A DNA stretch of 64,000 nt from Mobula birostris. Taxonomy: Eukaryota. Positions 1 to 64,000 of the stretch are shown here, piece after piece. The notes under the pieces are model-generated. The model searched no databases. It saw nothing but the letters and a program-made list of their open reading frames with translations, and was not told the origin of the DNA. The translations under genes and the position numbers were made by a program. Positions within the stretch are counted from its first letter, which is position 1; each line of letters begins with the position of its first letter. The DNA lies in contig NC_092389.1 of assembly GCF_030028105.1 (NCBI RefSeq), positions 58,839,241 to 58,903,240 of the forward strand, given 5' to 3'.

Positions 1-880
1 AGTAACTTCATTGAAGGAGGTGCCTTAGTGGAAAATCCATCAATGTGATCTCTACAGTATCCTACCAGCTCCAGAAAGGACCGCAGTACTTTCAGGTCTC
101 GGGGAATAGGCAGTTTCATAACCGATTCTATTCTTCGCTTACCAATTTCTCTTTTCCCCAGTGTCAAGGTCATTACTAAATAACTAACTTCTTGTTTCAT
201 TACCTGTGCTTTTTAGGGTTTACCTTTAGTCCCAATGCAAGTAATAATTGCAGCAGTTCTGTTAGTAGCTGAAAATGTTCCTGCTTGGTTTCGTTCTGCA
301 GGAGCAGATCATCTACATATTGGACAAAGCACTCGGGTTTTGAAAACCGATTTACCCCTTCACCCAAGCGCTGGTGAAATATAGACGGGGAATTATGGAA
401 CCCCTGTGGTAGGGCAGTCCTTTTATATTGCTGTCCCTGAAAGGTAAATGCAAACTTGTATTGACACTCTCTTTCTAGTTGGATAGACCAAACTCCATTA
501 TTTATGTCTAAAACTGTGAACCATTGCGCTCTTTCATCCCGTTTGACCATTGTTTCTGGGTTAGTTGCTGCAGCTGGGGCTGTTAACGGGGTTGTTTTAT
601 TCAGCTCTCGATAGTCTATTGTCAGTCTCCAACTACCATCTGCTTTCCTCACTGGTCATATGGGTTAGTTGTTAGTGGAGGCTACTAGCCTCAGTACCCC
701 TTGTGGTACCAAACTTTGTATTACCTTACCGGCATCTTCCTCTGCTTTATTGGGAAACTCATAATTCTTCTGCGGTTTGGGGTCTGGACCTTGTATGTAG
801 GCACACACTGCCAGTCATCTTTCCACAGTCATGCTTGTGCCTTGCAAATGCCCACGGGTTCTGTGCGATAATTTGCTGCA
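1..880 (-). pseudogene. Retroviral-type reverse transcriptase (pol) fragment, disrupted
   Basis: ORF 200..652: RKADGSWRLTIDYRELNK, LDINNGVWSI, LPQGFHNSPSIFH, QYVDDLL; upstream FARHKHDCG; downstream LRSFLELVGYCR in a shifted frame. Confidence 0.9.
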
Positions 881-2835
881 CCTTCTGATCATCGCTCACC
901 TCTTCCCGTTTCATTCACATTTCACCCACTGTGCATATTCTATTCTGATATTCTCCACCTGGGATCTACATGTGGTGTATGTTATTCATACAATTAACTG
1001 GGTCAAAACAAAGCCCTGCTTTGGCCATGTAATCACTCCCCAGTATACATTCCTGCTTGCCTAGTAATTCCACAAGCACTACTGCATGTTCCAATGCTGT
1101 GTCTCCTATTCTAACTTCCAATAGAACACTCACAATGTCCTGTGAATCCACTTAGGATAATGTTACCTTATGTCTCCCAATTTACGTTATTTACATTAGT
1201 GGATTTGACGGTGGTTCAGGATTTTCCAGTGTCCCATAAAAAGGTAACAGAGCAGCCTCTGACCCTACCACTCACTAGAGGTCTTCCGGTTTCATCCCAA
1301 CTTGTGTCACCCCCCCCCCCCCTCCATGCTGGTGAGGTCTGACACCGTCTTTCAAGATCAGGTTACAAGTCCCTCGATGGTGGTACCTCCACCATGTTAT
1401 TCTGCGGGCTCCGTCTATCTGGCCCCTCCAAGGGCAGACCATATCGCTCTACTCTTTCTCGTCTCAGGTTTGGAAATGTTCTGATAATAAGTCCCCCTTG
1501 ACTACATTTATAGCATTTAATTACTCCCCCTTCAGTTTCCGTCTTCCTGGCCCTGTTCCATTTCCTCTGTCCTTCCTTGCTCCTTGGTAGCGTGGCAGGG
1601 AGGCCTTGTGGGTGGGTCCTCTACCGTCATTTCTCTAGGCAGGTTCCTAACTTGTAACAGGTATCACCTTCCCATGAGAAAGTTTAGGTGGTCTTTGTAT
1701 CTCCTTTTCCAACGCTCTACTCATCTTCCTCAGTATCCATGCCTCAGTATGTGTGGGTTCATAAATATCAAACATTTCCAGTGCCTTTTTAGATTCATCC
1801 GTACAGTGAGACACCAGTGTCCTCAACCCTCTATTTGAGGTGTCCAGTCCTAAGTGGTCCCGATCTAATGATGTTCCATTAACCCAGTCCATAAACGGGA
1901 TGCAAATGCGTTGTGATTTTCATTTCTCCTCTGGTAACATCTGACTAGCGTGTCTACCGGGGACCCCACCATCTCATTGTATATCTGTGAAAGCTGAGTG
2001 TATATTTGGCTGTAAACAGGTTACCATCAGTTTCCTTTCCTCAGAGTTGTCTAGGCCATGTATTATTCTCTGATGACTAGTTGCTTGGAAAAGCTCTTCA
2101 GGGTCGCCTCCGAGCACGCATGTTCCGATGTCCTTAACAATATATCTAAGCTGCTGTAACCCGAACGGTCTGCTGTACGTTATATTATGATTTTGATCTG
2201 TTCCCCTGCTCTCTCTCCCAACCCCCGCCCCCGATAGTAACTAGGGGTGCCAATCTTGCAGCCAGTAGCACCGGTTTCCGTGGCTATGGTGTCAGTGAGA
2301 GTTCCTCAGGAAATGGTGCTTCGTAATTTTCCTAACCGTATCTAGTAGCTTCATCTGCTAACTCATGCCAATCAATATCTCCGTATTCACCTTCCTTCCC
2401 TTTCTGATATCCAGAAAGCGCATATTATTCGTCGTTGTGCAGTAGGTTGGTCCTGCAGCTTTTGAATATGCTTTAAGCGCTTTGCATGATCGTCAGTGTA
2501 ACTCCTCTTTTCCTGCGCTGATTTCTGAATCACTTCCCCTTAATCCTTCCACTTCATCCTTCGCTAGCTGAGCTGTTTTCTTTATTTTACTTGTTTTCTT
2601 TAAGTAAGATCACAGACTTCAAGTGAAACTGGTACATATTCATCAAGTCCATACCTCTGATCCTGTAAATCAGTAACCGTTTCTCTAAGGGGTTCTAACT
2701 CCTTTGGAACCTTCTGTGTTCTCCTTGTAACCTATCTCGCTCGGCTTCTGCTTTATGCTGATATTGTAGGATTTTCAGCTGTAACCTATGTGATCCGACT
2801 CGTGTCTTCCCCTGAGTAAAGAGATTTATCCTCGA

Positions 2836-2853
2836 GCCCCAACGGGGACACCA
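2836..2853 (-). promoter_or_regulatory. Primer-binding site-like sequence of the LTR element
   Basis: Minus strand TGGTGTCCCCGTTGGGGC followed by TCGA, complementary to a tRNA 3' end and T-arm, a few nt inside the LTR-like block; tRNA identity not resolved. Confidence 0.65.
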
Positions 2854-2857
2854 ATTC

Positions 2858-3617
2858 GGTAACAAGAATCACCCCTTGTAATAATGACCAGTGAGGCACA
2901 GAGAATCTGCGGTTACCAACAAGTAACTTTTATTATTTCTACTAAAAGGCATGTGGGTTCACACTTACCTACCTGTGTGCTCCCTGCTAGAACCCCTGAT
3001 ACTTCATGAACGGTCCATGAAATGAGAAAGGTATTACCCGGGAAAGGAGTCTACGCTGGCTACACTTTCCTCGTGGTGCCGATCTCCACGCCTCCGTGGA
3101 TTGTCTCTGGCTGTTGGACAGTAATCGCCCTTGCGTATCTGGCGTCCTTGTGTCCGGAACTGTTCCTCATCAATTGAACCATTGAATCTCCATCCCACTG
3201 GCTCAAGGTCAACTGATCTACCTCGATAACCTTCTTACTGGTCATAGTACAGGGCTACAAATAACATTCTTTCATGGCTCTGCCCATCCCAGCCTTGTGT
3301 ATTTCTGTCTTTACACTCTGACTGGTCCAAACCAGTTAAATGGGCCAACCCAGGCATTGTCGAACGAGATTACAGATTGCAGGTCTGGTACTTTACATAA
3401 CAAACAGCTATTCATCTGAGAATGCTCCCAAGTTTATTGCTCTGATTAGATTGTCCCAGAGCCAAGAATCAGTTCAGAGTCCATTCCCTTTACATAACAA
3501 ATGGCTACTAGTTTAAGAATGGTCTCAGGTTTAGTGGATCACAACCCAAAGCTTCCTGTGTCCATATTCAGTGGCAGATTAGAATAGCGAGGAGCGAGAT
3601 TCAGTTCAGAATCCACA
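2858..3617 (-). repeat. Putative 5' LTR
   Basis: Begins TG at 3617 on minus, AATAAA near 2930, internal duplication ctttacataacaaa (~3391 and ~3488), abuts the PBS. Confidence 0.55.
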
Positions 3618-3649
3618 AAACGGTGGTGCGGGGGTGGGGGGGGGGGGGA

Positions 3650-4085
3650 GGTGGAAAGTCAACTGGCCCGTCTGCCTCCCCTGTCCTTGGTCAGGCTGCT
3701 GTTCCTTCTGGCCAACAACACCTACTTAACTCCGGCCCATCTAAGGAGAGGCCAATCAATATTAAGAAAGTTAAAACACCCATCACAACAACCTTATCTC
3801 CAGAATCTGCCTCCCTATCTGCTCTTCGATGTCTTTGTTACTATTGGGGGATCTATAAAAAACAGTCAGTTGAGTTATTGCCCCCTTCCTGTTTCTGACT
3901 TCCATCCACAATGACTCAGTAGACAATTCCTCCATGACCACCTCCTTTTCTGCAGCCGTGATACTATCCCTGATTAGCAGTGCCACACACCCACATCTTT
4001 TGCCTCCCTCCCTTTCCTTTTGAAAACATCTAACGTCTGGCACACTCAACAGCCATTCCTGCCCCAGAGACATCCAAGTTTCTGT
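3650..4085 (-). mobile_element. CR1 LINE fragment (APE endonuclease)
   Basis: ORF 3783..4100 (ETW, VALLIRDSITA, STESLWMEVRNRKG, FYRSPNS) matches CR1 ORF2 at 46968. Confidence 0.85.
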
Positions 4086-4199
4086 ACCAGTCTGATTCAC
4101 CAGTCTATCATGTCCAGGATTAAAATGTCGTTGCCATGGGTGGGGTACTAAAGGTTATCTCCCATTGTTCAAGAAATGTTTGAAGAGTAAACCGTAAAG

Positions 4200-5095
4200 T
4201 TAAAGGAAGGTGAGCCTCACATCATTTGTGGGTAACTTATTTGAAGACATTTTAAGGGACAAGACATATGTATATGGATTTCAATTGGAATATGGTGAAC
4301 TGGATTTGCAGGTGCCAACGAGATTCAGAGCGTGAGTGGAAAGAGAAGTATTTATCAGAACTTGTTGCATGATCGGAGAAGCTGGAAAAATGGGCTGAAA
4401 ATTCTGTAGATGGGATGTAATGCAGACAAGCATACAGTGTTTCACTTTTGCCAGAATCAACCAGTGTAGGGCTTACGCAGTTAACGGTAGGTAATTGTAG
4501 TCTGCGTAGAACAGAACGAGATAGAAATAGACTTCCAGAATAGGTAGAGATATAAAGATAACTTTTGGCATATTGCCCTTCATAAAACAAAGTAGTGAGT
4601 ACACGAATTAGAATGTTATGCTGAAGTTGTATAGGACGTTAATGAGGACAGACCTGGAGTATTGTCTGCAGTTTGGCTCACCTATCAACAGAAAATTTAT
4701 AATGATGTCCTCAGGAGTTGAGGACCTGAGTCAGAGGGACACATTCAATAGGTTTAGTCTCACCCAGACCGAGACTATCCCCCCCACCCACCCCTCCGGA
4801 TGGGTGAAACTAGAAGAAGACGTCAGAGTTTAATAGTAAAAGGTGAAATGTTTACGGGGAACATGAGAAGGAAAGTCTTCACTCAGAGGTCAGTAGGTGT
4901 GTGGAATAAGCTGCCAGAAGAGGAGGTGAATGCAGGTTTAAATGCAACATTTAGGAGACACTTGGTTAGGTATAAGGATGGAGGGATATGATTGGAAATG
5001 GTCCTGGTGGAGGTTGAAGGAGCTAGGCTAGAAAACAAGTCATCACAGACATGCAAGGGCCTGGCGGTCTGTTTATGTGTGTGGTGTTCCATAAC
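4200..5095 (+). mobile_element. Old CR1 LINE 3' fragment
   Basis: MLKLYRTLMRTDLEYCLQF, FTQRSVGVWNKLP, CR1-type 3' end. Confidence 0.8.
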
Positions 5096-5529
5096 CCTAC
5101 ATCCTATCCCTACGAATCCTGTCCTGTAACCTCCCGATATCTGACGTGAGTTTGACCAGTCTATATTTTCCAGGCGTTTCCATTCCGCTTCTTATATTAT
5201 AGAAGAACATTGATCACCGATTTTCAGGGATCTTGCTTGTCACTAGAAAAAAATAAAAATATTGATCTTGCCCTTAAATCCCATCTCCTGCCTGACTGTT
5301 CTTCAAGAGTCCAAACACTACCTCCTTAGTGGTCCTGTACGAAAAAAAAATCAAAGGCATTTTGGATAAGTACAGAATAGGAAAGGTTTAGTCATCGTCT
5401 CCTACAGCAGGGAAAAGACTGAGGAAGTCCCATGCGACGTTCAAACTAATTCCCGTCCCAGTGCGGATGTGACCATTTTGGTGGGCACCAGGATGGCATG
5501 GAATGGGGGGTGGGCGAAGGGCTATTGTC

Positions 5530-5625
5530 ACTGCTGTAAGGGAAGGGTCTCGTCCGAAATGTCGAATCTATTCCTCGCAGTAGATGCTGCCAATCAGCCA
5601 AGTTTCTGAAAGTGTTGCATTCAGT
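5530..5625 (+). repeat. Penelope-derived short repeat (decayed hammerhead-bearing terminus)
   Basis: gaagggtctcgtccgaaatgtcg...agatgctgcc resembles the copies at 21319, 28949 and 58748. Confidence 0.55.
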
Positions 5626-5639
5626 TCTTTTTAACATTT

Positions 5640-6290
5640 TATACAAAGGATATTAGTGCTGGAAGAATGCAGAGGCGATTCACAAGAATTGACGGAATCG
5701 TGTTATGGGGCAAGGTTGGTACCTGCTGTTATAAGGTAGAGTTCTACAGATGGATCTTGGAAATAGAGTTTTTAGCTCCCTGAAAGTGGCGCACAGGATG
5801 ATTGGTTGGTAAAGTCGATTCCCGTTCTTAGCAGTCGAGGCACAGAGTTCTAGTGTCATATAGATATGCTGTAGTTTTCTGAAACAGTAGTTTGAACCAT
5901 ATCTGGCGTGTTGCATTCTCTTACGCGAGAAATGAAGATTGGTTGGACAGTGAGTGGAAGAGGGCTGCCTGGATCAGCAGAGATTGGACAATCTCGCGAT
6001 GTGTTCACTGGAGCGGCAGAGATCGAGGGAAGCCTGAGAGGGAGACGTGTGTTGTATTTTTATTCTTTCACACTCATACTGGTGGCTGTCTAGATTGAAT
6101 GTCAGGGGTGGTGATAGAGGCAGATGTGACGGGGGATACTAGAAACCGCATGAAGGTGTGGAGAATAGAGGGATATGAACCTTTGTAGGCAGAAGAGATT
6201 GGTTTGATATCACATGAAATTACCAGTTCAATTAGCTCAGAACAACAGTGAGCAGAAGATCCCGTTCCACTGCTGTACAACTCTGTGTTG
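5640..6290 (+). mobile_element. Old CR1 LINE 3' fragment
   Basis: Decayed similarity to CR1 RT C-terminus and 3' UTR. Confidence 0.65.
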
Positions 6291-7413
6291 GTGATATCAC
6301 AGCATATCGTGTCGGCCGCATCAGTGTGACGTGTTAAACCTAGAAAGTCAAAGTAAAGATTCACGACTTTTGTTGCCGGGACCGGAGGACTGGAGTCCGA
6401 AGGAGACTGGATAGTGACTGTGCACTGATCCGAAAACTGAGAGTGATAGTACACTGATTTCCCCCTCTACCACACGTCCCACTGTCACGATCCAATTGTG
6501 GGGTGATGTAAAGGGTGAGGAATTGCTCATGATAGAAACTGCTGTACATAATTCGTAAGCACCATCAATGAGTTGTTGTAATCACTTTTAAGAGATGGTT
6601 GTCCGACGTAGTGATGTAAGTTTAAGGTGATTGTTTTTTCTTTGTCTGTAATGGAAGTAAAGGGCTGAGGATTTTGGCAAGCGCATTAAACGGCTCGTGC
6701 ACGTTTTATTCGCAAAAGAAGACGAACCAACAGTGACTGTGTACAGATCCCAGAAATGGGACCCCACCAATGCAGCCCCAGAGTGCACGGGGTGCACTAT
6801 GCAGAACTATGAACATGGATGTGAATTACTTTCCCTCCCCAACTCCAGTCCCACAAGGTCTGTGGGTAGAACTTAGCAACAAGACGGTTCACTATAGTTC
6901 GTTATAGACTCAAATAATAAGCCGGAATATGTCACCGTCCAGCTTATCTGAACCACTGACAATTTTAAAGATTTCCATTCGTTTTTCTCTCATTCTACTT
7001 AGTTCCAAGGCAAAGTCTAGCTAACACCACAGGACTCTAGTCCATGGAAATTTCTTGCAGATTTTTTCTACCCTCTNNNNNNNNNNNNNNNNNNNNNNNN
7101 NNNNNNNNNNNNNNNNNNNNNNNNNNNNNNNNNNNNNNNNNNNNNNNNNNNNNNNNNNNNNNNNNNNNNNNNNNNNNNNNNNNNNNNNNNNNNNNNNNNN
7201 NNNNNNNNNNNNNNNNNNNNNNNNNNNNNATCTGCAATCTGAACTTTCCCGGCCCCCATGTGTACCCCACCCACTTTCACTTCACTACCTCACTCAGCCA
7301 GTCTCTCATTTCTCCCCTTCATAACCACTTCCCTGTATTCCTCGATCCCTGTTCTCTGATGATTCAGATCTCACCAGTGAAGGCGAGGAGCGGTAGCTCG
7401 AACTGGGTAGTGT

Positions 7414-8321
7414 TCAAAGCGCGGGTTTATTAATGAACTGAAGCAGCGAGGTGACCGGATATTTCAACGCACTGATCACCTGCTCCCTGAATTTCGACTG
7501 AGTCACAGCGTAAATAAATGTGTTCGTGCAGCAGCTGAAATTCCTCAGCAAATACCCGATGTTGTGAAAAATCCATTCAGAAGCATTGAAATTGAATCCT
7601 CTTCCACTGACCTGATAATATATGAAATTAACTATGAAGGTCATCCACAGGAGGATGAAACTGCCGGAGAGGGTGAAGAGTAAAACCACAGACCTCCTCC
7701 TGCTCTCCATCTCCGGGTCACTGCGGTCCCCCCCCCTGCTCTGGCCCTTCAGCCCCTTACGGACTCGACTGGCCTTTAAAATATGTCTGGCTGTCAGAGC
7801 GTTGACTGTCAGGATCACAGCGAAAGGGAGGAACGGATTTAAAGCCATATCGAGCCAATCATATCCTACCCAAACAGGGTCAGTGAAGACGCTTTGCATG
7901 GGTGTACAGAACCAAGGTATATTATTGATCATCTGTTGGGGTTCTAACATGAAGTACCGAGGAACGTTTTTCAGACAGAACAGTACGACAGATGTTGTCA
8001 GAACCACAGCCGCAGTTTTCCCGGTGCAATATTTTGTTTTCAGCTTCTGGCAGCAAATGGCGACAAACCGATCAAAGGTGAAAGTGACAGTGAACCAGAC
8101 AGAACAGTCTGTGGCTGTGAACGTCAGGAGATCGATAATTCTGCACACAGGGGTAATGTCCAGATAACTCAAAGGAAAATAATAATTATTGATCCGATAC
8201 AAAATCACCTCAGTGACAATGGTCAGTAGATCCGCCGCTGCCATGGCCACCAGGTAGCGAATGGTGCAGGTAGAGAGGCCGCAATTTCCCCAGGACAGGA
8301 TCACGATCGCCAGTAAATTCA
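7414..8321 (-). CDS. GPR139/GPR142-like class A GPCR, gene 1, exon 2 (remainder of TM1 to stop)
   Basis: Pyrimidine tract + AG acceptor (ctctctccag|TG AAT TTA); YLVAMAAADLL, FTFDRFVAICC, CTNTFIYAVT; 908 nt like gene 4 exon 2; open frame. Confidence 0.93.
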
Positions 8322-8431
8322 CTGGAGAGAGAGGTGGGGAGCGGGTGGGGTGTGAGGGAAGAGAACATACACTTGTCATTACTGAACACATTCTCCGGCA
8401 ATTACCCAAGGATCAGGTTTCAGCTGAAGAT

Positions 8432-8560
8432 GATAGAAACATAGAGAAACTACAGCACAATACAGGCTCTTCGACCCACAATGCTGTGCCAAACATGTAC
8501 TTACTTCAGGAATTACCTAGGGTTACCCATAGTACTCTGTTTTTCTAAGCTCCATGTACC
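8432..8560 (-). mobile_element. CR1 3'-end fragment in gene 1 intron
   Basis: atagaaacatagag tail followed by cagcacaatacaggc...cccacaatgctgtgcc, like the tail at 39890. Confidence 0.75.
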
Positions 8561-8819
8561 ATCAGGTGAGCTGGAGTCTGTGAACGGCTGCTAATTTAAT
8601 ATCAGACACGGGCCACATTGTCTCCGACCTGCCTTCTCTAATGTGGCGATAAGGCGATGTGCGGGTAATTGTAGGGTATAAAAAACGAGGTCCATGAAAA
8701 ACCACGATTCGTGCTATTCCCGATTCCAGTCGATAGCACCGTTTGCACTGATTTGACGGTGACTGATCAGGCTCCTAGAAGCTAAATATCTGATGGGGCC
8801 GAGAAGGGATACAGAGGGG

Positions 8820-8921
8820 GAGCAACACGCACAGGTTTATGCGGGAACTCAGCAGGTCAGGCAGCATACATAGAAATTGAACAAACATTCAATGTTTCGG
8901 GCAGAGGCCCTTCTTCAGGTC
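8820..8921 (-). repeat. Penelope-derived repeat with hammerhead-like core, gene 1 intron
   Basis: Minus: CTGAAGA-A-GGGC-ctct-GCCC-GAAAC, then gctgcctgacctgctgagttccc. Confidence 0.7.
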
Positions 8922-9122
8922 AGGTAGAAGTGCCCCGATTCACGACAGGTCTCGGAAGGAAAGCAGGGATAACCAAAGTCTGATTAGCTCTGTTAATGGA
9001 TGAACTATGCAGCTCGGTTCAGTTGGACAGCACACGTCAGTAGATCCATTCGATCACTTTGATCAATAACTCAGAAACAGTGCACTTCACAGTGTAACTT
9101 TTCCACGTCGAACCTTACTGGC

Positions 9123-9189
9123 CAGGAGCTCTAATCATTGCAATAAACACGTACAATATTTCCCTCACACACCTGTACCTGTCCAACAT
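9123..9189 (-). CDS. GPCR gene 1, proximal duplicate exon 1 (MLDRYRCVREILYVFIAMIRAP); weak GC donor, possibly dead
   Basis: Clear paralog of gene 4 exon 1 (MLDRYERVAKMLYVFIAVIGVP) including upstream sequence; donor reads CCTG|GCCAGT. Confidence 0.5.
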
Positions 9190-11006
9190 TGCAGATATTT
9201 TCTCTGTCCAGTGATTTGTCCGTCTGTGCTTCAAACGATCTCTCAGAATGAAATGTTGAGGCAGCACATGCCAAGGGTTAATAGCCTTTAGCGACTTTAG
9301 AGGGAGATCGTTAAACTTGTTGCGAACTAATTATTTTATGCAAGTGGGCAATTCTCGCAATGACAGACTTTGAGTGAATTGTGAAGCTGCATACAATGTA
9401 AATTGTGATCGTACTGAGGGCTGTAAATTGGGAACGGCACTCTTCCAGCAAGGGGAATATTTTTTCAAACAAAATCACACCGAGCCTACCGCCTCTTGTT
9501 TGTGTCGTGGTGACTTTTGTTCATCATTTGAGGAGATGTACTGAGAGTAAATCAGATCTGATCTCGTTATAACCACATCCATCTTTCTCGACGTCCCGTA
9601 ACCAACCTGAGCGTGTTCTTGTGGTGTACCAAACTTTGCCCTAGGTCAAACACATGTCTATGATCTTCATCATTGAGGGAAGTGTATGCTCCGAGAAAAT
9701 ACACGTAGCTGCCTTCTATTTGCTTAATTCTACACAGAACAAAGGAAGATAAAACACATTAACATGACCCATTGGTCCAGAGTGTCTATGCTAAACATGG
9801 CGCCAAATTAAACGGATTCTATCAAAGTACGTCCCTCTACACTCTCTGCCCGTCTGTTTGTCAACCCTCACATATGTAAGTATAGCAATCTGAATTCTCT
9901 CTTCTAAGAAGCTTTTAGACCATTTGTGTAAGTTAGTTTCTCTCAACATGAAGGAAAGTTGGAGAATCAAANNNNNNNNNNNNNNNNNNNNNNNNNNNNN
10001 NNNNNNNNNNNNNNNNNNNNNNNNNNNNNNNNNNNNNNNNNNNNNNNNNNNNNNNNNNNNNNNNNNNNNNNNNNNNNNNNNNNNNNNNNNNNNNNNNNNN
10101 NNNNNNNNNNNNNNNNNNNNNNNNNNNNNNNNNNNNNNNNNNNNNNNNNNNNNNNNNNNNNNNNNNNNNNNNNNNNNNNNNNNNNNNNNNNNNNNNNNNN
10201 NNNNNNNNNNNNNNNNNNNNNNNNNNNNNNNNNNNNNNNNNNNNNTGTGTGTCTTTCGGTCCCTGCGTGCGCGGGTGTGTACAGTGTTGATGAGTGAGTG
10301 TGCGTGCCTGATTGTGACAGTGAGCGGCTTTATCTGTGTCAATTTGTGTGCGCTGACTAATTATTTGTCTTTGCCAGACATTACGACCCGCCAGTTGACA
10401 CTAAGCCGCAGGGCTACCCGTTCCCAAGACTGGTACAAATCTAGACAATTTCCGACTGAAACCTTCCCATTGACAATATTCCGGGGAACGACCTGTGGCA
10501 GAATTCGAACAACTCTGGACCAGTTATCATAAAGTACCGGGTGTTCACTCTGATCAAAACCTCAGGAACAGTCAAGATCACAATGACGTCACCTTTCCGG
10601 AGAGCTGCCTGTTCCCAAAACTGGAACAAATCTGAGAACGTGTCATTCATGGACCAGGTGCTCACACTGATCAGTCACTGAGAAACTGTCAACAGCATAA
10701 TCATAACTTCCCCAGTAACATCGTCCCGCAGAGCTGCCTGGACCCAGCAGTAGTAGCACTCTGGTCAAAGGGTCGTTAAGGGCGATCCCATAAGTTCTAG
10801 TCGGTCCCGTATGTTCGAGGAGAGACGGAGGTTATCTTTCGTTTGTTTTTAAATGTGAGAAATCTAAATATCGAATTGACAAGATCGTATCACTGACGGA
10901 TACTTGTGCAATTTTCATCAAGTCGGAAGCTTGCAAAATGATCATATTCAGATTCACACCGGTTAACACACACAAATACCAAACATGAATTGTTCTGCTC
11001 ACTCAC

Positions 11007-11082
11007 CAGGAACTCCAATGACGGCTATCAAAACGTACAGTACTTTCTGCACACTCCAGTACTTATACCATATTTCCCACAT
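11007..11082 (-). CDS. GPCR gene 1, distal exon 1 (MWEIWYKYWSVQKVLYVLIAVIGVP)
   Basis: ATG at 11082, phase-1 donor CCTG|GTGAGT joins exon 2 in frame (327 aa); downstream intron sequence matches the start of the gene 4 intron. Confidence 0.8.
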
Positions 11083-11346
11083 TTTCTCTGTCCAGTGGTT
11101 CACCTCCTGTGCCAGAGGCTATTTCTCTCGGAATGAAGTGTTGCGGCATCACATGCCTAGGTACTTAATACCGGTTAGCAACTCCACAGGGACATTTCCA
11201 TAGATTTTAAAATTAAGGTTTCGAAATTATTTACAAATAGATTTCGTTATACAAGTACAATCCCCGAGGTGACAGATTGTGATTAATTTAGTGAAGCAAT
11301 TATGAAACTGAAAACAATGGAAATTGTTATGGTACTGAAGGATGTA

Positions 11347-12737
11347 CAATGGCAAACAAAAGTTTGGGCACCCCTCGTCAAATGTTTTGTTACTGTGAAT
11401 AGCCAAGCGAGTAAAAAATGACCTGATTTCCAAAAGGCATAAAGTTAAAAATGAGACATTTCTTCAATATTTTAAGCAAGATTACATTTTTTCCCCATTT
11501 TTATGTACAGTTTGAAAACAGCAAAAATGGAAAAGGGCCCGAAGCAGATGTTTGGGCACCCTGCATGGTCAGTACTTAGTAGCATCCCATTTGGCAAGTT
11601 TCACAGCTTGTAATCGCTTTCTGAAGCAACTAAGAGTATTTCAATTATTGTTTGGGGAATGTTCGCCCATTCTTCCTTGCCAAAGGCTTATAGTTCTGTG
11701 AGGTTCTGGGGCCGTCTTGCAAGCACGGCTCTTATGAGGTATATCCCAGATATCCGATGATGTTTGGGTCGAAGGACTGTGAAGTCCAATGCAAAACCTT
11801 CAGCTTGCTCCTCTTCAGGTAGTCCATTGTGGATTTTGAGGTGTGTTCAGGATCATTTTCCTGTTCTAGAAGCCATCCTCTTTTCATCTTCAGCTTTTTT
11901 ACAGACGGTGTGATGTTTGATTCCGGAATTTGCTGGTATTTAATTGAATCCATTCTTCCCTCTACCAGTGAAATGTTCCCCATGCCACGGGCTACAACAC
12001 AAGCCCGAAGCATGATCGATCCACCCCCATGCTTAACAGTTGGAGAGGTGTTCTTTTCATGAAATTCTGCACCTTTTTTTCTCCAAACATACTTTGGCTC
12101 ATTGCGGCCAAAACGTTCTATTTTAACTTCATCACTTCTCAGGACTTGTTTTCAAAATGCATCAGGCTTGTTCAGATGCTCCTTTGCAAACTTCTGACGC
12201 TGAATTTTGCGGTGAGGACGCAAGAAAGGTTTTCTTCTGATGACTCTGCCATAAAAGTCATATTTGTGCAGGTATCGCTGCACAGTAGAACAGTGCACCA
12301 CCACTCCAGAGTCTGCTAAATCTTCCTGAAGATCTTTTGCAGCCAAACGGGGGCTTTGATTTGTCTTTCTGGCAATCCTGCAAGCAGTTCTCTCAGAAAG
12401 TTTTCTTGGTCTTCCAGATCTCAACTTGACCTCCACCATTACTGTTTAGTGCCATTTCTTAATTACATTACGATCTGAGGAAACGGCTAACTGAAAACGC
12501 ATTGCTATCTTCTTACAGACTTCTCCTGCTTTGTGGGCATCAATTATTTTAATTTTCAGAGTGCTAGGCAGCTGTTAAAGGAGCCCATGGCTGAGCCCAT
12601 TATCTGAGAGCTCAAATCCATTGGGGTGCCCAAACCTTTGCATGGTGCTCCTTTCTTTTTTTTCAACGCTAAAATTGTACAAAACAAAATTAATACACAA
12701 ATACCGCTTAAAATGTTGAAAAGAATGTTTCATCTTT
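11347..12737 (-). mobile_element. Tc1/mariner transposon (IR/DR type), defective, right end lost at a CR1 fragment
   Basis: TA|CAATGG...AAGTTTGGGCACCC left end; inner repeats near 11545 and 12622; transposase pieces RSGRPRKLS, RRKPFL, QENDPEHTSKST, SQSFDPNII. Confidence 0.92.
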
Positions 12738-12751
12738 TGGTCTCCAAATTT

Positions 12752-13295
12752 GCAGTTTGTGCAGTTTTGGTCTCCAGATTTGAGGAAGGACATTCTTGCT
12801 ATTGAGGGAGTGCAGCGTAGGTTCACAAGGTTAATTCCCGGGGTGGCGGAACTGTCATATGTCGAAAGATTGGAGTGACTGGGCTTGTATACACTGGAAT
12901 TCAGAAGGGTGACAGGGGATCTGATTGAAACATATAAGATTATTAAGGGATTGGACACGCTGGAGGCAGAAAGCATGTTCCCGCTGATGGGTGAGTCCAG
13001 AACCAGAGGCCACAGTTTAAGAATTGGGGGTAGGCCATTTAGAACGGAGTTGAGGAAAAACTTTTTCACCAGAGAGTGGTGGATATATGGAATGCTCTGT
13101 CCCAGAAGGCTGTGGAGGCCAAGTCTCTGGATGCTTTCAAGGAAGAGATGGATAGAGCTCTTAAAGATAGCGGAATCAAATGTTATGGGGTAAGGCAGGA
13201 ACTGGATATTGATTGTGGCTGATCAGCCATGATCAAGGTGAATAGCGGTGCTGGCTTGAAAGGCCGAATGACCAACTCCTGCACCTATTGTCTAC
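12752..13295 (+). mobile_element. CR1 LINE 3' fragment
   Basis: Nearly identical to 53115-53640; GDLIETYKIIKGLD, ESRTRGHSLRI. Confidence 0.9.
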
Positions 13296-13667
13296 TACTA
13301 TTATTGAATACGCATGTGGACGTATGTTGAGACATTGAACTTTGTTCTGGCTCTATTTTAAAGTGGAGGCGGCTATTTTGTGAATATTTTGAAACGATTC
13401 CTGCTCTGGGATAGTCTAATCTGTATGGGGTCTGCACAGATTTGGGCTGTGCACCGATTTAGAGATGCACGTAGATTTTGGGGTCTGTCTGTGAATGTTG
13501 AGGTGCATACGGATTTGGCGCAGCATGCAGCTTTGCGGATGTGCGCAGATTAGGGGTACGTCAGTAAATGTGTTCGTGCACAGGGATTTTGCCGTGTCTG
13601 TTCCTTTGGGGCTACACACTGATTTGAGGATTGACTGCGTGTTTGCCGGTATGCACATCTTTGCGTG

Positions 13668-14318
13668 TATGATTATGATTATGAGGACACGCAGTCCCCT
13701 TTTATTGTCATTTAGTAATGCATGCATTAAGAAATGATAAAAAAACAATTCCAGAATGATATCACGAAAACACATGGCAAACCGACTTAAAAACTAACAA
13801 AAACCACATAATTATGACATATAGTTACAACAGTGCAAAGCAATACCGTAATTTGATAAAGAACAGACCATGGCACTGTAAAAAGTCTCAGAGTCTCTCG
13901 AAAGTCCCATCATCTCACGCAGACGGTAAACCTCCAGCGCCGCTAACTTGCCGATGCAGCATCCCGGAAGCATCCGACCATCGTCCGACTCCGAGTCCAT
14001 CCGAAAAACTCTGAGCCTCCGACCACCTATTCGGCACCAAGCACCGAGCATCATCTCTGCCGAGCGTTTGGACCCCGGCCCCGGCAACAGGCGATACGCA
14101 AAGCCGAGAATTTAGGGCCTTCGTCTCCGGAGATTCTTGACCGCACAGTAGCAGCGCCACGAAGCAGGAATTTCAGAGGTCACTCCAGATGTTCCTCTGC
14201 GTTTTCACGTCTGTCTCTATCAAATCCGAATTGATGCACGGCACCCCTAGTTACACATATCGATATTGATTCGGAACGGCCACGCGCGCTGCATCGCGCG
14301 CCATCTTCTCCTCCCTCC
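13668..14318 (-). mobile_element. Non-autonomous retroposon (SINE or LINE 3' end) with short tandem tail
   Basis: (ATGATT)n tail at the left end, minus-strand AATAAA near 13702, CpG-rich body interrupting AT-rich flanks; no coding similarity recognised. Confidence 0.5.
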
Positions 14319-15353
14319 TACACTGATACACTGACATTCAGATATGCGCAGAACTGGGTGTCCTGGCGGATTCGGGGGTGAAAACTGACTTGGGAAGTCG
14401 ACTGATTTGGAGGTGTGTCAAATCTCACGGTTTTTTTTCCCTTTGTACAGACTTTAATAATAAATGTAATGTGAACTTTGAGCCCTGTTCTTGCTTTTTA
14501 AAAATGACAGCCATCTTGTGAACTGATTAAAATGATTCCTGCCGTGGGATAATCTAATGTGCAGAATGGAGTGTCGGCAGGATCAGGGGGGAGCAGGGTT
14601 TGTAGGTGCAGACGGATTTGAGAATATGCGATTGTTTTCTGCAGTTTTGGAGAATAAGGGGGTGACCAGAGATGGGTGTTTGTCATGGAACGTTCGGTTG
14701 CATCGGTATTTCGAAGTCAGATGATGTGAGGGCACACTGACTTGTCTGTGTACACTGATTTGGGTGTGTGCAGAGTTTTGGGAATACTAGCGGATAAGGC
14801 GGTGCACACGGATTTTGGAGAATCTGATTTTGGAGCATGTTCATAGATCTGGGGGTACGCTCGTATTTCAGGGTTCTCAGTATTTGGAGGTGTCACGTTT
14901 CTCAAAGCTGTTTTATGAAGAGATACTTAAATAATAAATGCACTTTGAACAGTTACATTTGTTCTTGCCATTTTCTCAGGTGGAGCAGCTATTTTGTGAA
15001 CTATTTGAAATGATTCTTGCTCTGGGTTAAACCAATGTGCATGTGATTTGAGCTGTGACGAAGCTCAAGGTCGTTTCAATTGTACACACATTAATAATAG
15101 TTGCAATTTGATTTTCAACCTCTTCTTGATGTTTTATGTTTCAGGCAGCCATTTTGTGAAGTGAATGAAATGAGATTTCAAAAGCATCTGTCGTTTGCGG
15201 AGACAGATGGGAAGGAGCTGAATCCAGGGAGATAAACTGAAATGAAGACGGACACGTGTGTAGTCAGGCAGAGACGATGGGTCTACCCCACACAAAGTCT
15301 CACAAACACACTGACGCACACTAACCCACAGAGACAGGCACAAGGACAGACAA

Positions 15354-15412
<59 letters not shown>

Positions 15413-15434
15413 CTCACTCATCACTCACACACAC
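15354..15434. repeat. (CA)n microsatellite
   Basis: Direct reading. Confidence 0.97.
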
Positions 15435-15519
15435 GTAAGTACACTTCCTTATCAGTTTTTGGGCGGCTGTTGTTTTTATTTACATTAATGATTTGGATAA
15501 GCACAGAACTAATAAACTA

Positions 15520-16215
15520 GTTAAGTTTGCAGATGACACAAAATTACAGAGATGGGCTAATAATATTCAGACAGCAAAATCAATACAGGTGATTCTAAAC
15601 AAAACCCTGATGTGGGCAGATATATGAAAGGTGAAATTTCATGTAAGTAAAAGTAAAATATTACATACAGGAAGTAGAAGTATTAGATATAAATATACAG
15701 TGGAGGTCTTGAGAAAGAGAGTGCATTGTATGAGAAGGATTTGAGTCTCCTGCAAGACATCACTATCAACATCTGGGCAATGCACTGAAGCAATTCGGAA
15801 GGCTGATATAATGTTGGGCTATATAATGCGCTCAGAGGAGATCAGAGATAGAAACGCCTAATTAAGCTGTTTCATGTACTTGTGAAGCCACGCCTTGAGA
15901 ACTGTGTACAATTCTCATCTCCATATTTTGTAAGGGATGTGAAGGCCCTGGAAAGAGATCAGAGAAGGTGACTACTCTCATTGCAGGACTGCAGGGTGTG
16001 AGCTATGAGAAAAATTGAGGGAATTAAATCTATTTGGCCTAAGTTGACATAATGAGAGGAGATATGATGGGAGTGTTCAGAATTATTGAAGGTAGAGGTC
16101 AGTCGGATGCCAACTGCTAATTCAAAATTAATCCATCAACAAGGAAACGTGGAGACTGGTTAAAAAGGAGATTTCAGACTAACATCAGAAAGTAATTCTT
16201 TACAAAGTGATTACA
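15520..16215 (+). mobile_element. Old CR1/L2-type LINE RT fragment
   Basis: aagtttgcagatgacacaaaa (KFADDTK), LENCVQF-like segment, decayed. Confidence 0.75.
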
Positions 16216-16244
16216 CAATGAACTCAATACTCTCACGCGGAAGC

Positions 16245-16450
16245 ATAGACTGCCAGGTACAGAATGAACCCCATCTCACGCTGTATCAGAGACTGCCGGG
16301 TATAGAATGAACCCCATCTCACGCTGTATCGGAGAGTGTCAGGTATAGAACGAACCCCATCTCACGCTGTATCAGAGACTGTCAGGTATAGAATGAACCC
16401 CATCTCACGCTGTATCGGAAACTGTCAGGTATAGAATGAACCCCGCACTC
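16245..16450. repeat. Minisatellite, 43-bp variant unit
   Basis: gtatagaatgaaccccatctcacgctgtatcagagactgtcag, about 4.5 copies. Confidence 0.9.
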
Positions 16451-16451
16451 T

Positions 16452-16970
16452 CAGAATCAGAATCAGAATCAGGGTTATTTTCACAGGTATGTGACGTGAA
16501 ATGTGTTAACTTAGTAGCGGCCGTTCAATGCAATACATAATCGAGAACAGAAAAAAAAACAATAATGATAATAATAATAATAAAGCATATAAAAATAATA
16601 ATGATACTAAAAATGTAGATCAATTACAGTGTGGGTATATTAAATAATTTAAAAAGTGCAAAATCAGAAATACCGTATATTTAAAAAGTGAGATATTGTC
16701 CAAACATTTAATGTCCGTTTAGGAATCGAATGGCAGAAGGGAGGAAACCGTCCCTCAACCACTGACTGTGTGATTTCAGGCTTCTGTACCTCCTACCTGA
16801 TGGTAACAGTGAGAAAGGGGCATGCCCTGGGTGCTGGGAGTCCTTAATAATGGACGTTGCCTTTCTGAGACACCGCTCCCTCAAGATGTCCTGGGTACTT
16901 TGTAGGCTAGTGCCCAAGATAGAGCTGACAAGATTTATATCCTTCTGCACTTCTTTCGGTCCTGTGCAGT
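16452..16970 (-). mobile_element. Rex1/Babar LINE 3' fragment inserted in the minisatellite
   Basis: SIIKDSQHPGHAPFSLLPSGRRYRSL; (CAGAAT)n tail at 16452. Confidence 0.85.
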
Positions 16971-17580
16971 CTCACACTGTATCATAGATTGACAGGTACA
17001 GAATGAACCCCACACTCTCACACTGTATCATGGACTGACAGGTACAGAATGAACCCCACACTCTCACACTGTATCATGGACTGACAGGTACAGAATGAAC
17101 CCCACACTCTCACACTGTATCATGGACTGACAGGTACAGAATGAACCCCACACTCTCACACTGTATCATAGACTGACAGGTACAGAATGAACCCCACACT
17201 CTCACACTGCATCATAGACTGACAGGTACAGAATGAACCCCACACTCTCACACTGCATCATAGATTGACAGGTACAGAATGAACCCCACACTCTTACACT
17301 GCATCATAGACTGACAGGTACAGATTGAACCCCACACTCACACGGCATCATAGACTGACAGGTACAGAATGAACCCCACTCTCTCAAACTGTATCATAGA
17401 CTGACAGGTACAGAATGAACCCCACTCTCTCACACTGCATCATAGACTAACAGGTACAGAATGAACCCCACACTAACACGGCATCATAGACTGACAGGTA
17501 CAGAATGAACCCCACACTCTCACAATGTATCATAGACTGACAGGTACAGAATGAATCCCTCACTCTCACACTGTACCAGA
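16971..17580. repeat. Minisatellite, 46-bp unit, about 13 copies
   Basis: gacaggtacagaatgaaccccacactctcacactgtatcatagact repeated; period 46 (16991, 17037, ...). Confidence 0.95.
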
Positions 17581-17691
17581 CACCAGGAGATACAGGAGGA
17601 AACCCACAATTCTGTAATCTATGCATCTGTTTCTGGCTGTCTCTCTGCCTGCTTGACCTATCGATTTGTCAATATGCCTAGCGGCCTCTCT

Positions 17692-17694
<3 letters not shown>

Positions 17695-17732
<38 letters not shown>
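17695..17732. repeat. (CT)n microsatellite
   Basis: Direct reading. Confidence 0.95.
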
Positions 17733-17736
<4 letters not shown>

Positions 17737-18733
17737 TTCTAACCATTTACCTCAAGCTTCTCTTTCCCTCGTTCATTTTCTGCCGCTATGCACCTAATCC
17801 TCTGCCAATTTCCAATGTTTTTTTGGATTACTTAACAGTCTCCCCATTACTTTGCAAATTGAAATATTCATTATCGATTTCTATTGACATTAGTCAGATT
17901 TGAGATACCATTAAAGACTGTTACATCAGCAACATGACACACAAAATGCTGGAGGAACTCAGCAGAGCTCCTTGTATTGCCCTGGATTGCCACATCTTCA
18001 GATTTTCTCTTGTTTGTGCATTAGCAAAGTGCTCATTTTTCTCCGTTTCCGCCCTGATCACGGTCTCTCTATTGTATCTTTGTTCGAATCTGTGTTTGTG
18101 TATTTCGAATTGTATTGACACCATTACTTACATTCTTCATATACATGAGGGGTAACAATCTTTACATTATGTCTCTGATTAAATGTGCAATGTGCAATTT
18201 ACAGTAACTTATAATACATAGTATGTACAACAGGACAGTCAGTATAACATAGAANNNNNNNNNNNNNNNNNNNNNNNNNNNNNNNNNNNNNNNNNNNNNN
18301 NNNNNNNNNNNNNNNNNNNNNNNNNNNNNNNNNNNNNNNNNNNNNNNNNNNNNNNNNNNNNNNNNNNNNNNNNNNNNNNNNNNNNNNNNNNNNNNNNNNN
18401 NCTGAAGGACGGTTCAAAATGGGAAACTGCAGGGACAGAGGTAAGGATCGGTCAGTGTCGCTGGTCTCCGTTCAGAGATGAATAATTAGCCAACAAAAAG
18501 ATGAAATCTGTAAATGTAGCTGCTCTCTGACAGAGCTCACTCTTTGAAAGTAAATCTACGGCCCATTTCCACCAGAGACAATACTGAGATAACGCCAAAG
18601 AATTTTGAGGTATTTGTTTCCAATCGACCCAATATTTACAACAGAGACAATGGTATTGAATTAAAGTGTTTGTTCAAGCAACTGTAACTAAAGTTAGTGA
18701 GGTGTATAACCGTGTCTCCGGAGACAGATCCTC

Positions 18734-18741
18734 TATATAAA
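18734..18741 (+). promoter_or_regulatory. TATA box of GPCR gene 2
   Basis: TATATAAA about 85 nt upstream of the ATG; the paralogous site in gene 3 reads TGTATAAA (~26438-26445). Confidence 0.55.
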
Positions 18742-18820
18742 TCAGGGCCGCTTGGAATGCATCAGCTGTCTGCCGGAGCTGTGAATGCAGGAGCAACAGA
18801 AATCACAGATTCTCACTGAA

Positions 18821-21167
18821 ATGGTGTATCCGATCATCTGGCGTATAGAAGACGTTTACTATCCTTTTATTTCTGCCTTTGGGATTCCCGGTAAGCCGCG
18901 GTGTCAGCTGCTGTGGGTGGATGTTGAAGTTTACTCCCAATGATGTGATTGATTCTACCACTGGTTTAAACTGTCACATTTCTGTCCCGGTATTCCGCAT
19001 TTCAGGAATGGAGTGGAAACACCACGACTAGAGATGTTGGGATTTCTATCTAAAAGCAAACCGCTGCAGGAAATCAGCCAATCAGCCACTTTCTGTGGGA
19101 CTGAGCGGGTCAGGCAGCGTTCTTCCAGCGGTTTGTGATTAATAATGAGATGTTCTGCTCTCTGCTTTTGGTCTTGTCGAAGCTGCACTTCACTTGCAGA
19201 TATTGTGTTTATACAGCCCGCGGACCTTATGCCAATTGATCGTCTGCATTTGAATGTGAGTGATTGTCTACTTAAGAGCACCAATCAATCAATCCATCGA
19301 CTGCAGTAACACTTTAGCAAATGTGAGGAGTTCCGTGTTGTAACACGAAACTGTCGTGGATTTTTAGTAAATATCTGAGATATGACTGAATATAAAGCAG
19401 GTGATGGACAGCACAATGAAGTCAATGCTGAGTCAATTAACACACCCGCCGTGGCGCCTCATAGTTATCAATACTGTGAAATGTTTTATAATATATCTAC
19501 ATCTGACACGGTTCCGGACATCTGACTGCGGCAGCGAGTTTGAATTCCTCTCCCCGCTTCCCTGTGCAGGATTCAGTGGGAGGCGTCATGTCTGTCTGTG
19601 AGGTCGTGTCAGGCTGCGCTGCATCTGTTGTAATCAGTCTATGTTCTGTTGTAAAGTCAGTGAGGTTCCCGAATAGGAAACAAACTCGGGGAATGCTGGA
19701 AACACGGAGTCCCAAGCAGCTTGTATGGGAAGAGAAACCGGTTAACACTTGTGTCAGGGGTCTCTCGGAGAACAGTTCTGAAAGAGAGATACTTTAACTA
19801 TTTTCCACATATTTTGTTTCGTCTGGATGAGTGTTTCCAGCATTTCCTGTTTTTGTTCCGTCCGTCGGCTGTTCTGTCGCTGACAGGGATCGCCATGGAA
19901 GTTGTTGATTGTCTAATGGAAGAATCCCACCATCAGCGTCCGGATTTATTCATTTCTACCAGACGAGACGCAGGTAGAAATTGTTCCATCAAGTATTGGC
20001 CCTGAGGAGTTAGTTACCCAGTTTTAGCTCTCCGCTGTCAGTTCACATTGAGGAAATCAGCGAGGAATCCATATTCAGATCATATTGACTTTATTTTACT
20101 GTGTAAATTCCTTCTCTGTCCCGCCAGCTCTGCGCCCTCTCTCGACCCTCCCACCGCTAAATGTAACAATAAAGTGGAAATATCACAGGATCTCCTCAAA
20201 CTGCCGCATTGGCTTCTGCTCAGTATTTTCTCAACTTGCTGTTCCCGTCTCTCTACCAGCGAACTTGGTGGCGATTGTGATCCTGTCCCGGGGAAAGTGC
20301 GGTCTCTCCAAATGTGTCAGTCGCTACCTGGTCGGAATGGCAGCGGCCGATCTCCTGGTCGTTATCTCGCATCCGCTGATGAACTGGACTGCTCTGATTT
20401 ATTTTCCCCGATCGATCCTGTTCATCACTCCTGTGTGCAGACTCGATCAATGGTTGATTTCTGCGAGCACTGCGGCCTCAGTCTGGCTGACTGTCGCTTT
20501 CACCGTCGATCGATTTGTGGCGATTTGCTGTGAGAAACTGAAAACAAAATATTGCACCGAGAGAACGGCGGCTGTGGTTGTCGGGACAGTGAGTGTGCTG
20601 GCCGGTTTGGAGACTGTCCCCTCCGGCTTTGCATTCGGGCCCAGAGAAATAATTGATGGTGTTCCCTGGGGTTGTGTTTATACACTCAGTTACACAAACT
20701 CTCCCTCATGGGCGGCATTCGACATGTTTCACCTCATTTTAACCCCTTGTGTCCCATTCTTTCTGATTTTACTGTTCAATATCCTGACGGTCAGGCGGAT
20801 TCTAGCGGCCAGTCGAGCCCGCAGGGGGCTCCGGGGACAAAAGAGTGGAGAGAATGACAAGGACCGGGAGATGGAGAACCGACGCAAATCCATTGTTTTG
20901 CTCTTCAGCATAACCGGTAGTTTCATACTGTTGTGGGGAACACGGGTGATATTTTCTGTCTAAAAACGGATTTCAATGGCTTTTTTTGGTTCTGTCACGG
21001 ATCCCCGTTACATCACCGGACACACAGCGGACATGCTGCAGGTTCTCAGTCCCTGCACCAACACGTGTATTTACGCCGTGACTCAGAGCAAATTCCGAGA
21101 GGAACTAAAGAATGCGGTGAAATACCCAATGAATCGGATTTTTAAATTCATAAAACGTGAGAACTAA
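18821..21167 (+). pseudogene. GPR139-like GPCR gene 2 (exon 1 18821-18890, exon 2 20260-21167) with one in-frame TAA at 20961-20963
   Basis: Exon 1 MVYPIIWRIEDVYYPFISAFGIP with CCCG|GTAAG donor; acceptor ctctaccag|CG AAC; DRF motif; TAA aligns with TAT in gene 3; frame continues through TM7 (CTNTCIY) to 21167. Confidence 0.88.
19678..19860. repeat. Palindromic (fold-back) Penelope-derived element in gene 2 intron
   Basis: ggaatgctggaaacac ... gtgtttccagcatttcc inverted arms; paralog at ~27298-27478. Confidence 0.65.
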
Positions 21168-21318
21168 ATACTGTAAAGTATTACAATTCAGCTGCCTTCA
21201 TGCTCCCTATTCTCTCCCCCCAGTTGTTGGTAAATGGAAATAATGTGATAAACAGACTGACAGAATAAACACGAGAGATTCTGCATTCGCTCAAAATACA
21301 AAGCAACACGCACAAAAT

Positions 21319-21357
21319 CAGATCCTGATGAAGGGTCTCGCCACGAAACGTCGACTG
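21319..21357 (+). ncRNA. Minimal type I hammerhead ribozyme-like motif (Penelope-derived) downstream of the gene 2 stop
   Basis: cagatc CTGATGA a gggtctcgccac GAAA CGTC gactg: intact core, stem I with one bulge, imperfect stem II. Confidence 0.6.
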
Positions 21358-21764
21358 TTTACTCTGTTCCTCACACAGTAAGCTGGAGGAACTCAGCAGG
21401 CCAGGCAGCAGCGATGGAGAAGAGTAGAATGTCAACTCCTTTATGACGAGTCCGCTGATCAGAGTCCTGTTAACTGTTTACTATTTTCCATCTTGTGTGT
21501 GTTGCTTTAGAGTGAAATAAATCTGTTTACTGCTGATCACTGGCCTCACCAGAGAAATCTCTTTTGCGCCTCACGTCCCGTCCTGTTAAATTGAGGCTTG
21601 GGGCGAACCTGCTGCCCGGTTCTGACAAAACCGCCTGATCGTGGAGTATATTTTCGTCTCTATCAACCACTCCTGCTCCCATTATAACATTTCCATTCCT
21701 TCACCCTGTTATTTTCCTGTTTTACAATTGAAGACAAAGTCCCGTCACCGTCACTTGTCTCTCT

Positions 21765-22160
21765 GTGAGAGATAGAGAGATGGAGAAAGTGAGCGCGAGC
21801 AGGAGGGAGCGCGAGGACTGAGGGCGCGGACGCGAGAGAGAATGAGACATCGCGAGGAAAGGGCGCGCGGGAGAGCGCGTGAGGGAGAGGGCGCGAGGGA
21901 GAGCACGTGAGGGAGAGGGCGCGAGGGAGAGGGCGCGAGGGAGAGCACGTGAGAGAGAGGGCGCGAGGAAGATGTGGCGAGAGTGAGCGCGAGGGAATGG
22001 GCGTGTGGGAGAGGCAGAGGAAATAGAATGAGAGAGAGAGAGAGAGAAGGGGGGGGAGAGAGAGAGGGGAGAGAGGGAGAGAGAGAGAGGGAGTGGGGGG
22101 GGGGGAGAGAGAGTGTGAGAGAGAGAGGGGGGGAGAGGGAGAGGGAGAGTGAGATGGAAA
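21765..22160. repeat. Purine-rich, CpG-rich low-complexity tract
   Basis: gagggagagggcgcgagggagagcacgt units followed by (GA)n and G runs. Confidence 0.9.
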
Positions 22161-22479
22161 ACAACGGTGTGACATTCATTGCCGGATTTGTGGTTCCGCT
22201 CTATCACTGCGATTGGCTTCTTTAGAGGATGATAAGCATTATTTTTAATTATATACAGCTACTACTTTAGACATTAGTTATTTTGTTAGTTCTAAAATTT
22301 AAAATCCGACGTGTTTTAACAAATTGCGAGTTTCAATACGTGTGGAGTCTCCTTTGTTTGCGAATGCTTAAGTGAATTGCCTGAGCTGAATCAAAGAAGA
22401 ATACAATGAATGAATTTTCAAACAATGTTCATTACAAACGGGTTATTAGAAAGCACATAAAGCACAGGATGGAAATCTA

Positions 22480-23430
22480 TGAATCACATGTAGCAAACAT
22501 TCCAGCGGGACCACAGACAGGAGTATGTGTGCAAATGAGTGAGATTGCAGGATGGTGTGTTACCCTAATCACTCCAGGGCCAAAGATGTTTCTGAGAATG
22601 TACAGGCCATTCTGAAAAGGCCCGGTGAGCAGCCAGAGGTTGTGCTCCTTATTAGAACTAACAACAGAGAGACAAGTTTTTGCAAAGAGAATGTAAGGAG
22701 TTGGGCAGAAAGTTAGGAAAATATGAACTCTCGGGTGGTGATTGCAGGATTCTTTCAGGTGTCACATGCTTGCGAGGTAAGATATGGTAAGTTGGTACAC
22801 TTAAATGTGTGGCTAACAATCTGGTTCAGGAGACAGGGCATCAGGAACACAGATCATTGGTCCCTCTTCCAGGATAGGTGCGACTGGTGTCAGGAGGATG
22901 GGTTACAGTGAAGGGAACGTAATATTCTCACAGGGAAGCTTTCTGGAGACACCCTGATGATTTTTATCCTGTGGCATGTGGAGGGGGTGTTGGGATCCAG
23001 AGCGACAGCTCAGTAAGTAACATTGAGCAGAAAGTACAGATGAAGTCGAGGAACCCTAAAGGGAAGTCAAGATGGGCACGTTAATGAGCACAGTGGCACC
23101 GGAGGGCAGAAGTGAGTTTATTTCAGAGCAGGATGTAGAACAGTGAAATCAGATGTACGTAGCGCCTGGATTAGTACATGGCACCGTGCTTCATCCGTTG
23201 CACAGGTCTGGTTGGGAGAAAGGCAGGACTGGTATCGAAACACTCCAGGATTCATGTGATTCAGACAGTGCAGAGGGAGGTAAATGAGGGTGGGGAGCTG
23301 CGTTGCTGATCAGGCACAACGTCACAAGATGGAGGTCATCCCGGAGACTCACCCAGTAAATCAATGTGTGTAGAACTCAGGAATAAGAAAGGTGCGATCA
23401 CTGTGACGGGATTATACAGCATGCCTACCG
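22480..23430 (+). mobile_element. Old CR1 ORF1/ORF2 junction fragment (duplicated at 29930)
   Basis: RVVIAGF, DHWSLFQDR esterase remnants, then APE remnants. Confidence 0.75.
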
Positions 23431-23431
23431 C

Positions 23432-24768
23432 ATGAACACTGCACTCTCACACTGTAGAGGTACAGAATCAAAGCCACACTCGCACACTGTATCGGAGACT
23501 GATAGGTACAGAATGAACTCTACACTCTCACACTGTATCCAAGACTGACAAGTACACAATTTTCACCACACTCTCATACTGTAGCATAGACCGACGGGTA
23601 CATAATGTACTCCACAGTCTCGCACTGTATCGGAGACTGACAGGTACAGAATGAACTCTGCACTCTCACACTGCAGCATAGACTGACAGGTACAAAATGA
23701 ACTCCACACTCTCACACTGTAGCACAGACTGACAGGTACAGAATGAAATCGGCGCTCCCACTCTGTATCGGAGACCGACAGGTATGGAATGAACTCCACA
23801 CTCTCACACTGCAGCAAAGACTGGCAGGTAGAGACTGAACTCTGCACTTTCACATTGTAGATTAGATTGACAAGTACAGAATGACTCCCACACGCTCACA
23901 CTGTATCGGAGACTGATAGGTACAGAACGAACTCTGCACTCTCCCGCTGTAGCATAGAATAACTGGTACACAATGTACTCCACCGTCTCGCACTGTATCG
24001 GAGACTGACAGGTACAGAATGAACAGTGCACTCTCACACTGTAGCACAGACTGACAAAGACACAATGAACTCCACACTCTCACATTGCAGCACAGACTGA
24101 CAGGTACAGAATGAACTCCACACACTCACACTGTATCGGAGACTACAGGTACCTAATGAGCTCCACACCCTCACACTCTAGCATAGACTGACAGGTACAG
24201 ATTTATATCGACACTTTCACTCTGCATCGGAGACGAGCAAGTACAGAGTGAACTCCACACTCTCACAATGTATCCGAGACTGACAGGTACGGAATGACCT
24301 CCACACGCTCACAATGTAGCTTAGACTGCCAGGTACAGAATGAACCCCACACTCACACACTTTATCGGAGACTGGCAGGTACTGCACGAACTCTACACTG
24401 TCACACTGTAGCATCGACTGACAGGTACACGATGAACTCCACAGTTTCGCACTGTATCGCAGACTGACAGGTACAGAATGAATACTGTACTCTCACACTG
24501 CAGCACAGACTGACAAGTACAGAATGAGCCCCACACTCTCATAATGCAGCACAGACTGACAGGTACAGAATGAATCCCACGCTCTCACACTGTAGCATTT
24601 ACTGACAGGTACAGAATGAATCCCACGCTCTCACACTGTAGCATTTACTGACGGGAACAGAATGAACCCCACACTCTCACACTGTAGCATTTACTAACGG
24701 TACAGAATGAACCCCACACTCTCACACTGTAGCATTTACTAACAGGTACAGAATGAACCCCACATTCG
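23432..24768. repeat. Minisatellite, ~46-bp unit, diverged, roughly 29 copies
   Basis: Same family as 16971-17580 (gactgacaggtacagaatgaactccacactctcacactgtagca). Confidence 0.95.
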
Positions 24769-24769
24769 C

Positions 24770-25275
24770 AGAATCAGGATCGGAATCAGGGTATTTATCA
24801 CTGGCGTGTGACGTGCGGTTTGTTCAATTAGTAACAACAATTGAACGTAATGCATAATAAAGAAGAAATAGTAATAATAAGGAATATGAGAATAATTATA
24901 GTAAATAAAAAAAGAAAATCAATTACAGTATACGTATATTCAATAGATTTAAAAACATGCTAACTTAGAGATACAGTGTTTTAAAAGAACTTGAAGTATT
25001 GTGCAAAGATTCATTGTCCGTTGAGGAATCGAATGGTAGAGGGGAAGAATCTGTTCCTTAATCGTTGACTGTGTGTCGTCAGGCTTCTGTACCTCTTACC
25101 TGATGGTAGCAGTGGGAAAGGGGCATACCCTGGGTGTTGGAGGTCCTTAATGAAGGACGCTGCCTTTCTGAGATACTCTTCCTAAAAATGTACTGGCTGC
25201 TTTGTGGGCTAGTACCCGAGATGCAGCTGACTAGATTTGCAATGTTCTTCAGCTTTTTTTCGGTCCTGTGCAGTA
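24770..25275 (-). mobile_element. Rex1/Babar LINE 3' fragment (paralog of 16452-16970)
   Basis: Same end points and similar sequence to the 16.5 kb copy. Confidence 0.85.
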
Positions 25276-26524
25276 TCACAATGTACCACAGGCTAGGAGA
25301 TACAGGAGGAACACCACAATCCTGCAATCTATGCATCTGTTTCTGGCTGTCTTTCTGCCTGCTTAACCTATATATTTGTCACTTTGCCTAGCGGTTTCTC
25401 TCTCCCTCGTTATCTTACTTCTTACATTTTATTTCATGGTTGTCTTTATCTCGTTCATTTCCAGCCACGCTTCACCTATTCATCCTCAATTTCCAGTTTT
25501 TTTTCTGTATTATTTAACCGTCTGCCCATTCCTCTGCATAGTAAATATTTCTTCTCAATTTCTTTTGAACTTTGACAGATTCATGATGCTCATACATCGG
25601 CAAACATCAGACTGTTACATCAGCAACATGACACACAAAATGCTGGAGGAACTCAGCAGAGTTCCTTGTTTTGACCCGGATTTCCAACATCTTCAGATTA
25701 TCTTGTGTTTGTGCATTAGCAACGTGTTCATTTTACCGTTTCCACCCTGATCTCGGTCTCTCTATTGTATCTTTTTTCGATTCTCTGTTTGTGTATTTCA
25801 AATTGTATTGACTTCATTACGTACAGGCTTCATATACATGAGAAGTACAAATCTTTGTTTTTTTCTCTGTCTAAATTTGCAATGTGCAATTTATAGTGAC
25901 TTACAATAAACACTATGTACAATAGGACAGTCACTATAACATAGAAATNNNNNNNNNNNNNNNNNNNNNNNNNNNNNNNNNNNNNNNNNNNNNNNNNNNN
26001 NNNNNNNNNNNNNNNNNNNNNNNNNNNNNNNNNNNNNNNNNNNNNNNNNNNNNNNNNNNNNNNNNNNNNNNNNNNNNNNNNNNNNNNNNNNNNNNGAAGG
26101 ACTGAAGGACGGTTCAAAATGGGAAACTGCAGGGACAGAGGTAGGGATCGGTCAGTGTCGCTGGTTTCCGTTCAGAGATGAATAATTAGCCAACAAAAAG
26201 ATGAAATCTGTAAGTGTAGCTGCTTCGTGACAAAGCTCAGTCTTTGAAAATAAATCTACCGGCCCATTTCCACCAGAGACAATGCTGAGGAAATGCCAAA
26301 GAATTTTGATGCATTTGTCTCCAATCGCCGCAATATTTACAATAGAGACAATGGTATTGAATTAAAGTGTTTGTTCAAAGGTCTGTAACTGAGAAAGTTG
26401 GTGAGGTGTATACCCGCGTCTCCGGAGACAGATCCTCTGTATAAATCAGGGCCGCGTGGAATGCATCAGCTGTCTGCCGGAGCTGGGAGTACAGGAGCAA
26501 CACAGATCACAGCTGCTCACTGGA

Positions 26525-26594
26525 ATGGTGTATCCAGTCATCTGGCGAATACAAGGCGTTTACTATCCATTTATTTCTGCCTTTGGAATTGCCG
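26525..26594 (+). CDS. GPR139-like GPCR gene 3, exon 1 (MVYPVIWRIQGVYYPFISAFGIA)
   Basis: ATG at 26525, phase-1 donor GCCG|GTAAG; paralog of 18821-18890. Confidence 0.88.
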
Positions 26595-27889
26595 GTAAGC
26601 CGCAGAGTCAGCTGCCGTGGGTGGATGTTGAAGTTTAATCCCAATGACGTGATTGATTCTGCCGCTGGTTTAAACTCTCACATTCCTGTCCCGGTATTCC
26701 GCATTTCAGGAATGGAGTGGAAACACCGGGACTACAGATGCTGGGATTTCTATCTAAAAGCAAACCGCTGCAGGAAATCAGCCAATCAGCCACTTTCTGT
26801 GAGACTGAGCGGGTCAGGCAGCGTTCTTCCAGCGGTTTGTGTTTCATAATGAGATGCATTTGCAAATATTGTGTTTATACAGCCGGCCGAGCTTATGCCA
26901 ATTGATCGTCTGCATTTGAATGTGAGTGATTGTCCACTTCGGAGCACCCATCAATCCAATGGATTTTTAGTAAATGTCTGCGATATGACTGAAGAGAAAG
27001 CAGATGATGGACAACACAGTGAAGTCGATGCTGTCAATTAACACAACCGACGCTTGCTTCATAGTTATCAATACTGTGAAATGTATTCTATTATATCTAC
27101 ACTTGACACCGTTACAGACATCTGACTCCGGCACCGAGTTCGCTGCTGGACGTTGAATTCCTCTCCCCTGCTTCCCTGTGATGGGTTCAGTGGGAGGCGT
27201 CATGTCTGTCTGTGAGGTTGTGTCAGTCTGCGCAGTATCTGTTCGAATCAGTCAATGTTCTGTTGTAAAGTCAGTGAGGTGGTAAATGCTGGAACAGGAA
27301 ACAAACTCTGGGAATGCTGGAAACACTGAGCCCCAAGCAGCTTTTATGGGAAGAGAAACCAGTTAACACTCGTGTCCGGGGTCTCTCTCAGAACAATCCT
27401 GCGGAGAGATACTTTAACTGTTTCCCACATATTCTGTTTCGCCTGGGTGAGTGTTTCCAGCATTTCCTGTTTTCGTTCCGTCCTTCGGCTGTTCTGTCCC
27501 TGACCAGGATCGCCATGGAAGTTGTTGATGGTTTAACGGAAGAATCCCGCCATCAGCGTCCGGTTTTATTCATTTCATCAGGAGGAGACGCGGAAAGGGC
27601 CGGCAGAAAATGTTCCATCCAGTATTGACCCTGAGGAGGTAGTTACCCAGTTTTATCTTTCCGCTGTCTCTTCACATTTCGCTCATCAGTAAGGAATCTG
27701 TATTCAGACCATATTGACATTATTTTACAGTATGAACTCCTTCTCTCTCTCCGCCAGCTCTATGCCCTCTCTCAATCTTCCCACCGCTAAATGCAACAAC
27801 AAAGTGGAAATATTAGGGGATCCCCTCAGACTGCCGCATTGGCTTCTGCTCAGTATTTTCTCAACTTGCTTTTCCTGTCTCTCTTCCAG

Positions 27890-28791
27890 CGAACGTGGTA
27901 GCGATTGTGATCCTGTCCCGGGGAAAGTGTGGTCTCGCCAAATGTGTCACTCGCTACCTGGTCGGAATGGCAGCGGCCGATCTCCTGGTCGTTATCTCCC
28001 ATCCGCTGCTGAGCTGGACTGCTCCGATTTATTTTCCCCGATCGATCCTGTTCATCACTCCTGTGTGCAGAGTCATTCTATGGTTGATGAATGCGAGCAC
28101 TGCCACCTCAGTCTGGCTGACTGTCGCTTTCACCGTCGATCGATTTGTGGCTATTTGTTGTGAGAAGCTGAAAACAAAATATTGCACCGGGAGAACGGCG
28201 GCTGTGGTTACCGGGACAGTCAGTGTGCTGGCCGGTTGGGAGACTGTCCCCTCCGGCTTTGTATACGGACCTGGACAAATAATTGATGGTGTTCCCAGGG
28301 GTTGTGTTCCTACACCGAGCTTCGCAAACTCTGCCTCATGGGCGGCATTTGAAATGTTTCACCTAATTTTAACCCCTTGTGTCCCATTCTTTCTGATTTT
28401 GCTGTTCAATATCCTGACGGTCAGGCGGATTCTAGCGGCCAGTCGAGCCCGCAGGGGGCTCCGGGGACAAAAGAGTGGAGAGAATGACAAGGACCGGGAG
28501 ATGGAGAACCGACGCAAATCCATTGTTTTGCTCTTCAGCATAACCGGTAGTTTCATATCGTTGTGGGGAACAGGGGTGGTATTTTCCATCTATCAACGGA
28601 TTTCAATGTCTTTTTTCGGTTCTGTCACGGATCCCCGTTACATCACGGGACAGACAGCGGATATGCTGCAGGTTCTCAGTTCCTGCACCAACACGTGTAT
28701 TTACGCCCTGACTCAGAGCAAATTCCGAGAGGAAATGAAGAATGCGGTGAAATACCCATTGAATTGGATTTTGAAACTCATTAAACATTAG
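27890..28791 (+). CDS. GPR139-like GPCR gene 3, exon 2 (intact; 323 aa spliced)
   Basis: Acceptor ctcttccag|CG AAC; YLVGMAAADLL, FTVDRFVAICC, CTNTCIYALT; open to TAG. Confidence 0.93.
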
Positions 28792-28948
28792 AAATAAATG
28801 TTGTAAAATATGACAAGTCAGCTGCCTTCATGCTCCCTATTCTATCCCCCGACTTGTGGGTAAATGGAAACAATGTGATGAGCAGAGTAACAAAACAAAC
28901 ACGAGAGAATCTGCATTCGCTCGAAATACAAAACAACACACACAAAAT

Positions 28949-28987
28949 CAGATCCTGATGAAGGGTCTCGCCACGAAACGTCGACTG
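28949..28987 (+). ncRNA. Minimal hammerhead ribozyme-like motif downstream of the gene 3 stop
   Basis: Identical to 21319-21357. Confidence 0.6.
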
Positions 28988-29184
28988 TTTACTCTTTTCC
29001 TCACACAGAAAGTTGGAGGAACTCAGCAGGCCAGGCAGCAGCGATGGAGAAGAATAAACTGTCAGCGCTTCGCGTCAAGATCCTTCACCAGAGTCTTGTC
29101 AACTGTTTACTCTTTCCCTGTTTTGTGCGAAGGAGAGAGCAAATGAGACATCGCGAGGAAAGGGCGCGCACGACAGCACGTGAG

Positions 29185-29392
29185 GGAGAGGGCGCCACGG
29201 AGACGACGCTAGAGTGACCGTGACGGAGAGCGCGCCACGGAGACGACGCTAGAGTGACCGTGACGGAGAGGGCGCCACGGAGACGACGCTAGAGTGACCG
29301 TGAGGGAGAGGGCTCCACGGAGACGACGCTAGAGTGGCCGTGAGGGAGAGGGCGCCACGGAGACGACGCTAGAGTGACCGTGAGGGAGAGGG
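29185..29392. repeat. 40-bp CpG-rich minisatellite, 5 copies
   Basis: agacgacgct recurs at 29201, 29241, 29281, 29321, 29361. Confidence 0.95.
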
Positions 29393-29929
29393 CCCGAGGG
29401 AGATGTCGTGAGAGTGAGCGCGAGGGAATGGGCGTTTGGTAGAGGCNNNNNNNNNNNNNNNNNNNNNNNNNNNNNNNNNNNNNNNNNNNNNNNNNNNNNN
29501 NNNNNNNNNNNNNNNNNNNNNNNNNNNNNNNNNNNNNNNNNNNNNNNNNNNNNNNNNNNNNNNNNNNNNNNNNNNNNNNNNNNNNNNNNNNNNNNNNNNN
29601 NNNNNNNNNNNNNNNNNNNGCCGGATCTGTGGTTCCACTCTATCACTGAGATCGGCTGGTTTAGTGGATGATAAGTATTATTTTGAATTATGTACAGCTA
29701 CTACTGTAGACATTAGTTTTTTTTTTGTTCTGTATTAAAATACTATGAGTTCTAACAAATTGCCTGGTTTAAACACGTGTGCAGTCTCCTTTGTTTGCGA
29801 ATGCATAAGTAAATTGCCTGAGCTGAATCAAAGAAGAATACAATAAATGATTTTTAAAATAATGTTCATTACAAACAGGCGATGAGAAAGCACCTAAACA
29901 CATGGGATGGAAAGGTATGAATCAGATGT

Positions 29930-31850
29930 AGCAAACATTTTAGCGGGGAACACAGACAGGAGTATCTGTGGAAATGAGTGAGACTGCAGGGTGGTGCGTT
30001 ACCCTCATCAGACCATGACCAAGGATGTCTCTGAGACAGTTCGGGCCATTCTGAAAGGGCAGGGTGAGCAGTCGGAGGTTGTGATTCTTATTAGAACTAA
30101 TAACAGAGAGACAATGTTTTGCAAAGAGAATTAAGGGAGTTGGGCAGAAAGTTAGGAAATAGGAACTCTTGCGTGGTGATTACAGGATTCCTTCAGATGC
30201 CACATGCTTGCGATATAAGATATACTAAGTTGGTACACTTAAATATGTGGCTAATTATCTGGTGCAGGAGGGAGAGCATCAGGAAATAAGATCATTGGTC
30301 CCTCTTCCAGGATAAGCGGGACTGGTGTCAGGAGGATGGGTTACAGTGAAGGGGATGTAATATTCTCACAGGGAAGCTTGCAGGAGACACGATGATGATT
30401 TTTATCATGTGGCATATGGAGGGGGTGTTGGGATCCAGAGCTACAGGTCAGTAAGTTGCAATGAGCGGAAGGTTGAGATGAGGTCGAGAAACCCTAACAG
30501 GAAGTCAAGATACGGCCAGGCTGATGAGCACAGTGGCACCGGAGGGCAGGAGTGCGTTTATTTCAGAGCAGGGTGTACAACAGTGAAAGCGGATGTACTG
30601 AGAGCCTGGATTAGTACATGTCACCGTGATTCATCCATTACAGAGATCTGGTCGAGAGAAGAGCAGCACTGGTATCGAAACATTCCAGGATTCATGTGAT
30701 TCAGACAGTGCAGAGGGAGGTAAATGAGGGTGGGGAGCTATGTTGCTGATCAGGCACAATGTCACAAGGTTGAGGTTATCCCGAAGGCTCATCCAGTCAG
30801 ACAATGCGGGTGGAACTGAGGAATAAGAAAGATGCAATCACTGTGATGGGATTATAGTGCGGGCCTCCTGATAGACAGTAAGAGAGAGGGACAGATATGT
30901 CAGCAGGTTATGGGCTGATGTGAAAACAACAGAGTAGCTGTAGTTGGTAAATAGTCTCCCCAGAATGACTGAGACTTCCTTACTGCCTGATACTTAGATG
31001 AGCATTATTTGTTCGTTGTGCTCAGGGACGTTTCCGGAGAGAGTATGAAGATGATCCACCAGGGAGGGGACATACTTGACATTGTATTGGTCAATGAGCC
31101 TAGCGAGATGTCTGGAACTCCACTGGGAAAGATCTAAGGATTATAATTCTGAAGGGTTTCAGCCAGTTATTGATTAAGGATGAGACTGGACCTGAAGGTG
31201 GATGAATGTCAGTTTGTGGAAGAATTGGGCAGGTGTCATAGAGAGTAGTCTGGGAGCTGATGTTACTGGTTGTTACTGCATGGAGCTGATGTTAGCTGTT
31301 GTCTGACATGTGAGAGTCACGTACAGCCCAGCCGGTCAGAATTTATTAGTTCCCTATCCCTGTGAGGAGGGTAGAGAGGGACAGGGATGGTCAGGAACTT
31401 AGGGTGATGAGGAATATTGTATTTGTTTAAAAATGTAAGAGGAGTCATGTGCAAGGACGAGGATGATGAAATTGGACAGGGTCTTGGAGGAACATACAGG
31501 GAGCAAGAAAGAAGTCACACAGTGAATCAGGAGAGTGAAGAGTGACCAGGAAACGTCCTCATTCAGGAGGATCAATGGGAATCCAAAGGCATCTCATGCA
31601 TACACAGAAAGAACAGTGGAGTGGGTAGAGGGCAGGACCACTCAAGGACAAAGGTGGGAGTTTACACCCGGAGGCAGAGTTAGCATGTGAGGTAGTAAAT
31701 GAACACTGGTGTTCACTCAGTGTACAAGGAGGAAAGCGTGATGAGAAAGGCGGTATGCTGATATTCTCCAGCGTGTTGATACTAAAGAGGAGGTGCTGTT
31801 GGGCATCTCAGACCATTTAGTTGGGTAAGTCCTTTGGGGGATTTAGACCA
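29930..31850 (+). mobile_element. Old CR1 LINE fragment (ORF1 end to mid-ORF2)
   Basis: Paralogous to 22480-23430 and extends further with decayed APE and linker sequence. Confidence 0.75.
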
Positions 31851-32489
31851 TTGGGGGGCACAGACCACATGCAGTTAAATGTGATGTTTAAACTGCCGGC
31901 ACCGTACTGTAAGAACAGAAATCTTAACAACATCTGACCCGTACTGTAAGGGAACGGAATGGTCTATCTCTGGTATAAGCATATCCTGCACATGTGACTG
32001 CACAAGAATAATCAACATTTGACTACAGGGACAGTGAACTTCACAATATCTAGAGCTTCACTACCAGGACACAGAACAATAAAACTCACAGCACTGTGCA
32101 GTGAGCACACGCTCCTGTACACACCCAGCACTGTACTCCACCGTTAAACACTTCAAGGACAGGGAACTGTACAAACGTGATATTGGACTGCAATTCATGA
32201 ACACTATCTATCCCCTCAATCCCACCGGACATCTCTCAGGATGTAACAGAGAGTTGACAAAGGAGAACCTTGAATGATGTGTGCTTCAATTTGCAAAGGT
32301 TTTTGAAATGCTGCTGGCAGAAAGAGGAACAGAAACGTAGGCAGGTTCTGTAAAGTTGGAAAGAGTAGTGTGTGGCTGTAATTTCCCCAACATTTACTCA
32401 GATTGTATTAGTGTAGAGGCTCCGAGGAGTGGAATTTGTTGGCATCCTGGAAATACGTACCAGCATTTACAGCCTATACTATGTCAGCT

Positions 32490-33110
32490 TGTGCAGATTC
32501 AGCATGTCATCTATGAAGTTGATAATGTTCTCTAGATATTTAGTGGAGAATAGCCTGACTGGTCTGGTTTAGAAACACCGATGCCCTTGAATGCAATAAT
32601 TGAAATGCTGTGGATGCAGCCAGTCCATCACAGGTAAAGCCCTCCTCACCACTGAACACATCTACAAGGAGCGCTGTCACAGGAAAGCTGCATCCACATT
32701 CAAGGACCCATCATCCAGGCGATGCTCTCTTCTCCATGCTGCCATCAAGAAGGAGTTACAGGAGCCTCAGGTCCCACAGCACCAGGTTCAGGAATAGCTA
32801 TTAAACCCCAACGATCAGGCTTTGGAAGCAGAGGGGATAATGTCAGTCAACACAACAATGAACTCGCTCTCAGCGAATTCACAGCTCATGTTCTTGATAG
32901 TTACTGCATATTTATCATCCGTTTTGCTTTGTTTTTTGTTTACATATACAATTTAGTCTCTTTGTTGTCTGTTCTACATTGGTGACTTGCCAGTCTCTGA
33001 TGTGTGCAGTTTTTCATTGATTCCTTCTCGTATCTTTGTATTTACTGTGCATGCCCGCAACAAAATGTATATGTTGACATTTGTACTTTAACAATACATT
33101 TACTTTCAAC
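32490..33110 (+). mobile_element. Rex1/Babar LINE 3' fragment
   Basis: HHPGDALFSMLPSRRSYRSLRSHSTRFRNSY. Confidence 0.8.
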
Positions 33111-33129
33111 ATTGAACTTCACAGAAAGT

Positions 33130-33460
33130 ATCTTGTGAGGATAGGTGGAGTAAGATAGGGCTTTTCTCTTTGGCAGGAAGCAGGATGAGAGGGGACTTGT
33201 TGGAGGTATACAAAATGACAGGAGGCATCAAATGAGTGGAAATCCAGAGCATGTTTCCCAAAGGGCATCTCGCTAAAACAAGGAGGCCCAATTTTAAGGC
33301 GATTTGGAGAAAAGTGTGTGTGTGTGTTTGGGGGGGGGGGCGTTGGCGGGTGGGTTGTGCGGATGACTGAGGATAACTTTTAAGCACAGAAAATGTGTGG
33401 AGTTTACTGCTAGGGATGGTGGTAAAGGCAGATGCATTAGGGACACTGAACAGTCCTTGC
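33130..33460 (+). mobile_element. CR1 3' fragment
   Basis: aggatgagaggggacttgttggaggtatacaaaatg (RMRGDLLEVYKM). Confidence 0.7.
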
Positions 33461-33489
33461 ACTGGGCATGACCCTTGCAATTGATGAAT

Positions 33490-34234
33490 TTCAGTGGGAG
33501 ACCATTTTGATAACAGTCATCCTCAAAGATGGATACAATCTTGGAGGATTTTGCTAAACTAAGGGCAGCTAATGATCACATACCACCTTGTACTTCCTGC
33601 TCACCTTCTACTGCCTTCTTATCCTGACTGATGGAATGAAGGGATAGGTAAATAGGGGGAAACAGCGGAGAATGATTAAATTATACTCAACCACCATGTA
33701 GGCGCCTTAGCTTACTGTTTTGGACAGTCAAAAAGAAACTTTACCCAGCAACCAGTGACGTACTAGACATTGTTCTCTAAAGATTGGCAAAGGCTCAAAT
33801 AAGGAGCAATCTGATCTTGGAGAAGCAGCTCAAGGTATAGCTAAATATGGGAGGGATGAGGTAACGCCTAGAATGTTCTGGAGAAAGGGGGGAGGTTCCG
33901 AACGAGGAGCTGATGGGCTAGTTTTGGCTTAAGATAATTATAACTAACTTACCAATGATTATCTTACATCTAGTTGTATTTTAGCATGTGATTGAAATGA
34001 TTCTAATATTGTCTAAACTTGTAATCGTAAGATTTCCTGCTACCTGATCAATGTTATAAATTGTGGAGAATTGTGTAATTCGGGGGCAGTTTCTGGACTG
34101 GTTCCTTTGGGAGATCAGTCTGTAACTTCCCCCATAGCATGCTATGAGTGCAGAATAAAGTTTTGAAAAGAATTACGTGTGTCAGTGTATTTGTAGTACA
34201 ATTCCTATTGCATCGGGTCCGATCTAGTACGACA
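33490..34234 (+). mobile_element. Possible solo LTR
   Basis: TATAAA 34055, AATAAA 34154, GT-rich downstream segment, ends ...ACGACA; left boundary uncertain. Confidence 0.4.
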
Positions 34235-34599
34235 GTATGATNNNNNNNNNNNNNNNNNNNNNNNNNNNNNNNNNNNNNNNNNNNNNNNNNNNNNNNNNNN
34301 NNNNNNNNNNNNNNNNNNNNNNNNNNNNNNNNNNNNNNNNNNNNNNNNNNNNNNNNNNNNNNNNNNNNNNNNNNNNNNNNNNNNNNNNNNNNNNNNNAAT
34401 GTGACAGAGAATCTGAGAGTTCCCATTTGGATTCAGGAATGTTTCCAGTAACTGGTGTGTCTCGAAAGAGGGGTCACAGTGATGGGACGAATATTCAGAT
34501 CAGAACAAAATAATTTACGCAGCAGGTAGTGAACCTTGGGAGCTCACATCCCACTCTTGTGTTTGAGAGAGACATTTACAAATTTAAATGTGCAATTTA

Positions 34600-35340
34600 A
34601 AATGAACAAAGTAAATGTATTGCCAAAGTATATCTATGTCACCATGCGCAATCCTGAGATTCATTGTTTGAGGCAAACTCGGTAAATCCAAGAATCAAGA
34701 CTGAATCAATTAAAGACCTAACCCAAGATCATGGACATAAAATCAATGTGCAAAAGAGAACAAACTATGCAAATACAATATTAAAAAAAAGGAAATAATA
34801 AATAAATAATAATAAATATTAAGAAGAAGAGAGAGAAAAAAAATAATAAAAAAATAAATAAATAAATAGATAAATAAATAAATTACAGTATACATATATT
34901 TAACAGATTAAAAATATACAAAAACTGAAATACTGTATATTAAATAAGTAAGGTAGTGTCCAAGGGTTAAATGTTCATTTAGGAATCGGATGGCAGAGGC
35001 GAAAAAGCTGTTTCTTCATCGCTGAACGTGTGCCTTCAGGCTTCTGTGCCACCTACCTGATGGTAACAGTGAGAAAAGTTCATGTCCTGGATGCTGGAGA
35101 TCCTTAATAATGGACGATGCCTTTCTAAGACACCTCTCCCTGAAAATGTTCTGGATACTTTATAGGCTAGTACCCAAGATGGAGCTGACTACATTTACAA
35201 CTATCTGCAGTTTCTTTTGGTCCTGTGCAGTAGCACGCCCCCCCCCCCCCACTCCCACCCGCATACCAGACTGTGACGCTCACGGTCAGAGTGCTCTCCA
35301 TTATACACCTATAGAAGTTTTTAAGCCTATTTGTTGACGT
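34600..35340 (-). mobile_element. Rex1/Babar-type LINE 3' fragment(s)
   Basis: cttcaggcttctgtgccacctacctgatggtaacagtgag matches the copies at 16780 and 25080. Confidence 0.8.
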
Positions 35341-35344
35341 GCCA

Positions 35345-38120
35345 ATTCTCGAGTTTGTTCGTCTATAAATACTTCAATAATTAATGCAATATGAATTTTG
35401 ACCTCTAGATGATGCACCCCTAAAAAATCTATATAGCCAAGGTGAAAGAATATTAGAAAAGGATTTGAAAAAATTCTACTGTGAAACCATTCGAACCAGG
35501 TGCTTTACCTGAATTCATCGAAAAAATAGATAAAGATCCCACAGAATGTGTACAATATAGGCCTATAACTTTGCTGAATGTAGATTCCAAATTTTTTTCT
35601 AAAATATTAGCGGCCAGATTGGAAAAAGTATTGTCTCAAATTATTTATGTTGATCAGACGGGTTATATTAAAAATCGTTGTCTTTTTTTAATATTAGGAG
35701 ATTAATGAATATTGTTTTTACTCCTTCACCTTGAACTCCAGAACGTGTCATTTCACTAGGTGCTGAGAAAGCGTTTGACAGGGTTGAATGGACGCATTTA
35801 TTTAGTTCGACGTTTATATCTTGGACTAAATTAATATACTTTACCCCTTCGGCGTCGGTATTTACCAATAATCAGAGATCTCCTATTTTTCAGTTGTTTG
35901 GCGGCAGCAGGCAAGGTTATCCTCTTAGTCCATTGCTGTTTGATATTGCTTTAGAACCCTTGGCCATTGCTATTCGTGAATCAACTATTATATTTGTTGT
36001 CACTCGTGGGAATGAAACACCTAAGTTATCACTATACGCTGATGATTTATTACTATATATTTCTAACCCCGAAATTCCGGGCACTCCTATCCTTGCTTGA
36101 TAAGTTTAGTAATTTTTCGGGCTCTAAATTGAACCTTAATAAAAGTGAACTTTTCCCTTTAAACATGCAGGTTCCAATTTATAGATGTTTACCATTCAGA
36201 CTGCTTAATGATTATTTTACTGATCTGGGTGTTAAAATTACTAAGAAACATAAGGATTTATTTAAGCATAACTTTTTTTTACTTTGAATTGATCAAATTA
36301 ATCACATTTTTATTAAATGGTCGCCATTGTTTCTCTCAATACTTGGTCGAATTAACGCTATTAAGATGATTCTCCTACCAAAACTTGTATACTTGTTTCA
36401 AGCATTACCAATTTTTATTTCTAGATCCTTCTCTGATACTTTGGATTCTAAAAATCTCTTCATATATATGGCAGAACAAAAATCCTAGATTAAGTAATAA
36501 ATATTTACTGAAGTCTAAAGAGGGCGGTGGTTTGGCTTTACCAAATTTTAGATTTTACTATTGGGCAATTAATATCCGATATTTAATATTTTGGACACAG
36601 GATTTGGATATAACTTTACGCCCGCAATGGGTAAACCTGGAATGTAAATCTCTCCAAGGGTTTTCTTTGACTTCCATTTTAAGGACTTCTTCACCATTTG
36701 TTAGTTCTAAATTAAATAAACAAATGGTTAATCCAATAATTAAACACAAAATACAAATAAGGTTTCAATTTCGTAATTTTTTTTGGCTTGACCCAATTTA
36801 TTTCATCAAGCCCTATTACGTCTAATTTTTTCTTTCAACCTTCTATTATAGATCAAGCTTTTTCGGTATGGAAAATGAAGGGTATATTTAGCTTTCGTGA
36901 TCTATTTTGGAAAACTGTTTCATATCGTTTGAACAGTTATCTAATAAATATAATTTGCCTAGATCTCACTTTTTCAGATAATTACAAATTAGAAACCTTT
37001 TAAATATTAATTTACCCACATTTCCAACTTCACATCCAATTGATATTATGGAAAAATTCCAAGTTTAAATCCTTTTCAGAAGGGTTTAATAGCATTCATT
37101 TATCATTTGAATTTGAAAATAAATTCAGGTATATCTGACAAAATTAAGACTGAATGGGAAGGAGAACTCCAACTTCCTTTACCTATAGAAAAATGGGGGG
37201 AACATTTCAATTAGTTAACACGTCCTCTTCATGTGCTAAACATACATTGATACAATTTAAGGTGGTACATAGGGCACATAAGTCTAAAGACAAATTAACT
37301 CGTTTCTATGCAGGTATAAGCCCAATTTGTGATCGATGCCATTATGAAGTTGCTTCCTTGACTCATATGTTTTGGTCTTGCCCTTTCTTACATAAATATG
37401 GGAAAGATATCTTTGATATTATTTCTACTGTTTTGCATATTAATTTACAACCACACCCTGTTTCTGCAATATTTGGGTTACCAATGATGGATGATAGTTA
37501 CTTCTCCCCTTCATCCTGTCGAATGATTGTTTTTTTTTAACATTAATGGCTAGAAGATGTATCTTATTGAACTGGAAAGAGGTCAATCCCCCTACTACAT
37601 TTCAATGGTTTTCTCAAACTACATCTTGTTTAAATTTAGAGAAAATTAGAAGTGGCACCTTCGACCCTTCCATTAAATTTGAAGAAACTTGGAGACCATT
37701 TATTCAACATTTCCATATGATATAATTTGACCTTCTCGAATCCTTTTTTTTTTAACTTATAATACACGTATAGAGGAGTGGAGTTAACGACATTAATGAT
37801 TTTATCTAATGTAATATGTTAGCCTGTCTTTTATTTTTCTATAGTCCTGTTTTCAGTTTTATTTAGTTTAGGTTAATATTGCTTAGTTTAATTAATATGT
37901 CTTTTTTTTTCTTTTCTAATTTGTTTTTTTTTAGATTTTTTCTCATTTATCCTTCTACCATGTTTAATTATATTTAGAGTCTGGGAAACTTTATACATCT
38001 GTATTATTACCAATGCAATATTTGCAATGCCAATTATTAATAATGTCATCCCAATCTCTGTTTATTAATAGTGTTGCTATGTTTATAATTTTGAAAATTA
38101 ATAAAAAGATTGGAAAATAA
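35345..38120 (+). mobile_element. L1-clade LINE, 5'-truncated, frameshifted ORF2
   Basis: YRPITLLNVDSK, RQGYPLSPLLF, LYADDLL, GGLALPNF, C-terminal CDRC...HMFWSC; T-rich 3' UTR ending aataaaaag. Confidence 0.9.
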
Positions 38121-38194
38121 ATTTTGAACTCTGTTCTTGCTTTTTTTTAAATGGCGTCAGCCATTTTGTGAACAGTTTTGTGAACAGTTGTGAA

Positions 38195-38337
38195 CAGATA
38201 CATGGATGGGAGGTGTATGGAGGGATATGGTCCGTGTGCAGGTCAGTGGGACTAGGCAGAAAATGGTTCGGCACAGCCAAGAAGGGCCAAAGGGCCTGTT
38301 TCTGTGCTGTAGTTTCTATGGTTTCTATGGTTTCTAT
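38195..38337 (+). mobile_element. CR1 3'-end fragment with (GTTTCTATG)n tail
   Basis: Near-identical to 49832-49966. Confidence 0.9.
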
Positions 38338-39486
38338 AAGTTTGAAATGATTCTTGCTCTGGGATTATCTCATGAGCAGGTGGTGGTGTCTGCTGATTTG
38401 GAGCTGTTACAAGTCTCAAGGTTGTTTCATTTGTACATGCATTAATAATAAATGCAGTTTGAATCTTGACCTCAGCTCTTGCTTCTTGATGGTTGAGGTA
38501 GACATTTTGTGAAGTGCTTGAAATGAGAGTTCGAGGGCACCTGCAGTTTTCGGAGACAGATGGGAAGGTTCTAAACCAAGGGGGATGAACTGAATTGGAT
38601 ACGGACACGAGTATATACGGGCAGGGTCAAGCANNNNNNNNNNNNNNNNNNNNNNNNNNNNNNNNNNNNNNNNNNNNNNNNNNNNNNNNNNNNNNNNNNN
38701 NNNNNNNNNNNNNNNNNNNNNNNNNNNNNNNNNNNNNNNNNNNNNNNNNNNNNNNNNNNNNNNNCAGAGACACGGACACACACATACGCACACAACCACA
38801 CTTCCTTATCTCCGTTTCCAGCTCTCTGCCGTGTTCTTTGACACATACGGGGTGATAGGATTAGACTGCTGAGTTTGATGACCATGCGTTATGGTTAGGG
38901 ATAGGTCCTGAACGCGCCCACAGATGTTCTGATTATGACTAAGTCACTGAAGATATTAGAGGGTTGCGTGGACGTGAAAGTGTTTATTCATCACCACAGA
39001 CATTTTCTTGGAGACCCTCTCGGTAGAGTCCCCCGAACACAAACTGCATTGCGAATTTATAATCTTGAGGAGAATGGTAACAGTAGGTGATTCAATACTA
39101 TTTCAAAAGCTACAATGACATAATTTACTTCAATATTCTGTGTTTGACAAATGGTTCCTTTGAAGTACATATTTACAGTAAAAGCACATTTAATTGTTAA
39201 GACACCTCAGAGGGTTCAGTTACCTTTGTTGGGACAAACTAACTCCCACAAATGTCTAAATAGTAATTCAGAAAATTAAACACAAACTGTCACCGCGGGT
39301 ATTGCAGCTGTCTGAGGTAATCGGCTTGTAAATACTGTAATGTGAAACCCTTTATTTTTAAATCTGTTGAATCTGTCCCTGTGGAGTAGCTAAATGGCAT
39401 TAAAACCACAGGCATGTGCTGCCTTAACATTTCACTCAGAGACACCGCGCAGGGGGACAAGTCACTGGACAGAGACAATATCTGCA

Positions 39487-39553
39487 ATGTTGGATAGGTA
39501 CGAGCGTGTGGCGAAAATGTTGTACGTGTTCATTGCCGTCATTGGAGTTCCTG
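39487..39553 (+). CDS. GPR139-like GPCR gene 4, exon 1 (MLDRYERVAKMLYVFIAVIGVP)
   Basis: ATG at 39487, phase-1 donor CCTG|GTGAGT, in frame with exon 2. Confidence 0.88.
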
Positions 39554-39889
39554 GTGAGTGAGCAGAGCAATTCATGTTTGGTATTTCTGAGTGTTAACCG
39601 GCGTGAACCTGTTTATGACAATTTTACAAGTTTCCCACTTGATGACCATTACAAAAATAATCGACAGAGATATCGATCCCGTCAGTTCAACACTCTCATG
39701 CTCAGTACGTATTGATAAGTGGAATTAAGCCTCTGTCTGTCTTTTAACTCACGGGATCGACTTGAACGATGTTCTTTCCTTTAATGACACCATGTCCAGA
39801 TTTATCCCAGTGTAGGGGAGGGGAATCTCCCCGTAAAGGGTTGACTGCGGGGGGGGGGGGGTGGGATGGTTACATTGTGAAGTTCCCTC

Positions 39890-41585
39890 TATAGAACATA
39901 GAACATAGAATAGTACAGCACAGTACAGGCCCTTCGGCCCACAATGTTGTGCCGAACCTCAAACCCTGCCTCCCATATAACCCCCCCCCACCTTAAATTC
40001 CTCCATGTACCTGTCTAGTAGTCTCTTAAACTTCACTAGTGTATCCGCCTCCACCACTGACTCAGGCAGTGCATTCCACGCAAAAAACACTCTCTGAGTG
40101 AAAAACCTTCCTCTAATATCCCCCTTGAACTTCCCACCCCTTATCTTAAAGCCATGCCCTCTTGTATTGAGTAGTGGTGCTTTGGGGAAGAGGCGCTGGC
40201 TATCCACTCTATCTATTCCTCTTATTATCTTGCACACCTATATCATGTCTCCTCTCATCCTCCTTCTCTCCAAAGAGTAAAGCCCTAGCTCCCTTAATCT
40301 CTGATCATAATGCATACTCTCTAAACCAGGCAGCATCCTGGTAAATCTCCTCTGTACCCTTTCCAATGCTTCCACATCCTTCCTATAGTGAGGCGACCAG
40401 AACTGGACATAGTACTCCAAGAGTGGCCTAACCAGAATTTTATAGAGCTGCATCATTACATCGCGACTCTTAAACTCTATCCCTCGACTTATGAAATCTA
40501 ACACCCCATAAGTTTTCTTAACTACCCTATCCACCTGTGAGGCAACTTTCCGGGATCTGTGGACATGTTCCCCCAGATCCCTCTGCTCTTCCACACTACC
40601 AAGTATCCTGCCATTTACTTTGTACTCTGCCTTGGAGTATGTCCTTTCAAAGTGTACCACCTCACACTTCTCCGGGTTGAAATCCATCTGCCACTTCTCG
40701 GTCCACTTCTGCATCCTATCAATGTCTCTCTGCAATCTTCGACAATCCTCTACGCTATCTACAACACCACCAACCTTTGTGTCGTCTGCAAACTTGCCAA
40801 CCCACCCTTCTACCCCCACATCCAGGTCGTTAATAAAAATCACGAAAAGTAGAGGTCCCAGAACAGATCCTTGTGGACACCACTAGTCACAATCCTCCAA
40901 TCTGAATGTACTCCCTCCACCACCACCCTCTGCCTTCTGCAGGCAAGCCAATTTTGAAGCCACCTGGCCAAACTTCCCTGGATCCCATGCCTTCTGACTT
41001 TCTGAATAAGCCTACCGTGTGGAAACTTGTCAAATATCTTACTAAAATCCATATAGATCACATCCACTGCACTACCCTCATCTATATGCCTGGTCACCTC
41101 CTCAAAGAACTCTATCAGGCTTGTTAGACACGATTTGCCCTTCACAAAGACATGCTGACTGTCCCTGATCAGACTATGATTCTCTAAATGCCCATAGATC
41201 CTATCTCTAAGTATCTTTTCCAACAGCTTTATCACCACAGACGTAAGGCTAACTGGTTTATAATTACCCGGACCACCCCTACTACCTTTTTTGAACAAGG
41301 GGACAACATTCGCCTCCCTCCAATCCCCCGGTACCATTCCCGTGGACAACGAGGACTTAAAGATCCCAGCCAGAGGCTAAGCGATCTCTTCCCTCGCCTC
41401 GTGGAGCAGCCTGGGGAATATTCCGTCAGGCCCCGGGGACTTATCCGTCCTAATGTATTTTAACAACTCCAACATCTCCTCTCCCTTAATATCAACATGC
41501 TCCAGAACATCAACCTCACTCATATTGTCCTCACCATCGTCAAGTTCCCTCTGATTGGTGAATACCGAATAAAAGTATTCATTGA
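39890..41585 (-). mobile_element. CR1 LINE, 5'-truncated, antisense in gene 4 intron
   Basis: RT ORFs 40840..41349, 40238..40843, 39959..40237 (KFADDTKV); (ATAGAAC)n tail at 39890. Confidence 0.95.
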
Positions 41586-41859
41586 GTATCTGAGATATTG
41601 ATCAGAGAAAACCCCTAGTCCTGTATTTCACCTCTCCCTGTGGAGATCACAGTCGGATCCCGCTGACTGTTGGTTAATAATTGGGTCCGATCACTTGGAT
41701 CAGAGTCCTTGGATCTGCTGACAAGAGTTATCAAATTGAACTGCGCTGTGGAATTAATCCTTAACGGACGCGCTCAGCCTCCGGTTACTAAGTTGTCGCT
41801 ACTTTCCCCTGAGATCCGTCGTAAATCGGGGCAGCGTTTCGTCCTGAAGACGGTCTCGG

Positions 41860-41935
41860 CCCGCATCAAGAGTTTGTTCAATTCCATGGATGCCGCCTGC
41901 CCTGCTGAGTTGCACCAGCATTTTGTGCGTGTTAC
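41860..41935 (+). repeat. Penelope-derived repeat with decayed hammerhead core, gene 4 intron
   Basis: gtcctgaagacggtctcggcccg...gcctgccctgctgagttgcaccagcattttgtg. Confidence 0.6.
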
Positions 41936-42289
41936 TCCCCTCTGTATCGCTTCTCGGCCCCCTCAGATGCTGAGTTTCCAGAGACCTGGTGAGTCACGGT
42001 TAAATCGGTGAAACCGGCCCCATCAGCGACTGGAATCGGGATCAGCACCGATTGTTCTTCTCCATGTCGCTCGTTCTTATCGCCGACGATTGCCGACTCA
42101 TCATCTTATCTGCACACTGAAGAAGGCAGGTTAGAGACAGTGTGACCCGTGTCTATTGTTAGATTAGCAGCCGCTCACAGAGTCTAGCACTCCTGAGGTT
42201 CAGCTGAAACCCGATCCCGGGTCAATTCCCGGAAAATAAATTCAGTTATGCCCACTGTCTGCCCTCTCTCTCTGTCTCCCCCTCTCCAG

Positions 42290-43197
42290 TGAATTTAGTG
42301 GCGATTGTGATCCTGTCCCGGGGAAAGTGCGGCCTCTCTACCTGCACCACTCGCTACCTGGTGGCCATGGCAGCGGCCGATCTACTGACCATTGTCACCC
42401 AGGTCATTTTGTATCGAATTAATGTGTATTACTTCCCGTGGAGTTTTCTGAGCATCACCCCTGTGTGCAGTGTTATCGAAGTCCTGACGTTCACAGCCAC
42501 AGACTGTTCTGTCTGGTTCACCGTCACTTTTACCTTTGATCGGTTTGTCGCCATTTGCTGCCAAAAGGTGAAAACAAAATATTGCACCGGGAAAACTGCG
42601 GCTGTGGTTCTGACAACAACCGGCGCAATGTGCTTTCTGAAACACGTCCCCCGGTACTTCACACTCGAACCCAGAGTGATCATCGGCGACGTACTGTGGT
42701 TCTGTGTGATGAAAGACAATTACTTCACCGACCCCGGGTGGGTGGGATATGACTGGTTCGATACGGTTTTAACTCCGTTCCTGCCTTTCGCTGGGATCCT
42801 GCTGCTCAACGCTCTGACAGTCAGGCACATTTTAGTGGCCAGTCGGGTCCGTAAGGGGCTGAAGGGTCAGAGCAAGGGGGAGAACCGCAGTGACCCGGAG
42901 ATGGAGAGCAGGAGGAGGTCTGTGGTTTTACTCTTCAGCCTCTCCGGCAGCTTCATCCTCCTGTGGATGACATACGTTGTAAATTTCATTTATTATCAGG
43001 TCTCAGGAAAAGGATTCGATTTCAATGATTCTGAACGGATCTTTCAGCTCGTCGGGTTTTTGCTGAGGGATTTCAGCTGTTGCATCAACACATTTATTTA
43101 CGCGGTGACTCAGTCAAAATTTAGGGAGCAGGTGATCAGCGCGGTGAAATATCCGGTCTCCTCGGTGCTTCAGTTGATTAATAAAGCCGCGTCCTGA
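42290..43197 (+). CDS. GPR139-like GPCR gene 4, exon 2 (intact; 324 aa spliced)
   Basis: Acceptor cctctccag|TG AAT TTA; YLVAMAAADLL, FTFDRFVAICC, CINTFIYAVT; close paralog of gene 1. Confidence 0.94.
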
Positions 43198-43994
43198 GCA
43201 CAAACCAGAGGCGGCCGCAGTGTCTCCAGTCCGGGCTGTGGCTCCTCACGATCACCGCCTGATCTCCCAGCTATTAATCCCCGGCGGATTGTTCCATCGA
43301 CCGGCAGGTACGGGACATTAGGATAGTGTGTCGGGGGTGGGGGGGGGATAAGCAAAACATCGTTCTGGAGACTGATTACAGTCCTTCATTAGGCCCGCCA
43401 GATGTCAGTCACAGAACTACTGCAGAATGCGCACATCCATTAGTCTGTGGATATGTCCATCTAATCCGATTCCGCCTACCAACCTCACAGTCCGACGTTA
43501 CAAGACGGCTGCGGTCTAGTCTGATGCTGGTTGGCTAATCCAATGACAATCACAACAGTCTCCGCCTTCCCATTTAATGATTGGCCAACGTGTTGAAGTA
43601 GCGCGGGCTTTGCATAAACGGCGATTGACACTCCAAATTAAAGTCGCATTTACGCGACTACGGAACTGAGGTGTGGTGTAGAGAATTGGGAAACAACGCT
43701 TACTAAAAGCTAAATTACCCCCCCAAATCCCCATAGATTGTACGTAATGAAACACAGTATCGCAAATTAAATTAAAGACACTCCCATAATTTGAGAAATT
43801 TTTCAAATGAAAGCTTTCAAACAACAAAGATTGTAGTGAAGCTGCATTTGATTTCCTTCTGCCTGATATGCTTCACCCTGAAATAGTATCTGTTCAACTG
43901 TTTCAAATGACAAAACCGACAAGACTCGGAATCATGTGTTCCAAAAAGATAGAAGAAATACTCAATCGTACAATACACAATTCTCAGTCGTTTC

Positions 43995-44800
43995 AATATA
44001 ATTCCCCCCCCCTTATTGTTTTATCCCTTTTCCAATAGACCTAACTGTGATGTATTCTGCAAAGTTGTCTCCTCCCATGCCCATTATCCCAGCAGACCTG
44101 CAATTCTTACCACACCATCCCCTTAACTTCTGCTTTGCTTGGTGGAAGGTCTTTATCCACAGTTGAAATTTGAACAGCTTTTGTAACTAAAGCTCTAAGT
44201 GCAAGAATCCATAACAAGTGGACATAGAAACCAATACTCTGTATGAAATAATGTTTGATCAATTTCCAATAGTAAATCTGACTGACTGCTAGAGTAACCT
44301 GTTTTAAGACTCATCAAATTCGAAAAGGTATTGAACACTTTACATAGTCAAATTTCCTCCACCCACTGTAATTCTATTTTATATACTGATAAATGATTGG
44401 TAAGTTGTTTATTTATCGTTACCTGTAGTTCAGGCACAACAAACAGCTACATCAACATTCATAGTTGACCTATACTTTGATTCTTCTGTAAGAATGGTAA
44501 CAGATCATGATAATTTTGCTTCATAAACTGAGAACCAACAGACTCTCAGGCATAACAGAATGCTTTGACTTTATTAAACTGTGTAACCTGAGACCAACTA
44601 GTCATAGGGAGAAGATGGTGTTTCAGAGAACGTGACAGTGAGCATTTGCGTAATCCAACAATCCCATTTTCCCAGCGTGATAAGATCCCAGCCTCCTAAA
44701 ACTAAAAACACTCTTCCTGTGATGCTCCCAACAGTTCTCTTACACAACTGCAACAGGATGATCATTTCATTGTCCAGTCAACTTAATCCAGTGTGTTAAC
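43995..44800 (-). mobile_element. Possible decayed LTR/ERV remnant
   Basis: PPT-like aagggggggggaa on minus near 44002-44014 and AATAAA near 44570; no ORF recognisable. Confidence 0.25.
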
Positions 44801-44829
44801 ATTAACTGCAATCTCCACAATTGATTAGA

Positions 44830-45748
44830 TTAAATTGGATTAGATCAACTTTATTGCCATTGTGCCGAGTACAGATGCAAAGCCAATGAGATGCAGTTAA
44901 CATCTGACCAGAAATGCAAAGAAGTGTTATTTTCAAAATAGCTGCAAATAAAAAAGTGCTACAGCACACAAATATAACAGTACTGAGACAGTACAACATG
45001 GATGTAATACTGCTTAGCGCTGTGATGAGAGGTTCAGCAGTGTCACAGCCTCAGGGAAGAAGCTCTTCCTGTGTCTGCTGGTGCGGGAGTGGAGGCTCCT
45101 GGAGCGCCTACCGGATGGGAGGAGAGTAAAAAGTCCATAGTTAGGGTGAGATGCATCCTTGATAATGCTTTTCACTCTGCCCAGGCAGCGTTTATGGTAG
45201 ATGTTCTCAACGGTGAGCAATTGGGTGCCGATAATCCGCTGGGCAGTTTTCACCACACGCTGGAGTGCTTTGCGGTCTGAAACGGTACAACTGCCATACG
45301 ACACTAAGATACATTCGGTGATTATGCTCTCAATGGTACAGTGGTAAAAGTCCATCAGTATCCTGGGACAGAGGTGAGCTGTCTTGATGCTCCACAGGAA
45401 ATAAAGGCGCTGTTGCGCCTTTTTCATCAGGATGGCGGAGTTCAGGGACCAGGTGAGATCCTCGGAAATGTGGACACCAAGCAATTTTAAGCTTGATACA
45501 CGGTCCATTACAGTTCCGTTGATGTAGATGGGGATGTGAGTGTGACTCTTAGCATGCCTGAAGTCCACAATTATCTCCTTGGTCTCCTGGGTGTTAAGGG
45601 CCAGATTGTTGTCGGCACACCATGAGGCCATGTGCTGGACCTCGTCTCTGTAGCCCGTCTCGTCATCCCCTCTGATCAGGCCAACCACCGTGGTGTCATC
45701 TGTGAAGTCGATTATGGAGTTAGAACCATGTAGAGGAACGCAGTCATA
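44830..45748 (-). mobile_element. Rex1/Babar LINE, 5'-truncated (RT C-terminal half)
   Basis: ORF 45014..45964: FTDDTTVVGLI, WCADNNLALNTQETKEIIVDFR, KKAQQRLYFL, LLPSGRR. Confidence 0.92.
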
Positions 45749-46029
45749 GGTTTCAGTCGAAGCAAGCAGCTGGGAAGAAGAGAGTGAAGAAATCGGGTAA
45801 AAAAAAGTCATTTTTTTTAAACACTGCTCGGGGAGAAGGGTCTGCACTGCGCAGGCGCGTGACGTAGCGTGCCAAGGTTTAAAAGCAGACCACCATATAC
45901 AACGGCCATCGCCGGAGTGGACTGAGTCAGAGTGGGACGGCTTTGGCTCAACAGGCTTCGGCAAGAACAGGCAGAGGCCAGGGTAGGTTCCGGTAAGTTT
46001 CTTTGTTCAGATTGTTCAGAGTACAGAGA

Positions 46030-46965
46030 ATGCCAGGCAGGATGTTGGAATGCTCCTCTTGCAGGATGTGGGAAGTCAGGGAGCCCTCTGGTGTCCCGGA
46101 CAACGACACCTGCAAGAAGTGCATCCAGCTGCAGCTCCTAACAAACCGCGTTAGGGAACTGGAGCAGGAGCTGGATACCTGCGGATCATTCAGGACAATG
46201 AGGAGATTAGAGATAGTAGCTACAGGGAGGTAGTTACGCCTAAGGAGCAGAGGACAGGAAATTGGGTCACTATGAGGCGAGGGAAGAGGAAAGGGCAGGC
46301 AGAGCAGGGTTCCCCGGTGGCCATTCCCCTCAACAACAAGTACACCGCATTGGATACTGTTGGGGGGGGATGACTTACCTGGGACTAGCTGCAGTAGCCG
46401 GATCTCTGGCACTGAGTCTGGCTCTGCAATGCAGAAGGGAGGGGGGAAAAAGAGGACAGCGGTAGTGATAGGGGACTCGATAGTTAGCGGTGCAGATAGG
46501 AGGTTCTGTGGTCGTGACAGAGAATCCAGGATGGCTTGTTACCTCCCGGGTGCCAGGGTCAAGGATGTCTCTCATCGCTTGCATGACATTCCGAAGTGGG
46601 AGGGTGATCAGCCAAATGTTGTGGTGCACATCGGTACCAATGACATAGCAAGGAAGAGTGAGGAGGTCCTGGAGAGTGAGTATGGAGAGCTTGGTAGGAA
46701 GTTGAAAAGCAGGAGCTCAAGGGTGGTAATCTCAGGATTGCTACCTGTGCTACGTGCCAGTGAGGGTAGGAATAGGATGCTCTGGAGGATGAACAAGTGG
46801 CTAAGGAAATGCTGTAGGGGGCAGGGTTTCAGATTTCAGGATCATTGGGACCTCTTCTGGGGCAGGTGGGACCTGTACAAGAGAGACGGGTTACACTTGA
46901 ACTACAGGGGGACCAATATCCTTTCAGGGAGATTTGTTAATGCTATTGGGGAGGCTTTAAACTAG
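46030..46965 (+). pseudogene. CR1 ORF1 (Cys zinc finger/leucine zipper + SGNH esterase), disrupted
   Basis: CSSC...CKKC, LQLLTNRVRELEQEL; VIGDS, HIGTND, DGLHL; frame break near 46180-46233. Confidence 0.88.
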
Positions 46966-46967
46966 AT

Positions 46968-49870
46968 TTGCAGGGGGATGGGAACCAGAGTGCCAGAGCT
47001 GACAGTGTGGCTGGGGTGAAAATAAATGTTAAAAGTTCAAGCAAATCCGCTAATAGAAAGGTTGTGAGTGGTGGTAAAAATCTTCTGCGGTGTATATATT
47101 TCAATGCTAGGAGTATTGCGGGGAAGGTGGATGAGTTGAGGGCGTGGATTGACACATGGAATTATGATGTTATAGCAATTAGTGAAACTTGGCTACAGGA
47201 GGGGCAGGACTGGCAGCTTAATATTCCAGGGTTCCAATGTTTCAGATGTGATCGAGGCAGAGGAATGAATGGTGGGGGAGTAGCATTGCTTGTTCGGGAA
47301 AATATTACAGCAGTGCTCTGGCAGGACAGATTAGAGGGCTTGTCTACTGAGTCCTTATGGGTGGAGCTGAGAAACAGGAAAGGTATGGCCAGATTAGGGG
47401 GATTGTATTACAGACCACCCAATAGTCAACGAGAATTGAAAGAGTAAATCTGCAGAGAGATAGCAGACAACTGCAGGAAACATAAAGTTGTGGTGGTAGG
47501 GGATTTTAATTTTCCATACATTGATTGGGACTCCCATACTGTTAGGGGTCTAGATAGTTTAGAGTTTGTAAAATATGTTCAGGAAAGTTTTCTAAATCAG
47601 TATATAGAGGGACCAACTAGAGGGGATGCATTATTGGATCTCCTGTTAGGAAACGAGTTAGGACAGGTGACGGAAGTCTGTGTAGGGGAGCGGTTTGGTT
47701 CCAGTGATCATAACACCATTAGTTTCAACTTGATCATGGACAAGGATAGATCTGGTCCTAGCGTTGAGTTTCTGAACTGGAAGAAGGCCAAATTTGAAGA
47801 AATGAGAAAGGATCGAAAAAGTGTGGATTGGGACAGGTTGTTCTCTGGCAAGGATGTGATTGGTAGGTGGGAAGCCTTAAAAGGAGAAATTTTGAGAGTG
47901 CAGAGTTTGTATGTTCCTGTCAGGATTAAAAGCAAAATGAATAGGAATAAGGAACGTTGGTTCTCAAGGGATATTGCAACTCTGATAAAGAAGAAGAGGG
48001 AGTTGTATGACATGTATAGGAAACAGGGAGTAAATAAGGTGCTTGAGGAGTATAAGAAGTGCAAGAAAATACTTAAGAAAGAAATCAGGAGGGCTAAAAG
48101 AAGACATGAAGTTGCCTTGGCAGTCAAAGTGAAGGATAATCCAAAGAGCTTTTACAGGTATATTAAGAGCAAAAGGATTGTAAGGGATAAAATTGGTCCT
48201 CTTGAAGATCAGAGTGGTCTTTTATGTGTGGAACCAAAGGAAATGGGGGAGATCTTAAATCGCTTTTTTGCGTCTGTATTTACTAAGGAAGCTGGCATGA
48301 AGTCTATGGAATTAAGGGAAACAAGTAGTGAGATCATGGAAACTGTACAGATTGAAAAGGAGGAGGTGCTTGCTGTCTTGAGGAAAATTAAAGTGGATAA
48401 ATCCTCAGGACCTGACAGGGTGTTCCCTTGGACTTTGAAGGAGACTAGTGTTGAAATTGCAGGGGCCCTGGCAGAAATATTTAAAATGTCGCTGTCTACA
48501 GGTGAGGTGCCGGAGGATTGGAGAGTAGCTCATGTTGTTCCGTTGTTTAAAAAAGCATCGAAAAGTAATCCGGGTAATTATAGGCCGGTAAGTTTAGCGT
48601 CGGTAGTAGGTAAGTTATTGGAAGGAGTACTCAGAGACAGAATCTACAAGCATTTGGATAGACAGGGACTTATTAGGGAGAGTCAACATGGCTTTGTACG
48701 TGGTAGGTCATGTTTGACCAATCTATTGGTGTTTTTCAAGGAGGTTACCAGGAAAGTGGATGAAGGGAAGGCAGTGGATATCCTCTACATGGACTTCAGT
48801 AAGGCCTTTGACAAGGTCCCGCATGGGAGGTTAGTTAGGAAAATTCAGTCGCTAGGTATACATGGAGAGGTGGTAAATTGGATTAGATATTCGCTCGATG
48901 GAAGAAGCCAGAGAGTGGTGGTAGAGAATTGCTTCTCCGAGTGGAGGCCTGTGACTAGTGGTGTGCCACAGGGATCAGTGCTGGGTCCATTGTTATTTGT
49001 CATCTATATCAATGATCTGGATGATAATGTGGTAAATTGGATCAGCAAATTTGCTGATGATACAAAGATTGGAGGTGTAGTAGACAGTGAGGAAGGTTTT
49101 CAGAGCCTGCAGAGGGACTTGGACCAGCTGGAAAAATGGGCTGAAAAATGGCAGATGGAGTTTAATACAGACAAGTGTGAGGTATTGCACGTTGGAAGGA
49201 CAAACCAAGGTAGAACATACAGGGTTAATGGTAAGGCACTGAGGAGTACAGTAGAACAGAGGGATCTGGGAATACAGATACAAAATTCCCTAAAAGTGGC
49301 GTCATAGGTAGATAGGGTCATAAAGAGAGCTTTTGGTACATTGGCATTTATTAATCAAATTATTGAGTATAAGAGCTGGAATGTTATGATGAGGTTGTAT
49401 AAGGCATTGGTGAGGCCGAATCTGGAGTATTATGTTCAGTTTTGGTCACCAATTTACAGAAGGATATAAATAAGGTTGAAAGAGTGCAGAGAAGGTTTAC
49501 AAGGATGTTGCCAGGACTTGAAAAACTCAGTTACAGAGAAAGGTTGAAAAGGTTAGGACTTTATTCCCTGGAGCGTAGAAGAATGTGGGGAGATTTGATA
49601 GAGGTGTATAAAATTATGATGGGTATAGATAGAGTGAATGCAAGCAGGCTTTTTCCACTGAGGCACAGGGAGAAAAAAACCAGAGGACATGGGTTAAGGG
49701 TGAGGGGGGAAAAGTTTAAAAGGATCATTAGGGGGGAGCTTCTTCACACAGAGAGTGGTGGGAGTATGGAATGAGCTGCCAGACGAGGTGGTAAATGCGG
49801 GTTCTTTTTTAACATTTAAGAATTTTTTGGATAGATACACAGATGGGAGGTGTATGGAGGGATATGGTCC
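46968..49870 (+). pseudogene. CR1 ORF2 (APE endonuclease + RT), disrupted
   Basis: YFNARS, GDFN, QGSVLGP, KFADDTK; stops ending at 47447 and 49307, frameshift near 49450. Confidence 0.92.
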
Positions 49871-49967
49871 ATGTGCAGGTCAGTGGGACTAGGCAGAAAA
49901 TGGTTTGGCACAGCCAAGAAGGGCCAAAAGGCCTGTTTCTGTGCTGTAGTTTTTCTATGGTTTCTAT

Positions 49968-52468
49968 TTGTCGGAGCTGTTGGGGAGGGTGTAAACTGAC
50001 TTGGCAGGGCGGGGTGGGAATCGGAGTGAAAAGACTCAGATTAAGATGGGTGGTAAACAAGTGAAAACAGCGTGCAGTCAGACTGTCAGGAAGGACAGGC
50101 AGGTGTTGGGACTTAGATGCAGCCAACAAACCATTAGGGATGCAAAATCAGAAAGGATACAGTACTCAAGGTGCTGTATCTAAATGCACGTAGTATAGGA
50201 AGTAAGGTGGATGATCTTGTTGCAATATTACAGATTGCCACGCATGATGTTGTGGCCATCACTGAATGGTGGCTGAAGGATGGTTATAGTTGGGAGCAGA
50301 ATGTCCCAGTTTACACGTTATATTGGAAGGTTGGCAGAGGGGGTGATGTGGCTCTACCGGTAAAGAATGACAACAAATCAGTGGAAAATGAGACATGGAG
50401 TCAGAAGATGTTGAATCATTGTAGATTGAGTTAAGAAACTGCAAGGTTAAAAGGACATTGATGGCAGATATATACAGGCCCCCCAACAAAGCAAAGGTTA
50501 GTGGGAAGGTAGACAATTGGAACAGTTTTAAAAACCTACAGAGAGCAATTAAAAAATAATTAGAAGGGAAAAGATGAAATCTGAAACCAAACTAGCAAAT
50601 GATAACAAAGTGGATAGGAAGAGTTTTCTCAAGTATGTTAAAAACAAAAGAGAAATGACAGTGGACATAGGACCGCTAGAAAATGAGGCAGGAGAAATAA
50701 TAACAGGGGACAAGGAGATGGCTGATGAACTAAATGAGTATTTTCTGTCAGTTTTCACTGTGGAAGACACTAGCAGTGTGCCTGATGTTGTAATGTGTGA
50801 AGGAAGAGAAGTGGGTGCAGTTGCTGTTTCAAGAGAAAAGCTGCTCAAAAAGCTGAAAGACCTAAAGGTACGTAAGTCTCCCGGACCAGAGGAACTGCAC
50901 CCTAGGGTTCTGAAAGAGGTAGCACCAGAGATTGTTGTGGAATTAGAAGTGATCTCTCAAAAATCAATGGACTCTGGCATGGTGCCAGAGGACTGGAAAA
51001 TTGCACATGTTACTCCACTCTTCAAGACAGGAGGAAGGCAGCAGAAAGGAAATTATAGACCAGTTAGCCTGGCCTCAGTGGTTGGGAAGATGTTAGAGTC
51101 AATTGTTAAGGATGAGCTGATAGAGTACTTGGTGACACAGGACAAGATGGTACAAAGTCAGAATGGTTTCCTTCAGGGAAAATCTTACCTGACAAAACTG
51201 TTGGAATTCTTTAAGGAGATTACAAGTAGGATAGATAAAGGGGATGCAGTGGATGTTGTGTATTGGGACTTCCAGAAGGCCTTTGACAAGGTGCCACACA
51301 TGAGGCTGCTTACCAAGTTAAGAGCCTATGGTATAACAGTAAAGTTACTAACATGGTTGGAGCATTGGCTGATTGGTAGGAGGCAGCAAGTGGGAATAAA
51401 AAGATCAGTTTCTGGTTGGCTGCCAGTGACTAGTGGTGCTCCGCAGGGGTCGGTTTTGAGACCACTTATTTTATTCTGTATATTAATGATTTAGATGATG
51501 GAATAGATGGCTTTGTTTCCAAGTTTGCAGATGACACGAAGATTGGTGGAGGGGCTGGTACTGTTGAGGAATCAGGTAGGGTGCAGAAGGACTTAGACAG
51601 ATTGGGAGAATGGGCAAGAACATGACAAATTAAATACAATGTTGTAAAATACCTGGTCAGGCACTTTGGCAGTAGAAATAAACGAGTGGAATATTTTCTA
51701 AATGGGGATAAAATCCAAGAATCTGAGCTGCACTTGGACTTGGGAGTCCTTGTGCAGAACACCCTGAAGGTTAACTTGCAGGTTGAGTTGGTTCGGTGAT
51801 GAGGAAGGCAAATGCCATCTGAGCATTCATTTCAAGAGGTCTAGAATACTAGAGCAAGGAGGTGATGCTGAGGATTTATAAGGCACTGGTGAGGCCTCAC
51901 CTTGAGTATTGTGAACATTTTTGGCCCCCTCATCTGAGAAAAGATGTGCTGGCATTGGAGAAGGTCCAGAGGAGGTTCACAAGGATGATTCCAGGAATGA
52001 AAGGGTTATCATACGAGGAATGTTTGATGGTTCTGGGTCTGTACTTGCGGGAATTCAGAAGGATGAGGTGTGGGGGGGGATCTCATTGAAACCTTTAGAA
52101 TGTTGAAAGGCCAAGACAGTAGATATAGAAAGGATGTTTCCCATGCTGGGAGTGTCCAGGACAAGAGGGCACAGCCTCAGAATAGAGGGGCACCCTTTCA
52201 AAACAGAGATGCGAAGAAATTTCTTTCAGCAAAGGGTGGTGAATTTGTGGAATTTGTTGCCACATGAAGCTGTGAAGGCCAGGTCGTTGGGTGTATTTAA
52301 TGCAGAGATTGACAGCTTCTTGTTTGGACATGACAGCAAAGGTTACAAACAGAAGGCCAGGTTCTGGGATTGAGGAGGAGATTTTAAAAAAGGATCAGCC
52401 ATGATTGAATGGTGGAGCAGACTCGATGGGCCAAATGGCCTAATTTTGCTCTTGTGTCTTATGGTTCT
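49968..52468 (+). mobile_element. CR1 LINE, internally deleted
   Basis: LYLNARS APE start, RT ORF 50574..51494, 3' end cttgtgtcttatggttctta. Confidence 0.9.
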
Positions 52469-53642
52469 TATACTGTACCTGGACTTTCAGAGAGCCTTTG
52501 ATAAAGTTCCACATAGGAGATTAGTGGGCAAAATTAGGGCACATGGTATTGGGGGCAGAGTACTGACATGGATTGAAAATTGGCTGGCTGACAGAAAACA
52601 ACTAGTAGCGATTAACGGGTCCCTTTCGGAATGGCAGGCGGTGACCAGTGGGGTACTGCAGGGTTCAGTGCTGGGACTGCAGCTGTTCACAATATATATT
52701 AATGATTTAGATGAGGGAATTAAAAGTAACATTAGCAAATTTTCCGATGACACAAAGCTGGGTGGCCGTGTGAAATGTGAGGAGGATGTTATGAGAATGC
52801 AAGGTGATTTGGACAGGCTGGGTGAGTGGGCAGATGCAGTTTAATGTGGATAAATGTGAGGTTATCCACTTTGGTGGTAAGAACGGGAAGGCAGATTATT
52901 ATCTAAATGGAGTCAAGTTAGGAAAAGGGGAAGCACAACGAGATCGAGGTGTTCTTGTACATCAGTCACTGAAAGCAAGCATGCAAGTACAGCAGGCAGT
53001 GAAGAAAGCTAATGGCATGCTGTCCTTCATAACAAGGGGAATTGAGTATAAGAGCAAAGAGGTCCTTCTGCAGCTGTACAGGGCCCCAGTGAGACCACAC
53101 CTGGAGTACTATGTACAGTTTTGGTCTCCAAATTTGAGGAAGGACATTCTTGCTATTGAGGGAGTGCAGCGTGGGTTCACAAGGTTAATTCCCGGGATGC
53201 CGGGACTGTCATATGTTGAAAGATTGGAGCGACTGGGCTTGTATTCTCTGGAATTTAGAAAGCTGAGAGGGGATCTTATTGAAACATATACGATTATTAA
53301 GGGATTGGATACGCTGCAGGCAGGAAGCATGTTCCCGCTGATGGGTGAGTCCAGAACCAAGAGGCCACGGATTAAGAATTAGGGGTAGGCCATTTAGAAC
53401 GGAGTTGAGGACAAACTTTTTCACCCAGAGAGTTGTGGATAAATGGAATGCTCTGCCCCAGAAGGCCAAGTCTCTGGATGCTTTCAAAAAAGAGATGGAT
53501 AGAGCTCTTAAAGATAGTGGAATCAAAGGTTATGGGGATAAGGTAGGAACTGGATACCGATAGTGGATGATCAGCCATGATCACAGTGAATGGCGGTGCT
53601 GACTCGAAGGGCCGAATGGCCTACTCCTGCAGCTATTGTCTA
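52469..53642 (+). mobile_element. CR1 LINE, 5'-truncated
   Basis: YLDFQRAFDKVPH, KFSDDTKLGG; 3' end ggccgaatggcctactcctgc. Confidence 0.92.
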
Positions 53643-54855
53643 ATGGACTATTTTCTAAATGGAGAGAAAATTCAAAAACTGAGATGCAAAGGGATTTGGG
53701 AGTCCCTGTGCAGGACTCCCTGAAGGTTAATTTGCAGGTGGCTGTGGTGAGGAAGGCATATGTGTTGTCACCATTCACTTGAAGAGGACGAGACGACAAA
53801 TGCAAAGATGTAATGTTGAGTCTTTATAAAGCACTGGTGAGGCTCACTTGGAGTACTGAGAGCAGTTTTGTGTCCCTTATCTTGGAAAGGGTGAGCTGAA
53901 ACTGGAAAGGGTTCAAATGCGGTTCATGAAAATGATTCCAGGATTAAATGGCTTGTTATATGAAAATTGCTCGATGGCTCTGGGCCTGAATTCACTGGAA
54001 TTCAGAAGACTGAAGGGTACCCTAATTGAAACCTATTGAATACTGAAGGACTGTGATGGAGTGAATGTGGAGAAGGTGTTTCCTCTGGTGGGCGGGTCGA
54101 AGACCAGAGGACATAGCCTCAATATAGAGGGGTTCCTTTTGGAGCGGAGATGAGGATGAATTTCTGTAGCAGAGAGAACTGAGTCTGTGGAAATCTTTGC
54201 CCAAGGCAGCTTGGGAGGCCAAGTCATTATGTATATTGAAGACAGAGGTTGATTGATTTTTGATTGGTCAGGGCATGACGGGATACGGGGTGGAGGGTGC
54301 GGCAGGAGATACTGTAGCTGCAGACAGGAAAAATTGATCAGTCATGATGAAATGGTTAAACAGACATGATAGGGAAAATGGTCTCATGGTCTAATACAAG
54401 AATAAAGATCTCCTCTGAAGGTATGTGGGGTCCTGTTGAGGGCCAACATGGAACACTGTGCACAGGTCTGGTCTCCTTCCCAGAGACAGTCTATGGGATA
54501 AAGGGAATGAAGGATTTTCCCAGATTGATTTCAGGGATGTGGTAGTGTCCTCAGGGAGATTACACTGACTGGGCCTGTCTCAAAACTAGAGAAATGAGAG
54601 GTGGTCTGACTGAGACAGACACAGTTTCACAGGGTTTTGACAGGGTGCGGAGAAATTTCCTCACTCAGATTGTGGTGAATATTTGGAATTTTCTTCACAA
54701 GTTTTCTAAATTCAAAAAGCCAAATTTAAGGGCTCTGCGATGCTGGGAACGTTGCAGGAAAGTGGCGCTGAGGTCAAAGATCGGGTGTATTCTGAGGTAA
54801 GGGTAGGACAGGCGCAACGGGCCGAATGGCCACGCCTGCTCCTGTTTCTTATTTT
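53643..54855 (+). mobile_element. Two further decayed CR1 3' fragments
   Basis: RT C-terminal remnants and CR1-type 3' ends near 54390 and 54850. Confidence 0.8.
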
Positions 54856-56018
54856 CTAAAGCACGAGTTTACCTTTGTGCCTTGTTTTCCTTTGGATTTC
54901 AGCCATTCGGATTGCACAGGGGAGCGGTGAGAGCTCCGGAGATCAATCGGCAGCCGCTGCGGGGCAGCTCCCGTCTCCCAGCAGCAGGGGACGAGTCCAG
55001 ACAACAGGCCCCGATCCTCGGCGGGGAAAGGCCGGGCGCCCTCCGTGTAGCTGAAACATATCACGGAATCTCCGTCAGTCTCTTCAGCTCTGCCTTCGAA
55101 AGGATTCAGGACCCGCCGGTGTTGCAGCCGAAACCCGAGGCGCAGCTCCCAGTCTCCGGCCTCACTCGGTCCCGGTTCCAGACTCCGGCCCGCTTCCAGC
55201 GCTCAGCGTCCCGCCCACTGACACCCCTCAGCCACTGAGAACATCCTTCTCCCAGCAGTGATCGCTGAATGGCTGAGAGTTTGTCAGAGAACGGGCTGCT
55301 ACTGGGAGCTGGAGATGTCAGTCTCAGTTCGTTTTCAGAATCAAAGGAAGTTCCCCGAAACTCAAATTTAAAAGTAAATTTTATTATCCGAGTACATATA
55401 AATCACCACGTACAACCCCAAGAATCATTTTCCTGCAGACATACTTAGAAAAAGTATAGAATAGTAACCACAGCAAAATCAGGCAGTGAAAGATCAACCA
55501 GAGTGCTGAAGGTAACAAACTGTGAAAATGCAAATATAAATAAATATCGATAAATAACGAGAACATGAAATAACCTCAGCGTCTGCTGATGGATCTCTGG
55601 AGCTCTCACCGCTCCCCTGTGCAATCCGACAGGCTGAAGGCCAAGGGAGAACAAGACGCAAAGGTAAACTCGTGCTTTAGAAAATAAGAAACAGGAGCAG
55701 GCGTTGCCATTCGGCCCCTTGTGCTGTTCTGCCCCTCACTCAGAACATGGCTGATCTTTGACCTCAGTGCCACTTTCCTTCAACGTTCCGAACTTCGCCG
55801 AGCCCCGAAATTTGTCGTTTGAATTTAGAATCCTTGCGGAGAAAATTCAAAAGATTCACCGCGCTCTGTGTGAGGAAATTTCTCCGCATCTCAGTCCTGC
55901 TGAGGTGACTTCGGATTTTGAGTCTGTGACCCCTGGTTTCACACCCCAGCCGGGGAGAAACATCATTCCTACCCCTACCCTGTAAATACCCTGTGAGACT
56001 GTGTCTGTCTCAGTCAGG
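54605..56018. repeat. Large inverted repeat (arms ~54605-54960 and ~55577-56018)
   Basis: e.g. cctgctcctgtttcttattttctaaagcacgagtttacctttg vs caaaggtaaactcgtgctttagaaaataagaaacaggagcagg. Confidence 0.9.
54920..55360. promoter_or_regulatory. CpG-rich segment, candidate promoter or non-coding first exon of the TRIM gene
   Basis: GC- and CpG-dense non-repeat sequence 2.5-2.9 kb upstream of the TRIM ATG; GAS-like TTCCCCGAA at 55351. Confidence 0.4.
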
Positions 56019-56039
56019 AAGCTTCTCCATGTGAACCTT

Positions 56040-56900
56040 GTGATAATGATGTTGGTTACAGTTCTTTCAGACCAGCAGCTTTGACCACAAAAACATCAGA
56101 CAGTGGTCAGCACGGAATGTCCTGCAGTTACTGCAGGAGAAGGACTGGATGGACACAGTGGAGTGGTTCCCTGAGCAGACAGTCCAGACCATCTGGCAGA
56201 ATACCTCATCACCAGATCTCACCAACAGGCACCAAGACCTTACCTGTCTGGCGGCGAGAGGGGCCTCCCTTTCTGATCCTTGCTGCGTGCCCGGAGATCA
56301 CTCCCACAGCGCGCTGCCCCGAGATTACTGCAGTGGAGACGAGACGGTCACTCAGCTCTTTGCGGACTGTGGGCTGGTGAAGATGTGTGGAGAAAGATGC
56401 AAGGGCCTGTGTCACAGCAGCTGCGTGACAGAAGGGTCACTGATCTTCGGGCTGTTCCCTGGACACACAGAAAGACGGACATCAAGTGCTGCTGGCAGAT
56501 CATCATCTTGGTGGAAGACCCCCAAAGCCTGTTGGTCTGTCATCACATCGAGATGTCCGTAGAGCTGATGTTCCCAACCTGGGGTCCACGGTTAATGACA
56601 TTGATCCATGGCATGGAAAATGTTGGGAACCCCTGTCGTACAGGAATGTTGCCGACCGGCACTTTCCAGGCTGCAGGGACACCATTGAAACTACAGGGTC
56701 CCCCTGCTCCTGGACAGGGAGGGGCCGGGTTGGCTGAGGAAGCTTCTCAATTATTGTCGTAGTGAAACACCCCGGGGGCACATGAGCGACAACAGTCCTA
56801 TCGGTTTTATCGAATGTAAAATAGCACTAAATACCCCACTGACAAAGAATGTAAAATCACTGGGTAAAGGCACTGCACGATTTATCCCTGTGAATATCTA
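56040..56900 (+). mobile_element. Tx1-clade LINE ORF2 C-terminal fragment
   Basis: WFPEQTVQTIWQNTSSPDLTNRHQDL, CSGDETVTQLFADC zinc-binding remnant. Confidence 0.7.
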
Positions 56901-57254
56901 TATGGACTTTAGTCACCATAATAATATTCAACTTCTGGGCTGAGTCAGGGAGACCGGGCCTTCCATTGGAGCCGGGATGGACATGCGTTAAATCACGAAG
57001 TTTCTCTCACGAAGGGCTGTTGAAATCAGGATGTTACCGAAAAAATAATGTTTTGCTCCCTGTGACGTTGAATGTCCGGTCCTGTGCTTTTTTCCCCCTG
57101 TAGTCACAGGTCGGTCATTACCACTTCATCTGTCTCCTCAAAGCACAATATGCTCTCCATAACCCCATTTTCATGGCATTAACTAATTTAATAGTTGCTT
57201 TCAATATTTGCCACCGTTTTGCACCCAAGCCTTACTCTCTTTAGACCTGGAGAA

Positions 57255-57440
57255 ACAATAAAAAGGAGCTGCTGGAATTACTCATCAGGTCAGGCATTTC
57301 GGGTTGAGACAGTCCAGATGAAGGATCCCGACCCGGAAAGTCGATTTTACATTCCCCTCCACAGATGCTGCCTGACCCCCTCAGCTCCTTCAGCATCATA
57401 TTTCTGACTCGAGATTCCAGCATCTGCAGTCTCTTGTGCC
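57255..57440. repeat. Penelope-derived repeat (inverted plus direct termini)
   Basis: gctggaattactcatcaggtcaggcat ... cagtccagatgaaggatcccgacccg ... gatgctgcctgaccccctcagc. Confidence 0.6.
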
Positions 57441-57826
57441 TCTCTTTTCAGAACTTGCCCCTTTCAGTCCTGCCTCAGACTGAACCAGGCTCTTCTCTCC
57501 GGCTTCATTTCTGTTCTGCTTCTTCCTTCGCCCATCACGCCTACTGGGGCACAGGCCAACAGCAGCTCTCCAGCGTTCCCTGAAGTATCTGTCGCACTGG
57601 GATTACTAGCCCCATGCCCACCATCCTCCTTTTGCAGCCGGGCTTGGGCAGTCCATGGCCAAGTGTTTATTTCCGACCAGTTTATGTGTTTCCGATCCCA
57701 CCCTGGTGTGGAAATCACAGGCAGTAACGTAATGTTCATTCGCTGAGTCTGCAGCGCCTGTAGTGGACAATCGCGGTACTGCAGGGGATCGGCAGCGTTC
57801 TGAATCAGGAAGTGCCAGGAGTTAAC

Positions 57827-58237
57827 ATGGCTTCGAAAGGACAGGTCGAGAGTTTGAGCGAGGAGGCAATTTGTCCCATCTGCCTGGATTTCTTCACAGA
57901 TCCGGTGTCGCTGGAGTGCGCGCACAACTTCTGTCGCTCTTGTATCACACGGTGTTGGGAAAGGGAGGAGAGAAACTCCTGCCCGGAGTGTAGAGAGGAG
58001 ATTGCAGACCGCACCCTCAGGGCCAGTCGGGCCTTAGCAAATCTGGTTGAAAAAATTCGAAATTTAAACCTGAATCAGAAAGGGAAGGAAGGTAAACTTC
58101 ACTGCGAGGAACATGAGGAAGAACTGAAGCTGTTCTGTGAAACGGACAAGACACTGATCTGTCTGATCTGTGCAGTTGCGCAGGAACACCGAGAGCACCG
58201 ATTCCTGCCGATTAAAGAAGCTGTTAAAATCTACAAG
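57827..58237 (+). CDS. TRIM E3 ligase (TRIM39/TRIM69/A33-like), exon with RING and B-box 2
   Basis: aacATGG start; CPICLDFFTDPVSLECAHNFCRSC...CPEC RING; CEEHEEELKLFCETD...C..C...H..H B-box; donor AAG|GTAAAA. Confidence 0.95.
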
Positions 58238-58261
58238 GTAAAACTAACCTGAATTTGATAC

Positions 58262-59877
58262 TCACCCCATCGTCATTATCCACGGCACGAGCCTCCGTAA
58301 ACAACACATCATTCCCCCACCTTTCGCCATCTCTAATGGGATTCTATCACCAAGCACATCCCAACGCCATGTCACTTCCACAACTCTCCGCTCTCCGTCG
58401 AGATCGCTCTCCACGTAACTCCCTTATCCACTCGCTCCTCCCCACTGATCTCCCTCCTGACACCGATACCTGTAAACGGGACAGGTGATACACCTGACTT
58501 CTACACCTCCTCCCTCGTCACCATTCAGGGGCCCAAACAGACCGAATTCCTCCCTTTACTTCCATGGCCAATTGTCCTCTCGTGTTAGTTTCCTCCTTCT
58601 TCAGCTCTTTGCCTCTTCCACCTGTCCCCTCCCAGCTTCTTACTTCATCACCCTCACCCAGGTTCCCCCTCACGTTGTCTCACCCGTCACCTGTCAGCTG
58701 GTTATCCACCCCAACCTTTTTATTCTGGCTTCTGCCCCATTCCTTCCCAGTCCTAGTGAAGGGTCTCATCCCGAAACACCGACTGTTTCTTTGCCCTGCA
58801 TACAGTGGCTTGCAAAAGTTTGGGCACTCCTGGTCAAAACTTCTGTTCCTGTGAATAGCTAAGCGAGTAAAAATGAACAGATTTCCAAAAGGCATGAAGT
58901 TAAAGATGACACATTTCTTTAATATTTTAAGCAAGAAATGTTTTTATTTCCATCTTTTACAGTTTCAAAATAACAAAAAAGGAAAAGGGCCCGAAGCAAA
59001 AGTTTGGGCACCCTGCATGGTCAGTACTTAGTAACACCCTCTTTGGCAAGTATCACAGCTTGTAAACACTTTCTGTAGCCAGCTGAGTCTTTCATTTCAT
59101 GTTTGGTTGATTTTTGCACATTCTACCTTGCAAAAGGCTTCAAGTTCTGTGAGATTCTTGGGCCGTCTTGCATGCACTGCTCTTTTGAGTTCTATCCACA
59201 GATTCTTGATGATATTTTGGTCGGGGGGACTGTGAGGGCCATGGCAAAATCTTCAGCTTGCGCCTCTTGAGGTAGTCCATTGTGGATTTTGAGGTGTGTT
59301 TAGGTTCATTATCCTGTTGCAGAAGCCATCCTCTTTTCAGCTTTTTTACAGACGGTGTGACATTTGCTTCCAGAATTTGCTGGTATTTAATTAAATTCAT
59401 TTTTCCCTCTACCAGTAAATGTTCCCCAGACCACTGGCTGCAACACAAGCCCAAAACATGATCGGTCCACCCCCGTGCTGAACAGTTGGAGAGGGGTTCT
59501 TTTCATGAAATCCTGCACCCTCTTTTGCTCCAACATACCTTTGCTCATTGTGGCCAAAAAGTTCTATTTGAAGAGTTCAAAGAACATCCAAACAAGCCTG
59601 ATGCATTTTGGAAACAAGTCCTGTGGACTGATGAAGTTAAAATAGAACTTCTAGGCCGCAATGTTATTGTTATTTTGAAAACGCAAAATATGGAAATAAA
59701 AAAAAACATATTTGCTTAGAACATTAAAGAAATCTGTCATCTTTAACTTTATGCATTTTAGAAATCAGTTCATCTTTTAATCGATTAGCTATTCTCAGTA
59801 AAAGAAATTTTGACCGGGGTGCCCAAACTTTTGCATGCCACTGTAGATGCTGAGTTTCTCTGGCATTTTGTGTGCGG
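58262..59877 (+). mobile_element. Penelope-like element 3' fragment split by a Tc1 insertion
   Basis: cagtcctagtgaagggtctcatcccgaaacaccgactg...ctgcaTA [Tc1] TAgatgctgagtttctctggcattttgtgtg. Confidence 0.7.
58803..59843 (-). mobile_element. Tc1/mariner transposon, internally deleted, both ends intact, TA target duplication
   Basis: TA|CAGTGGCTTGCAAAAGTTTGGGCAC ... GTGCCCAAACTTTTGCATGCCACTG|TA; QQDNEPKHTSKST, WPSQSP. Confidence 0.96.
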
Positions 59878-59945
59878 TAATCGCGTTTGATCCCGTTTCT
59901 TTTGTTCTACCTTTTTTTCTATTTCTTACGCTCTCTGACTTTCAG

Positions 59946-60041
59946 GATCAGCTAAAATATTCCTTAGACTCTCTCACAAAAAAGAAATCAGACTTCCAGG
60001 AAAAGGAGCAGCAACAGAAAGAGAAGATTTCCGGAGTTCGG
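59946..60041 (+). CDS. TRIM exon 2 (96 nt, coiled coil)
   Basis: ttcag|GAT ... CGG|gtgagg; DQLKYSLDSLTKKKSDFQEKEQQQKEKISGVR. Confidence 0.92.
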
Positions 60042-60104
60042 GTGAGGCTTCCTGAGCGGATTTTCTGATATTACTGTATAGTTTTGCTCCCTTTAATGCA
60101 GAAT

Positions 60105-60395
60105 AGCAGAGTATCGCAGCTCTAGTGACTCGGGTTCGATCCTGACCTCTGGTACTGTCCGTGTGGAGTTTGCATGCTCTTCCTGTGACCACGACAGTTT
60201 CAGACACATCCCAAGGACATGCTGGATGAATGGTTAATTACAATTAACCCTGTGAAGGTGGGGGAGGTTGTATGTGAATCAGGTAGGAGTTAATAGGTCA
60301 ATGAGGGAGGTTTCAGGAAAACGTGAGGGAATGGTGTTGACGGGAATGATTCAGAAGCATGGACTTTAATGGACCGAATGGTCACCTTAACGTCA
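60105..60395 (+). mobile_element. tRNA-derived V-SINE (HE1-like)
   Basis: B box gggttcgatcc, V-domain gtgtggagtttgcatgctcttcctgtgac, CR1-like tail ggaccgaatgg. Confidence 0.75.
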
Positions 60396-60449
60396 TCAGG
60401 AAATACAGACAGCAATATAGTAAATTAATCTTCACCTTTCATTCGATAG

Positions 60450-60683
60450 GAACAGTCACAAAGCGCTCAGACCCACATCACGTCTCAGTTTGCAGAACTG
60501 CGCCAGATTATCACTGAGAAAGAGCAGAGCTTACTCAGGGATCTCAGGGAGGAAGAGGAGAGGATTCTAAATCGAATGGAGAAAAATATTCGAGAGATTC
60601 AAGAGAATATCGGGTTGATTCAGGAGGAAATCTCAAAGTTAAAGGAACAGATGGATCAAAAAGACAGTGTGATATTTCTCAAG
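60450..60683 (+). CDS. TRIM exon 3 (234 nt, coiled coil)
   Basis: gatag|GAA ... AAG|gtgagg; EQSQSAQTHITSQFAELRQII...QKDSVIFLK. Confidence 0.92.
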
Positions 60684-61952
60684 GTGAGGGATTATATTTC
60701 AATTTGTTCCTGTCAAAGGGCACGGAATGAACAGTGGTATATTTGAAATAAACACAGCACAGTGGCCAGTTCTAACAAATCAATTGCCGCTGCAGGCAAC
60801 CTCACACAGATTGTTATACTTGAATGACGCACCCTCCAATCACTCCAATGATGACGTTCCAAAATGTCTAAGATATGTATTCGATCCTCTATTAGCAACA
60901 TACAATCTGGAAGCGATGAATCTTAAGTATTATAAATCGTAAATTAAGCTGCAACGTATCGTTCAACAAAGATATGACATCCGTCCGTCCCCAGCTCAAA
61001 ACTTTTGAGAACAAAGTTCGAATATGTAACTTATTCGGTTCGCTTTTCCCACGCCCCCACTCACATGACGTGTTACCATAATAAACACGTAACACAGAAT
61101 ACACTGCAGACAGAAAACAGGTGCGTTGCTCCTACACACAGCATTTACAAATGGCAGTAAACTGTTTCTCACCAGACAATTGATGAAACTATTCAGGGTT
61201 GTTGCTGTCCCAGAACTGGACTTCCACAACTTCTGTACATTCCAGGACAGAATGTAATCTGCTCTGAAAATAACACAGAGTTACAGACTGTGTCCTTAAT
61301 TACCTGTTAAATATCCTCTAAATCTCCCATTAACACCCAGTTCCAGTCACAGGCTGTGAGTGCGTCTGGTGCGGTGGGTGTGAGGGTCTCTCTGTCAATC
61401 ACTGAGAACAAAGAATGTGACCCACACATCAGACTTATCCTCCATACCCAGTTTCCATCAGATTACGGAAACATTCACTGTTTCTTTACTTTCTCGGATA
61501 AACTTCATACAGGATAATATCCCATTCTCCATCATAAACAGACCATTCGGTCCATCTTCTCCTATCTGTTTCCCTGCTAAACAAACCTCCTCCCACCTAC
61601 TCACCGCACCCAGCAACAGTGCCCGAACTCCCTGGTCCCTCGTGTTCATCCAGTTTCCCCATGACATTCAATCTCTGCTGTTCCGCTTCAATCACTCCTG
61701 TGCCAGTGAGTTCCACATCCTCTTCACTAAATTTCTTATGGGATTTATTAAGATCCATCTGGAATTTCATCTGCTCATAAATAGATATACTTTCTCCACA
61801 TGCACACAATCAAATCCATCACTGATCTTCAATTGCTCCATCTTATCACCCTGACGTCTTATCCAGATGAAAATGCGCAACCCGTCCTGTCTTTCCTGTA
61901 AGTTTCATCCTCTCAGTAATGATCTAATTTTCAGAAACCTTTCCTGTAATTT

Positions 61953-62400
61953 AACCCCTGGTTCTGCATTGTCTGTGTGTGTGAGTGACTGCAGGAGTGG
62001 GAATTTTCAACCCCTGGTTCTGTATTGTCTGTGTGTGCGAGTGACTGCAGGAGTGGGAATTTTCAACCCCTGGTTCTGCATTGTTTGTGTGTGTGAGTGA
62101 CTGCAGGAGTGGGAATTTTCAACCCCTGGTTCTGTATTGTCTGTGTGTGTGAGTGACTGCAGGAGTGGGAATTTTCAACTCCTGGTTCTGTATTGTCTGT
62201 GTGTGTGAGTGGCTGCAGGAGTGGGAATTTTCAACCCCTGGTTCTGTATTGTCTGTGTGTGTGAGTGACTGCAGGAGTGGGAATTTTCAACCCCTGGTTC
62301 TGTATTGTCTGTGTGTGTGAGTGGCTGCAGGAGTGGGAATTTTCAACCCCTGGTTCTGTATTGTCTGTGTGTGTGAGTGACTGCAGGAGTGGGAATTTTC
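61953..62400. repeat. 56-bp minisatellite, 8 copies, in TRIM intron 3
   Basis: aacccctggttctgtattgtctgtgtgtgtgagtgactgcaggagtgggaattttc x8. Confidence 0.97.
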
Positions 62401-62479
62401 AACACCTTGTAACGGTTTGGATGAAATTCAGGATGTTGATAGTCTCAGTCTATTCAGATTTGTGTTTTATTTATTTCAG

Positions 62480-62502
62480 GGGGAAGCTCATCGGAACAGG
62501 AG
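62480..62502 (+). CDS. TRIM exon 4 (23 nt)
   Basis: tttcag|GGG ... AG|gtagga; the short exon typical of class IV TRIM genes. Confidence 0.85.
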
Positions 62503-62589
62503 GTAGGACATGCTCTTTACTGAAACCCTGTATGGATTTGTAAAATAGTTTAGAATAGCAGTTTATCACCATCAGTTTATTATTTACAG

Positions 62590-62708
62590 GATTAATGATG
62601 ATGTCCCGGAATTGTCAGTGACAGATGAGGCCCTACCGGTTGAAAAATTTGATCACATCTATTTGCTGAACACAGTGCTGAGAGAAACACTTGATGCCAT
62701 TAATCGAG
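62590..62708 (+). CDS. TRIM exon 5 (119 nt linker); terminal PRY-SPRY exon expected beyond the window
   Basis: ttacag|G ... CGAG|gtaaaa; INDDVPELSVTDEALPVEKFDHIYLLNTVLRETLDAINR in frame. Confidence 0.85.
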
Positions 62709-63059
62709 GTAAAACTTACAAAGATTCATTTCTTCTTGTTTGTGAGATCACAATTAATTTCAAATTTGAGGCAAAGATTACTGTAATATTGGGTTGAAGT
62801 GGAACTGAAGTCTATTCCACATCAACCCCACCGACTGGGGGGGGGGCATCACTGTCACATGGTCAGCTGGAGATGTCAGACCCCTGAACACACCAGCACA
62901 GAGCCACAATATAACCAATACACGGGACTGGCCGATGAACCACTGTGTCCCGATCCCAGGCACACTGCACTAACACGCCAAGACATGAGTTTGAATCCTA
63001 CCACAGGAGCTGGGAAATTAATACTGACTTGATGATATTGTAGGGAATAAAAGCGGGCA

Positions 63060-64000
63060 TCAGTGTGATCACCGGGCTTGTCAGAAAAATACACAAGTCC
63101 TTCGTGCACTGTGAGTGCAGACTCTGATTGACGCAGGTCTCCCTCCTTCTGGATTGGCAACTCCCACTGTTGTTCGAGGGAAAAGAGGGGAGTGGTAGTG
63201 ATTGGGGACTCAGTCGGGGAACAGGCAGGAGAATCTGTGGATGTGAGTGGAACACCTGAATGGTATGTTGCCTCCTAGGTGCCAGAATCAGGGATGCTTC
63301 GGGTTGTGTCTGCAGCATTTTAGAGAGTGAGAGAAAACAGCTGGATATGTTGGTATATTTTGGGACAAATGACATTGGAAGTAAAAACAAAGAGGTCCTG
63401 AAAATAGAATTTGGAGAGCTTGGTAGAAAGCTCAGAAGCAGTACCTTCAGGTTTATAATTTCTGGATTGCTGCCTGTGCGACGTGCTGGTGAGGGTAGGA
63501 GCAGGATAATTTGGCAGATTAAAGCATGCCTGAGAAGCTGGTGCAGGGGGCAGGGCTTCAGGTTTTTGGATCATTGGGATCTTTTCTGGTGGAGAAATGA
63601 CCTGCTCAAAAGGGATGGGTTGCACCTGGACCCGAGGGAGAACAATATTCTCACAGGGAGGTTTGATAGAGCTGTTGGGGAGGGTTTAAACTAATTTGTT
63701 GGGGGGGGGGTGGTTAGGAACGAGTGAAGGGATAGGACTGATGGTAAAAATGCAAAGATAGTGTGCAGTCAGACTGTCAGATGGGGCAGCCAGATACGAG
63801 GACAAAACTGCAGCCAGCTGGGTGAGTATCAGTGCATTAGGGATGCAGAATGAAAAAGGTAGCAGGTATGGTACACAAAGTGTTATATCTCAATCATGGA
63901 GTGTGAGAAATAAGGTGGATGATCTTGTTGCTCGATTACAGATTGTCAGGTATGATGTTGTGGCCATCAGGGAATCATGACTGAAGGATGGTTGTAGTTG
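63060..64000 (+). mobile_element. CR1 LINE ORF1 esterase and ORF2 start, runs off the right edge
   Basis: VVIGDS, FGTNDIG, DHWDLFW, DGLHL. Confidence 0.88.

Follow-up and report, generated by a model that had tools for sequence, protein, structure and literature searches.

Clustered paralogues, pseudogenes, a variable pocket and a conserved cytoplasmic face are the common pattern of the OR, TAAR, V1R, V2R and MRGPR repertoires. Sharks and rays have been described as GPCR-poor (PMC8455134), and an earlier note on the DNA studied here stated that cartilaginous fishes have few classical odorant receptors, which agrees with the 65 chemosensory genes of the catshark (PMC6368271). The published shark inventories covered the six known families only (PMC6368271). 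In nematodes, the srw receptors are relatives of FMRFamide/myosuppressin receptors with high birth and death, and were speculated to sense environmental peptides (PMC2576165). GPR139 and GPR142 are class A orphan receptors that respond to L-Trp and L-Phe. The GPR139/142 group lies with the FMRFamide/myosuppressin receptors, and GPR139 itself is a two-exon gene that is highly conserved (70% between human and zebrafish; PMC7318219).

We analyzed a 64,000-nucleotide stretch of Mobula birostris DNA (the window), whose receptor genes are members of a large, fast-changing receptor family of sharks, rays and chimaera. This expansion resembles the OR, TAAR, V1R, V2R and MRGPR repertoires in its clustered paralogues, pseudogenes, variable pocket and conserved cytoplasmic face, however, its receptor lineage differs from that of the OR, TAAR, ORA/V1R, V2R and MRGPR repertoires. 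It also resembles srw as a birth-and-death expansion out of the FMRFamide/myosuppressin receptor group, although the two expansions are independent.

Four receptor loci in the window

When the four ORFs were compared to the 64-kb window with tblastn, exactly four receptor loci were found, designated g1 to g4. The only Pfam match of all four proteins was 7tm_1 (PF00001, E 6e-22 to 2e-20), which together with the anchors N1.50, D2.50, C3.25, R3.50, P5.50 and W6.48 identifies them as class A (rhodopsin-like) GPCRs. Searching with a profile built on the N-termini of 59 homologues gave five candidate first exons, four of which join a large exon via GT..AG in phase 1. The features are as follows:

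7414..8321, minus strand: g1 exon 2, intact, from the second half of TM1 to the stop
9123..9189, minus strand: extra degenerate exon-1 copy within the g1 intron; frame open, GCCAGT at the donor with no GT
11007..11082, minus strand: g1 coding exon 1, 76 nt, phase 1, donor GTGAGT
11165..11170, minus strand: g1 TATA-like element, 88 nt before the ATG (consensus match only)
16231..17575, plus strand: 43/46-bp minisatellite arrays upstream of g2, opening the first duplication unit
18734..18741, plus strand: g2 TATA box TATATAAA, 87 nt before the ATG
18821..18890, plus strand: g2 coding exon 1, 70 nt, phase 1, donor GTAAGC
20260..21167, plus strand: g2 exon 2, with a premature TAA inside
20772..20927, plus strand: 156-nt tract coding for TM5-ICL3-TM6, identical in g2 and g3 (g3 28402-28557); candidate gene-conversion tract
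23458..24764, plus strand: 46-bp minisatellite array upstream of g3, with 28.5 copies, where the g2 and g3 duplication units meet
26438..26445, plus strand: g3 TATA-like element TGTATAAA, 87 nt before the ATG
26525..26594, plus strand: g3 coding exon 1, 70 nt, phase 1, donor GTAAGC
27890..28791, plus strand: g3 exon 2, intact
39399..39405, plus strand: g4 TATA-like element, 88 nt before the ATG (weak consensus match)
39487..39553, plus strand: g4 coding exon 1, 67 nt, phase 1, donor GTGAGT
42290..43197, plus strand: g4 exon 2, intact

The introns of g1 to g4 are 2685, 1369, 1295 and 2736 nt long, and g1 is directed away from g2-g4. Three genes have open frames, yielding intact products of 328 aa (g1, minus strand), 324 aa (g3) and 325 aa (g4). 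DRF in TM3 and NTxIY in TM7 are present in all four, the N-terminus is short (N1.50 is residue 24 of g4), and a TATA-like element at -87/-88 is retained in each gene. Of 24 sequencing runs listed, none recorded as RNA, 23 carry part of the stretch. In the four of these 24 aligned over 39300-43400, contigs span the g4 intron and exons alike, and the best 15 of 165 joints include none between exon 1 and exon 2, which speaks neither for nor against expression.

Identity is 78% between g1 and g4 and 86% between g2 and g3, compared to 49-52% across these two subfamilies. The g2/g3 pair represents one tandem duplication with a unit of ~7 kb. In g2 the TAA (20961-20963) falls where TM6 ends, at a position that is Tyr in both g3 and the nearest database protein (P0121). 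The g2 gene is a probable young pseudogene; alternatively, the stop may be an error of sequencing, given the seven gaps of 131-274 N in the window. The extra exon 1 in the g1 intron is probably the relic of a partial duplication. The window shows family copies being born by local duplication and, it appears, lost by point mutation. These models bear out the earlier description of four paralogues in two subfamilies (1+4 and 2+3), all with a tiny phase-1 exon 1, a short N-terminus, DRF and NTxIY, and one with a stop. A TRIM-type gene (RING/B-box/coiled-coil) lies ~15 kb downstream of g4, and Rfam gave no matches in the 64-kb window.

Relationship to GPR139 and to an amphibian and sturgeon gene

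In trees that left out true GPR139 and GPR142, the sister group of the expansion is a conserved, uncharacterised gene of amphibians and sturgeon, also labelled ‘probable GPR139’, which we call type A (support 99/98; for example Xenopus tropicalis XP_031757816.1, Pleurodeles XP_069092602.1 and sterlet RXM35349.1). Each listed amphibian species has one type A cluster, with 20 amphibian rows and one sturgeon row among 25 matches, and the gene is apparently single-copy in amphibians and sturgeon. A tree joining type A with a second type, B, as one bony-vertebrate clade was weakly rejected (p-AU 0.029). Type A and the expansion have in common Cys3.25, CC following DR, an acidic-Pro-Glu motif ahead of TM6 and a short N-terminus, however, the type A pocket is invariant. 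The names NMOGPR and 139-like probably come from Yun et al. 2015. Type A may be the gene given as ‘NMOGPR’ or ‘Orphan 139-like’ in Table 1 of PMC5207463.

By sequence comparison, the window genes fall in a broad GPR139/GPR142-related group, with GPR139 as the nearest characterised receptor. Human GPR139 was the best PDB match for g4 (E 1.4e-11) and for the family profile (E 1.6e-26; 96 bits, with the next receptor at 78.5), and GPR139 was also the top PDB match for type A, type B and amphioxus proteins. Among the matches listed, the neurotensin and ghrelin receptors came next, and chemokine receptors ranked below these. Classical chemoreceptors were absent from the 17 PDB matches of g4 and from the best 60 of 514 for the profile, and with 7tm_1 as the sole Pfam result there was no match to OR, TAAR, ORA/V1R, V2R, TAS1R or TAS2R. 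None of the four window proteins matched the Srw model PF10324 at E<=0.001, a model matched by two of three outgroup proteins and a minority share of Atlas neighbours.

Orthology to GPR139 was rejected on the match score, the high conservation of GPR139 and the agonist residues described below. The score of g4 to human GPR139 was 47.5 bits; in a separate search g4 scored 70-139 bits to type A, type B and invertebrate-like proteins, above its human GPR139 score. The nearest bony-vertebrate relative appears to be not GPR139 but the separate orphan gene, type A. The window genes resemble GPR139 in having two coding exons, the DR motif and W6.48, and the position of the intron is presumably the same. 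Whereas GPR139 is conserved, the expansion has many copies, and those in this one window share 49-86% identity. Cys3.25 is found in 115/118 and 115/117 expansion rows where Asp is aligned in GPR139, Pro6.50 is rare in the expansion (5/118 and 0/117), unlike in GPR139, and ECL2 and ICL3 are both longer than those of GPR139.

In the mutagenesis reported in PMC5430874, activation of GPR139 by agonists required F3x33, H5x43, W6x48 and N7x38. Every window gene keeps two of these four residues, and all four occur together in 0/118 and 1/117 homologues (1/235). R6.51 is present in one of the four window genes, and the amphibian type A gene has three of the four Trp/Phe-site residues in 22/22 rows. 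With two of four residues kept, inheritance of amino-acid sensing from GPR139 is not supported as stated; the earlier note had suggested that the genes may belong to an amino-acid/peptide-sensing family.

Family size and variation at the pocket

Family members carry the database label ‘probable GPR139’. At E<=0.001, searches returned 2229 proteins among 3983 candidates for g4 and 2165 among 4261 for g3. These sets were selected for their resemblance to the query proteins, and isoforms or faulty gene models may be among them. Every named match among the best 120 of each search was chondrichthyan (117/117 for g4 and 119/119 for g3). Copies were counted from the annotated proteins of relatives: the 231 named, unfused top matches contain at least 86 clusters (<90% identity) from Heterodontus francisci, at least 33 from Heptranchias, at least 28 from Mobula hypostoma and at least 18 from M. 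birostris. Expansion occurred in lineage-specific bursts: the species labels fit the tree with 48 changes, compared to 135.6 on average after shuffling. Each of the two window subfamilies is common to sharks and rays, and Callorhinchus carries a family member, which bears on the age of the family. Many paralogues with lineage-specific birth and death are a mark of chemoreceptor repertoires, and the family has them, with g2 as a pseudogene. The reading of a birth-and-death family is supported, with far more than a handful of copies, and we found no description of the chondrichthyan expansion in the literature, in line with the claim that it is uncharacterised.

To compare sites, predicted pocket and lipid-facing positions were taken from the general class A consensus. 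Entropy at these positions was 1.74 in the pocket and 1.11 facing lipid (118 rows, p 0.017), and 1.86 and 1.12 in a second set (117 rows, p 0.011). The order was reversed in 22 amphibian orthologues (pocket 0.10, lipid-facing 0.49, p 0.005). In each of five sets limited to one species or one genus, pocket entropy was higher; p was below 0.05 for three of these and 0.066 and 0.18 for the other two. At eight sites picked after the entropy result, 45 Heterodontus rows have 42 pocket signatures, whereas the orthologue control has one in 22 rows. Variation is concentrated at the predicted pocket, as in chemoreceptor repertoires, for positions defined by this general consensus.

Amino-acid differences between g1 and g4 number 54/153 in the outer half and 22/171 in the inner half, and those between g2 and g3 number 29/136 and 13/165. 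Together with the pocket entropy, these counts support the variable outer face described in the earlier note. Clear positive selection was not seen in dN/dS tests, with local outer-half values of 0.57 and 0.76, and pocket values of 1.53 and 0.73 from pairwise counts over 29 codons only. Outer-half dN is near whole-gene dS (0.91, 1.09), and the inner half is clearly constrained (dN 0.07 and 0.04). We preferred a fourfold-site test because identical-run permutation mixes purifying selection with conversion. In this test the cytoplasmic half was conserved down to silent sites, which suggests that gene conversion may act on it.

Candidate roles of the family

Judged from sequence, the family is built like a repertoire that has diversified in its ligands and shares one signalling output. 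We propose external chemosensation as its role, with a probability of roughly 0.45. The repertoire would descend from a single class A orphan receptor within the GPR139/GPR142/FMRFamide-receptor-like group, the one kept as an apparently single-copy gene by amphibians and sturgeon. Each paralogue would recognize its own water-soluble ligand, conceivably a peptide or amino-acid derivative given the ancestry, and all would signal through a single G-protein pathway, with gene conversion helping to hold the cytoplasmic face uniform. Our guess is that these ligands are external to the animal and act on chemosensory cells of the nose, mouth, gill or skin. In a catshark brain and olfactory library, no GPCR is among the 50 most specific genes (PMC11979771), a weak negative because V2Rs are also absent from those 50. 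In sharks, spleen, testis or rectal gland is often the site of expression of OR and V2R paralogues, and therefore repertoire-like evolution leaves the tissue unfixed.

Slightly more tentatively, this could be an overlooked chondrichthyan chemoreceptor family, larger than the known olfactory and taste repertoire combined and derived from a peptide-receptor-like orphan GPCR in parallel to nematode srw, with conversion fixing the signalling face while pockets diversify. If true, the current picture, in which sharks and rays have only about 50-70 receptors for sensing chemicals, would no longer hold. The clusters found in one shark under a ‘probable GPR139’ label could alter the chemoreceptor count, and they bear on the long-standing question of how sharks and rays reach their chemical sensitivity with a receptor set this small.

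Immune or irritant surveillance is less probable but deserves serious weight. The paralogues would sit on granulocytes, mast-like cells or nociceptive neurons, where they would respond to venoms, cationic compounds or peptides from microbes in the way of mammalian MRGPR and formyl-peptide receptors, and the sequence signature would be identical to that under chemosensation. Cartilaginous fishes are reported to lack MAS1 and its relatives (whale shark, PMC8455134), so this niche would be open. The nearby TRIM-type gene fits as well, although linkage to a single such gene is weak, and the PDB neighbours, with chemokine receptors below the neurotensin and ghrelin receptors, point elsewhere. If the role is immune, the family would be a new innate recognition repertoire.

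We consider it unlikely that the receptors serve reproductive recognition on sperm, testis or the reproductive tract, diversified by sexual or species-recognition pressure. In the catshark, or2 and several V2R genes are enriched in testis, and turnover between close relatives appears fast: the best match in M. birostris proteins is 98% for g4, with best matches of 79% for g1 and 85% for g3. However, absent close matches may reflect unannotated copies or the 90% clustering. Marginally less likely again is mostly neutral amplification of redundant, drifting copies in repeat-rich DNA. It would suit the satellite arrays found where the duplication units join, the presence of a pseudogene and of an orphan first exon in a set of four genes, and an outer-half dN close to dS, but inner-half constraint, a pocket more variable than the lipid face, subfamilies common to sharks and rays, and the retained TATA-like elements all argue against it. 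Least likely are internal nutrient or neuropeptide sensors like GPR139 and GPR142, with paralogues dividing endogenous ligands or tissues. The GPR139 PDB match and the Trp/Phe-site residues of the amphibian gene would favor them, but dozens of distinct pockets per species and lineage turnover are unlike endogenous-ligand receptors. In Xenopus, the sister gene is apparently single-copy and is a tractable starting point for finding the ancestral ligand.

Four receptor genes in the window

A search of the whole window recovered exactly four receptor loci, g1 to g4, whose proteins match Pfam 7tm_1 and no other Pfam domain. First exons were sought by a position-weight scan, with a matrix built from the N-termini of 59 homologues. 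Four of the five candidates join the long exon by GT..AG splices in phase 1.

Receptor exons and associated repeats (window coordinates)
11082-11007 and 8321-7414, minus strand: g1, 328 aa
9123-9189, minus strand: fifth exon-1 copy, inside the g1 intron with its own upstream region; donor degenerate, without GT
18821-18890 and 20260-21167, plus strand: g2, with TAA at 20961-20963
26525-26594 and 27890-28791, plus strand: g3, 324 aa
39487-39553 and 42290-43197, plus strand: g4, 325 aa
16231-17575 and 23458-24764: minisatellite arrays with a 46-bp unit, lying at the duplication junction 1.2-1.8 kb before g2 and g3

The fifth exon-1 copy is probably a relic, though it may serve as an alternative first exon. 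All four genes carry the DRF and NTxIY motifs, and each has a TATA-like element 87-88 nt upstream of its ATG (a consensus match only). Identity is 78% for g1/g4, 86% for g2/g3 and 49-52% between subfamilies, and exon 2 of g4 is 98% identical to an M. birostris protein. The earlier note described four paralogues in two subfamilies (1+4 and 2+3), with a tiny phase-1 exon 1, DRF in TM3, NTxIY in TM7 and a stop in one copy, and each of these features is confirmed. Database models suggest that the small first exon is often mis-annotated in the chondrichthyan family; in P0001, P0014 and P0121 the N-terminus is long or unusual, whereas exon 1 in the window encodes 22-25 residues.

The g2/g3 pair is a tandem duplication; its units span about 16.2-23.4 kb and 23.4-30.9 kb, and both begin with the 46-bp minisatellite. 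These arrays may mediate unequal crossing-over; none was found upstream of g4, or upstream of g1 on its strand.

Relatives and extent of the repertoire

The receptor repertoire of cartilaginous fishes is real and large, and is mislabelled GPR139. Counting entries as 90%-identity clusters, the g4 protein matched 2229 of 3983 candidates at E<=0.001, and the g3 protein 2165 of 4261. Among the best 120 of each, every named row is a shark or ray (117/117 for g4, 119/119 for g3), and almost all carry the label 'probable' or 'putative GPR139'. Against the earlier note's refuting case of only a handful of copies, the 231 top matches, kept after removing four tandem-fused models and four unnamed rows, include at least 86 rows from Heterodontus, 33 from Heptranchias, 28 from M. 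hypostoma, 20 from Pristiophorus, 18 from M. birostris, 12 from Rhinoraja and fewer from others, counts that are lower bounds for top matches and that isoforms and faulty models could inflate. Clustering also hides near-identical copies, with 8 M. birostris proteins in a single cluster. At 50% clustering there are 115 representatives at E<=1e-30; nine of the ten deep representatives checked are named, and all nine are chondrichthyan, Callorhinchus among them. On a fast tree, the distribution of species labels requires 48 changes, compared with 135.6 on average after shuffling, which makes much of the expansion lineage-specific. Sharks and rays are both represented in each of the two window subfamilies, which are therefore older than the shark/ray split.

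The closest PDB match is human GPR139, which is distant (47.5 bits for g4); the family profile scores 96 bits against GPR139 and 78.5 against the neurotensin receptor. Two uncharacterised genes of bony vertebrates, which carry the same 'probable GPR139' label, are closer than GPR139: type A, from salamanders, frogs, a caecilian and a sturgeon (P0348, P0397, P0413), and type B, from coelacanth, one teleost and one UniRef entry (P0349, P0364). Both are conserved orphan GPCR genes, found in bony vertebrates other than mammals and distinct from GPR139, and they may be the 'NMOGPR' and 'Orphan 139-like' families whose relationship is left unclear in Table 1 of PMC5207463. A type A query returned 25 matches from 1675 candidates (20 amphibian clusters, one sturgeon, four chondrichthyan); each amphibian cluster is headed by a different species, which suggests, as far as a word-seeded search can tell, that type A is conserved as one copy. 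Three unnamed invertebrate-like proteins served as the root of a 30-row tree built without true GPR139 and GPR142. There, the chondrichthyan set has type A as its sister group (support 99/98), monophyly of that set is more weakly supported (85/83), and type B and an amphioxus branch fall outside both. A 62-row tree, also without true GPR139 and GPR142, has the same shape. The amphioxus label, on P0375, reflects 59% identity to a Branchiostoma protein.

The repertoire is apparently undescribed so far. We found no description of the expansion in literature on GPR139, GPR139-like receptors and GPR142 in cartilaginous fishes or on GPCR expansions in chondrichthyans, searched mostly outside subscription journals. 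GPR139 does not occur in the main text of the catshark genome paper (PMC11979771), and a ray tandem-cluster survey (10.1101/2025.06.08.657570) leaves the family unnamed in the section examined, though its figure labels or supplements might name it.

Predicted pocket and inner face

We compared 29 pocket-facing with 31 lipid-facing positions in the outer helix halves, with both classes of position predicted from a general class A consensus. At these consensus-assigned positions, mean entropy is 1.74 for pocket versus 1.11 for lipid in the g4-like homologue set (118 rows, p 0.017) and 1.86 versus 1.12 in the g3-like set (117 rows, p 0.011), whereas the 22 amphibian type A orthologues run in the reverse direction (0.10 versus 0.49, p 0.005), their predicted pocket being invariant across amphibians. 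Mean identity of the three sets is similar (0.71, 0.68, 0.76). Pocket exceeds lipid in all five single species or genus sets (p 0.0005, 0.007, 0.0498, 0.066, 0.18), and variability is highest at 2.61, 2.65, 3.29, 3.32, 3.33, 6.51, 7.35, 7.36 and 7.39. Little variation is left in the cytoplasmic helix halves, which are almost fixed (entropy 0.44, 0.54). Amino-acid changes in both window pairs concentrate in the outer half relative to the inner (g1/g4, 54/153 versus 22/171, p 2e-6; g2/g3, 29/136 versus 13/165, p 0.001), in agreement with the variable outer surface proposed from the first reading. Pairwise dN/dS on the window pairs gave no clear sign of positive selection. The family combines duplication and loss with a diversified predicted pocket and a conserved inner face, an arrangement in which different paralogues would bind different ligands and all would signal through one shared downstream pathway.

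GPR139 activation depends on F3x33, H5x43, W6x48 and N7x38 by mutagenesis (PMC5430874), and structures add E3x32 and R6x51 to the site (PMC12775434). When mapped by alignment with GPR139, two of the four mutagenesis residues are kept in each window gene, and all four occur together in 0/118 and 1/117 homologues. Trp/Phe sensing is therefore no family property, and the amino-acid sensing suggested in the earlier note is not supported as a trait inherited from GPR139. Type A retains three of the four in 22/22 rows. The ancestor may have bound chemistry similar to Trp/Phe.

Fourfold-degenerate differences are rarer in cytoplasm-coding segments than elsewhere, both for g1/g4 (6/77 versus 13/41, p 0.001) and g2/g3 (3/75 versus 9/62, p 0.037). 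Aligned introns and flanks differ at 0.18-0.25 per site for g1/g4 and 0.07-0.14 for g2/g3, and g2 and g3 share an identical 156-nt tract spanning TM5-ICL3-TM6. The simplest reading of this asymmetry, from two pairs only, would be gene conversion between paralogues, which would persist where ligand specificity stays unaffected; the alternative would be constraint acting on the RNA or DNA itself.

Candidate roles and neighbouring sequence

We tentatively favor external chemosensation as the role of the repertoire (probability roughly 0.45, judged from sequence). The precedent is the nematode srw expansion within the same broad receptor group (PMC2576165), to which GPR139/142 have been linked (PMC8514136, PMC11004728). 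The birth-and-death mode resembles that of known sensory GPCR families; unlike the known vertebrate ones, however, this lineage has no such known role in vertebrates. A repertoire for immune or irritant surveillance is the main rival, though less probable: cartilaginous fishes are reported in PMC8455134 to lack MAS1-related receptors, and a TRIM gene lies nearby. Reproductive recognition would be improbable, neutral amplification slightly more so, and endogenous-ligand sensing would be the least probable.

Other features of the window
200-655, minus strand: reverse transcriptase fragment (RVT_1, E 8e-28), which we take to resemble an LTR retroelement
40238-41376 (within the g4 intron) and 50553-53382: further reverse transcriptase fragments
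41797-41957: 161-nt g4-intron segment, skipped by contigs of sequencing runs X1 and X2 (one study) and present in X5; probably an insertion polymorphism
45014-46006, minus strand: 330-aa frame with a Pfam ALKBH8_N match, presumably the tail of another LINE family
46276-49307, plus strand: largely intact LINE, with a GDSL-esterase ORF1, then endonuclease and reverse transcriptase
59140-59502, minus strand: Tc1-like transposase remnant, judged by eye, with no Pfam match; related copy at 11345-12126
57827-58252 and 60450-60746, plus strand: TRIM-type gene, the first exon given here carrying RING and B-box and the second the coiled coil; no later exons were located within the window
61953-62407: tandem repeat with a 56-bp unit (8 copies, 96% matches), in the region of the TRIM gene
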